Origin: Octopus bimaculoides
Taxonomy: Eukaryota
Reading direction: 5' to 3'
Assembly: GCF_001194135.2 (NCBI RefSeq)
Contig: NC_068981.1
Span: forward strand, 25,164,138-25,228,137
DNA: 64,000 nucleotides
A model generated the notes under the pieces. That model saw only the letters and a list, made by a program, of their open reading frames with translations. It had not been told where the DNA came from and made no database searches. A program made the translations under genes and the position numbers. Positions 1 through 64,000 of this stretch are shown piece by piece (the first letter of the stretch is position 1; each line of letters opens with the position of its first letter).

Positions 1-379
1 TAATACAAATACTCACTGAACTCACTGCATAAATTAAACTACTTTTGTTATTTCTATGTATGTATTTAGCAAGGATTTTCTTTCCACCTAATGAGGATTG
101 ATTTGTGCATTGATTTAAAAGATTACTTTTAAATCAAATTACTTACACTTGTAAGTAATTTATTTATTATTAGATAAAATAAAATAAATTACCTTTGCAT
201 GCTTTAAGTTACGAAATTTGTTGTGATATATGAATTTTCCAATGGTGAAATAAATTTCATCATAGTATTTCTTACGTCATTTATAACTTTATATACACTC
301 TTTATGGTTTTGTAGAAAGATACAGTGGGAGCTTTATATGAGTACTACCAGATTAGTTGAATCCATATATTGTGGAGAT

Positions 380-520
380 GAGTCGATTACATCGACCCTA
401 GTGTTCAAGTAGTACTTACTTTATCGACTCCAAAGGAATGAATTTGAAGTCAGAACTTAGTGACAGGTGAAATATCGGTATGCATTACGTCCGATGTGCT
501 AACGATTCTGGCGGCTCACG
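380..520 (-). mobile_element. Degenerate tRNA-derived SINE, family B (head GGCGGCGAGCTGGCAGAA.., body GGGGTCGAT)
   Basis: Reverse complement matches the intact + strand copy at 61938-62165 (agtcgattacatcgaccc..gtact..ttatcgactcc..gctaacgattctg). Confidence 0.7.
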
Positions 521-2487
521 TGTATATATATATATATATATNNNNNNNNNNNNNNNNNNNNNNNNNNNNNNNNNNNNNNNNNNNNNNNNNNNNNNNNNNN
601 NNNNNNNNNNNNNNNNNNNNNNNNNNNNNNNNNNNNNNNNNNNNNNNNNNNNNNNNNNNNNNNNNNNNNNNNNNNNNNNNNNNNNNNNNNNNNNNNNNNN
701 NNNNNNNNNNNNNNNNNNNNNNNNNNNNNNNNNNNNNNNNNNNNNNNNNNNNNNNNNNNNNNNNNNNNNNNNNNNNNNNNNNNNNNNNNNNNNNNNNNNN
801 NNNNNNNNNNNNNNNNNNNNNNNNNNNNNNNNNNNNNNNNNNNNNNNNNNNNNNNNNNNNNNNNNNNNNNNNNNNNNNNNNNNNNNNNNNNNNNNNNNNN
901 NNNNNNNNNNNNNNNNNNNNNNNNNNNNNNNNNNNNNNNNNNNNNNNNNNNNNNNNNNNNNNNNNNNNNNNNNNNNNNNNNNNNNNNNNNNNNNNNNNNN
1001 NNNNNNNNNNNNNNNNNNAACAGTCCACTTTAGTGGTCTCTTTTATATGCACATGTACTATAATCCTTTTAGGATCTCAGAAAATTTTTTCTGAATCTTC
1101 TGATTCTTTTAGTGTGCTGGTTTCCTGGTATTAAATTGATATTAATTAATATCAAATTTTTACCCTATTATGTTATATATATATATATAATATTAGGGAT
1201 TCGAATAAATCAAGTACGTAAATGATACGCAGCAGGTTGGGTCGAATTAATTTGCAAACAGCACCTTTAGTCGAATAATTATCATAGCTAGCGAAGTACA
1301 TCCAGTGAAATATTCAGATTATGCATGTGGAGAATTTAGCCCTTATGAGTATTGTAATAGTCCGTTGGCTAATCTAAGTGAGTACGTTGTATTGGTCGTA
1401 TGGTATATGATGCACTCCAGAATTTCCGATGGTTCAGGATTCAAGTCAGCTGTATTATGAACAAATAAATAACAAACGATGGATAAGTGTTACTTCATTA
1501 CAACCGTTTCAAACAGAATTTTTAAATACATTAATAAATACATTACATCATAACTAAAAACAAACCGCTTTCTTCAGACAATATCAGAATAATATAAGAA
1601 CAACACTTGACCACAGTGGGCAAACCAAACTTGATTCCTGCCAAGGTTACCTTGGAATGAGAGAAGAAAGTAAAGCTAGGATGACATTAAGTGGTTAGTT
1701 AGTGGGTAGGGCGTACAAAAGATTTATAGCTTCAGGGTAGATAATGAGCATGTTAGGGGTGGGTGAGAGAAAAGAGTCAGACAGTCTAGTTCGTTATCAC
1801 AAGTTGTAAGATAATGTTTGAGTTAATTATTTATCTCCTTGCTAATCATTTTATTAAATTTTATTTTATTTTATTACACTAGGATCTGAGATAGGGATGA
1901 AACTAAGATAAATGATACTTAAGGCAGTTAAGCATTCAATAAGAGTGCAGCATAAACTTAATCAAAATTAAAGAGGGCCTCTATTATATATGATTAGATC
2001 CGATAGGATAAAATAAATGCTCAGTCACTTTATTCATTTTTCAAACGAATCCTCAACGAATTAATATGGGATCTCCGAACGACAATGTAAACCTCATATA
2101 ATCAAGGTATCCTTTGCCTGAAGAGTAGCTTGCTATCTATCCCGCGTGTGAATAATTTACTAACTGTGAGGTTCCGCAAGCTATGAAACATATGTAACCT
2201 GGATTTAACTATTCCATTTTCAAAATTATTAGATGTTTATTTGCAAATACAACAACCATTTTCAGCCTGTCGTACTTCGATACGAGAAAAATTCACAGCC
2301 TTCTGCGCCAATAAACCACTGTTATTCCAGAAAGTTGTTTTTCTTTATATCTTTTACGGATTGCCTGAAGCTCACTAACTTCTTACACTTTGATACTTGG
2401 TTCTTACCTTTGCATACATACCTACATACATACATACGTAATACATACATACATAGTACATACATACATTCATACATACATACATCA

Positions 2488-4305
2488 GGAGAGAATAACC
2501 GAGAGAAAAACAATAAACAAAAAATATTTAACCGTAACCAGGCAGCAGTATACAGAGACATGAAAAGAGGAGAAGTAAGCATCACGGAAGCTCCTTCACG
2601 AGAAGACATAGATTCCTTCTGGAGGAAAATCTGGAGTGAAGAGAAGGAATTTAACCCAGATGCTCTGTGGCTGGAAGAAATCCGAAAAAGTTATTGCTCC
2701 TGCGTTAAATCCAAGACATACAACATTGATGGTGAAACTCTTGCAAGGCTACTTTCAAGGCAGGGAAGTGCATAAAGGCAGAAAACAGACCAATTCGAAG
2801 TATACAAATATCTGGGAACCAATGAACGTGATGGTATCCAGGACTCTAAAATGGAAGAGAAAATCCACAAGGAATGCAACCGAAGGGTAAGAATGGTCCT
2901 AAACTCAGAATTAAATGCTGCTAACAGAATTAACGTGATCCATTCTTTGACCGTACCAGTAACCACATATAGCTTCGGAATCATTAAGTGGAGTCTTGCT
3001 GATATGCAGCAAATGGATGGAAAGATCCGTAAAATCCCTTACAAGGTACCGAATGCACCATCAAAAAACAAATGTAGACAGGATACATCACTAAAGAAAA
3101 ATAGCTGGAAGAGGTCTGATGCAAATCGAGCAATCTTTCAGATCAGCAATAATAGGCCTTGAAACGTACTTTAATACAGCAAGTGATGTGCTCTTACGAA
3201 CTGCACTGAAGAATGAAGATTCCAAGCAAGCTTCAGTCATGAAGCTTAGTAAGAAATTTAAAAAGTCTCTTGGCCTACAAGTTAACAATAAGAATGACCA
3301 AAGACGCCCAAATATTGACAGACCTACCATTCATTCTCCTGATTTAGAAAGTAACAATCAGAAAGACCAACGAGATCCAAATAGTGACAAACCTATCACT
3401 GATGCAAGAAACATCAAACAGAAAGCAAAGAAGGCTTGCATAAATAATATCGAAGATAACTGGAAAGACAAACTCCTGCATGGAAAATATTCTAAAAACC
3501 TGTCCAAGCTAGATATTGCTCAAAACCTAGCACACCAATAGCTACAAGGGACAGGTCTGAAAGGGGAAACGGAAGGTTTTGTTATTGCAGCGCAAGATAA
3601 GAGCTTACCTACAAGTAACTGCCATGCAAACATCCTTAAAGGCCCTTCGTGCAGAATTTGCGAAAAATACAGAGACAATTGATCATGCTGTTTCTGGCTG
3701 CCCAGTACTCGCTGAAAATGAGTACCTCATAAAATATGACAGACTAGAGCCATACATCCACTGCAATGCTTGTAAGTAATACAAAATTAAATTCCATTAT
3801 GTGGTACAGGCATCATGCAGAGGATGAAGTAAATGATACAAACAGACAGGAAATTGACTTTAGTCGACCAGACATTGTGATCAAGGACTACAACAGAGGA
3901 ACTTGTCTGTTAATAGATATGTCAGTCCCACAAGATCAAAATGTCTCAAGAAAAGAATACGAAAAGCTTTCTCACTATAAAGATATGCAAATTGAAATCA
4001 GAAATATGTGGAAACTTAGTACTACGAAAATACCAGTAGTAATTGGTGCATTGGGGAAGATAAAGAAGGGAGCTGAGAAGTATATCAAGCAACTCCCTGG
4101 TAACTCCAAACTGCGTGAACTGCAAAAGATAACCTTCGTGGGTACAGACCATATACTACGGAAAGCACTCTTTATCTAAAATGGAATAAATGTGGTGACA
4201 ATTTTAGCATGCATAGCAAAGCAAAAGCGCCCTAGCTACTCTTAACCTTCGGAGGATGCCTGGTACTAAGGCAGCTGAAATAAAGTTATAATGAAAAGAA
4301 ACCAT
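2488..4305 (+). mobile_element. R4/Dong-clade non-LTR retrotransposon (RLE type), degenerate, RT core internally deleted
   Basis: Pre-RT motifs (FNRNQ..VYRDM..FWRKIW) jump at about 2765 to post-RT YKYLG/thumb. Then a CCHC knuckle (CRIC..ETIDHAVSGC), the PD-(D/E)xK nuclease RPDIVIKD..LLIDMSVP..KEYEK..YKD ending ..RKALFI* at 4179, a 3'UTR and a (TAA)n tail. Multiple frameshifts and stops. Confidence 0.9.
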
Positions 4306-4306
4306 A

Positions 4307-4359
<53 letters not shown>

Positions 4360-4410
4360 CGACAACAACAACAACAATAATAATGATAATAATAATAATA
4401 AATATTATTA

Positions 4411-5660
4411 TTGTGACAGAAATGACAGAAAAATTTAAGGTAGAGTACTTGCGCAGACTGAGACTGATCCATACGTTGAAATTAAACGGACGGAATAAGA
4501 GTGAAGCTATCAACACCTGGGTGGTTTCACTACTTAGATATGGAGTTGGGGTAATTGTATGGACAGTAGACGAACTAAACAGCTTAGACAGAAGTTCAAG
4601 GACGCCGCTGACAAGATATGGGATACTCCACCCAAAACGCGACACAGACAGATTGTATGTACCAAGAAAAAGAGGGGAAGAGGACTGATTGGATGCGAAC
4701 ACAGCATTAGAGCAGAAAAAATTACATAGCATGGTAAGTAAAAAATTCCACAGAGCTGCTATTATTGGAAGTAAGAAGGTCTGGCTTGTGTAGGATGCAA
4801 GATTGCAATGATAAAACACTGTACAAGCACTTGAGAATGAATGAAATTGAAAATAGGTGGATAATAAAAAGAATGCATGGACAACTTTATAGGGATAGTG
4901 AAAATACACTAGATAGAGAAAGAAACTGTGCGTGGATAACTAAAAGTGATTTAGTACGGGAAACGGGGACTAATCGATGCTGCTCAAGAGCAAGCATTAA
5001 GAATCAATTTCATCAAATACAGAATAGACATTAGAAAGTGACGAGTGCAGAATTTGTAGACAAAATGGTGAAACCGTATGGCATATCACCAGTCAATGTA
5101 CGCCACTAGCCCAGAAAGAATATAAGAGACGTCATGACAATATAGCAAGGATTGTCCATTGGACACTATGCAACAAGTAAAGAATTGAGAGTGCAAAAAA
5201 GTGGTACGAACATAAACCCGAAGGCATAATCGAAAATGAGAATGCACAGATCCTATGGGATTTTATGATTCAGCGCGACCATGAGATAGAGAATAAGAAA
5301 CCAGACATAGTGTTAATTGAGAAAGAAAGTAAACGATGCTGGATCATAGATATTGCATGCCCAACAGACAACAAGGTATGCGATAAGGAAGAAAGAAAAG
5401 TCAATATATAGGACAGGTTAGCTTAGACGGTTAAGCAGTTGTGGTATTAATAGCAATAAAAGCCGGAGCCCTGGGCTCAGTGAGTAAATATCTTGAGAAA
5501 TACATGGAATAAATAGGGGCTGCAATACAGAAAACAGTACTGCTTGGAACCGCTGGAATACTCCGGATGGTGCTCAAAAAATAAGGGGTGTTACTTTAGT
5601 TCACTGGTAGTGAACAGCAGACACCGTAGTACACCTCCAGCGTTAGAAGCTTTGTAAAGA
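4411..5660 (+). mobile_element. 5'-truncated R4/Dong-clade retrotransposon (thumb, zinc knuckle, RLE, 3'UTR)
   Basis: EYLRRLRLI..KLNGRNKSEAINTW..LHPKRDTDRLYVPRK; CRIC..ETVWHITSQC; KPDIVLIEK..IIDIACP. (TAA)n lies on both sides (4306-4400, 5662-5758). Confidence 0.9.
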
Positions 5661-5677
5661 CAATAATAATAATAATG

Positions 5678-5737
<60 letters not shown>

Positions 5738-5759
5738 GTAATAATAATAATAATAATAA

Positions 5760-7270
5760 CGATGAATCATTTTAGTAAGAATGAAAAAGAGATAGATTTC
5801 TTAATACAGACTGTAAGACTCTTCAGCATAGATATAGGCATAGAATTTGATATAGATAACTTCGCAGTATTAGTCACAAGAAGGGGACAAGTAGTCAACA
5901 GTGAAGACATCCAATTACCAGATGGCAGGAATTAAAATCATTGAAAATAGGAGAGAGTTACAAGTATACAAGGAGTATTAGAACTTGACAAAGTACTAAC
6001 TACAGAAATGAAAACGAAAATTAGGAAGGCGAACATCAAAAGGGTGAGGAAGCTAATGAATTCAAAGCTAAATTGTCCGAATCTGGTGACGGCTGTGAAT
6101 CTGTGGGCAGTATCATTACTTAGATACTTAGCAATTTTTGTAGATTAAACAAAAACTGAGATACCAAAGCTAGACAGAGCAACTAAGAAGGGATTCAATA
6201 TGAATTGAGGACTCCACCCAAGGGCAGGAGAGCAAGATTATATCTACCTAGAAAGGAAGGTAGAGAAGGGCTAATATCAGTAGAAGTCTGTGTGGAGTTA
6301 GCTAGAGTAGATATAGACTCCTCTGTAGGTAATAGTGAAGAAAGTTTATTAAAAGCTGCTAGAGTCACATCAAGACATAGAGAAACCAAAAACACAAGCG
6401 AAGATAAAAATCAGAAAAAAGAACAGAAATTATTTGAGTGCGAGCAGGTGTTTCATGGTAGATTCCTCAAAGATATTTGCAGCAAATAGTAATAGTGAAA
6501 CATGGTTATAGTTGCAGAAAGGAACGCTGAAGAGAAAGACGGTAAGTTTGTTAGCAGCTGCATAAGATCAAGCATTAAGGACTAATTGGATAAAAGCCAA
6601 AATAGATTAAAATGGAGTAGATTCCCAGCGTAGATTATGCAAAGGAAAAGAACAAAGCGTTACTCATAGAGTAAGTGAATGTAACATGCTGGCACAGAAA
6701 GAATACAAGAAAAGATATGACAATCTCGGGAGAGTAATCCCCTTGGAGCTACGTAGAAAGCTAGGATTTGAACATACTGATAAATGGCATGAACATGGAC
6801 CTAGTAAATTACTAGAAAGTAACAAATACAAGATGTTGTGGGATTTTAACTTTCAGACTGACATAGTAATAGAAGCTACAAGGTCTGATTTGGTAGTAGT
6901 AGTAGTAGATAAAGAGAATAGAAAGTGACAGATAATTGACTTTACAGTCCCAAATGATGAAAAAATGAATATGAGAAGTATAGAAAAAATAGCAAAGTAC
7001 CAGGAGCTAGCTATTAAGGTACAGAGATATGGAAAGTGCATGTAATTGTATCCCAGTAGTTATAGTTGCATTGGGAACTATCCATAAAGATCTGAACATA
7101 TGAATAGAATAAATAGGTATAAAACCCAGTTTAGTACTGCTCCATGAAATAATGTTATTAGCAACGTGTAGGGTACTTAGGAGGGTTCTTGGCATCTAAG
7201 GCCACTTGTAGCCCGATGTTAGGATTCTTTTCTTTTCCAACAGTCTAATCTATCGAGTGTATATGAATAA
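5760..7270 (+). mobile_element. 5'-truncated R4/Dong-clade retrotransposon starting in the late RT domains
   Basis: KNEKEIDFLIQTVRLFSIDIGIEF; LHPRA..RLYLPRKEGREGLISVE; WDFNFQTDIVIEATRSDLVVV..DKENRK; IDFTVP..EKIAKYQELA. Starts right after (TAA)n and ends in a TAA/GAA tail. Confidence 0.88.
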
Positions 7271-8099
7271 GGATAATAACAATAATAATGACAACTAGAA
7301 GAAGAAGAAGAAGAAGAAGAAGAAAGAAAGAAAGAAAGAAAAGCTCGGCGCTAAATAACAACATGGATGTGCTACACAAGGCTCTCCATTCAAAAACAAA
7401 TCTAATCTAAAAACACCAGCGGAATGGGATAAAAGAACTTGTGGAAGACTTGAAGGAAGAGACCCTTTAACGAAAATAATCCCCAAAACGAAATTTTACT
7501 GCCATACAAAGCACAGTTTCTCCTATCCACAATGTATAAGTGAAACATGTGCGAAACACACTCGTGAAATCAGCATCGGAAAGTTTACAAATTATAAAAT
7601 ATAAATAGAAGAAAACAGTAAGTACATAAATTGAATAATTACGCATACACTCGAATGTCTGCACAATCATATATACATTTTAATGCCCATAGGACTACAC
7701 ATACATCTCAATATTTACACAACTACGTGAAATTTACAGGACATATACATGCATATGAAAACACGTGTCAAAAACGAAGCAAAAACAAAAACAAAACAAA
7801 ACAATCATTTATTTTTCGAACTAACACAGAGTTTAAAACACCCCCCAAAAACTATGCCAGGAGATAATTCTATCAACAAAATAATATAGACGAATACAGA
7901 TTTGTTAGCCTTAAGAAGGTACGTTACGAGCAATGTTTACATGCAGAGAGCTCGGAGGCGGTGTTGTCTCAAAAATTAACCCTAAACAGACAGATCCGTC
8001 CGTCCGTCCCCTATTGTCAACATCCAAGCTCGTCATGCCTCGATAACAAACCAAAATACAAACCGAATCGGTCGTCACCCAGGCCACCAAGGACCACTT

Positions 8100-9621
8100 A
8101 ATCGAATGATGAAACAGATTCTATTCGAAAATTCAGCATCTGGTTCAAATCTTCCCGAAATACAGGGGATGGAAGTACCCCACTACCGGTATATTCCAAC
8201 TGATCGACATCCATGCTCGTCATCAAATAACCAAAGGAAAAAGAATGAAAAATGGTCTAGGAGAGATAATAAAGTAGTTCTTACGGCCTTCTATCATGCC
8301 ATATATTTCGCCACAAATAGATCTAATAATGTACAAACTTACTTAAACTGGAGCCAAAAACACCTTGAAGTGAGAACTTACATAGATAATAACAAACCTG
8401 CCAATGTCAGAAGAAACATTATGAAAGCGAAATTACTAACTGAAGTAGAGATTGACCAAATTAAACAAGCAATAAGGGATAAAAGGAACGAAGTTGCAGC
8501 TAAAGAAGATATTATAGAGGAAATAATTATAGACCAGGCCAGGGCTGATGAAAATGTAATAACGATTGAAAGAGTTAATGTAACTGATAAGCAAAGAGAA
8601 ATAGTCTCTGAACCAACCATAAACACTAATGCAGATGAAAATCAAATAGATGAAGAAATTCCCATAGAAATTGAACCAAAAGAACTACATGATCTAAAAG
8701 TCAAATCATGATTGAATGGCTGAAAATTAAAGAAACCAGTATGAATGAACGCGACACTCTCCCAAAAACTCGCAATTTTAACCTAAACCTGAAATAATAA
8801 GTAAAATCCGCCTTGCATTTAAGGATATAATCTCAGCTAATGAATGTTGACATTACAGATCTCAACCACTATACATTCGCGAAAATCTCAACGATTCTTT
8901 TTAGTGGAAAGATTAGAAAACGACAACATTCCTACAAAAAGCCTACTTGGCAAGAGCGTATTCAACACCAAATTAAGCTACTTATGTCAAACATAGAATG
9001 CTTAAAAAACCTTAAGTTTGACAAGACTATCAAACCAACAAAAATCCGAAAATTAAAGAAAATATATATGAAAACCATATTTAACATCGATACCACCATA
9101 GAAACCATCAAGCAAAAGGTATGTGCTAAAGCTGCCCGCATATCAAGGTATGACAAATGCGTTAGATTCTTCAAGGACAACATCATGTTCAAAATCAAGT
9201 CCAAAAATGTTTACAGGAAGATAGGAAAAATACCAGTTACAGTAAAGTCTGTCCCATCAAAAAAAAAAAAGAAGTGCAAGTATTTTGGAATAAAATTTGG
9301 GCAGAAGAAAAAACACACAATGAAAAGGCTCCTCGGAGTGATAGAATATCCACAGACTTACACTCCTTAGAAGAAAAAAAGTGGGAGGATATAAAGGTAA
9401 AGGATATAAGATCTGCTCTCAGGAAATCAAGCAAATGGAAGTCTCCAGGAAAGGATAACATTTCTAACTTCTGGTTGAATGCCTTCCCAGAGAGTCATGA
9501 ACTGCTAACAAAACTTTACAACAATGTTTTGCAACAACATAGTATGATTCTCTCTTGGCTGGTAAATGGTGTAACATTCCCACTTCCAAAAAATGACGAA
9601 ACAAATGAACCAAAAAATTAG
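8100..9621 (+). mobile_element. 5' half of an R4/Dong-clade ORF (N-terminal region to RT domain 1), 3'-truncated
   Basis: KWSRRDNKVVLTAFY..ANVRRNIMKAKLLTEVEI; KPTWQERIQ; KQKVCAKAARISRYDK; FWNKIW; KWKSPGKDNISNFWLN..WLVNGVTFPLPKN, then a stop. Frameshifted. Confidence 0.8.
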
Positions 9622-11322
9622 TTGTCTGGCTTATTCGCTAAAAAGTCGTTACAAGCTGGAAATGGAAAGTTTGTTTCCAACACTAGTGGTGCTATGAACT
9701 GAGTCCATATAGCTACAATATCATATAAACTGAAACAAGTCTCAACTCTCGTTATCATTTCCTTATTGCTGCAAGTAATGCTCCTGGCCAGCTACAATAT
9801 TTGGTAGCGTGCTATCTAAGCCCTGTGGTTTACATAGATTATAGAAATGATTTTCTTAAAATAGGTGAATTACCTTCGAAGCTTCTAGTCAGTAGTCATT
9901 TTAGAAAGTATCTTAAGAATTAAAAATTTCTATAATAGTTACGTACTTAATCCCGTCTTCGATTTAATATACTCGAGCGATCGATATATCGCTAATATAC
10001 ATTATGAAATATACTATTCATGCTGGAAACGCTTCCATAGGACAGTGCATGAGAAACTTAAAAGCTTTAAACATGGTAAGACCAATTCCGTTTCTCACAT
10101 GGCAATTAATTTTTTAAGACAGATCCAATATTTAACTGAATATGCCTTCAGTCCAGACAATTCAGGGATATACAAGGCAACATACAGGTTGAGCAATGCC
10201 AGATATTCTGCTAATGTAGAAAAAAACAAAACAAAAAAAAAAACATTATTGCGTACATCAAAATAACTTTGGAGTAGTTCTTAAACATTCGACTTTTATC
10301 TGACTGAATTTTCTCTTCAACGACATGAAACTATGTAAATATACTTAGACTCTGCCCATGAGGCCGGCATTTAACGGTGTAGTTTAATGTTTTTCCCCCA
10401 GTTGTTTATGGCATTGCACGCAGTAATGAATAGGTATTAAGAATCTGTATGATTTAGTACAAGGAAAAGCTTCATGGGAAGCATAATACTTACCGCAGTT
10501 GGAGACATTATCTCTGTCCCGCCACAGGTTATCCGTTTACACTTACTCCCGGTCTCTTTATTATACCTTTAACTCATTCCGCTCATTTGTCTAAAACCAT
10601 TTTGTATGCCACGTTGCTTACAACAGTGAAAAATGTGTTAAACTGAAATTATTGCACATTTGGCGTTATATAATTATTTATCACTTATTGATCAGTGTGG
10701 AGTACAGGTATCACACACACACACACACACACACATACGTAGTGTTGTGCATACATTTCCATAAATTGCTATATAGAGAGATTCTCATAAATTCAAATAC
10801 ATGTACATACCATAAATTGATAATTTTGATATTCACATTGACACACTTGCATGATTTTTCATGAACTAAAATATTTTGATAAATTGGTGTGTATACATGC
10901 ATATATATAAATATATACATGCACATTTTTATATACGCATGCATACATTATTTCATTATATTGGCTATAAAAGCCGTATGCAGATTAGGTAGCTGCGGGC
11001 TGGACAAATACATTAATGTGATGAGGATGATAACGACAAAAATGAACAAAATGGGAGGGGCACCGGCGCCCGCCGACTGATAACATACATACTTACACGC
11101 ACACACAAATTCACTCACTCACACACACATTTATAAAGCATTATTTCATTTTACAAAATCCCCGTTCACACACCTGTAAATGAATAAACTTGCGACGGTC
11201 AAGCATCTCGTTCCGGGGAAATGTGATTTCAGTCACATTCCATGAGAACCGAGTAACTGTCTCTATGTTTCTTAGGACTCGAGATAATAATGTTTAGTGG
11301 TTGATGATGACTATGATAAATA

Positions 11323-12500
11323 AAGTTGACCTCGGTCGTATTTGAATTTAACACTTAAAGAGCCAAACGAAATGCTGCTAAGCGTTTAATCAGTCACGCA
11401 AATGATTCCGCCAAATCGTCACCTTAAATTATAATGTAACAAGAACACTCAGAGAGCGCAAACCTCCGCCAAGGCAACACCAACATCATCTCAATGATTA
11501 GCCAGAAATGGTCTTTAAAAGGAGAATATCTGAAATAAACTCAACTGTTTTCACAAACGAGAATGTTGAAAATGAACCCGACCGCTCTCAAAAATTAAGT
11601 TTAAAAAACCGGAAAAATAATCTAGAATCCTTGTCTGGTCCTGGATCAATCCCAAAATCTAATCAGTTCGTGCCAGTCACGAAGCCAAACATCCCGAAGG
11701 TTTCATCCGAATCTATTTAGCGGTTCTTGAGATATCTTGTCCACGGACAAACAAACACGACTGAAAACAATACCACCACCTTCACTAAGGCGGATGTAAT
11801 ATTAATCCTTTCTATTATAGGTACAAGACCTGAAAATTTCGGGGGAAGCGGCTTGTCGATTACAACGACCCCGGTGCTCTGCTGGTTCTTTATTCATCGG
11901 CTCAGAAACGATGAAAGGATGAGTTCAAAGCGAACTCAGAAGGTAAAGCCGGATGAATTGTTTCTAAGCATTTTCGTTTCAACGTGCTAATAATTCTAGC
12001 AGCTCGCCGCCTCATTATAATATAATAATACAGCTAGTACTAGGCAGCAGTGAATTATACACACGCCTTATTATAATTTAACAATAGTGCCTTTTGCTAT
12101 AGGCACAAGGCCCGAAATTTGGCGGGAGGGGTAAGTCAATTACATCAACTCTATTGATCAACTAGTACTTCTTTTATCGACTCCGAAAGGATGAAATGTA
12201 AAGTCGACCTCGGCGGAATTTGAACTTAGAACATAAAGACAGACGAAATACCGCTAAGCATTTTGACCGGTGTGCTAATTCTGCCAAATCGCCGCCTTAT
12301 TATCTATACCTATATATTCCTTTCTATTCTAGGCACAAAGTTCGAAATTTTGGGGGAGGGAGCCAGTCGATTAGATCGACCCCAGTACACAACTGGTACT
12401 TAATTTATCGACTCCCAAAGGATGAAAGGCAAAGTCGACCTCGGCGGAATTTGAACTCAGAACGTAAACACGTACAAAATGACGCTAAGCATTCTGCTTA
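11323..12500 (-). mobile_element. Cluster of four family-B SINE copies (about 11323-11425, 11817-12012, 12098-12299, 12330-12500)
   Basis: Each carries the reverse complement of the family-B consensus (gtcgacctcggcggaatttgaac..gacgaaatac..ctaagcattt). Confidence 0.8.
11437..11800 (+). mobile_element. Non-autonomous Helentron-associated (HINE/DINE-1-like) or MITE-like element
   Basis: Starts aacaagaacactcagagagcgcaaacctccgccaagg and ends ..gagatatcttgtccacggacaaacaaac..cttcactaaggcggatgtaat. It has a subterminal inverted pair (cctccgcc / ggcggatg) and a short (caaa)n tract. Family assignment is by architecture only. Confidence 0.55.
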
Positions 12501-12729
12501 GCAGATGTCTGTGTATTTGTATAACTGTGCATAATGCCAATGAAGGAGTGAGAGGGGAGAGAAATAAACAGAGAAGCAAAATGAGGAAGAGGCTCTTTAC
12601 TTCCCCTCCTCCATTTCCTTATTCGTCACACTTTCTTTCAATATTATACTTCCTTTTCAGCGCCCTGTATTTTTGTTCGCTTTTAAGCTTCCCTTTCTCT
12701 TTTCGGTCTAGCGCAGAGATTTCCTTTTG

Positions 12730-13420
12730 AGAGCATGTCTAACCTTGCCTGGATTCTTCTTTTCCACCTTGGATCTTTTCCTATGTCATTCCCGTTATAT
12801 TTATTTTTCTTGACATCATCATCCACATTTTCTGCTACAATAATACTTGCTGCTTTGATCAAATGAATTGTTTGTTTCTGTGGTGGTTTTTGTTCTGATG
12901 TATTTCAGAATTTCATTCACATTTTTGGTTTCTTGGTTCAATTTTCACCGATCAACCATTTTAAGGTTGCAAATAATGTCGCTATCGTTCTCTTGTGGCT
13001 TTGCCTTTATTTTGTCATGTCGTAGATTGCCTTTTGCCCACCTGTCATGTCACCATTAGTTTTATTGTCTTCTTCCAAATCATCTTGAAGCAATCCTCTT
13101 TCTCTCCATTGATCATACATACGTTGGTGGTATTCCGTAAGATAAACACCATTTTCGGCTTGCGAAGTTGCTCAGGTAGTAACACTCTATGACCACAGCA
13201 TTGGCGTTTTTGTTCCATCTACGCCGTGTGTGCTGGTCCCCTGCTGGATAACGACACTTTGGAGTCGGCCCAGTATCTCTGAGCCTGCCGGGTACAACAC
13301 TGTCAACATCAAGGGCTTCAATTTCATTGCCACCATTATTCGCAATATTTTATTTTTTCATTGTCACTCATATGAGGTAGCGATTATCAGGTTGTGCAAT
13401 TACCAGTGTTTTTAGTGTGA
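12730..13420 (-). mobile_element. Degenerate 5' portion of an R4/Dong-clade element
   Basis: Minus strand reads RRRWNKNANAVVIECYYLS and KDPRWKRRIQARLDML, matching the N-terminal motifs of the 8100-9621 and 57780 copies. It lies just left of a (TTA)n/(TAA)n junction at 13480-13560. Confidence 0.6.
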
Positions 13421-13526
13421 CAACATCAGCAGATGTATCATCAGTCAGAGAATAGGGAAATTCTAAACGCTTACTTTCATTGTTATTATTATAATCATTA
13501 TTATTATTGCCACTATTATTACCAAC

Positions 13527-13561
<35 letters not shown>

Positions 13562-13562
<1 letters not shown>

Positions 13563-15295
13563 TCTTATAAGATTTTGACATCTATTCTAGTGGAGAAGAC
13601 ATATATCTTTATGGAAGAGAATAACCTCTTTCCCACTGAACAAAAAGGATGCAGACGAGGCTCATACGGATGCAAAGATCAGCGCTTAATTAATCGCATG
13701 ATACTTGAGAACTGCCATAACAAGCGCAGAAATCTCAGCTCTTCATGGATTGATTATAAAAAAAGCCTTTGACAGCATACCACATTCGTGGATTCTGAAA
13801 TCGTTGGGCATTTTCAAAATTTCTCCTGTGATTTCAGATTTTTTAAAGTATAATATGTCACTATGGAACACGAAGCTGCAATTAAATCATTCTAATGGAG
13901 TATTGCACTCAAACAATATTAGCATAAACTGTGGCATTTTCCAAGGTGACTCACTTTCACCACTAATTTGCTGCATAGTACTAATACCACTCCTAAGTGA
14001 TCTGAATAGAACAGGGTAATCCGCAAGTTACTGATAGGTAATAAGATGCACCATCCAAAGGCAGACGTGGATCGTCTTTACCTTCCCAGAGCTCAGGGAA
14101 GTCGAGGCTTGATCCAGCTTGAACTTACGTACAAAACCACCACAATCCGACTGGCCAAATACCTTGAAACAACCAACGATTGGATGCTGAAACTTTTTGA
14201 AAAACATGAAAGACCGAAAAAACTTCACTCTATTCTGAAAGAGAGCAAAAAATTCGATACTGATCTCTTAGATACCCACCAGCTTGATCAGGTTGAAGGA
14301 AATGCGCCAAATGCTGCTGCAAAGAAAATAAAATTAATTGCAAAGACAAAAGCACATTAAAAATTAGCTAGCTGATGGGAACAGAAACCTCTGCATGGCA
14401 AGCAGCAAACAAGCTGATGCCGACCAGAAACACACGCATCAATGGTTACGAAGCTCAGGGCTAAAAGCAGAGAGTGAAGGTTACATATTAGCTGCTCAAG
14501 ACCAAAGCTTATTAACCCGGAACTACCAAGCCAATGTGTTAAAAAATGCCGATTCTGTAACGATGAGATTGAAACTACAGACCACCTAATCTCAGGGTGT
14601 AGAGTCTTAGCTGTAGAATATAAAGACCTGTAGAATATAAAGCAGGACATGACAGAGTCGGCCAGTATTTACACTGGACAATATGTCGGCATTATAAAAT
14701 CAAAACCACTGACAAATGGTATAAACACCATCCTGAGGCTGTAACTGAGGGGAAAAAACGTATCGATTCACTGGGACTTCCCTGTACATACCGACAAAAC
14801 TATAAAAGCTAATAAACCGGATATTATTATGAAAGATCAGACAAAGAAGATGTGTTAATTAAATGACATGAGTATTCCTTGCGATCATAATATAGCGGCG
14901 AAAGAATTTGACAAGATCAGCAAATATAAAGACTTGCTAATAGAAATTGAAAAAATGTGACACCACAAGGCGACTTACCGTACCAGTGATTGTAGGATTT
15001 CTAGGAATGATAAAAAGGTATTGAATCCTATTTGAAAATGATACCAGGCTTACCATCCCTACAGGAAGTGCAAAAAATCGTGCTAACTGGAACGACTCAT
15101 GTATTGAGAAGAGCATTATCGCTGTGAAAACAACATCCATTCATGAATTTATTTATTTATTATTTTTTTTTAAATGTTTTACCTGTGAATTTGCGTGTGT
15201 AAACTGGGAATGCGTATAATGAGCTTCTCTGCTCTAGATGTACGGAAAACTCTCGGCGAGAAATGGAAGAAAATTTGAAGAAAGGAAAAAACAAC
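13562..15295 (+). mobile_element. 5'-truncated R4/Dong-clade retrotransposon with an internal deletion covering the YMDD region
   Basis: EQKGCRRGSYGCKDQ..WIDYKKAFDSIPHSW..GIFQGDSLSPL joins directly to MHHPKADVDRLYLPR. Then CRFC..ETTDHLISGC, KPDII..DMSIPCD..KEFDKISKYKDL, a 3'UTR and a (CAA)n(TAA)n tail. Starts at the end of a (TAA)n tract. Confidence 0.9.
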
Positions 15296-15307
15296 AACAA
15301 CAACAAC

Positions 15308-15357
<50 letters not shown>

Positions 15358-16167
15358 TATTATTATTATTATTATTATTCNNNNNNNNNNNNNNNNNNNN
15401 NNNNNNNNNNNNNNNNNNNNNNNNNNNNNNNNNNNNNNNNNNNNNNNNNNNNNNNNNNNNNNNNNNNNNNNNNNNNNNNNNNNNNNNNNNNNNNNNNNNN
15501 NNNNNNNNNNNNNNNNNNNNNNNNNNNNNNNNNNNNNNNNNNNNNNNNNNNNNNNNNNNNNNNNNNNNNNNNNNNNNNNNNNNNNNNNNNNNNNNNNNNN
15601 NNNNNNNNNNNNNNNNNNNNNNNNNNNNNNNNNNNNNNNNNNNNNNNNNNNNNNNNNNNNNNNNNNNNNNNNNNNNNNNNNNNNNNNNNNNNNNNNNNNN
15701 NNNNNNNNNNNNNNNNNNNNNNNNNNNNNNNNNNNNNNNNNNNNNNNNNNNNNNNNNNNNNNNNNNNNNNNNNNNNNNNNNNNNNNNNNNNNNNNNNNNN
15801 NNNNNNNNNNNNNNNNNNNNNNNNNNNNNNNNNNNNNNNNNNNNNNNNNNNNNNNNNNNNNNNNNNNNNNNNNNNNNNNNNNNNNNNNNNNNNNNNNNNN
15901 NNNNNNNNNNNNNNNNNNNNNNNNNNNNNNNNNNNNNNNNNNNNNNNNNNNNNNNNNNNNNNNNNNNNNNNNNNNNNNNNNNNNNNNNNNNNNNNNNNNN
16001 NNNNNNNNNNNNNNNNNNNNNNNNNNNNNNNNNNNNNNNNNNNNNNNNNNNNNNNNNNNNNNNNNNNNNNNNNNNNNNNNNNNNNNNNNNNNNNNNNNNN
16101 NNNNNNNNNNNNNNNNNNNNNNNNNNNNNNNNNNNNNNNNNNNNNNNNNNNNNNNNNNNNNNNNNNN

Positions 16168-16292
16168 ATTTCTTTCGCATTTAGTTTAGCCCAGTATTTA
16201 CCATGTAGGGGCTTTTCTTGCCATCGTTTTATCATGGTCCGTTGCTGTTCTAGTTTTAGTTTGGATTTCTGCTGTTCTAGTTTTAGTTTGGA
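16168..16292 (-). mobile_element. R4/Dong fragment running into the assembly gap
   Basis: Minus strand reads KLKLEQQRTMIKRWQEKPLHGKYWAKLNAKE, the motif upstream of the zinc knuckle in the other copies. It is bordered by (TTC)n(TTA)n. Confidence 0.7.
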
Positions 16293-16316
16293 TTTCTTCT
16301 TCTTCTTCTTCTTCTT

Positions 16317-16400
<84 letters not shown>

Positions 16401-17059
16401 AATTGATTTCCTAATTGAAAAATAAATTGAATTTAGAATAACAAATTTGTATACAACATTTTGTTTTTTTACTTCCAATATATAAGGAATAATTTCACTC
16501 CCGGGCAACGCCGAGTGCCTCTTCTAGTAATATAATAATCAGACAATTAGTACTGTGTAGCAGTAAGTTATACACACTGTAGTCTCACCATACAGTGTTA
16601 TTTAATCAATGTTTTGCATGTTCACATCCTTTATTTTTTAAATCCATTTTTAGATATTTACCTCTTCTATATATTGAATTAACTATCACTATCCTCATAA
16701 AGATCTTTTCCTGTGTGACTGAATATTAAACATTAATTCATATTATGAGAATTTAGATTCGCCAGTATTCAAATAAATTAGAAAATTTTCCGCATGAATA
16801 CTGGGAACTCCTAAAGAAGAAGTTGATCAAAGCAACGACATGGAAAAGGCAATACAAAGTGGAAATATGATGCAGTTAAAGTGTTATTGACTTTAGGATT
16901 AAAATGGTGATGGTATATAAATGTTGAGAAATAAGAAGTACATGACACCTAACTAAATTAATTGAACGTTGATTGTGATGTAAATTTTTTGTAACTAAAT
17001 CACCCTGGTATTTCTTAATTAAATCTGAGAAAAAGAAATACTGGCAAAAGTATACAAAC

Positions 17060-17104
<45 letters not shown>

Positions 17105-17147
17105 TACACACGCACATACACACACACACACGCACATNNNNNNNNNN

Positions 17148-17205
<58 letters not shown>

Positions 17206-17437
17206 ACACACAGATATATATGTAGTACATGTATATTTGTGTATGTACATTTATTTACATATATTTGTATACGCACAAAAGAAGAATAAAAGAATGTTTT
17301 GTCAATCTTCCCCTTGTCAAAATAAACACGGTCCTCTACTTGAAAGCATTCAATGATTCATTTTCTTGTTCAAATGTTTATATAAACAACACGCGAAGAC
17401 ACGAAGACACACATACATTTTACGCCAATATGTACAA

Positions 17438-17575
17438 GCATAGGCGTTCCTGTGTGGTAAGAAGTTTGCTTCCTGAACATATGGTTCCGGTTTCAGTCTC
17501 ACTGCATGGCACCTTGCGCAAGTGTCTTCTACTATAGCGACCAAAGTCTTGTATCTATATTTGCTCGACGGAAAA
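17438..17575 (+). mobile_element. tRNA-derived CORE-like SINE, family A (5' part)
   Basis: tgtgtggtaagaagtttgct..catatggttccggtttcagtc..ggcaccttgcgcaagtgtcttctactatagc matches 62763-62920. Confidence 0.8.
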
Positions 17576-19750
17576 TAAGACAAGGTCATCTAACTATATA
17601 TAGAAAATACTTAGTCATCTGATAATGCAAAGTTTAGAGAAATTAATTATTTTGTTTCTTTAATAAAATTTGATTTCCTATTTTCCCTCTTTTGAATTAC
17701 ATATATTCTACACGAATTTTATTCTATTACACAATATCTGTAATTTAACCTTTTTTGATAATGAGTTCTTTAAGCAAATAAAATTAAAACAATAATATAA
17801 TACTAAAAATATGACAGAAATGCTTTACCTTAATACAGAGTAATTAAAAAAAAAATATTAACTTAGATCTTGAAAAAATTGCATTGAAACGCAAAAGAAT
17901 GTAAAAAATAAAACCGTGCATACACAATTTGATGAATGAATTCTGAAATTTATTTAGCAAATTCTAATTTCAGTAGCACTATTTTAAGGTTTTTATTAAT
18001 TTTTTTTTTACTTTTCCTGTAATTTTCTAGGATTAATTAGCGCTAGTCCTGTACTTTTCCTTAAGCCCGCATTTTTCATTCTTGTCCACTTTTTTTCCAA
18101 GCAACACTTTATATTATTATGATTAATTATATTTACTTTTACAATTGAAAAAAATGATACTATTGTAAATATTTTTTAATGTTTTATTTGCACCACCTAA
18201 AAATAACAAAGGATTAATAGCAGCTTATCTGTTACAAATAGATATATTTTTAAGCAATTTCTATTATAAAATAATGTTATATTTTAATGAAATAATTAGT
18301 TTTCTAATGGGTGAAAATTTTTATTTCGATATGGTTTTTTTAAACAGGTACGTAAACAAAATAATATAAATTAATATGAAATCGCTAAAAATCATAACTT
18401 TTTTATGCTTAATATTTTTCGACAGGGTTTTCTCCAAAACTCGATGAACTCGATGAAGTCTTTCATTTGAGTTGAAAGAATATAATTTTTGTCTTAAAAA
18501 GACAATAATAATATTCTGAATTTTTAAAATTATCACCTTTTTTGTCACTTAAAGACACGCAACTTTTGTAGCTAATATAGTCACTATTAGTTTCTTCTCT
18601 TTTATCTGAAGCAAATCTGGAATGCATAAGAACTGCATAAAACGGCTAAGAAATTTGGCGAAATATTGTTAGAAAACGGAAGAAAAGTGGCCTGCGAGTT
18701 GCTATAGAAAATCGGACCCTGTACCACTCAAAACTTCTGTTAAGCGCTATGTACCATTAAATTAAATGATCCATGAAACCGACATTGTAAGTATCTTAAA
18801 ATGGAAAAAATATTTTGATTTGTTAAAATGATACCTACTTTTCGTCACTTAAAAGCACTCCACATTTTATGTAGCTAATATTTTTTGACGAAATTTTCAT
18901 TATAAGATTTATCACATATAGTTTTTCAGCTGAGACATTTTGACACAAAATCACTTTAGGGGGTTATTTACCATATATTCGTCAATTAAAACTATACTAC
19001 TTTTCTCTCTACCAAATATTTTTTGACGAGGTTTTCACCAAAAGATTCTTCTTAATGAACTCATTCTTCTAAACCTAATCTATACTTTACTTTTAAAATA
19101 ACTGAGCTATTTTGAGTCAAAATAAATGTTTCATACTACTTTCCAGTTTTGATCTCATATATTTTGACCTAGCCTTTCTTAAACTAATTTTCAATTATTT
19201 GATCTCAAAATGTAGCTGAAGACTGGACCAATATTGCTAAAAAAATTGCATTCAATTAGGTTAAAAACTGAATAACTGATGAAGCCTAGAATTGTTCGCG
19301 GGTAACTAAAAGTTGACCTTAGCAGTATATCCACTCGCCGCCACAGGTGAATAATGTACACATATATATATATACACACAAACACGAACAAACATAGATT
19401 AAGACACACAAACACACATATGCATTTTTGAATCCCTAGTGAGCATTGATAGATTCTGTACAATAGTATTGTATGCCTCATTGTTTCTTGGGTTATGTGT
19501 TGATATAGTATTTTCAGATGAGGTGTGGTGTTTCGCTTTGTTTCTCTTGGTGTTTTAATGCCTATTTTCTTGGCACGTTAAATTCTATCATCTATAAGTG
19601 ACGATGGATGGTGTCTCTCAACTAGGTCTTGAAGATCTAGGTCTTGAAGACGGAGGTCCTTAGTATTTCCATCAGACACTATTTTGTGAATTCTTTTCGG
19701 TAAAGGGAATATACATTTAAAATCTGCTCTTTCTTTTTGAATAACCCTGT

Positions 19751-19788
<38 letters not shown>

Positions 19789-20373
19789 TTAATGAGAGAA
19801 GGAAAAGGAATATGGCAGATACGAGAATCTTTATTGATTATTACAATTGTTTCATACCATCTAGCATTGATTCCTCGCAGGTGGGATTCTAAACATCATG
19901 CACACACGCGCTCACACGCACACATGCACATACACGCTCGCGTGCATACGCACACAATCTTACACATACATACACACATACACTTACACGCTCACATACG
20001 CACGCGTACACGCACACACATGGTCATATGCCCACATGCCCCATTGGTCTTACACCACCAATTTCCTGTCCAGCCACGCGGCAAAAGAAACTACTTTTTC
20101 TCATCTAACTGCTGATGCTTACTTAGCAGTACTGTGTCACCACGCGACTTCCTCCGGCTGATTGTAGCCCATCTGTCGGTAGCCATCTTGGACTTCCTGA
20201 ACTTCTCCGTTCCTTTGCATTCTCACTGGCCTGATGAGAGGCTGCGAAACTTGAAGTAACACGGAATCCATATCGAACTGTCTTTAACAATACGTGTAAC
20301 ACTCAATACATGTGTTGATTGTTCTTTCTTTTGTTCGTCCACTCACTCATACACCCCCACACACCCCACACAT

Positions 20374-20432
<59 letters not shown>

Positions 20433-20436
20433 CATG

Positions 20437-20713
20437 CATATATGGGTAGAGACCGTCACCAACGGTGCAAATAACATGAAATACGTAAACAAACGAGGGA
20501 AGAGTGAGTGAAATACGTAAATAACGAGAAAAAAATGGAAAACAAGACACGTTAACCCAGAGAAAGGACCCTTCATCAGTTGTCAGCGTGCTCGAAAACA
20601 GCAGTAGATAGACAGTCAACAACTGATGAAGTGTCCTTTCTATGTATTAACTTGTCCTGCTTTCCAGCTTTTTCTCGTTGCTTACGTATTCATGTTATTT
20701 GTACCCATATATG
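20437..20713. repeat. Fold-back (inverted repeat) element, probably Penelope-derived
   Basis: Arms 20437-20583 and 20619-20713 are reverse complements (visibly diverged, left arm has insertions). Each carries ACAACTGATGAAG, and the termini are catatatgggta / tacccatatatg. Confidence 0.7.
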
Positions 20714-20718
20714 TATGA

Positions 20719-20755
<37 letters not shown>

Positions 20756-21202
20756 NNNNNNNNNNNNNNNNNNNNNNNNNNNNNNNNNNNNNNNNNNNNN
20801 NNNNNNNNNNNNNNNNNNNNNNNNNNNNNNNNNNNNNNNNNNNNNNNNNNNNNNNNNNNNNNNNNNNNNNNNNNNNNNNNNNNNNNNNNNNNNNNNNNNN
20901 NNNNNNNNNNNNNNNNNNNNNNNNNNNNNNNNNNNNNNNNNNNNNNNNNNNNNNNNNNNNNNNNNNNNNNNNNNNTATAAATATACATTGTTTACATTAT
21001 TTGAATTTGACGGATTTTTGTCCTCATCTTGTTTATTGATAACATAACGCTTTTATTCAACGCCTTTTCATAGCGTTTGTTGGCATTAAAAGCCGACGAG
21101 AATGCTTTGTAGCTCTTCCCACTGACATTCGAAACTCCGAGTACTATAATGACAACCTTTTACTGTTTGTTCTAAATTATAACACACACTCACACACACA
21201 CA

Positions 21203-21238
<36 letters not shown>

Positions 21239-21259
21239 TATAGTTCAAATTTACAGAAA

Positions 21260-21430
21260 ATAAAAGACGAAGACAGGTGAAGGAACAACAAGCATGTGTA
21301 GTAGTTTAACGCTCAGAAAGGATGGAAAAGTCTTTGACGATTCGAGCCTACGCTTTTTTATAGAAAGGATTGAGGGGAAAAAAAGAGAGAAAAAGTGTGT
21401 GAGGAAAAACGGAGTGAGAAAAAGAACGGA
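21260..21430. repeat. Dispersed repeat related to the 47606-47798 hairpin (putative Penelope terminal-repeat remnant)
   Basis: Shares gacgaagacaggtg..aacaacaa..aacgctc..aaagtctttgacg.ttcgagcctacgct with 47630-47716. Confidence 0.65.
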
Positions 21431-22188
21431 CATCTATGCATATATGTGTATATATGTGTATGTGTGTTTGTCAGTGTGTTTCTTATGTTGAGTTATATTT
21501 TCTTAAAAACTGAAGGATTAATTAATATTTCCTGTGAGTTAATATTTTTTCTATACTCTAAATAGAATTGTGTTAACAGTGCAGTGAATTCGAAGTTTCG
21601 GCTTGCTGAGTAAACAAGACGCTCACACACACACACACGCACACACATTTATATATATATATACATAAGAGTAAATGTAAGTTACTCTTACATGTTAGAT
21701 AAGTCGATATACAAAAAATATTAAATACATTTAATACAGAAAAATGTACATGTTTACATATAAATACATCCGGCTTACACACAATAGAAATAATATCAAG
21801 TATTAACGGGGTTGAATAGGAGTTTAATAAGAGTGCAGCAGCTGTTCTGGGGTCTTGGTGGGCCAAAATAATGATTGTAAATTGATTCCATCATCAGATA
21901 ATACCAGCCTCCGTCTTCAGGGAAGAATTTTACATTTGCGGTATTGACAGAATGGAGTTTATAGACGGAATTCGACCCCTTTAATTCCTGTATCATTTCC
22001 ATTCCGTGTATATCGGATCTTTTTGTATGCAAATATATGTACATTTTTTATATCAAATGTATTTAATATTCTATTGTATATCAACTTGCCCAACTTGCTT
22101 TTCCTTACATTTATTCCCCAACCTGCTCAAGTTTAAATCTCATGAGCAGTACGAAGTGCATTCTATACAGAGAGTACCTTCTCTAATA

Positions 22189-22350
<162 letters not shown>

Positions 22351-22674
22351 ATATATATGTATATATGTATGGGCTTGTGTGTGTATGTGTGTTTGGTTTT
22401 GGATTTTGTTTTAAATTTGTGGTCCAGCGCACACTGAAATACACATTTCTGCATAATATTACTTTTACATTAGCTGCCGAAATCCTCACGCATAGATAAG
22501 CATGACACTGCGTAGCAATACACACAGTTAACAAGGAGAATGACAACTTCTATAACATGAAGCGCCCTCGCCCACAAAATAGACACAGACAAACACCAGC
22601 ATACGCATATATAACCATATTTTCATTCACATGGACCATAGTTACTCAACACGGCAGACACGCTTTGTAGTTAG

Positions 22675-22709
<35 letters not shown>

Positions 22710-23109
22710 AGAGAGAGAGAGAGAGAGAGAGAGCAATAAGAAATTGGAAGGGATCAATAGGTGGTATTCATCAACTTTTAGATATTATGTCAGTTTATTT
22801 ATTTACTAAAAGGACAATTATAACAAAATACATACATGTATAACATATTATGCTTTATATATATAATATATAAAATATAAAAATATCAGTAATTATTTAA
22901 ATATATAACATAGAGCAATAGAAATTGGGATTATATTTTACGGCTGTTTCAGCTAAGAGTCAGTAATACCTCAATCTACATTTATCCCTCCAGTGGACTG
23001 AATAATTAGTAGATGAAGTTGAGGTACTTGGGTATTTTTAGAAAGTACATAAGGTTAAGTTATAAATATAAATACATACATATATGTATGTGTATGTATA
23101 CAATTATTA

Positions 23110-23179
<70 letters not shown>

Positions 23180-23400
23180 CATCATTATTTTTATTAGATG
23201 CATTATGTTATTCATATTAGATAAAATAGAAACAGAGGTTTGAGAAAGTTATTATAAGAGGTGTAATATTGTAATTCATAAAATCAATATATCTTAAGAT
23301 TATTTTAGTTTTGTAAGAATGAAACTGTACATACATGATGAATACACATATATATATACACATATACATACATACATATATACATACATACATACCCCCC

Positions 23401-23459
<59 letters not shown>

Positions 23460-24079
23460 TATATATTTCCGTGCAAANNNNNNNNNNNNNNNNNNNNNNN
23501 NNNNNNNNNNNNNNNNNNNNNNNNNNNNNNNNNNNNNNNNNNNNNNNNNNNNNNNNNNNNNNNNNNNNNNNNNNNNNNNNNNNNNNNNNNNNNNNNNNNN
23601 NNNNNNNNNNNNNNNNNNNNNNNNNNNNNNNNNNNNNNNNNNNNNNNNNNNNNNNNNNNNNNNNNNNNNNNNNNNNNNNNNNNNNNNNNNNNNNNNNNNN
23701 NNNNNNNNNNNNNNNNNNNNNNNNNNNNNNNNNNNNNNNNNNNNNNNNNNNNNNNNNNNNNNNNNNNNNNNNNNNNNNNNNNNNNNNNNNNNNNNNNNNN
23801 NNNNNNNNNNNNNNNNNNNNNNNNNNNNNNNNNNNNNNNNNNNNNNNNNNNNNNNNNNNNNNNNNNNNNNNNNNNNNNNNNNNNNNNNNNNNNNNNNNNN
23901 NNNNNNNNNNNNNNNNNNNNNNNNNNNNNNNNNNNNNNNNNNNNNNNNNNNNNNNNATATATATATGTAAAAGAATAAAACAAAAACAAAAAAATGTAGG
24001 TGAATTCATATATACATACATATACATACATATATATACATATATATACATATGAATTCAAGGTTAAAATGATATTACT

Positions 24080-24610
24080 AAGGGGATATTATTTTAATAC
24101 AAAATACATATGAGAGATAAGTTATTAAAAATTTATTAAAAAACATTATATAACATTACAGGGATATTATTTTAATATAATTCATATGAGAGATAAGTTA
24201 TTACAAATTTATTTTTAAAAAACCCTTATAAAATATTACATTTATAAGTCTAACTAGGGGGATCATTAATATATTTAATAACTCATATGGGTAGTATATG
24301 GTTAAAAATATATGCCGGAAGCCAGTTTGCCCCAAACTCAAACAAGGGACAAAACATCAAAAGTGACCGATGCTGTCGTTAATCGCTAAAATTACGCCCC
24401 AAATTCCTTCTCCAAATCCTCACAAATCCTCTTCTATATATAACTATACCTGCATATTACCAACTTGTAGTCATTATCGCTAAAAATATGTTCAAATCTA
24501 TTATATCTGACAAATTGCCTCAAATTATGTTCAAAATCTCTTATATCTGACAAATTGCTTCAAATGCAAGACTCCATCTGACAAAATGCCTAAAATGCAA
24601 GACTACATGT
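24080..24610. repeat. Degenerate minisatellites: about 78-bp unit x2 (24080-24245) and about 31-40-bp units (24488-24610)
   Basis: gggatattattttaat..catatgagagataagttatta occurs twice; atctgacaaa(t/a)tgc(c/t)t occurs three times. Confidence 0.7.
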
Positions 24611-25725
24611 AATATTGTTGAGTCACTTAATTAATAAACCCCTTAGTCATTTAGTCCTTTAAAATATCTATCCATCTATTTATTTATCTAATTACTTTTA
24701 ATGTTGTATTTAGGAGATGCAGTGGAGTTGGGGGTTTATTTATAAATAAAACGAAGGGAAGTAACTCTAGATTTAATTAGCTCAAACAACGTATTAATCA
24801 GCTAACCATTTCATTAAATAATTAATTAATTAATCAATCAGTCCTATCATTGGTTTTATAATAGGATTGCATATCTTAGTCTATATTCATATACATACAT
24901 ATGCATATATTATACATATATATATGTGTGTATATATACACACACATATATATANNNNNNNNNNNNNNNNNNNNNNNNNNNNNNNNNNNNNNNNNNNNNN
25001 NNNNNNNNNNNNNNNNNNNNNNNNNNNNNNNNNNNNNNNNNNNNNNNNNNNNNNNNNNNNNNNNNNNNNTATATATATATACATACATACACACATACAC
25101 ATACACATACATACATACCCACATACACATATATATATCCCCACATACATAAGTATCAGCAGAAAACAAAACATATACATACACATACATACAAGTGTTT
25201 GCATAAATATACAAATACACACACACATCCACATATAAATACAAAAGTAGTATCTACAGTAATAAATACTCACGTATACATGTATGTATATAATTATATA
25301 ATTATATCTAACTTAATATATACCTTCATTTATATATATATATTTGCATGATTATCACATATTACATAATACAATATAATATATATAACAACTGAATATG
25401 GAAAATTATTACAAACTATTGCCCATATATGGATAACAAGGAAGTATGTGAGGAAAAACCTTTACCTAGGCATAGGCGTGGCAGTGGTGATATAATGTCC
25501 GCTTCGTAAAGTGCCGGGAAGTAGTGTTCTAGTTTGGTTGCAGTATAATGGATAAAACGGGTGAGAGAGAATAAAAGAATAATATTTTTAAATGATCAAG
25601 TAACATCCCCATCTTTCAAGTGCCTTCTTTTACTATCATAGGAGAGAGAGAGAGGGGAGAAGGAGAGAGAGAGATAGACAGACAGAGATAGAGAGAAAGA
25701 AAGAAAGAAAGATAGATAGATAAAT

Positions 25726-25757
<32 letters not shown>

Positions 25758-25865
25758 ACAGAAAGAGAGAAAGAAAGAGAGGAAAGGAAAACGACAGTTC
25801 AAACGATAAATAAATAACTCCAGATTATTTTGGTCATGGAGGGGTTTAATTCTGAGTTATGTTTT

Positions 25866-26050
25866 AATACCTTGCGCGCGTAAGCGAAGTAGGGTATTGT
25901 AGGCGCTCGTCTTCGTCTGTTTGTCTGTGTGTTTGCAAAATTACTGGAAAACAGCTGAACAGATTTTCCTTAAATTCTGCAGAAATACTCATTGGGTGTG
26001 TGGGTCGAATTCATTAAATTTTGGCAGAAGGGGTGAATCAAAATATTTCT
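25866..26050 (+). mobile_element. DINE-1/HINE-like non-autonomous element end
   Basis: tacct..gcgcgcgtaagcgaagtagggtattg is followed by cgtctgtttgtctgtgtgtttg. This terminal stem-loop plus (GTCT)-type microsatellite layout is typical of Helentron-associated elements. Confidence 0.45.
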
Positions 26051-26439
26051 TTTTCTTTTGTTATATATGCGTAAATGATAAGCAGAAGAAATTATTCTTG
26101 ATGTCCTCTTGTTGAAGTATGAATTCGTCTGAGAATATATTTATCAAATTAAATTTTATTTTATCCTTGTGTACGCACAGGGTATGCATCGCCCCTCCGA
26201 TGCCTTTTTTCTCCCATTATTTGTATGTTCTTATGCTATATCATTATTCATGTATCTACAGCCTTTTAGATATTTGCGCGAACTAGTTACCCTCTTTGTT
26301 AAATGATCGTTGTGACTACAAAATTATGTTGGACCTTGGTACATCATAGGCCATGTTTCTACTCACCGATGTGACAAAAAGTTTTTGAAAAAGTATTTAA
26401 AATATATGTATATATTACATCCCTTTTAGATATTAGTCG

Positions 26440-26625
26440 CAAATTTTGGCACAAAGTTAGCAACTACGTAACAGGGGTAAGTTGATTACATCGATCTCAG
26501 TACTCAACTGATATCGACCCCAGAAATTCCTCGGCGGAATTTAAATTCAGAATGTAAAGACGGACGAAATGTCTCTACGCATTTTATCCGGCGTGGTAAC
26601 CATTCTGCCAGCTAACTGTCTTATC
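26440..26625 (-). mobile_element. Family-B SINE
   Basis: ggggtaagttgattacatcgatc..tatcgacccc..cctcggcggaatttaaattcagaatgtaaagacggacgaaatg matches the family-B reverse complement. Confidence 0.75.
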
Positions 26626-27754
26626 TAGTTTAAATGTTGTATTTCTCAGAAATATCACGACTCCTTGGAATATTAAGTGCTCCACATCGCACCCCCATTT
26701 TGCATGATAAAAATTATTCCAATACGATGCAACAACCCAAGTTGAAAAACACTTTAAAATTATAAGCAAACCAGAACTGTGCTAAGACCGACTTCCCAAC
26801 GTGTTTTACTTTTGTTATGAAATAATTTCTACAGTTATAAGAAGCTATTGGGCACTTGCTAGTTACACTTATATGGGCTCCATAGAACAACAGTGTAGTT
26901 AGAAGGAAGTATACTTTTTCAAGCAGTTTATATATTACTTCATAAATAAGTCGATATGAATTTAGTAACTATTCTGAGAGTTGTTAAATAACAAATTCTA
27001 TACAGTAGCATATACTTGTGAATATATGTTATAATGTTCTGCTTAGGAAATATTTTGGTGTTATAATGCATGCTACACATTGCAAGTTAGAGAGGGTTGT
27101 AAAATATGATCACTTGAAGTCATTTCTTAACAATTGTTCAGACATTTTGTTTATTCCTTTGGAGAGAGTAAAATCTATAGCCGTTACACTTTAAACGACT
27201 GAATTATTGAATGTAAATACACGCACACAAACACATACGCGTGCGCACACAGACACAGACACAGAAACACACAGATACACAGACACACATACACACAAAC
27301 AAACAAAGCTGCACGCGTCTTTAAATAGAAATGAAAGGAAGACCTATTTTCCGTTCCCAATACCTGTGTATAGATATTAAACTGACATTCTCACACCCAC
27401 GACTTATAGATCAAATGAATAAGCACCAATCACAAAAAAATTGTAAAATACATCCTGGTTCAAGCGCCACCCAGCAACCCTGTAGGTTATATAAGTTCAT
27501 GAATTATGAAACTAATTCAGTGTAACCATTTGCTTTCTTTAACTCACCATAAGTAATAGTTCTCATTTTACTTCTCTTCTTTTATAACTCATTACTTACG
27601 TGAAATGTAAGAGTTTCCATGACAGGTATCAAGTGTGATATATCTCGGTTAAACCAGGGCAGTTAAACGCAAACTGCATTGAAAGGTACTCAGGTATCTT
27701 ATGTAAAATTACTTAGTTGTCATCTTTTCCACTCCTGAGTCAACAAGCTGCATA

Positions 27755-27769
27755 ATGAAGTCATTTCAA
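27755..27769 (+). CDS. IL17: IL-17-like gene 1, coding exon 1 (MKSFQ), phase-0 donor
   Basis: cataATG AAG TCA TTT CAA|GTAAGTA. The same 5-codon micro-exon layout precedes all three paralogs, and it splices in frame to the acceptor at 30726. Confidence 0.8.
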
Positions 27770-27797
27770 GTAAGTATTATCTGATACATAATTATAT

Positions 27798-27869
<72 letters not shown>

Positions 27870-28821
27870 AAGAGATAGAGAGAGAGAAATACAAGTCTAT
27901 ATGTTATTATTTGTGTCACCCTTATTTATAAATGTGTATTCATCAGGGTAGGGCAGTTAGACTGCTCCTAGAGAAAATAAAACTATAAATATAATTTGTT
28001 AAATATATAAAATTTTAATTATTTACGATTCATTAGAAATGCGGCGGAGTTTCAGAATAGCTATCTCTATCTTCTGAGGAGCAAAAACAAGTACAAAAAT
28101 AGGAAGCGGGCAAAAACTCTGAGAAAAAATTATTCTTTCAGAATCTTAATTGCCGTTGTATGAAACATGGAATTATGGAAAAAAATGAAAGAAAAAAAAC
28201 CCCACGTAATTCCTGCCCTTCTTTCTCATGAAATAGTGGTAGGCCTTCCGTAAGCTCACTATATGTGATTTTTAAGTCTTGTTAGGAACTTGAACACTTT
28301 TGCAGAGATGTAACAACCATGTGATTAGAAAGCTTACCATTTACGTTGATATCTGGCTTCATTGTAACACGGAATTTTTCATTGAGTGTTTTTCTGTTTC
28401 GGTTGCGGCCAACCACTGAATGCATTCATAATAGAGATATTAACTGATATGTTGAAAATTAAGCAACACCTGTGCCTTAAGCTTTTTAAAGTTAGGAAAG
28501 GCCTTGGATAGGACCAATTTCAATCTATGAACAACATAAACTCCTCCCCAGTAAACGAAACAAAACTGGTTGACATTAGTGCTAAAAAACGAAGTCGTAG
28601 GTGCTACATCGAAGGTTTCCTTCTAGAGAGATATCTAAGCAAAGACTAGGTGTCTCTTACACCCAACTATTGGATGGCCGTTGACTCTACTGAATCTTCC
28701 TTTGACAGGCTTTGTAGTGTTGCTGGTTTTGTCATGGACGGTTTTTCCATGCAACAAGTAGTGCTAGATTAGTTACATGTTATCCGTAGCACTAAGAATA
28801 ACTTGTCACACATACATGTAT

Positions 28822-28852
<31 letters not shown>

Positions 28853-28858
28853 TACATG

Positions 28859-28890
<32 letters not shown>

Positions 28891-28904
28891 CATACATATA
28901 TACA

Positions 28905-28936
<32 letters not shown>

Positions 28937-30591
28937 GGTATACTTAAACAAACACAAACATACCGTCTAAATATTCGTTGATAGAACGGGCAAGGTGTTC
29001 GAAAAGTCATATTTTAGTACGAAGAGTGATATTTGCAGTAAAAAAAGACAAAACCAAACCACGCCAAAATCATTAACTAGGCAGATTTAGACCGATCATG
29101 CACATTTTATGAATACTCTATCCTCCCATAACTTGTCAATATTAGATGAGCATATATGATCTCGTACAGTAATATTCAAAATATTATGTAATATGAATTT
29201 GGTTTTGTTCTAACTTCAGTACGAATAGTAAATGTTGAGTCTGAGATATGGTGGAAGCAAACAATACACGCCACAATATTTGGCGTGAATATTTCCAATG
29301 TTAATTATTACGCAATTACATCAATTCCATTGTCGAAATATCCACAATAAGTAATTCATATGTCAAATAATGTTGTATATTGTATATATGGATTGAATAT
29401 ACAAACAATGTAACAAGATATTTCAATTTAATGCATATTTGTAAGACAAAGTTGATATACATAAAATTTAAAGGTTTTCAAATTTTATTATTAATATCGA
29501 ATCCATTTCTCTAACCTGCAAATATGAAAATAAATCTTTGAGTGTCTGTATTTGTAACAGTAAATAAACATATACATACACATGATCAGTGCGACATATT
29601 AGACTACGTAAACGACAGCCAAGAACGCTAAAATCTGGGGGCCACTGCACAAATTCTGAACCACTTGAAATTTCTTAATCCAACAAAAACACGAAGTCGC
29701 AGTAAAAAATAGAGCAGGAGTGATCACTCCTGGAACAGAGGAAAACAGAGGAGAACAGAGGAAAACAGAGGAAAGGGTTTTAGTGGGACGGATAAGACGA
29801 GAAGGTTTTGTGATATTATAAACTGTCATACAATTTGTCGGAAAACATTTCGAATTTTTTCTCGATACGCCAAAGAAATTTATTCAGTGATATGCATGAT
29901 AATAAAAGCTAACAATAATATCGCAACTGCATTTTTCATTTGCTGTAAAAAGAGTGGTGACTGGAGGAATTTGTGTGAAAAATTGTTAAAGGGGACTAGG
30001 TGAAATGGTGTACAATGTAGGACTACAAGAAGGAAGTACACCATGAAGCCGATATAAGGAGAATACTTTGCAGAGCTCCGAGAAAGGACCAGTCTTGCAA
30101 ATTCATGATGACAATACTTCAGCACTGCAACACTAATTTATAAAGAAACCATTAAAACATGTAATTTCAGTAGTGTCTTTGTTATCTTCAGCAGATTTGC
30201 ACAGTTTGTAGTGCACCTTTTCTCAGTTTAAATGTAACTACCTTATACTTACATAAACACATTTTGACGAAATTAGGAGTGTCGACCTGCGAATTCACAC
30301 AGTATATATCTGCCTACTACCACTCTTAATGCTTTTGTTATAAAACTATCTTGTTTCTCTCACTTCGTTTCTCTCGCTTCGTTCTCTCTTACCTTCATAA
30401 TGACAATGGCTTTACTTATTATTAACAAACAAAAGAAAAAAGAAAAAGAAAGTATCGTACACTAGCTCATTGTATATTATGTCATCCCCAAGCTCTCTTC
30501 AACACTTTAAATTGCTTTTCATTTAAAACTTTATCGAAAGTTATATATTCAACTCTATAAAATAAACAACAGTAATATTATTGTTCGTAAA

Positions 30592-30632
<41 letters not shown>

Positions 30633-30726
30633 AAAATAAATTATCTTAAATGTATTTATTCGGACAAATATATATCATTTTGAAAGTAAAAAAACACCAC
30701 TTTATTAATATGATTTCTTTTCACAG

Positions 30727-31227
30727 TTTCTAAACTACTTTCTCCTCAACTTTATCTTGACTGTATCTTCGGCACCAATGCAGACCAAATGTAAAATACC
30801 AACGAACTTGATAGTACATTACAACAGATTGTCCGGTGCATCCATTGGCAATAAGTTTTTTCTACCAGCTGAAATGGCTCCAGCAGGAAGTAACCAGCGA
30901 CCACAAACCGATGGGGATAGAACTTTTCCAACATCTCTGGTTTCTATTAATATCGTCCGCGAACGTTCAACCTGCCCTTGGTATCTTAAAATTATCCATG
31001 ATCCATCAGTTTTCCCTCCATCACGTACTGAAGCGATATGTCGCTGTAGATACTGTCTAGACTCTGACGAAAATCACCAATGTGTAACAGTATATTCTAA
31101 AACGACTGTCCTGAAACGTACAGGTGAATGTGTTGATGGATTGTATGCGTATAGACCAAGTGTGATTCAAATAGCCACAGCCTGTGTGTGTGCAAAGAAA
31201 GTCGATATCATTTCTGGCAAAAAATGA
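30727..31227 (+). CDS. IL17: IL-17-like gene 1, coding exon 2 (signal peptide remainder plus cystine-knot domain); predicted full protein 171 aa
   Basis: Acceptor tttcttttcacag at 30726, then in-frame FLNYFLLNFILTVSSA|PMQTKC. IL-17 hallmarks RERSTCPWY, EAICRCRYC, CVTV, ATACVCA. Intact ORF with TGA at 31225-31227. Confidence 0.93.
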   Translation, partial: FLNYFLLNFILTVSSAPMQTKCKIPTNLIVHYNRLSGASIGNKFFLPAEMAPAGSNQRPQTDGDRTFPTSLVSINIVRERSTCPWYLKIIHDPSVFPPSRTEAICRCRYCLDSDENHQCVTVYSKTTVLKRTGECVDGLYAYRPSVIQIATACVCAKKVDIISGKK

Positions 31228-31574
31228 CCAAGTTTACGAGTCGTAAAAACGCCAGCCTACCGTTTTGAAATGCGTGTAACGCAAATGTCATTCATAATTT
31301 TATGAATCTTTAAGTAAACCACTATGTGGTCATTGTGTTATTTCTTATATTTTGTTAATACCTTTAATATATGCAACTGTTTTATATTTCATAATCATAA
31401 ATATGTTCAATGAAATCCCAAGTCATTACTATGTAATGAATTAAAATTGTTAGCATATTGTTAACTATATCATTATCTAAATAACAGTATGTTATTTAAT
31501 TATAAGTGTACATATTAATCAATTTATAATATATAACTGCGCTAGACGCAGCGTCACTCTTTCTTTACTCGCAT

Positions 31575-31638
<64 letters not shown>

Positions 31639-33717
31639 NNNNNNNNNNNNNNNNNNNNNNNNNNNNNNNNNNNNNNNNNNNNNNNNNNNNNNNNNNNNNN
31701 NNNNNNNNNNNNNNNNNNNNNNNNNNNNNNNNNNNNNNNNNNNNNNNNNNNNNNNNNNNNNNNNNNNNNNNNNNNNNNNNNNNNNNNNNNNNNNNNNNNN
31801 NNNNNNNNNNNNNNNNNNNNNNNNNNNNNNNNNNNNNNNNNNNNNNNNNNNNNNNNNNNNNNNNNNNNNNNNNNNNNNNNNNNNNNNNNNNNNNNNNNNN
31901 NNNNNNNNNNNNNNNNNNNNNNNNNNNNNNNNNNNNNNNNNNNNNNNNNNNNNNNNNNNNNNNNNNNNNNNNNNNNNNNNNNNNNNNNNNNNNNNNNNNN
32001 NNNNNNNNNNNNNNNNNNNNNNNNNNNNNNNNNNNNNNNNNNNNNNNNNNNNNNNNNNNNNNNNNNNNNNNNNNNNNNNNNNNNNNNNNNNNNNNNNNNN
32101 NNNNNNNNNNNNNNNNNNNNNNNNNNNNNNNNNNNNNNNNNNNNNNNNNNNNNNNNNNNTATATATATATATATAAATCTTTAGTTAAATATATTCAATG
32201 AGAATATCATATACTGAATTTATATTGAGTGTTGTATTGTATCAGATTATTAATGCTATTAAAGTATCTATGTATTTAACACGAGCGGTGCAACGTGTAT
32301 TTAAATATAATAAATGTATTTATATTTTCGCTTTTATTGTATATGCCTGTATATAAATGTCTATAATAACTTCAAGTAACGTTAAAAATTCATAAATATA
32401 TGTTATATATTATATATTATATATAATACTGAATAATTCATTCAATGAAAATTGATACGTATATATTGTGTTGTACATATTAATTTGCTATTAAAACCTT
32501 CTTTTATATCAATTTATTTTAAAATAAAAACATGTTAAATAATATTTTAACTCGTTAATATTTTCTTGAATTAATTCAATGGTGTTACTTCTCTCTAGCC
32601 ATAACAATTAATCGATATGCATTTGTAAGTCCACATTATAATACTACTTGTATTACAATTGCCGTACTTTAATGTATATTTCATACATAAAGTGCCATTG
32701 CGAATAACTCCGTTTATTTCGGTTATCAGTCGTAACAATTAATGTAATTTCTGATAGTTTCGCATTCCACCAAGCTGATGAGCAGTATTGACAGTCAGAG
32801 AATTCTCAAATTCTTTTAGATCACATTATACCTATGTTACATTCATGCAGTCTCCATACTAACCAAACAACAACAATAGCAACAACAACAACAACAACAA
32901 CCTCAAAGCGTTTATTTTGTTTTAACTCTTAATAAGGCTTCGCTTTTACTCTCCCTTTATTTCTCTCACATATCCATCGCAAAGCTTTCCTCTGATGCTA
33001 CTACGTAGAGATCAACCAGTGTTTTGATATCCTAAATCCATTTTCTAGCTAAAAAGCGAAAACATAATTTATGGAAGAACAAAACTCTGCCATCATAGTG
33101 GTTCATGCGGCTCATTAAGTCTCTCATATTTTAAGCAACTCCATTCATCAATGTTCTTCATACTGCTTTCCATTCGACCATCAAATCAAGAATCAGAATA
33201 ATCAGTTGACCCGATTAATGGAACAGCTTGCTCATGAAATAAATAAATACTGTATATATACATATATNNNNNNNNNNNNNNNNNNNNNNNNNNNNNNNNN
33301 NNNNNNNNNNNNNNNNNNNNNNNNNNNNNNNNNNNNNTATATATAATATATATAATATACAGAAATAAATTTATTTCTCAAACGCGTGATCAGGATAAAT
33401 TATCCATTTATTGCAGAAAAATACGTTACTGGCCAGCCATGAGACGTAACCAACATAAATACAAAGACAAACTGTTTTGTCAACAACGAGAGAAGCAAAT
33501 GGAATACAAGACAACCGACATAAAGAAGAACCTTTCATCAGTTATCGGCTGTATATCAAAACTGTCCGACGAACGGGAACGTGGAACTCTGAGTAACAGC
33601 TTCTGTTATATTTCTACTGCTTTTAAATAAAGCTCATTACTCTGGTATTTGAGTACTCTTTTTCCCACCTTGTTTTACACTTATGTGCTTACTCCCGTAT
33701 ATATAAATATATATACA

Positions 33718-33890
33718 TAGGCGTGGGAGTGGCTCTGTGGTAAGTAGCTTGCTTACCAGCCACATGGTTCCGCGTTCAGTCCCACCGCGTGGCACCATGG
33801 ACAAGTGTCTTCTACTATAGCCTCGGGCCGACCAAAGCCTTGTGAGTGGATTTGGTAGACGGAAACTGAAAGAAACCTGTCGTATATATG
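33718..33890 (+). mobile_element. Family-A CORE-like SINE (5' part)
   Basis: Near-identical to 62763-62920 (ggagtggct.tgtggtaagtagcttgcttacca.ccacatggttcc..gacggaaactgaaagaa). Confidence 0.85.
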
Positions 33891-33949
<59 letters not shown>

Positions 33950-34476
33950 CTGTGTGTGTGTCTGTGTTTGTTGCAATTACTATTACTCCATGGAGCAGAC
34001 GACGAAGCCTTCTACATAGATTGTCGCTTGCTAGAAATAGCAGTCACATTACTCTCAACTGACTCTATACTCCCTTCAAGAAAATAAACGGGCACATTGA
34101 ATAACGTCCTCATAATAATATTGTTTGAACATATAAAAACGGGTGGTCATGGTTGAAATACTTTAAATCACGTGTCTGCTTTCAGAATTAACCTGCAAAA
34201 CGACTATGTTATAGATTTCCCTAATTTTTCTGCGTCTCTTTCCTCTCTCACTTTCTCCGTCTCTTTCTCTCTCCCACTCCCTCGTTCTCTCTCCCACTCC
34301 CTCGTTCTCTCTCCTTCGTGCTCTCTTCCTCTCCTTCATTCTCTCCCTCTTTCCTCTCTGTATTTGTTTCTTCTCGCGGGTTTGTGTTTCAGATACGCTC
34401 TATTTAATTATTTAAATAAAATATGACAGTATATTTTAGTATAAACATCCACACACCTACATAAGCACGCTCACTA

Positions 34477-34706
34477 GGAATGCATGCAATGAGCTTCTCT
34501 GTCCTAGAAGTACGGAAAACACTCGGCGAGAAATGGAAGAAAATTTGAAGAAAAAAAAATGATAATAATAATAATAAACACTGCTTGGAACGGCTCGAAT
34601 ACTCCGGATGGTGCTCGAAAATTTAGGGGTGTTACCTTAGGTCACTGGTAGTGAACAGCTGGCACTGTAGTACATCTCCAGCGTTAGAAGCTGTGCAAAG
34701 ATGATG

Positions 34707-34790
<84 letters not shown>
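34477..34790 (+). mobile_element. Two extremely 5'-truncated R4/Dong 3' ends of different families, separated and followed by (TAA)n
   Basis: 34477-34560 matches the 3'UTR at about 15205-15290. 34577-34700 matches the ORF end and 3'UTR at about 5533-5660. Confidence 0.85.
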
Positions 34791-34795
<5 letters not shown>

Positions 34796-34984
34796 ATGCT
34801 GGACATTTGATTCTTTACAATCAAGAGAATCCCGTAAGCTATGATCCTGATTTAATACCAAAATGTATCTATATCTAAAAAATATATGACATGTCATTGT
34901 GGCTTTTAATTTATTTAATTTATTCCTGTGTCTTAAATATAAAATTTAACTTAATTATCCTGCCCTCGAATATTATTAATTTCT

Positions 34985-36680
34985 CGAAAGGTTGTCATAA
35001 ATCGATCGTAGAGCAATTTAATGCATTGATTAATGGAGAAGAAATCCCGGGCTGGTTGACCAAAGAACGAACGGTGTTTTGTCTGAAGGATCCATCAAAG
35101 GGAAATACTGCTGATAATTGCAGACCAATTTCTTGCCTCGCATTAATGTGGAAATTACTATCTGGAGGAATTGCAGAAGACTGTATGAATTTCTTGATGA
35201 GAACGATATATTACCGCCCGAACAAAAAGGCTGTAGAAAGAGATGCAGAGGTACCAAAGATCAATTACTGATAGACAAAATAGTAATGCAAGATTGTAAA
35301 CAAAGGAGAACACATTTGGGAACGGCCTGGATTGACTGTCACCAAGCTTATGATATGATTCCACATTCGTGGATCATAGAATGCTAAGATCTGTTTGGAA
35401 TTGCGAGGAATGTATCGTGATTCCTGAAGAGAATTATTGTAGTGTAGAAAACTGAACTGACATCATGTAGATAGAGCTTAGGCACGCAAGGTACCAGAAG
35501 AGAAATTTTCCTGGGTGATAACTTATCTCCATTGCTTTTTGTTCTCTGCATGATACCCCTGACCTTGGTACTTAGGAATATGAACCTGGGGTAACAATTA
35601 AAGGAAAAAATCTCAAACAATCAATCATCTCTTCTTCATGGATGATTTGAAACTGTATGGCAAGGATGAAACACAAGTGAGTTCCTTGGTGAACACGGTT
35701 TACTATTTTAATACTGATATTAGAATGGAATTTAGACTCAAGAAGTGCGGAATAATCTATCTAAAAAGAGACAATGTACAGTCCCTAGTGAGGATAGAAT
35801 TACTGAACAGAGACTTGATTAACAAACTGAAATGAAAGGCTACAAATACTTTGGTGTACAAGAGTTCAATGAGATAATGGAGAAGGAAATGAAAGAGCAA
35901 CTGAGGATGGAGTACGTCCAAAGACGAAGATTGGTATTGCGACTCAGAATTGATGGATGAAATATAATCCAAAATGTTACGGTCAATCTGCAAGAGATGT
36001 GAACTTGACGACAAATACAGAGGACCGGTGGCTATGGATGAAGAGAAATGACCTGAAGATACAGACAGAAGCATTCATATGCACAGCTCAGGAATAAACG
36101 TTAAGGATCAACTATGTGAAATATAGAATAGACAACACTACAGAGAGCGACAAATGCAGAATGTGTGGTGAGAGGAGTGAAATGGTATGGCACATCGTTA
36201 GGGAGTGACCGAAATTGGCACATCGCAAATATAAAAGACACCATGACAATGTGGCAAGAATTATCCATTGGGAGCGCTGTAGAGATCACGGTCCACAAAG
36301 AACAAAGACATGGAATGAGAAAGCCCCAGAAGGAGTCACCGAGAATGAGAATTGCAAAATCCTGTAGGACACAATGATGCCGTGCGACCACCTGACCAGA
36401 CATCGGAAACCAGATGTTGTTGTGGTGAATAAAAAAGAAAGAACATAGCATGCCCCGGTGACAACAGGATCCATGTGAAAGAAAAAAAAAAAAACAACTG
36501 TGACGATTCCAGGATCCTAATGAAAAAGGAAGAAAAACACAAAGAAAATACAATCCCTTAAAATTTGAAATAGGAATAATTTAGAGCATGCGAACAGTAA
36601 AGGTCTTGCCTATATTAAATGATGCGTTGGGAACCGTAAGCCGAGATATAGACAAATTGTTGAAAGAGATTGCAATACAT
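34985..36680 (+). mobile_element. Degenerate R4/Dong-clade retrotransposon (RT domains 1-7, knuckle, RLE), truncated at both ends
   Basis: [54 protein letters not shown]; LFMDDLKLYGK; CRMCGERSE; KPDVVVVNK; ..TVKVLPILNDALGTVS. Confidence 0.88.
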
Positions 36681-36890
36681 TGTACTCGACTGACGTTTTG
36701 TTCTAAAGCATACATTTATTGAGTTCTAACACAAAGTTATTAGTATCGCTATGTCTAAGTGAAATGATAACACACACACAAACATACATAATACATAATA
36801 CACACATACATACATGCATACATACACACATAGATACGTACGTACATACATAGATACATACAGACATACATCCATACATATATTTTATGT

Positions 36891-37050
36891 AGGCGCAGGA
36901 GTGGATGTGTGGTAAGTAGCTTGTTTACCAACCACATGGTTCCGGGTTCATTCTCACTGCCTTGGGCAAGTGTCTTCTGTTATAGCCTCGGGCCGACCAA
37001 AGCCTTGTGAGTGGATTAGGTAGACGGAAACTGAAAGAAGCCCGTCGTAT
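36891..37050 (+). mobile_element. Family-A CORE-like SINE (5' part)
   Basis: ggcgcaggagtggatgtgtggtaagtagcttg..ccttgggcaagtgtcttc..gacggaaactgaaagaagcccgtcg. Confidence 0.85.
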
Positions 37051-37388
37051 ATATATATATATATATATATGTNNNNNNNNNNNNNNNNNNNNNNNNNNNN
37101 NNNNNNNNNNNNNNNNNNNNNNNNNNNNNNNNNNNNNNNNNNNNNNNNNNNNNNNNNNNNNNNNNNNNNNNNNNNNNNNNNNNNNNNNNNNNNNNNNNNN
37201 NNNNNNNNNNNNNNNNNNNNNNNNNNNNNNNNNNNNNNNNNNNNNNNNNNNNNNNNNNNNNNNNNNNNNNNNNNNNNNNNNNNNNNNNNNNNNNNNNNNN
37301 NNNNNNNNNNNNNNNNNNNNNNNNNNNNNNNNNNNNNNNNNNNNNNNNNNNNNNNNNNNNNNNNNNNNNNNNNNNNNNNNNNNNNNNN

Positions 37389-37434
<46 letters not shown>

Positions 37435-37438
37435 GCGT

Positions 37439-37784
37439 CACTAAAGTGTCAGAGGGTGCTACGTGGTACCAGCATTGGTAGAAATAAGAGTCAAAACATT
37501 CGATAACCACAAATGCACTACCTCTTTGAGATCAGCGTATGAGTTCAACGGTTTTCTTATAAGCTGACAAGGTGAGTTGAATATAAATCTAGGCGTGGTG
37601 AGAGCCAACGATGAAAATTAAGATGTTCTGCACCAAAATTTGTAATCACCGGCGATCTGGTTGTCCGCTAGGGAACTTATCTCCCTTGTCACTCATTAAG
37701 ATTGTGCATTTCTGGCTATTGAGTTGTTTTGTCTCTTAGTTCTAGCAATATCGGTACCACTTGGTACCCTCTGTCACTTTCGTG
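37439..37784. mobile_element. MITE-like element with about 60-bp imperfect terminal inverted repeats
   Basis: The left arm cactaaagtgtcagagggtgctacgtggtaccagcattggtagaaataagagtcaaaaca aligns without gaps to the reverse complement of 37725-37784 (cacgaaagtgacagagggtaccaagtggtaccgatattgctagaactaagagacaaaaca). Confidence 0.7.
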
Positions 37785-38211
37785 ATTGAAGCTGAAGAAG
37801 TTAGAATAACAGCATTTTGTTGAGGCAAACGTCTAGTTTTGAGAGCATCAAGGCGATGTGTTATTTGTCGCAACACCATCGTCGTGGCTATAATATTTGT
37901 AGCTTATTCTGCGTTATTCAAATTATGTAATTATTACAAATCAATATACATTTATAATAGAATAAAATGTAAATAGCAATGTTATTTCTACTTTTCCTGA
38001 ATGAATAGTTGTAGAGAAATCGGGAGCCATGCACGCTAGAATGGTCGTCACATTAACTTACTTTATTTTTTTAAAATCCGTCACAACCTACTTCTTTTCC
38101 AAATTTACAACGAATTGAGCAAAATATTGAAATATTCTTGCTGTATGTTTGATATAAATCTATATATTATGTCTTAATATAAAAACCGAGTAGTATATAC
38201 ACTCATGATGA

Positions 38212-38282
<71 letters not shown>

Positions 38283-38668
38283 GTATCATTAGAATAAGTA
38301 TAATTATAATAAAGTAAATACTTTTGATAGAAATACTAAGAAAAAAAAAAAAGAAAAAGCATAGAATAATGTTTCTTATAGTAGACATTAGTTATTCGAG
38401 AAACCCGTGGAAATTGAGAGACATTATTAATCTAATTACATTAATGTCAATAGCAATTAATGAATGGCATTATTTGAGCCAACAGTTACGTGTCCGTAAA
38501 GAGAAGTCTGCATGTTTACGCTTAAGTGGCGCTCGGACATCCGACTGTATGTAAGTCTAGGATGTAAACATTTCCATTGTTACTCTTCCGTCGTTTTATG
38601 CCTTTAACCCCCGAATTTTTGGCATGATGTTTCCTTGTGGGTAGTTTTCGGTGTGATATATATACATG

Positions 38669-38676
38669 TATATAAG
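38669..38676 (+). promoter_or_regulatory. Candidate TATA box (TATATAAG) of IL-17-like gene 2
   Basis: Lies 132 nt upstream of the ATG. The identical octamer is 136 nt upstream of the gene-3 ATG. Confidence 0.5.
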
Positions 38677-38800
38677 CAAACACATGTATGCAGGCTAATA
38701 TCATTCCGAATCTGTACTCCACTACGGAACGGACACATCTCACTTGTAATATATCTTATTGTTGCCGTCTCTTTTTATTTCCAAGTGAACTATCAGCGTA

Positions 38801-38815
38801 ATGAAGATAACTAAA
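38801..38815 (+). CDS. IL17: IL-17-like gene 2, coding exon 1 (MKITK), phase-0 donor
   Basis: cgtaATG AAG ATA ACT AAA|GTAAGTAAACTTAT, in frame with the acceptor at 42945. Confidence 0.8.
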
Positions 38816-39746
38816 GTAAGTAAACTTATATTAATAGCTATTATCATATTATCTGTGTATGTGTGTATGTACTTCTAAATACATTATATCTTACATATAT
38901 TCAACAAATCAAATCTGGTTCAACAAATCATAAGTCGAAACTTGATATCCAGTTAATTTGTTCTCAGAAAATCCTAATTCAAATATGAGTATGAAATCGC
39001 GCCACCAATATATATTGCACTGTTATCCTTAAAAATTATTATAAATTAATAGCAATTTCTTAACATTTACGTACATATTAACTTATTTCCAGGAGATTTT
39101 ATTGTGAAACACACGCTCTGAACACACGTAGTTTCAGGTTTAGTTCAGCTGCGTGGCACACTGGGCTGGTGATTTCTGCTGACGTCTAGTGAGCGAACTT
39201 CGTAAAGGGGAAACTGTGAGGAATCTCGTCATATATATATATATANNNNNNNNNNNNNNNNNNNNNNNNNNNNNNNNNNNNNNNNNNNNNNNNNNNNNNN
39301 NNNNNNNNNNNNNNNNNNNNNNNNNNNNNNNNNNNNNNNNNNNNNNNNNNNNNNNNNNNNNNNNNNNNNNNNNNNNNNNNNNNNNNNNNNNNNNNNNNNN
39401 NNNNNNNNNNNNNNNNNNNNNNNNNNNNNNNNNNNNNNNNNNNNNNNNNNNNNNNNNNNNNNNNNNNNNNNNNNNNNNNNNNNNNNNNNNNNNNNNNNNN
39501 NNNNNNNNNNNNNNNNNNNNNNNNNNNNNNNNNNNNNNNNNNNNNNNNNNNNNNNNNNNNNNNNNNNNNNNNNNNNNNNNNNNNNNNNNNNNNNNNNNNN
39601 NNNNNNNNNNNNNNNNNNNNNNNNNNNNNNNNNNNNNNNNNNNNNNNNNNNNNNNNNNNNNNNNNNNNNNNNNNNNNNNNNNNNNNNNNNNNNNNNNNNN
39701 NNNNNNNNNNNNNNNNNNNNNNNNNNNNNNNNNNNNNNNNNNNNNN

Positions 39747-39779
<33 letters not shown>

Positions 39780-39782
<3 letters not shown>

Positions 39783-40215
39783 CGGGTGATAGATAAATTG
39801 TCATCATTTTATATTTTTAATTTTGTCGATTACACAGTATAGTAGGGTCAGTTGGGCACTGTGTGTGAGAAAAACAGCACCATGACACGATTCACTCTGC
39901 CTGAAATTTGAAACGGACATACTGCACTGCTTGGAATTTGCACCGGTAGCTCCAATACACACAGAAAAACTGTTGGCTTGCCGTATCCCTAAACTATGTA
40001 CCGAGAGTGATAAAATCAAACATTCAATCAACATCATAGTGTTTGGAGTGATCACTAGTGATGGCTGTGTTATGCCTTCATTCATCTTCCCACATGACCT
40101 CAAACGCAACACGGAGGCTTACATGAAGTGCCTGGAGGCGGTAGTGCTGCCTTGGGTCAAGAGGTGACAGCTGGAAGAACCTATGTCTGACAACAAGACT
40201 CAGCACCATGACTTG
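39780..40215 (+). mobile_element. Tc1/mariner transposase fragment (DD-catalytic region), decayed, within intron 1 of gene 2
   Basis: KHSINIIVFGVITSDGCVMPSFIFPHDLKRNTEAYMKCLEAVVLPWVKR, then VTAGRTYV*QQDSAP (the QQD.AP.H motif). Candidate TA|CAGCGGGTG terminus at 39780. Confidence 0.75.
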
Positions 40216-40249
40216 AATACTGTCCTGATATCATATGGGCCGCATAGGG

Positions 40250-40658
40250 TAGACAGACTGTGGACAGTTTATTGGTTTTATCCTCTATTTTTTTTCATAA
40301 TTGAAGTGGATAGTATGTTTTTGGGGTAGTTGTTGCTTAACAGATTTTTACTGAGCTTGATCATTTCTTCGTGGTGTATATCACGATCGCTTCTTATATT
40401 CTTTGCTCGACGTTTTAGGCACTGAGCAGTCCCTCTCTTTACAATGTATGGATGGCGGGAATTGAAGTTGAGGTATCGTCCAGTGAAGGTCGGCTTGCGG
40501 TATACGGATGTCCTGAATCCATACTTGGTGCGTGTTATTAATATGTCCAGGAATGCTAGTTGATTGTCTTTTTCCTTTTCCACTGTGAACGGTATGGATG
40601 GCTCTGTTGAGTTCACATGATCTAATATGATCCCACCATCCATACAGTGTAAAGGGTA
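40250..40658 (-). mobile_element. Penelope-like element RT thumb fragment within intron 1 of gene 2
   Basis: VNSTEPSIPFTVEKEKDNQLAFLDILITR..TSVYRKPTFTGRYLNFNSRHPYIVKRG..RAKNI..LLSNNYP, the characteristic PLE FT.E.E/FLD/VYRKPT/S.HP/N.YP series. Confidence 0.85.
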
Positions 40659-41559
40659 ATATTGCACTGTTATTCTTAAAGATCAACTGCAATTTCTTAA
40701 CATTTACGTACATATAAACTTATTTCCAGAAACACGCGCTCTGAACACACGTAGTTTCAGGTTTAGTCCAGCTCATATAGGTTTAGACTTCTGCTCATAT
40801 TAGGTTCATTCTTTCATCTGATGATACGTTGGGTCAGAGTCGTGTGACAAAGAATGTTTCTCAAGGAGCTGCCTTCCAAGTCTTATGATGTTATCAGGTG
40901 CAAGTATGCAAACTTGATCAAGGGATGCACTTCGGCACTTGGTGGTGAAAAGATGTTGCCAAAGGTATATGATGCAACATTCAAAAGCATTTTATATCGA
41001 TGTTAAACCTCTGCCGTCTTGTTTTCGTTTTAGGTAGAGGTGATCTACATCACTGTTTATGTGGAAATTACGTGTGTTTGTTAGTATTTTTCGGCTTTTC
41101 ATATCACTGGCTCGATCTCATCAAGCGACCAATATATGTGTGTATGTGTGTGTATGCATGTATTCGTGTATGTGTATGCATATATATATATGTATGCATG
41201 CGTGCACGTTTGTATGTATGTATTCTACATATCCATGTGCTTGTATCGTCATGTTTGTGTATTTGTGTGTTTGCGTGTTTGTATTCATGTTTGTGTGTTT
41301 GTGTGTGTGTATGTGTGTGTCTCTATGTGTATGTGTATCTCTGCCTCCTTGTGTATACAGGTTTTGGTATGTCTGAGTATGAGTTTGTGTGACTATGTAT
41401 GTACGTCTGTTAGGTGTGTCTCCATGTATCCTTGTGTGAAGTCTGCGTGTGTGTATACGGTCATGTGTTTCAGTCTTCGTTTCTATGTATGTATGTATGT
41501 ATGTATGTATGTATGTATGTATAGACCACCCACAATCATCTCGGTGGCAGAGAAAAGCA

Positions 41560-41985
41560 CTGCAGAGCGTTGGAGTGGCTGGAACACACCCACCCAAGAT
41601 CCCGAGAATAACAGTCCGGTGAAAAGAATGATCGCACATGCAATAGGAGCTAGCGTAAGAACCACATAGTAAAGTTTAACAAGAAACTATACATGCAGTT
41701 TCAAGGTGCAGCCATTGGTGTCTGTGTTGCTGGAGATGTGGTCTCCCTCTTCATGACTTGGTGGAACAGAAAACTAAAACAATTCTGAGCAGAACAATCC
41801 ACTACTGTTTTACTTTACTGCAGTTATGTAGATGACATTAACATTCTAGTTAAGACAAACTCTAGTAACTGCAATGTCGAAACCGAGTGGAGTATAATGA
41901 AGAGCATCCAGCATGGAGCCGACTCCATCTACCAAAGTATCAAGGTAACGATAGATTACCCCACAGATTTGCACACAAAAAAAAA
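41560..41985 (+). mobile_element. Second, different Penelope-like RT fragment (motifs B and C) within intron 1 of gene 2
   Basis: HIVKFNKKLYMQFQGAAIGVCVAGDVVSLFMTWWNRKLK, then LLYCSYVDDINILV, then KSIQHGADSIYQSIKVTIDYP. Frameshifted. Confidence 0.7.
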
Positions 41986-42945
41986 CAAACAAAACAAAAA
42001 GAATGCAGATCCGATAACGGACAGAGTCAACGACTATTGAAAAGGTTGCAAGACGCAACGGAAATTTTAGTAAAAATAAATAAGTAAATAAGTGGAAATC
42101 GGTGAGTGTGTTAAATTAATAAGGCACTAAAAGAGAATTACTCTACTTAGACACAATAAAATATGCTTCAACACACGAATTCACATAAGGAATCTTGCAA
42201 ACCAAATACAAAAACTGATATTCCAGTTCAAATACATTTAAGCTATAAATACCAACTGGAACTTCTAAGGAATTTATGTCTAACACCCTGTTATACGCAT
42301 TTAGCTCAGATCACAGGACTGCACGGACTCATGTAACACTTTTTCCTGATCTCTTCTCTCATGCTTGCATGCTGAATGCTAAAGTTTTCATTACAAAAAA
42401 AGAGAAAACTAACTTTTGTGTATTTTTGTGTAAGAATTACTCGGTGGCTCAAGGTTTCTGGAGAAGATTGCGAAATCTACGCTTTGCTAAAATATTTTAA
42501 GAGCGAAATAATTATGTGTATTTCTCCAGTACATTTAGAAACAGTTTTCGTCAATGAATTTATGTCTTTTCCACATCACTTAATTGTTTCTAATTAAGAT
42601 TTTAATGCTCACTAAAATCGCATGTGAACAAAATTTCTTGAATGTGTTGTGTATTGTAAGCATGTTATTTAATTAATACATCATTTCATTATATTTCACC
42701 GTTCATCATTTTCAGTGATGTCTATAAATAATTGTAAATATATCAAGCATATTAGAAATAAGGTATTCACTGTTTTCATTGACACTTGATTCGATATTCT
42801 CTACAATTTTCTGTTTGTAAGAATTCAGTCTTTTGTATAAAATCTAGCTTCTTTGAATTAGAGGATGATAAATATATTACTAATACATATCGTGTATTAC
42901 ACATTTATTTATGTTATTTGAGCTTAAATATTCTTTCTCTTATAG

Positions 42946-43458
42946 GTGCTCCCCCAGATTGTAATCTTCCTAGCCTTCAATGTCATCTTGTTTGTCTCTT
43001 CGGCGTCAATTCCAAGCCAATGTGAAATACCAAAATCTCTGAAAGTTCATTTCGAGAGTCTGCCCAGAGCAGACATGGGTAATAATTTTTTTCTACCCGT
43101 TGAATTACTTCGAGCCGAAAGTATCTCGACCCCACTAAGCGATGGAAATCTAACTTGCCCAGAATCTATTGATTCTTCCGGTAACATACGTGAGCGTTCA
43201 ACCTGTCCTTGGTACCAGAAAACTACTTATAATTCAAGACTTTACTTTCCATCATATACTGAAGCAGTGTGTCCATGCAGTAATTGTCAGGACCGTGACA
43301 AGAATTATCAGTGTGCTACAATTTTTTCTAAAATAACTGTCCTCGAACGTACAGATGAATGTGTTGGTGAACTGTGTATATACAAACCAATTGTAGTTGA
43401 TGTAGCAACAGCTTGTGTTTGCGCACGGAAAGTCAGCAAGCCAAGTAAAGGAAATTAA
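42946..43458 (+). CDS. IL17: IL-17-like gene 2, coding exon 2; predicted full protein 175 aa
   Basis: Acceptor ttctttctcttatag at 42945, then VLPQIVIFLAFNVILFVSSA|SIPSQC. Motifs RERSTCPWY, EAVCPCSNC, ATACVCA. Intact ORF. Confidence 0.93.
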   Translation: MLPQIVIFLAFNVILFVSSASIPSQCEIPKSLKVHFESLPRADMGNNFFLPVELLRAESISTPLSDGNLTCPESIDSSGNIRERSTCPWYQKTTYNSRLYFPSYTEAVCPCSNCQDRDKNYQCATIFSKITVLERTDECVGELCIYKPIVVDVATACVCARKVSKPSKGN

Positions 43459-43742
43459 AAAAATATGAGGAAAGTGAACAGTAACGGAAAGTTATTCATG
43501 ATCGTTTAAGTAGAGGACTATATGCTTAGTATATTTTGTACACATATACACGCGCGCGCGCGCATGCACGCACATACATACATATATGCATACATACGGA
43601 GACACACACATTATATGTGAATATATAAAATTACCTAATTACACGCATTATATACATACCTAACATACATATACACAAAACATATGTACACATATACGTG
43701 CATATATACATACATACACACACATACACACATAGATACATA

Positions 43743-43773
<31 letters not shown>

Positions 43774-44689
43774 TACACATACATACATACATACATATAC
43801 GTACACACGCTCGCATATTATACAATGTTAAACCATTGTTTATAATTATTTCCCTCTCCTTAGATCCTATGCAATAGAAAGTACCAGTGATATTCTACGA
43901 CTGATTCAATCAAATATATTCTACTCGATTAAACTTTTAGCATTGTATCAGTGTATGAAACTCTAATTATCCAGTGACTCAAGTTCGAGGTTTCCTATAT
44001 CGAGCCTATATGTCTAGTAGGTTCCTGCCACACATCTTTTTTACCCTACTCGGTTATATACACATTCTTAAAATATGTGTTTTCTTGAAGACAAATATAT
44101 ATCTACGTACGCTGGTTTATTTATTATCTAACCTCTTTGTACCAACGTGTTTGTATCCGTCCGTATTTCTCTGATACAAATTTCTATTGAAATTTCATGT
44201 TCCAAACTACGGAAAAATTATGACAGTTATTTCTGTAGATCTTTTCATTATTTTCAGTATTAATTGACACGAAGTCAATGAATTTCCACAGAAATATGGC
44301 AGCAGAATTGTTATTATGATAACAAGAGTTAATTCTTGAATATATAGGACTTACTTGAACTGCAACTTAGAGGAAAGTTTGTCCCAGTTTAAGTATAAAC
44401 CTTAATGGTTTTAGAAATCAAGTACAAAACGTACAAAGGTTACCGTGTACTACAACTTAAAATCACATTTGAGGTTTATGAAAAAATACTATGAATAATA
44501 AAACATTGTCGAAGCGTTAAGTAATTTTGGAGCAGTTCTTCAAGACCTCTTTTCCTATGTACAGCATCTTACAAAAGATGCAGAGTTCCATGCATGTTTT
44601 CTGTGTAACAATACATCACGTTATCGACCAGACAATCGGATGTTGCTATACACCGCTTTTTACAATGCTCTTCACATTGTTTTAACTTA

Positions 44690-44880
44690 TGAACGATGCT
44701 ATTCCGTTGGTTTGACAATCATATCAGCCTTCACTCTAAACGAAAATCCAGTCTGTCGCAAGGTTACCCATCTATTACTGGGTGGACGGGAGCACCGTAA
44801 AATGAAGTGTTTTGCTCAAGGCCGTAACACAAAGTCGGAATCTGAATCGAAACCACGATCTAGCGTTCGTTTGTTATTTA
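44690..44880 (-). mobile_element. Degenerate SINE of a third type
   Basis: ctgggtggacgggagcaccgtaaaatgaagtgttttgctcaagg..aatcgaaaccacgatc is the reverse complement of a tRNA B-box plus ccttgagcaa core. Confidence 0.55.
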
Positions 44881-44913
44881 CCTTAACTAGAAGATCACGA
44901 GCTTCCACAATAA

Positions 44914-44958
<45 letters not shown>

Positions 44959-45185
44959 CTCTCTCTTTCTCCCCCTCTCTCTCCAACCCTCTCTCTCTAT
45001 ATATATTATAAATATATATCGAGAGGGAGGTACGAATATACATACATATGTGTGTCTTTTGAGGCCTCCGTTACATTGGCAGACCTTCTGGCATACATTG
45101 CATTGAAAGGTGTGCACAGACATTTAGGCAGAGTAGTTTTTTTTATTATACATATTCTTATACGTATATGCATGAATATTTTTAC

Positions 45186-45221
<36 letters not shown>

Positions 45222-47110
45222 TTTATATTTAAATCTTATTTTATTTATATTCTTAAATTACACATCTTTTACTTCTTATAAATATATATACATATTATTA
45301 TCATTATTATTAATATTTAAATCTCATTTATATTTTTAAATCACATGGCTTACATTTTCTTTTAATGAATGAATGAGCTACTCCGCGTCGGACACCGGAG
45401 TAATATTTGATCATTTTATAGAGTGCTCGGGTATTGGTTTGGTGTCTGCAATGTAATAGCTTACTTCATGGGCATGTAGAAGTTCTTTAACCTTGGTTGG
45501 TAATCTATCTAGAAGAAGGAAACCTGATGCCTTGGAAGTTCCTGGTTTTGTCAATTTTCATGTCATACCGGCGAAAGTCTTCTTGGGCCAATAGTTAGGG
45601 ATAGTGCAGTGCAAGCTATACTCACTGAAAATTATTCATCTACACGCACACACATACACACACATATATATGCATATATAGATAAATGTTTACACACACA
45701 CACATATATATATGAGTGCGTGTGTATGCATATGTATATATATATATGAGTGAATGTTTGCATATATATATATATACATATATATTTATATATGTATAAC
45801 CCCCCCCCACACACACACACATACATATGAATACGCAAGTGCATACAAGTACGCATACTTTTTACAATAGTATTCACATTCTTGATAGCATGTTTATTTA
45901 TATATATTTTTTATATATTTGAAAATTAATATTTTGTTAATGGTAAATATTCACTTTTACTTCAATATTTATTTATTTATTTCTTACGTAATTTTCATTT
46001 TTTGTTTTACTTAATATAACAATTTTTGTATAGCCGAGTGTCGATTGTAAATATATCTAAATACATTTTACATCTGTATCAGATGCTTTTTATAATTCGT
46101 GAAACAAGAAGAGATAGTTATAAATTTGTACAATGTTGTAATTTAATTTATTAAATGTAGCTTTCTTTGTAACCAATAAAATACATTATTAATTCAAATC
46201 TTATTCGTCTTTATTTTCACTTCAGCATGTTTTTCTTTAACTTGTTATAGTAATCTAAACTGTGCACTGCTTAACTCGCTGATTCGATTTAATAATGGGC
46301 TACCAGATGTCTGAATGAATCCTTTTAAATCATTTTATATATATGTATGTGCATATATATATATATATANNNNNNNNNNNNNNNNNNNNNNNNNNNNNNN
46401 NNNNNNNNNNNNNNNNNNNNNNNNNNNNNNNNNNNNNNNNNNNNNNNNNNNNNNNNNNNNNNNNNNNNNNNNNNNNNNNNNNNNNNNNNNNNNNNNNNNN
46501 NNNNNNNNNNNNNNNNNNNNNNNNNNNNNNNNNNNNNNNNNNNNNNNNNNNNNNNNNNNNNNNNNNNNNNNNNNNNNNNNNNNNNNNNNNNNNNNNNNNN
46601 NNNNNNNNNNNNNNNNNNNNNNNNNNNNNNNNNNNNNNNNNNNNNNNNNNNNNNNNNNNNNNNNNNNNNNNNNNNNNNNNNNNNNNNNNNNNNNNNNNNN
46701 NNNNNNNNNNNNNNNNNNNNNNNNNNNNNNNNNNNNNNNNNNNNNNNNNNNNNNNNNNNNNNNNNNNNNNNNNNNNNNNNNNNNNNNNNNNNNNNNNNNN
46801 NNNNNNNNNNNNNNNNNNNNNNNNNNNNNNNNNNNNNNNNNNNNNNNNNNNNNNNNNNNNNNNNNNNNNNNNNNNNNNNNNNNNNNNNNNNNNNNNNNNN
46901 NNNNNNNNNNNNNNNNNNNNNNNNNNNNNNNNNNNNNNNNNNNNNNNNNNNNNNNNNNNNNNNNNNNNNNNNNNNNNNNNNNNNNNNNNNNATATATATA
47001 TATATATATATATATATACGTGTATATATATATATATGTAATATGTGGGACTGAGCCCGGAACCATGTAGTTGGGAAGAACGTTTCGCACCATACAGCCA
47101 CGCCTGCGCT

Positions 47111-47141
<31 letters not shown>

Positions 47142-47171
47142 ATTCAAATATGAATTGGAAGCAGTTAGAGG

Positions 47172-47503
47172 TATATGAACAAAATCGAACACGTACACAT
47201 AAGATATGTGTGTGTTATTAGTTCGTAGGTCGGTTGCGTTTTAGGCATAAGAGAATATATTCTCAAATCACCGAACTATATATTGCTTAATGCTCGAAGT
47301 GTATAAGCAAAATCGAATACACATCGATGTCTGTCGCTCCGGAAAATGGTCCTGTGTGATTTGTCTAGCTTGCCTGTGATTTACTTGAGGATGTTTTTAA
47401 CACCAGGCGTATTGAGAACATATTCTCTTACGCCTAAAAGGCAGCCGACCCACGGACTAACAAGAAACACCTTGTGTATGGGTGTTCGATTTTTATTTAT
47501 ATA
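47172..47503. mobile_element. MITE-like element with about 92-95-bp imperfect TIRs
   Basis: 47172-47266 aligns to the reverse complement of 47412-47503 (aaaatcgaacac..gtcgg.tgc.ttttaggc.taagagaatat.ttctcaa). Confidence 0.7.
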
Positions 47504-47605
47504 CTTTGAGGTGCTGGTTCTGATTCGTATCTGAATTTTTTCCATGGCACGAAACGTTCGTATATGCCAGTAGATGGTTCTCAAACCATTTAATATATAG
47601 TCATA

Positions 47606-47798
47606 GGAGAATTCACGAAAAAAACAAGAGACGAAGACAGGTGGTGTAAACAACAAATGGATGTATTAGTATAACGCTCGAGAATAGAGAAAGTCTTTAA
47701 CGTTTCGAGCCTACGCTCTATTCCCGAGCGTTATACTAATACATCTATTTGTTGTTTACATCACCTGCCTTCGTCTGCTGTTTTTTCGTGAATTCTCC
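47606..47798. repeat. Near-perfect fold-back hairpin, about 84-bp arms with a 26-nt loop
   Basis: ggagaattcacgaaaaaa..gtaaacaacaaat.gatgtattagtataacgctcg.gaatagag (47606-47689) pairs with 47716-47798. The loop contains acgtttcgagcctacg. Confidence 0.85.
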
Positions 47799-49217
47799 CA
47801 TACATAGCACACGCTCACATGGTCGCACCAGCTAATCCTGTTTCTAATCATCACACACGAATTTCTGGACTCTCTACCTTTTTGCATTCTGGACTATTTA
47901 TTCTGGACTTTTTTATTCGGAACTTTGCACTCTCCGGTTGCACCTCTTCTGCTTACGGATTACGCTGTACCTATCTACTGATAATATATAGTCATAGTCG
48001 GTGATATTGCTTGCGGTAGGCCTAGTTTGGCACGCAGTATTGAAAAGTCACAGTGACGAAAGGTCGATGTCGGTTGCTCCGGAAAAGGGACCTATCTATA
48101 ACTTACTTTCAGGTTTTTTAACACCAGGCACATTCAGCTCTATTTATGCAGCTGATAAGGAATATGTTGGCTTTTAGTGAACAATTACTGTACACTTCTG
48201 GCAACAGTAACACTTGTGTATGAAATTCAAAAATGGCGATTGATGGAAGTTAAAAATTTATCAATAAAGACGTGAGTCGCTTTTCATGCTGGTACAGTGT
48301 TGTCTTCGCGCTTGGGTGTTGTTTTCCTTTACATGATATTTAAGGAATATCTTGTAGGTCTTCTTACGACTCCTTCTAATAATTCTTTATATCTTAGTTG
48401 TAAAGGTATCACAAATGTATCAGAAAAGGCCTGAATCATTTTCACATTCACGAAACATCCTGGAAAAAATAAGAAAGAAAATTTTCTCCTTTGAAACATA
48501 GAAGTGCAAAAATTCCCCCTCTAATTATTTCCGATGGAAAGGAGTATGGACAATATTATACCAATGCAAACTGTGATAGTTTTTCAATGTGATATATTTT
48601 CCCAATGATAACTACTCAGGTGTTCTAAATATATGACACAACAGTTACAGAACTGCATAGATATTCTACATATTGGAAAGTAAATAAAATTATTTTAAAA
48701 ATACAAACTGACAGAACTAGCAACAACATCTAAAGTTCTCTCCTAGTGAGATAATGAGCCTAGCGGTGCATAATTATCTTGACTTGTGAAAGAAAATAAA
48801 TAATATTAGATGGCTCCGGTGTGCTCAAGATAAACTCTGGTGTTCTCTCATTAAGCACCCCCTGTCAAAATTTCCAGTGTTTACTCATTAAATATTCTCC
48901 AGGCTCCTTTCGTTAAACGACTTCACCCCCCGGTGATCTAGTGTTAAACTTTCCTGCGGTGAACTCCAGTTAAACGTTCTTTGGTGTCATTTTTATTATT
49001 TATGGTTCAGGAGGTATAATGAGTGTTTCTTTCCTTAAAACACCGTGGAGGACATGACCAAGAATTTTCAAGCTCAACAGATGATGAACAAAATACATAA
49101 TATGAACAAAATAGTCCCAAATTAGCAAGGATGTCTGCAATTCCAAAGTTTTCGTGGGAACAAAAATGTGGTAGATTTAAAGCACCATGTGTCCAAGCTA
49201 TCTAATAATAGGCAGAC

Positions 49218-49253
<36 letters not shown>

Positions 49254-49924
49254 AATGGAGGCTTAAGAAGATTCGACAAAATGTGTGAATAAAATCTGTA
49301 TCCTACAGAAAACATAATGGGTTTCAAAGTAGTGTGACCGACTAACGAGAACAATATACACGTTTATCAGAGCGTATTTCAAAATTCTAGGTAAAATACT
49401 TTCGAAAGACACTCTCAAACCTGCGGATGACAGAATATGATTGTCGAAGTGCTCACCAAGAGTTTATTAAGAGACGAAAGAAAGTTAATATGAGCACACA
49501 AAGACTTTACTAAGCCACTCAAATTAGTGAATGCTAACAGGTACCGTTACGTGCTTCAGAACTCAATAGTTGAGGATGTACATATTTTTTTGTCTATACT
49601 GGAGAATATTTTCATATCTCCATGGTGGTGATGATTAAAAGTAGTGAATGATGGCATCATCGTCGGTGGAGTATATATGGTTTGTTAGAAGTTCTTTAGT
49701 GCACAGCGGGTAATGCGATTTGAAATGTTATCAGATAAGTACCACAAGACAGAGACATGGATGTCAACTTAGAAACATGAGGTCTCCTCCTATCTCTGCT
49801 GATGGTATTGTAACTTGAAAACTAGAACCGTCTCCTCTTTACTGGGAGCTATCCGATTTAGAAACAGCTACACACAAACATTTATATCTGTCTGATCTCA
49901 CCCACTAGCCACCGCAATAATTAC

Positions 49925-50125
49925 TAAACTGGCAGAATCGGTAGCACGCTAAGCAAAATACCTGGCGGCATTTCGTCCATCTACGTTCTGAGGTCAAATG
50001 CCGCCGGGGTCGACTTCACCTTTCATCCTTTCGGGGTCAATAAAATAAGTGCCAGCTGAGTACTGGGCTCGATCTTATCAACTTAGCCCCTCCCCTCAAG
50101 TTACTGGCCTTTGCCAAAATTTAAA
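49925..50125 (+). mobile_element. Family-B SINE
   Basis: ctggcagaatcggtagcacg..gccgccggggtcgacttcacctttcatcctttcggggtc matches 61938-62165. Confidence 0.8.
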
Positions 50126-51394
50126 ACCAATAATCACAACGGCTAGTACTCAGTATATTCCTTCGTAGAACATCGGTACTCTACAACTCTCCCACAGTAT
50201 ATCTTTTCCCTGCAGTTGTCGACTGGAAATGCTAACTGCATCAGTATCAAGAGGAACTCTTCCTGTATGACAATCGCCAGTCTTGGGACGCCTGTGAAGT
50301 TTATGGCACGCAGACTTCTGAAAGTAATGAACCTGCACTGCTCCACGCTTTATATTCGCAAACAGACACCCGTCCTAGATTATCTACATCGTCTTAGAGT
50401 AGCTATGGAAAGAACCATAATTTTTCGTTTCTTGAAATTTCTCATCGTCCCAATAATACCGTTCGAATTACTCTGACGATCTTCTCTTTTCGAAAACAAT
50501 TTAAATATTTTAGATATCTTAAGCTTACCATAAAGTTATTATTTAAACCAAGTTTAGACCTCTCTGATTACAATAAAAATGGAGGCTGTATGTATATTAA
50601 TTAATGTATTAACTGGTGACGTATATTCGGTAGTTATGGCACAAGAGAGACAACGTAGCACATCAGAGATTATGTGTATTAATGATTCTTGTATAATAAT
50701 ATATACTTCTAAACTTATTCCTAGCAAATGTAAAAGCTGCTCCGAAACCTAAGATAATATTGTAATGAAGAAGAGTTGTAAATTAATATAACTTAAAATG
50801 GTTGTTCAACCATTATTTGGAGATAAAAACTATTTGTGTTTATAAATGGAAAGCTTAGCATGTGACAATTTTACTGCTAAAGAATATGTTTAAAGCATAC
50901 ACAACCCTAGGTGTTTGCTGGATGGCTACTGTTGAACGCCTTTGTTTCTATTTCTATTCCGTCAGAACTACGATTGGGTTAAGCATGAACAACGAAAACA
51001 TTCACAACTTAACAAATGATTTGCCTCAGTTAGAGCTGAACACTTCACCACGCACAAAGACACACACACACACACACAGACAAGCCTACATGCGCGCGCA
51101 CATGAAACTATGAATATACAACAGAATGATGTAAGAGTTATCATTTTTGTATTACTGTATAAATCGTAGCAACGCTGACCCGTTCTGTATCCATTGTTTG
51201 TGGATATAACGTTGAAACAAATTAACAAATTATAAAAGATATTTCTTGCTTACTTTAGGTCCTCCCTCTGTGTACAAGTCGAAGCAGTCTTCTCACTTGT
51301 TAGTTCCATCTGTTACAAAAATCAATTAATTTATTCGCCTTACATTGTTTCATGTCATGTCGGATTTCCTCTGCCTCGACTGGTTTTCAAGACT

Positions 51395-51402
51395 TATATA
51401 AG
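51395..51402 (+). promoter_or_regulatory. Candidate TATA box (TATATAAG) of IL-17-like gene 3, with a kappaB-like GGATTTCC at 51362-51369
   Basis: Lies 136 nt upstream of ATG 51531 and is positionally matched in gene 2. Confidence 0.5.
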
Positions 51403-51530
51403 TAAATCTAGGACAGCTGATAACATTTCAAAAGCGTATCACATTGAGGAACGAACCCCCTCGGGTTTCAGTCGTAAAATATCGTATTGTTTTCCTTGAT
51501 TTTTCAATTTTCAACTGAAGAATCAGTATA

Positions 51531-51545
51531 ATGAAGAAAATTTCA
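51531..51545 (+). CDS. IL17: IL-17-like gene 3, coding exon 1 (MKKIS), phase-0 donor
   Basis: tataATG AAG AAA ATT TCA|GTAAGTAAACTTAT, in frame with the acceptor at 54848. Confidence 0.8.
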
Positions 51546-51626
51546 GTAAGTAAACTTATGCTAATTACCTCATCTGATGTATTTCAGAATACGTTTACAT
51601 ACATACATACATACATATGTCATACA

Positions 51627-51657
<31 letters not shown>

Positions 51658-51829
51658 GTCATACGTACTGTGTCATACGTACCCAGACGTTCTCACCAGA
51701 TGCTTCCTCGACGTCATTTTGTCTAATTTCAAACCGACGTATGGAGTATTCTTTTAAACCCTGTTTTAAAATACCATAGCCCACTCGAATAGGGAGTCGT
51801 TGCCTACCTTGCCTAATGTAGCCCACGGT

Positions 51830-52150
51830 TGCTGGCGTAGCTTTGCAATAGGAAGCCTACTTCTCAACCACATAGTTCCTGGTTCAGACGGAAACTGAAA
51901 GAAGCTCGTTGTATATTAATATGTACAATATCAATGCGTGTATCTTTGTGTCTGTGTTTGTCCCCGCCATCACTTGACAATCGGCGCAGGTGTGTTTACG
52001 TCCCATAACTTAGTGGTTCAGCTTACGGGATCGATAGAATAAGTACTAAGCTAAAAAATACTGTCCTGGCGTCGATTTGTTCGACAAGTACTGCTGAGGT
52101 GGGTACCTCAGTATGGCTGAAGTTACATGACTGAAACAAGTAAAAGATAA
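51830..52150 (+). mobile_element. Family-A SINE with internal deletion (intron 1 of gene 3)
   Basis: Head, then gacggaaactgaaagaagc, then the 3' body (cacttgacaa.cgg..acttag.ggttc..atgactgaaacaagtaaaaga), as in 62763-63168. Confidence 0.75.
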
Positions 52151-53585
52151 ATAAAAGAATGCAAGTTGATGTTTGCAATCGTTTAGGACGCTAGCAGAGA
52201 TTGTGGCAAGGCCTGCTGCCGAATCGAATTTAATTTTATTAATTGTTGCAGTGATTTCATTAGTGCTGAGCGTTATACATGGGAGGATATGTGAGGATTT
52301 GCATAATCAATATGGCCTACTTCGATCTCACCGAAATCACTTTAGATCAACCAGTATTGCTTCTGTAGAACTTCCACCATATATTTGGCATCATTGTGAA
52401 GATTTTGTATTCATCGATTAGGAGGCTATGAAGGGAATGTAGCCCAAAGCGCAAGCTGTTATTCCTTTGACAAATCAAAAGAATGAAAGCTTTGGTATTG
52501 CACAGGCCACACTTCATCGGCGGTCCTTAAATATTTATAAATGTATATATAAGTGTATATCTATATGTATGTATTTATGTATGTCATTATCCAGTTATTT
52601 CAAGATTTCTTGCAAAAAGAGAACGAACCGGTTTCTAACCTAGATCAGATCCAAGGCTCCTTCATTGGAATTTCAACATCAACAACAGAGTATTTTTGTA
52701 TGTATGTATGTATGTATGTATGTATGTATGTATGTATGTATGCTATCGATCAGTTTCATTTCTGTATTTCTTGTCCATAGAGAAAGAGCCGGACTCTAAC
52801 ATAGATTCAAGGCTCCTTCATTGGAACTTTTACCAACATCATCTAGGTATTTGTGCNNNNNNNNNNNNNNNNNNNNNNNNNNNNNNNNNNNNNNNNNNNN
52901 NNNNNNNNNNNNNNNNNNNNNNNNNNNNNNNNNNNNNNNNNNNNNNNNNNNNNNNNNNNNNNNNNNNNNNNNNNNNNNNNNNNNNNNNNNNNNNNNNNNN
53001 NNNNNNNNNNNNNNNNNNNNNNNNNNNNNNNNNNNNNNNNNNNNNNNNNNNNNNNNNNNNNNNNNNNNNNNNNNNNNNNNNNNNNNNNNNNNNNNNNNNN
53101 NNNNNNNNNNNNNNNNNNNNNNNNNNNNNNNNNNNNNNNNNNNNNNNNNNNNNNNNNNNNNNNNNNNNNNNNNNNNNNNNNNNNNNNNNNNNNNNNNNNN
53201 NNNNNNNNNNNNNNNNNNNNNNNNNNNNNNNNNNNNNNNNNNNNNNNNNNNNNNNNNNNNNNNNNNNNNNNNNNNNNNNNNNNNNNNNNNNNNNNNNNNN
53301 NNNNNNNNNNNNNNNNNNNNNNNNNNNNNNNNNNNNNNNNNNNNNNNNNNNNNNNNNNNNNNNNNNNNNNNNNNNNNNNNNNNNNNNNNNNNNNNNNNNN
53401 NNNNNNNNNNNNNNNNNNNNNNNNNNNNNNNNNNNNNNNNNNNNNNNNNNNNNNNNNNNNNNNNNNNNNNNNNNNNNNNNNNNNNNNNNNNNNNNNNNNN
53501 NNNNNNNNNNNNNNNNNNNNNNNNNNNNNNNNNNNNNNNNNNNNNNNNNNNNNNNNNNNNNNNNNNNNNNNNNNNNNNNNNNNNN

Positions 53586-53631
<46 letters not shown>

Positions 53632-54099
53632 ACACACACGCACACGCACACACTCATACACGCACACACAGCAAATTTAGTCCCTCCTGATACTCAAACC
53701 ATTCGCACGTTCGGTGATCTATGATTTCTTGCTGGATCATACCATGAAGGCGAATTCTTGTGAATCACGTCCTCAACAAATGCGTGTAAACTCCAATATT
53801 CACTTTATGGTCCTTCACCGCCATTCTTCTTTACAGCAAAACTCTACAAATATCCAACTTTACGTTTAAGTTCTTTGATAAATTTCCGCATGGAATAGTT
53901 ATCCGTAGACTCTTCACTTCAAACCTTTGCGGACAACATGAGCGGAAAGAGTATATAAGAAAGATTGTAATCATACTGCATATCCTAAGTTTCTACATTT
54001 TGCTGTATATCATGCTATAAATCAAATGAAATTTTGTAATGCTCGGGGAAGAAAGCGCTTTATCAAATAACGATTGTTTATTTAGGAATTCACACACAT

Positions 54100-54560
54100 A
54101 AGCGCAGGCATGACCGTGTGGTTAAGAAGTTTGCTTTACAACCATGTGGTTTCGGGTTAAGTCGCACTACGCAGCGCTTCCGTAAATGCCTTCTGCTATA
54201 GCACCTGGCCAACCAACGCCTCGTGAATGTATTTGGTAGACTGAATTACACTCACTTACACACAGACACACATGCACACACACGCACATACACGCACACA
54301 TACACACATGTATACAAGTATACATGTTATATATACGCGCGCGAATATACTTGTCTTTGTGTTTATGTTTCTCTCTTACTTCCGGTTGACGACGGGTGTT
54401 ACTTTGTTTTAGCTTGGTAACTTAGCGGTTCGGCAAAATAAACCGACAAAATAAGTACCAGACTTAAACAAAATAAGTAGAAGTTGATTTGTTCGATTAT
54501 AGCCTCCAATGAGGGCTCAGTCCAATGATTGAAACACTGAAAGATAAAAGATAATAGAAA
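54100..54560 (+). mobile_element. Degenerate family-A SINE with central microsatellite (intron 1 of gene 3)
   Basis: gcgcaggcatgaccgtgtggttaagaagtttgct..accatgtggtttcgggtt and the 3' body aacttagcggttcggcaaaa. Confidence 0.65.
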
Positions 54561-54848
54561 TCGGTTTCATTTTCCCTTTCTACTTAGAACATATCTCGAC
54601 TGCTTTACCAATGAACCCATAAAATATATTTTAAATATATATTTGTGACTTATCTTTTTCTTTCTGAGATATTTAACTTACCATTGATCATTCATTGCAT
54701 GCTCAGAGGCAAGTCTCTGTAATGTAGACTCTCATAAAATGTCTTATGTTTATAAATGTTTAATATTCTTGTTAAGCTTCTTTTTTTTTTTTTCCTTTAT
54801 CATGTTGTGGTATGATACATTTCTTTATCATATATATCTTTCTCACAG

Positions 54849-55382
54849 ATTGCCGCCCAAATTGTAATTCTCATTTTCAACTACGACATTACTGTATCTT
54901 CAAGAAGTGGGGAATGTAAAAAACGCAATGACTCGAATGCATCATACGAAAGTCTGTTTATGAAATCCATTGGCCACAATTTCTTTGTACCTCCTTCGAT
55001 GGTTCCCCACGAATTCTGCGACCCACCACTTACTGCTGGAGTAAAAAGCTGCTCGCAATTTCTCCCTACTAACAAAATAGTCAGGGAAAGATCAACCTGT
55101 CCTTGGTACGTGACCATTATTCATGATCCAACAATTTTCCCTCCCCGTCGAACTGAAGCAGTGTGCCGCTGTGAAGGGTGTATCGAATCGTACCGTCATC
55201 ACAAATGTGTAACTGTGTTCACTAAAATGACTTTTCTCAAGCGTACACCTGAATGTATTGATGGACTGTATATGTATGTCCCATTGGTGATGGACGTGGC
55301 CGTTGCATGCACGTGCGCGGCGAATATCGAAAAGGTCGATAATGCTTCGATATATGATTATGTTTATGATACTGAAATTTAA
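54849..55382 (+). CDS. IL17: IL-17-like gene 3, coding exon 2; predicted full protein 182 aa
   Basis: Acceptor tctttctcacag at 54848. The frame is open from 54849 (IAAQIVILIFNYDITVSS|RSGEC..) through the ATG at 54960. Motifs RERSTCPWY, EAVCRCEGC, AVACTCA; TAA at 55380-55382. Confidence 0.92.
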   Translation: MAAQIVILIFNYDITVSSRSGECKKRNDSNASYESLFMKSIGHNFFVPPSMVPHEFCDPPLTAGVKSCSQFLPTNKIVRERSTCPWYVTIIHDPTIFPPRRTEAVCRCEGCIESYRHHKCVTVFTKMTFLKRTPECIDGLYMYVPLVMDVAVACTCAANIEKVDNASIYDYVYDTEI

Positions 55383-56940
55383 TCTGAACAAACGTTATAA
55401 CGGCTATTGTAAGCTGCGTATAATGCAAAGTTTGTTTATCAGATTACACAGACAGACAGACAAACAGACAGACACAGACACACACACATACGTAAGTATA
55501 ATGTATTTGAAACATTATAGACACGTATCAGAAATTATTCTTTTATTATTTCATCAGTGCATGCAATTTGATTTTTAAAACAAATTGTCGATATTTTTGC
55601 CGTTGGCACGTATCATAAGATGAATATCATTCGATAAGAAAAAAATAATAATAATAATAAAAAACTACCATAATAGTTTTGCTCTTGAACACAAATATAT
55701 TCTCCTTTTCACAATCGATTTCGGCTAGTGCAATGGCAGTTGCTTATTACAAATGCATTTTTTTTTTTTAATTATTTCGAGCAAACTTGCGCTGAAAACT
55801 CGATGATTGACTTTTATCGATAACAGTTCGCCACAAAAGCAGTTATATACAATTCAATAAACTACATTGTTTGCCGATAGTTTACTTCATTGGTGCAAGT
55901 AATCAATATTTAAAACCTGAAGGTTACCAAGAAAATCGTTATTCTAATAATTTTTTTTAGAAACTATATTATTTTCTTCGTTTCTTTAGTCTACTGCAAT
56001 TACAGGATTAATTGCATTTCAGAGGTACAGCTTCAAATGTTTAGTTATTGATATCGACCCAAGTGACCCACCCAAGTGCATGCGTCAATCAAGTGCTATT
56101 TTTATTTATTTAAACCTATCTGTCGAACCGCTTGTGATAATAGTTTTTAGTGTCACTGAAAAACCTGTGCCGTCACATTCACTCATGCAGTAATTCTACA
56201 AGGCATATAAATAAATTTCGGCAAGTAAACTATATGGAGCGAATATGTCAAGATACCAATATACGTACATAAATATATATCAACAATAATAATAATAATA
56301 ATGAAAAGGATTATTACGAAGTGCCATAGCATTACCTTTAATTCTTTTTATATATAAATAGCCTTACACAGACCTACACATGTTTCAAAAACACCGACTA
56401 GTAAACGTTGCAATTGCAAGTTTACTATAACACTGGCGCAGATGTCCTATTATAGGTATCTCTGATGTGTATTAAATGTACACTGTTGACTAATTTTTTC
56501 TCGCTAGACCACCGGTAGCAAATTGAATTTCTAAATTTTTTTTTTGCTACCCTGACATTTATTAATTATGATAAAATGTTTTTTTGGCTAATTTCTGAAA
56601 AATCGGCATTCTTTGTATTTGCTGCCGATAAGGTATACTACACATGCGCGATAAGTTTTGAAAAATTAAACATATATGCACAAGTCATGTTTTCTATGTA
56701 GTGCCTCGTGTGTATATGTTAATCTAGGCTATTCCGCTGATGATAGTTGGCCTTGCAAAGTAATTTGTTTTGCTAAAATAACTTGAAACCTGGTTCGGAA
56801 CATAGATGGTAAATGTTTTTATTTTTCATTCCCTTTCGAAATTATCCCTAATTGTGGTGGAGAGCTTTAGTTGCTCTTTCTAGCGGGTCAGATTTCCTAT
56901 TATAGGCATCTCTGATGTGTATAAAATGTACACTGTATAT

Positions 56941-56976
<36 letters not shown>

Positions 56977-57459
56977 NNNNNNNNNNNNNNNNNNNNNNNN
57001 NNNNATATATATGCATATATACACACAGACACACACATATATATGTATATGCATATATACTCACAGACACGCACACATACACAGACACACACACGCACGC
57101 GCGCGCGCACACACACACGCACACACACACACACACATATATATACACGATACTTATTGAACGATGGAACAGGCAAACTGTCTGAAAAATATGAATTGTC
57201 CACGTGACATTGTTATGGTTTAAAATTCGATCTAGAACAATCTAGTGGAAATGTAAATTCTCAGCAGTTATATAAGCCCACAACTCTTCTACCTGTAACT
57301 AATAGTATGATAAGTGCCAACGTAGGAAACTCTCGGACCTTGAGTTACTGTCTTATTTCTGCTAAATATTAATAAAAATATACATATACTCATATTTTGA
57401 GTTCTGCTTTTCCTGTGTGCTTTAACATATCACTCAAGAGTGAAAATGTCAAAAATATA

Positions 57460-57720
57460 TTAAACAGCGGCATGGATGAGGTTGGAACTGGTCACAGTGT
57501 ATAGGACGCTCAGTGTTGACTCTTTATGATAACAGTCCCCTTCTATTTCCTCAGATAGACGCCTTCTATTTGATTTGGACAGTTTATTCTTTTCAAAACT
57601 TTTGCATTTAGCATCATATCCTTTCAGTCTAGCCTTTAACGCTGTCACTCTTTGTGACAATTCTGAGCCGTGGTTAGCAACCCGCCTAGTGATGGTATCA
57701 CGATGAAAATACTGGGGATT
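57460..57720 (-). mobile_element. Inverted R4/Dong fragment
   Basis: ELSQRVTALKARLKGYDAKCKSFEKNKLSKSNRRRLSEEIEG is homologous to the + strand segment at about 58675-58810. Confidence 0.7.
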
Positions 57721-57779
57721 GCACAATCTTACAAATGCTACCTTTAAAAGAGTAATGACAAAATCAAATAGATATCACA

Positions 57780-60700
57780 ACAGCGCTAACGGGACCATAA
57801 CTGTTAAGAGTAGGTCTCGCGTACGACAGGCAATGATCAACTGATCAAACTCCGGCAAGTCGTCATCAAGCCACTGATCAGGACTAGAATCGAGATCAAA
57901 ATTGCAAAAGACAAAAGATGAAATGGGGAAAAGATGTAAACAAGCTTGTAATTGAATGCTGGCTATGAAGTGAGCCAAATAAAACAGCTTTTATTAAACA
58001 AATCAAGAGAATATGGAATGACAAAGGAGCTTTTCAAGCATTCGCGCAGTGATTAATAGTTTAGGCAAAGACAGTTCGTATGAACGACTGTATTACAGGA
58101 TCAGAAGTTGAAGAAATTCATAGAAGCAGCAGCCACAGAAAGTGGCAATGAAGAGGTAGGAGATGAAGAATATGAAAAAGAAAGAAATCGCTATGTGCCT
58201 GAGGATGCTGATGGAGTAAATAATGCAGATGATCTAGGAGGATAAGTGATAGTAAATACTACGCAGACTTGAATGACGAAGAAAAAGAGATTCTAGAAAT
58301 GCTGCAGGGTAAAATGTACGGCATGAAAATGGACTACCACCAAATGTAAGATATATGGACAGAGGAAAAGTAAAGAGAGACACAGGCAAAGTAAATGGCG
58401 TTTTGAGCTTGGTTAAGAACACATTAGTGAAACAAGCCAGCTAATGATCGCGGCTGCTAATTCTGTAGCTGACATAATGGGATACAAGTGGAAAACTGAA
58501 GAAATGAAAGGAAATGAAAAGAAAGAACCAATCTGATAGAAGAGAATACGAATGCAGTTGGAAAATACATGGAAAGAACTGGGTCAAGAGTAATGAGAGG
58601 AGATCTCAAGAATGAGGTAGAAATCAGAAAATGGACAGAAGAGGTTAGAAGAAAGGGTAAAGCAAACAGTACATGAAGAATTGTCACAAAGGGTGACAAC
58701 ATTAAATGTCAGAGTGAAACGATATGATGATAGATACAAAAATTTTGGAAAAAAAAAACTGTTCCAATCAAATTGAAGGCATCTATTTGAGGAAATATCA
58801 GGGGGACTATCATCAGTAACTGATTCTTGATGGAGAAGAAAGTAAAATATTTGGGGAAGAACTGCGGAACTGGTCGGCGAGGTATAAAGCAAGTGCAGAG
58901 TGTCAACTATGCCAAGACAAAAGGACGTCAGAATTGATATATGCATTTAGTGAGACTGAAATTTTAAAAATAGAAAATTAGAAAGGACTTGGCCCAGATG
59001 GAATACAAAGGTATTGGCTAAAGTACTTTACACAGCTGCATGAAAGAATAGCTGCACAACTGTATGATTACCTTCAGCAAGGTCATGCCCCTCCCTGGAT
59101 GATAAGCGGACGAACTTTGTTGTCTCAAGGAGTCCTTGAAACTTGAAAGGTAACTTGGCATCAAACTTCCGACCTATAACTTGTTGACTACTTAAGTAGA
59201 AGCTTATGACTGATGTCTTAGCGGGAAAGTTATATAATCATCTGGAAAGTAACAATTTACTTTCAGAAGAACAGAAGGATGCAGAAAAGACGGTAGGGCA
59301 CAAAAGACCACGTATTAACTGATAAAATCAAAATTAGAACTTGTAGATGCAGATTGTTGGGACTAAATGTAGCATGGTTACTGTATAAGAAAGCATATGA
59401 CAAGGTACCGTACAGTTGCATAAATAAAACAATGATCATATTTGGAATAGCGGAAATGGGAGAAATTGCTTAATGAAAGTGTGAACATTGGAACAGTAAA
59501 TTGATTGGCGGAAAACAAAGACTTGGGAAAGTGAATATCAGACGGGGTATATTTCAAGCTGATAGCTTATCTCCATTACTATTTGTATTGACCTTTATGC
59601 CGCTCAGTGCTCCAGCATGGCTGCAGTCAAATGACTGAAACAAGTAAAAGAGAAAAAGAATAGCTTACGATTTGGTGGAAAGGATATGATCGGGTAAAAT
59701 CATCTCCTTTTTATGGATGATATAAAGTTTTATGCGAAAAATGAGAAGCAGCTTGATAAGCTTGTACCTACTGTCTGCATTTTCCCAAATGATGTCGATA
59801 TGGAATTCAGGATTGAAATGTGCGTTATTATGAAAATGAAACTAGGAAAATTTGAAGGAAGGAAACCAGGGAATTGAGATGCCAAATGGTCAAACAATAA
59901 ATGCGGTTGAAAAAGGACAGTGGTATAATTATTTGGAGCTACTGCAGGCAGACGAAATGAAACGCGAAGCAGTAAAGAAAATCACTAATAGGAAGTATAA
60001 AAGAAAAATATTATAGTCAAAACTGAATTTTTAAATTATTGAAGCAATAAATGTAAGAGCAGTAACGGTAATCAGATATGAAACTAGAATTGTAGATTGG
60101 ACCAAAAAAGACATACAGACACTTGACAGGAAAACTAGAAAGCTGTTGACAAAGTGTAGAGCCCACCATACGAAAGCTGATGTCAACCAGCTGTACGTGA
60201 AGAGAGACGAGGATGGAAGAGGTTCAATTGCTATGGAAGTGTATACAGATGAAAAAAATGTCTACTACAATATTTACAGAACAACGCAGAGAAATTACTA
60301 AAGACAGTTAATAAGGAACAGGTGATCAAGTTTAGAATAGAAGAAAAGGTAAAAACTGAAATTCAAAGAGAGCATTTTAAACAGATTGCAGAGAAACCTT
60401 TGCATAATCAGGTTTGGAGAGCAACCGAGAATGTATGTGAAAGAAAACGCTTCACTTTTTAACAGAAAGGACAATGAAAAAGAAAAAAAAAAGCAGAGGC
60501 CCTAGTTATAGCAACGCAAAATCAAGCGATAAACATAAACTTGAGAAAATATGAATATAGGGTGAAGATTTCAGAAAAGAGTACAGTCTGTGGAATTTGG
60601 AATGGGACAGTGGCACAAATTGTTGCAGAATGTTCCAAGTTGGCACAGAGAGAATATAAAAAATGTAGGCATGACCAAGTTGTGAAAATTTCACACTGGA

Positions 60701-61295
60701 AGCTTTGTAAGAAAAGAGGATTTGAAGCTGGAGCAACATGGTATAATCATCGTGTCGAAGGTGTGATGGAGTTGGAGAAATGCAAAGTTCTATAGGATTT
60801 TCCTATTCAGACAAATAAGAAGATAGAAAACCAAAGACAAGACATAGCAATTATAGACAAAGAAAAGTGAAGTCTGCTAACTAATTTAATCCCTCATGTC
60901 CGATTTATTCCGCGATTCTAAAGAAAGAGTATGAAAAACACAAAAAAATACAATCTCTTAAAATTGCACGTTGCAAGAATTTGGAGAATAAAAACTGTTA
61001 ATTATGTGCCCGTAATAACTGGTGCTTTGGGAACTGTAAGTAGAAGTATAGAGAATGGTTGAATTAGATTGGCATAGGATGTCCTATAGAGCTTCTATAG
61101 AAAGATTGCCACTTAGTGACCGGAAAGTTTCTGAGGAGGGCTTTAAGTAATTGAGAGATTATTTAACGCTTGTGGATACTTAACGCTACAGATCGTAACA
61201 CACGTTGCCCACACAATTTCTACCAGGAATAAGAACGAACCTGAATCAAATCACAAATGGTGAAGATGATGATGATAGTAAATAATAATAATAAC
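57780..61295 (+). mobile_element. Near-full-length but heavily decayed R4/Dong-clade retrotransposon
   Basis: N-terminal KWGKDVNKLVIECW; GPDGIQRYWLK; NFRPIT; EEQKGCRK; GIFQADSLSPLLF; LLFMDDIKFYAKNEKQ; HHTKADVNQLYVKR; C..VAQIVAECSKLAQREYKKCRHDQV; DIAIIDKEK; ITGALGTVS; ends in a (GAT)(TAA)n tail. Confidence 0.88.
59605..59660 (+). mobile_element. 3' tail of a family-A SINE inserted in the R4 RT region
   Basis: ccagcatggctgcagtcaaatgactgaaacaagtaaaaga matches 63125-63165 and interrupts the RT between the SPLLF and FMDD motifs. Confidence 0.75.
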
Positions 61296-61384
61296 TAACC
61301 GGACCCGTGAAAAATACACGGAAAACATAAAAAATGTAAGCATCTGTAAACAATGTACTGGTGCCATGAGAAATGTTTGTATAG

Positions 61385-62165
61385 TATGACTATCTGTCTT
61401 TACGTCCTGAGTTCAAATTCTGCCGTGGTCGACTTTGTCTTTCATCCTTTCGGGGTCGATAAATTAAGGACAAGTTGTGTACTGGGGGTCAATCTAATCA
61501 GTTAGCGCTCCACGACAAAATTTTCAGGCCTAGAAAATTATATTATGGCAGCTACAGAATATAGAAAGTAATGTAACTCCAATGACTATATAATCCAACC
61601 AAAATATCTCAGTTACCCAAACGTAAACAGAATTGCTATTTAACCTTAAAATACATCGAACATATTCAAAGAACCTTCTTGGTTTAGTGGTACAGAAAGT
61701 TTTTCTGGTATTCTATTACTTGTTTCAGTCATTTGACGGTGACCATGCTGGAGCACCACCCTTTAGTCGAAGAAATTGACTCTTGGATTTATTCCCTGTA
61801 AGCCTGGTGCTTATTCTATCAGTCTCTTTTGCTGAACAGCTAAATTACAGGGACGCAACGTACCAACATCGGTTGTCAAGCAATGGTGGTGGTGGGACAA
61901 ACACAGACACAAACACACGCACACATAGATAGATAGTATGGCGGCGAGCTGGAAGAACCGTTAGTACACCGGGCGAAATGCTTAGCGGTATTTCGTCTGC
62001 CCGCTACGTTCTGAATTCAAATTCCGCCGAGATCGACTTTGCCTTTCATCCTTTCGGGGTCGATTAAATAAGTATCAGTTACGCACTGGGGTCGATATAA
62101 TCGATTTAATCCGTTTGTCTGTCCTTGTTTATCCCCTCTGTGTGTAGCCCCTTGTGGGTAGTAAA
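61385..62165. mobile_element. SINE patch: family B (+, 61385-61530), family A 3' part (-, 61710-61920), intact family B (+, 61938-62165)
   Basis: Direct similarity to the other copies. 61938 begins atggcggcgagctggaagaaccgttagtac and has a ttctgaattcaaattccgcc B-box-like motif. Confidence 0.8.
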
Positions 62166-62762
62166 GAAATAACACATAGATAGATAGATAGATAGATAGA
62201 TAGCCATCTATTTGTCTATATAGCTGTCTTCTTTTCACTCATTTGTTTCTTCCACCAAAGTGGTTGTTTGGACCTCTGCATTGGACCTTTGAAATGCAAG
62301 TAGATGCTTAGCCACAACGAATTTAAAGTAGAGTTTCAAGCAACTATAATGCTGAAACTCACGTAGCAACACACGACAAAGCTTTTGTTTAACGTATTTT
62401 CTCAATTATATGCATATTTATACACATTATGTATACATGCATAGACGCACACACACACACATATTGTGCTTTTCGTTTGACAAACAAGAGAACAGAAACA
62501 TTAACCTACCTATATATATTTCGTGTTACGCTAAGAAGAGTTGCACAGTACCAAAATTTTGAATTGAAGTCAAATATAATATACTACAAATCGTAGTTAG
62601 GTTTAATTATACTGGCATCCATTACGTAGATCAATAAGTTGGATTACACTTTTAACTAAAACATTAAAAAATTTTCATCAATTTTTTTTTTATACATTCA
62701 AAATGTTTCAACTGCGGAATGTGTACGTGATGGAAACATTTCCTATCGTATATTACACAAAC

Positions 62763-63168
62763 CAGGAGTGGCTGTGTGGTAAGTAGCTTGCTTACCAACC
62801 ACATGGTTCCGGGTTCAGTCCCACTGCGTGGCACCTTAGGCAAGTGTCTTCTACTATACCCTCGGGCCGACCAAAGCCTTGTGAGTGGATTTGGTAGACG
62901 GAAACTGAAAGAAGCCTGTCGTATATATGTATATATATATATATATATGTATGTGTGTATATGTTGTGTACCTGTGTTTGTCCCCCAACACCACTTGACA
63001 ACCGAGTCTGGTGTGTTTACATCCCCGTAACTTAGCGGTTCGGCAAAAAGAGACCGATAGAATAAGTACTAGGCTTACAAAGAATAAGTCCTGGGGTCGA
63101 TTTGCTCGACTAAAAGGTGGTGCCCCAGCATGGCCGCAGTCAAATGACTGAAACAAGTAAAAGAGTAA
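62763..63168 (+). mobile_element. Full-length family-A tRNA-derived CORE-like SINE with central (TA)n/(TG)n
   Basis: A/B-box-like head (tggctgtgtggtaag / ggttcagtccc), CORE-like ggcaccttaggcaagtgtctt, a microsatellite and a 3' tail ..gactgaaacaagtaaaagag. From memory it resembles described octopus tRNA-derived SINEs; not verified. Confidence 0.85.
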
Positions 63169-63359
63169 GCCAGAAACTTACGCATTAAAATGTTTCAAAG
63201 TATCAAAACTTGGTTTGATTTCCTTATTACAGTTATATATATTAATTGACTCTGTCTGATGAAATTCTGATTTGAAATTTCTATATAATTGATATAAGCA
63301 AATAAAACATGTGCAATGTCGAGTAAATAATACCCGACCAAATTCTTTAACTTTCTGTT

Positions 63360-63404
<45 letters not shown>

Positions 63405-64000
63405 CCATAAAGCAATATACAGTGTCCAGAACTTTTATTATTTATATGTAATAGCAGCCAAGATAATGGTTTTGCTAACTGCAAATTCGTATTTATACAT
63501 CTGATGCGGTAGATCTTGGCACATATACAAAAACTATCCTTGAAGTCTCACAATTGCTGTACATTCGTTTGAAATCTCATGAGCTGTGATTTGAGGAATG
63601 TTAAGATTTTTCTATAAAGACGGAACTGATTACTACAAACAAACAATGCGTTGGCGCCGCTTTGTTTGTATCCATGGTTGTTTTTGTCAAGTACATACAA
63701 ATTAACGAATATCCTGCATATTTTTCACTGATTTGATATGATTCATCGTTATATATTAGTGTTTTCGGTATCACAAACAACAAAATATATCCGAGTTATT
63801 TTCACCTTCACTAGGCTTTCTCGAAAAATAAGAGAAACAAAAATGGTCTTGTCTCAAATGGGCTTGTATCAAATATATCAAACTTTGTGCCAATGCACGA
63901 AACTCTCGGACCTTGAGTCAACCTGTTACTCCTGGGAAATATTAATAAAAATATACATATACTCATATTTTGATTTCTACTTTTCCTGTTTGCATCACCT

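Follow-up and report, generated by a model that had tools for sequence, protein, structure and literature searches.

Interleukin-17 (IL-17) genes form an expanded family in bivalves, in which the commonest structure of these genes is one of two exons (Saco et al., 2021, Front Immunol, PMC8353272). The same study counted 36 IL-17 genes in O. bimaculoides (31 in Albertin 2015, as quoted there) and suggested that IL-17 models devoid of a signal peptide may be misannotations in which the exon coding for it is missing. In the sea urchin, first exons encoding only 2 or 5 residues have been confirmed by 5'RACE for SpIL17-1 and SpIL17-4a (Buckley et al., 2017, eLife, PMC5457136). Closest to the genes described here are the octopod genes annotated as "interleukin 17-like protein" (XP_014769339.1, XP_014769326.1, XP_029649312.1, and XP_029649403.2), which share with them the family, the chromosome cluster and the two-exon layout. 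As in our genes 1-3, the public Gnomon models of these octopod genes, which are predicted computationally, show a 15-nt coding start (12 nt in one paralogue), a GTAAG donor and a phase-0 intron.

The window, by which we mean the whole 64-kb stretch of DNA analysed, corresponds to about 25.16-25.23 Mb of chromosome CM046601.1 of Octopus bimaculoides and lies within a cluster of IL-17 genes that extends over at least 470 kb. It contains three IL-17 genes (genes 1-3, at about 25.19-25.22 Mb; Table 1), and no additional IL-17 exon was found in it by tblastn. We are confident that these are paralogous, tandemly arranged two-exon interleukin-17-like genes. The first-pass annotation of this DNA had described three IL17 exons on the + strand that start in phase 0 directly after an AG, each preceded 3-4 kb upstream by a module ATGAAG-N9-GTAAGT. 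This observation was confirmed base for base, including the three phase-0 introns. Assembly gaps are located between the genes (31639-32159, 33268-33337, 37073-37388, and 46370-46991) and within the introns of genes 2 and 3, whose lengths therefore include estimated gap lengths. The coding sequence of the three genes is free of all these gaps, and gene 1 contains no N over its entire span. The introns carry microsatellites and transposon remains, with a GC content of 33-38%.

Table 1. Features of genes 1-3 and assembly gaps within their introns (positions in the 64-kb window).
Feature	Position	Strand	Description
Gene 1 promoter/5'UTR-like region	27681..27754	+	homologous to region upstream of paralogous IL-17 first exons (nhmmer profile)
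Gene 1 exon 1, coding part	27755..27769	+	MKSFQ; ATGAAGTCATTTCAA then donor GTAAGTAT
Gene 1 intron	27770..30726	+	2957 nt, phase 0, gap-free
Gene 1 coding exon 2	30727..31227	+	rest of signal peptide and IL17 domain; acceptor ...tcttttcacag/TTT; ends with stop; product 171 aa
Gene 2 TATATAAG box	38669..38676	+	132 nt 5' of ATG
Gene 2 exon 1, coding part	38801..38815	+	MKITK; ATGAAGATAACTAAA then donor GTAAGTAA
Gene 2 intron	38816..42945	+	4130 nt including gap, phase 0
Assembly gap in gene 2 intron	39246..39746		estimated length 501 nt
Gene 2 coding exon 2	42946..43458	+	IL17 domain; acceptor ...ctcttatag/GTG; ends with stop; product 175 aa
Gene 3 TATATAAG box	51395..51402	+	136 nt 5' of ATG
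Gene 3 exon 1, coding part	51531..51545	+	MKKIS; ATGAAGAAAATTTCA then donor GTAAGTAA
Gene 3 intron	51546..54848	+	3303 nt including gap, phase 0
Assembly gap in gene 3 intron	52857..53585		estimated length 729 nt
Gene 3 coding exon 2	54849..55382	+	IL17 domain; acceptor ...tctcacag/ATT; ends with stop; product 182 aa

Gene 1 has a public counterpart. Its 171-aa product was identical to XP_014769339.1 / A0A0L8HU75, the annotated CDS span of which (3473 bp) is that from 27755 to 31227, and joining the MKSFQ exon to exon 2 was the sole GT-AG two-exon solution giving this protein. Since exon 1 is already part of the public annotation of gene 1 and of all paralogues checked, the exon cannot in general be called "hidden", as had been proposed. 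The term "micro-exon" had to be abandoned as well: the first exon carries a 5'UTR, and therefore it is no true 15-nt micro-exon but a normal first exon made of 5'UTR and a coding tail. The TATATAAG box, a TATA box, is found at a conserved distance 5' of the ATG (about 132-143 nt) in paralogues as well as in genes 2 and 3, and its position would place the length of the 5'UTR at about 100 nt. A TATA scan of the region upstream of gene 1 detected no canonical TATA box at the homologous position. This upstream region also contains a minimal uORF, ATG-TAA, at 27701-27706. The architecture was compared with nine reference models, which came from Argonauta hians and the two Octopus species and included that of gene 1 itself. 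The first coding segment is of 15 nt in seven of them, of 12 nt in one, and of 72 nt in the O. sinensis gene 1 model, which starts at an upstream in-frame ATG that in O. bimaculoides is closed by a TAA. All three genes conform to the two-exon architecture of the octopod set.

The ATGAAG-N9-GTAAGT string is built from short elements (ATG and GTAAGT) in an AT-rich window, and it might thus have arisen by chance. However, the three matches in the window, all of them on the coding strand, at exon-1 sites and each 5' of an IL-17 exon, compare with a chance expectation of 0.01, and none of 100 shuffles reached three. When related loci totalling about 200 kb were scanned, all matches (8/8) again fell on exon-1 positions. 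Besides, the 150 nt flanking the string are homologous to the promoters of paralogues. A nhmmer profile covering -170 to +24 was made from five genes that lie outside the window, one of Argonauta hians and four paralogues of O. bimaculoides. Each of these has two exons separated by a phase-0 intron, with 15 or 12 nt of coding sequence ahead of a GTAAG donor. When run on the window, it recovered exactly the three exon-1 sites as its top three matches: gene 3 at 51361-51554 (E=2.1e-26), gene 2 at 38667-38824 (E=1.7e-15) and gene 1 at 27681-27776 (E=2.8e-5). Shuffles, profile matches and related-loci counts effectively refuted a chance origin of the motif, which we consider next to impossible, and the sites are homologous to the promoter and first exon of annotated paralogues. 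As a signature for the whole cluster the motif was only partly upheld; it is specific, but the literal string is absent from paralogues with ATGAAT, GTAAGC or a 12-nt segment.

For genes 2 and 3 the public record from O. bimaculoides is deficient. The protein databases searched contained no O. bimaculoides model of gene 2, and they represented gene 3 only by a 127-aa entry (UniRef/MetaClust) that starts at Met56 (54999) and lacks the signal peptide. The absence of full-length models could indicate that the two genes are expressed weakly or not at all in the libraries used. All three genes have orthologues in O. sinensis that share the same junction: that of gene 2 reads ATGAAGATAACTAAG/GTAAGT and its model XP_029649312.1 (LOC115223181) starts with MKITK, and that of gene 3 reads ATGAAGAAACTAGCA/GTAAGT and its model XP_029649403.2 (LOC115223097) starts with MKKLA. 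Together with the public model of gene 1, these orthologues supported the earlier proposal that the tandem genes are completed by an upstream exon.

One might still consider that another first exon completes gene 2, gene 3 or both, with an alternative promoter or donor that may even lie inside the unread intron gaps. Upstream phase-0 ATG...GTAAG candidates do exist, four for gene 2 and one for gene 3 (e.g., 38512-38550, 42605-42655, and 51110-51130). Alternative first exons are also known from sea urchin SpIL17-4a, which has two of them (PMC5457136), and one O. sinensis IL17 model, of 177 aa, extends over more than 80 kb, so that distant first exons have at least been modelled in this cluster. 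Nevertheless, these candidates are not homologous to annotated first exons, in contrast to the modules proposed here. Moreover, the O. sinensis assembly has no gaps at the orthologous loci and aligns collinearly with the sequence on either side of each intron gap, and there exons 1 and 2 are contiguous, with the same module lying 899 bp (gene 2) and 2268 bp (gene 3) upstream, where public models use it. The DNA adjoining the gene 2 gap belongs to an insertion (39246-42582) that is absent from O. sinensis. A different first exon is thus very improbable, and the sequence of genes 2 and 3 predicts that O. bimaculoides uses the proposed junctions.

Membership of the IL-17 family was established with Pfam IL17 (PF06083; gathering score 24 bits), against which the products of genes 1, 2, and 3 scored 54.9, 36.1, and 55.5 bits over model positions 1-80/81, as the first-pass annotation had anticipated. 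The knot cysteines C110, C115, C158, and C160 (gene 1 numbering), arranged as C..C in strand 2 and C-x-C in strand 4, align to human IL-17F in a profile alignment and are invariant in 27/27 octopod sequences including genes 1-3. A family profile matched IL-17F/A in PDB at E of about 1e-10. The AlphaFold2 model of gene 1 (mean pLDDT 72.5; domain blocks 83-94) was compared with PDB using Foldseek, and its best 50 matches were all IL-17A/F, with probability 1.00 and target-normalised TM of 0.54-0.75; the gene 1 product is therefore predicted to adopt the IL-17 fold. Signal peptides were called by heuristics (charge, hydrophobicity, and the -3/-1 rule). The basic-then-hydrophobic N-terminus claimed previously was reproduced on splicing, with a net charge of +1/+2 in residues 1-5, a 10-residue Kyte-Doolittle core with a mean of 2.07-2.96, and small residues at -3/-1 near ...VSS(A). 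The spliced products thus carry a predicted N-terminal secretion signal, which exists only when exon 1 is spliced on: an in-frame stop occurs 0-11 codons 5' of each acceptor, and the first in-frame ATG within exon 2 corresponds to residues 23, 49, and 43 of genes 1, 2, and 3, in all cases past the hydrophobic core. The Amphioctopus fangsiao IL-17 ATB53128.1, which starts MNNTN/VLLQ and for which we infer an mRNA origin, appears to be the only transcript-derived relative.

These features suggest how the genes would be expressed. If transcribed, the first exon would contribute the 5'UTR, the ATG plus four codons and a strong GTAAGT donor, followed by a phase-0 intron of about 3-4 kb, and the second exon would supply the remainder of the signal peptide, with its hydrophobic core and cleavage region, together with the entire IL-17 cystine-knot domain. 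Splicing would be needed to place the initiator Met ahead of the hydrophobic core and thereby to direct the protein into the secretory pathway, since in a product lacking exon 1 the earliest usable ATG would fall after the signal sequence. The products are predicted to be secreted and to act as cytokines.

Comparison with O. sinensis gave dN/dS values of 1.11, 0.79, and 1.00 for genes 1, 2, and 3, respectively, and substitution rates in exon 2 were not below those of the flanks. Such values fit rapid immune-gene evolution and also relaxed constraint, which raises the question of whether at least one copy, most of all gene 1, is a duplicate that is decaying or no longer functional, its two-exon structure being an unused inheritance from a functional ancestor. 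Gene 1 is the weakest promoter-profile match, in addition to lacking a TATA box, and its Cys75, a position at which Cys is kept in more than 90% of paralogues, is changed to Phe. Its TGA stop arises from an extra A in the run 31219-31224, and this 1-nt insertion removed the conserved C-terminal YES tail, since the ancestral ...YES* frame would end at 31243-31245. Loss of two conserved cysteines in the O. sinensis gene 2 copies, and the missing full-length O. bimaculoides models of genes 2 and 3, point in the same direction. On the other hand, expanded families of immune cytokines commonly show dN/dS values near 1. The ORFs of all three genes are intact in both species, and the number of gap openings in exon 2 was 0, 0, and 1 (in-frame) in about 1.5 kb, versus about 15 expected from the flanking non-coding DNA (about 9.6/kb); this nearly gapless exon 2 beside gappy flanks indicated that the reading frames are maintained by selection against frameshifts. 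The four knot cysteines have also been kept, as have the splice sites and a purine at position -3 relative to the ATG. The two species share 90.5-93.6% identity in the promoter/5'UTR module (gapless in genes 2 and 3), in comparison with 84-87% for the introns, which show many gaps. Decay of a copy is consequently unlikely, although less so than the other alternatives considered, and dN/dS about 1 with frames kept would be compatible with an arsenal of cytokines under diversifying selection.

The two-exon finding is real, yet it is an ordinary one, since public models of the IL-17 family already show this layout; no new kind of gene, mechanism or family is involved. What is new, although minor, is that gene 2 is unmodelled and gene 3 truncated in the databases searched, in agreement with the earlier expectation that models would truncate such genes; the models of several paralogues (P0016, P0034, P0014, P0017, and P0019) likewise lack or garble the N-terminus. 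The main value of the result thus concerns annotation quality, as genes 2 and 3 have full-length models in O. sinensis, and in O. bimaculoides none (gene 2) or one devoid of its signal peptide (gene 3). IL-17 gene counts, and claims of invertebrate IL-17s without a signal peptide, hinge on this short first coding segment (PMC8353272), for which the promoter plus exon 1 profile is an effective finder. We tentatively raise the joint possibility, more doubtful than probable, that a phase-0 intron 2-5 codons past the ATG is an ancient bilaterian feature of IL-17 genes and that the exon-1 profile will recover missing full-length members. If so, full-length secreted IL-17s would be absent from or truncated in octopus annotations, as exemplified by genes 2 and 3, and an intron shared by octopods and sea urchins would allow the swapping of promoters and first exons, as in SpIL17-4a.

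Within octopods, O. sinensis differs from O. bimaculoides in that its gene 2-gene 3 unit is duplicated. Mussel IL-17 genes range from 1 to 7 exons, and octopus gene structures are not described in that survey (PMC8353272). Human IL-17A and IL-17F (PDB 4qhu, 1jpy, and 5nan, among others) have the same IL17 domain and fold and also the four knot cysteines, with an identity of only 20-29%, and the octopus proteins differ from them in the extra conserved cysteines C27, C88, C112, C124, and C140 (gene 1 numbering). The sea urchin belongs to another phylum, the first exon of SpIL17-1 encodes just 2 residues, and SpIL17-4a has three exons including alternative first ones; nevertheless, its IL17 genes also occur in tandem arrays in which exon 1 encodes Met and Glu or five residues and exon 2 the IL17 domain (PMC5457136).

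Re-reading of the sequence recovered at exactly the same positions the coding segments, donors, acceptors and stops that the first-pass annotation had proposed for three tandem IL-17-like genes (genes 1, 2 and 3), which start with the segments MKSFQ, MKITK and MKKIS, respectively. The introns were in phase 0 in all three genes and ended in a pyrimidine-rich tract (68–76% C/T) followed by CAG or TAG, and the reading frame upstream of the acceptor was shut within 0–11 codons. Within exon 2, the first ATG falls past the hydrophobic core, at residue 23 (gene 1), 49 (gene 2) or 43 (gene 3) of the complete protein, and therefore a protein made from exon 2 only would carry no signal sequence. A purine was present at position -3 of each exon 1 ATG. 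In the spliced N-termini the n-region is basic, the core is hydrophobic and the residues near ...VSS/A are small; by heuristic criteria and not by SignalP, this fits the proposed basic-then-hydrophobic signal peptides. The sequence ATGAAG-N9-GTAAGT occurred three times in the 64-kb window (0.01 expected), only at the exon 1 sites of these genes, and no further IL-17 exon was found in the window.

Coding segments of genes 1–3, gene layouts outside the window and copies of a dispersed repeat
Feature	First coding segment and donor	Position	Spliced to	Strand	Product or layout
Gene 1	ATGAAGTCATTTCAA + GTAAGTAT	27755-27769	30727-31227	+	171 aa
Gene 2	ATGAAGATAACTAAA + GTAAGTAA	38801-38815	42946-43458	+	175 aa
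Gene 3	ATGAAGAAAATTTCA + GTAAGTAA	51531-51545	54849-55382	+	182 aa
O. bimaculoides paralogues P0003, P0004, P0011	15-nt coding start	outside window			same two-exon layout
O. bimaculoides paralogue P0042	12-nt coding start	outside window			same two-exon layout
Argonauta hians IL-17 gene	15-nt coding start				same two-exon layout
Dispersed repeat copies		62765-63168, 33717-33955, 36898-37070, 17451-17574, 51912-52156, 54116-54551, 61709-61935		both orientations	

The products of the three genes all scored above the gathering threshold of the Pfam IL17 profile. A profile of 27 octopod sequences matched the PDB entries for human IL-17F and IL-17A (E about 1e-10), aligning the C..C and C-x-C knot cysteines to those of the human proteins; these four residues were invariant in the octopod family alignment. 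The AlphaFold2 model of gene 1, predicted from an alignment of gene 1 and database proteins only, had a mean pLDDT of 72.5 (83–94 in the domain), and IL-17A/F accounted for 50/50 of the best matches listed in a Foldseek search of the PDB.

The first coding exon had been described as hidden. The spliced product of gene 1 equals XP_014769339.1 (UniProt A0A0L8HU75) over all 171 residues, and 27755-31227 coincides with the gene as annotated, which spans 3473 bp; therefore, exon 1 of gene 1 was already in public models, and the O. sinensis models of the gene 2 and gene 3 orthologues also include such an exon. The exact products of genes 2 and 3 were absent from a collection of 15 billion protein sequences, in which the closest entries were O. 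sinensis XP_029649312.1 for gene 2 (82% identity, start MKITK/MLPQ) and XP_029649403.2 for gene 3 (69% identity, start MKKLA/IAVQ). In the O. sinensis genome, MKITK is encoded by ATGAAGATAACTAAG and MKKLA by ATGAAGAAACTAGCA, each followed by GTAAGT and joined to exon 2 at homologous acceptors. The same layout was found in other octopod genes (see table). As a cluster-wide signature, ATGAAG-N9-GTAAGT proved very specific, since 8/8 matches across some 200 kb from related loci fell at exon 1 sites, but its literal form missed paralogues with ATGAAT, ATGGAG, GTAAGC or a 12-nt start. Two other lines of support were set aside: the Logan-derived proteins P0026 and P0045 have N-termini that resemble intron-end read-through on genomic contigs and therefore are not transcript evidence, and non-coding conservation relative to O. 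sinensis carries little weight as proof of exon 1, since the two species are 84–92% identical throughout the region.

The claim that gene models truncate these genes was borne out in O. bimaculoides. Gene 3 is on record only as a 127-aa UniRef/MetaClust protein starting at Met56 and lacking the signal peptide (P0043), for which no genomic position is recorded. No O. bimaculoides protein for gene 2 was found in the collection searched, and the annotation of the chromosome contains no gene call at this locus. N-termini were absent or aberrant in several paralogue entries (P0016, P0034, P0014, P0017 and P0019). Misannotation through missed exons has already been offered in the literature to account for the lack of a signal peptide in some IL-17s (PMC8353272).

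To test the exon 1 sites independently, an nhmmer profile was built from positions -170 to +24 of P0003, P0004, P0011, P0042 and the Argonauta hians gene, all from outside the window and its orthologues. Its top three matches in the window were the exon 1 sites of genes 3, 2 and 1 (E 2e-26, 2e-15 and 3e-5); a fourth (48572-48637, minus strand, E 0.009) was confined to the AT-rich TATA segment of the profile, lacked exon-like features and was rejected. The promoter-like module common to the aligned genes includes the TATA-type box TATATAAG, which in genes 2 and 3 precedes the ATG by 132–136 nt (at 38669 and 51395) and has a similar spacing in paralogues. From this module and the distance of the box, we infer that exon 1 would be not the 15-nt micro-exon of the first-pass annotation but an ordinary first exon some 115 nt long, with about 100 nt of 5'UTR and 15 coding nt. 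Between O. bimaculoides and O. sinensis, the region from -200 to +36 was 90.5–93.6% identical, and gap-free in genes 2 and 3. The alignment consensus hinted that an NF-kB-like site is conserved ahead of the TATA box, but this was discarded: a regex scan gave no match in genes 1–3, and outside the window P0004 matched strictly while P0003 and P0011 matched nearly. Some paralogues carry a kB-like sequence about 25–35 nt upstream of the box (for instance at about 9868-9877 of locus L006): P0004 has GGGGAATTCC, P0003 and P0011 have GGTAATTCC and GGTATTTCC, and gene 3 has GGATTTCC (51362-51369). Genes 1 and 2 do not conserve it.

Of the three genes, gene 1 is the least convincing: it has no TATA box, a cysteine is replaced by phenylalanine and an extra A shifts the frame near its end. 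Residue 75 is Phe (DRTFPTS), versus Cys (KTCPTS) in over 90% of octopod IL-17s. The A-run at 31219-31224 (GGCAAAAAATGA) contains one A more than AGC-GAAAATGAC of O. sinensis and P0003, which shifts the frame seven codons before the ancestral ...YES stop and creates a TGA at 31225-31227; the ancestral tail TAC GAG TCG TAA is still there out of frame, with its stop at 31243-31245. XP_014769339.1 carries the extra A as well; it may genuinely truncate a conserved C-terminal motif or be an assembly error in a homopolymer. In the gene 1 leader, an upstream ATG directly followed by TAA forms a minimal uORF (27701-27706). The same ATG in O. sinensis is open and in frame (10001-10072 of L004, the locus of the gene 1 orthologue), and the NCBI model begins there, adding 19 residues (MLNYLVVVVFSTPESTSCI) before MESFQ and giving a 196-aa product with an implausible signal peptide.

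Four of the six assembly gaps in the range of genes 1–3 are intergenic, and the others lie in the introns of gene 2 (39246-39746) and gene 3 (52857-53585). Gene 1 is gap-free and no gap touches coding sequence; therefore, the reading frames are independent of the gaps, and only the stated lengths of the gene 2 and gene 3 introns depend on them. In O. sinensis, the orthologous loci are free of N and align collinearly with the sequence flanking both intron gaps, with distances between exons 1 and 2 of 899 bp (gene 2) and 2268 bp (gene 3). Relative to O. sinensis, 39246-42582 in the gene 2 intron (about 3.3 kb, of which about 2.8 kb lies beyond the gap) is an insertion, probably a degraded transposable element; it starts at the gap and contains minus-strand ORFs (40278-40713 and 39804-40112) with no Pfam match. 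The gap edges inspected (31570-31638; gap-spanning ORFs) adjoin (CA)n, (TA)n and similar microsatellites, with 55450-55480 as a further example of a gap edge, and these repeats are probably the reason for the assembly breaks there. Runs of (GT)n, (GA)n and (TACA)n also occur within introns away from gaps (27800-27890 and 51590-51660).

Comparison with O. sinensis gave dN/dS values of 1.11, 0.79 and 1.00 for genes 1, 2 and 3, and substitution rates were not lower in exons than in flanks (15% in exon 2 of gene 3 versus 7–11% in its flanks). Exon 2 showed 0, 0 and 1 gap openings (the last in-frame) in about 1.5 kb, versus about 9.6 per kb in flanking DNA, and therefore the reading frames have been maintained. 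A dN/dS of about 1 with few indels points to selection that is diversifying or relaxed but keeps the frame, although gene conversion or a mix-up of paralogues might also contribute. We read genes 1–3 as predicted fast-evolving yet functional genes. In the O. sinensis gene 2 orthologue (10915-11436 of locus L002), two conserved cysteines kept in O. bimaculoides are lost (TSPES and STSPWY).

The window is identical to chromosome CM046601.1 of GCA_001194135.2, its position 1 being at about 25,164,138. More IL-17 paralogues were found on this chromosome between 25.06 and 25.52 Mb, which places genes 1–3 in a cluster spanning 470 kb or more. The claimed octopus expansion is established: 31 genes were reported (Albertin 2015, as cited in PMC8353272) and 36 counted in PMC8353272 itself, and the expansion has been described as specific to the octopod lineage (PMC8257504). 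In O. sinensis, the gene 2-gene 3 unit is duplicated (CM016859.1, 134.49–134.52 Mb, loci L002 and L003), with two successive units that each have gene 2 first, and the two gene 2 copies (LOC115223181 and LOC115222992) code for identical proteins. A 177-aa IL17 gene model of more than 80 kb on the opposite strand covers these loci and L004; either the O. sinensis cluster lies within its intron or the model is a mis-join. Pfam analysis of ORFs in the gene 2 intron insertion and intergenic DNA yielded above threshold only one RVT_1 fragment (13705-14019, plus strand, 33.6 bits), and the broken ORFs near it (2233-4179, 8106-9621, 14046-14360 and 34891-35271) had no significant domain; these ORFs are retroelement remains occupying intergenic DNA. 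A dispersed repeat of about 150–420 bp, probably a SINE-like element, has many copies in the window, including the gene 3 intron, and was also found in the O. sinensis loci (72–89% identity). Rfam and tRNA scans of the window gave no matches.

Taken together, these analyses confirmed the original observation and supported its interpretation, the splice junctions of O. bimaculoides being predicted. What is new is limited to two annotation corrections in this species: gene 2 gains a model, and the model of gene 3 becomes full-length. The nearest parallels are other octopod IL-17-like genes already annotated and the SpIL17 genes of sea urchin. The latter are arranged in tandem and were shown by RACE to have two exons, the first coding for Met+Glu or for five residues (PMC5457136). 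In view of these precedents, genes 1–3 represent a known architecture, correctly read, in a known expanded family.
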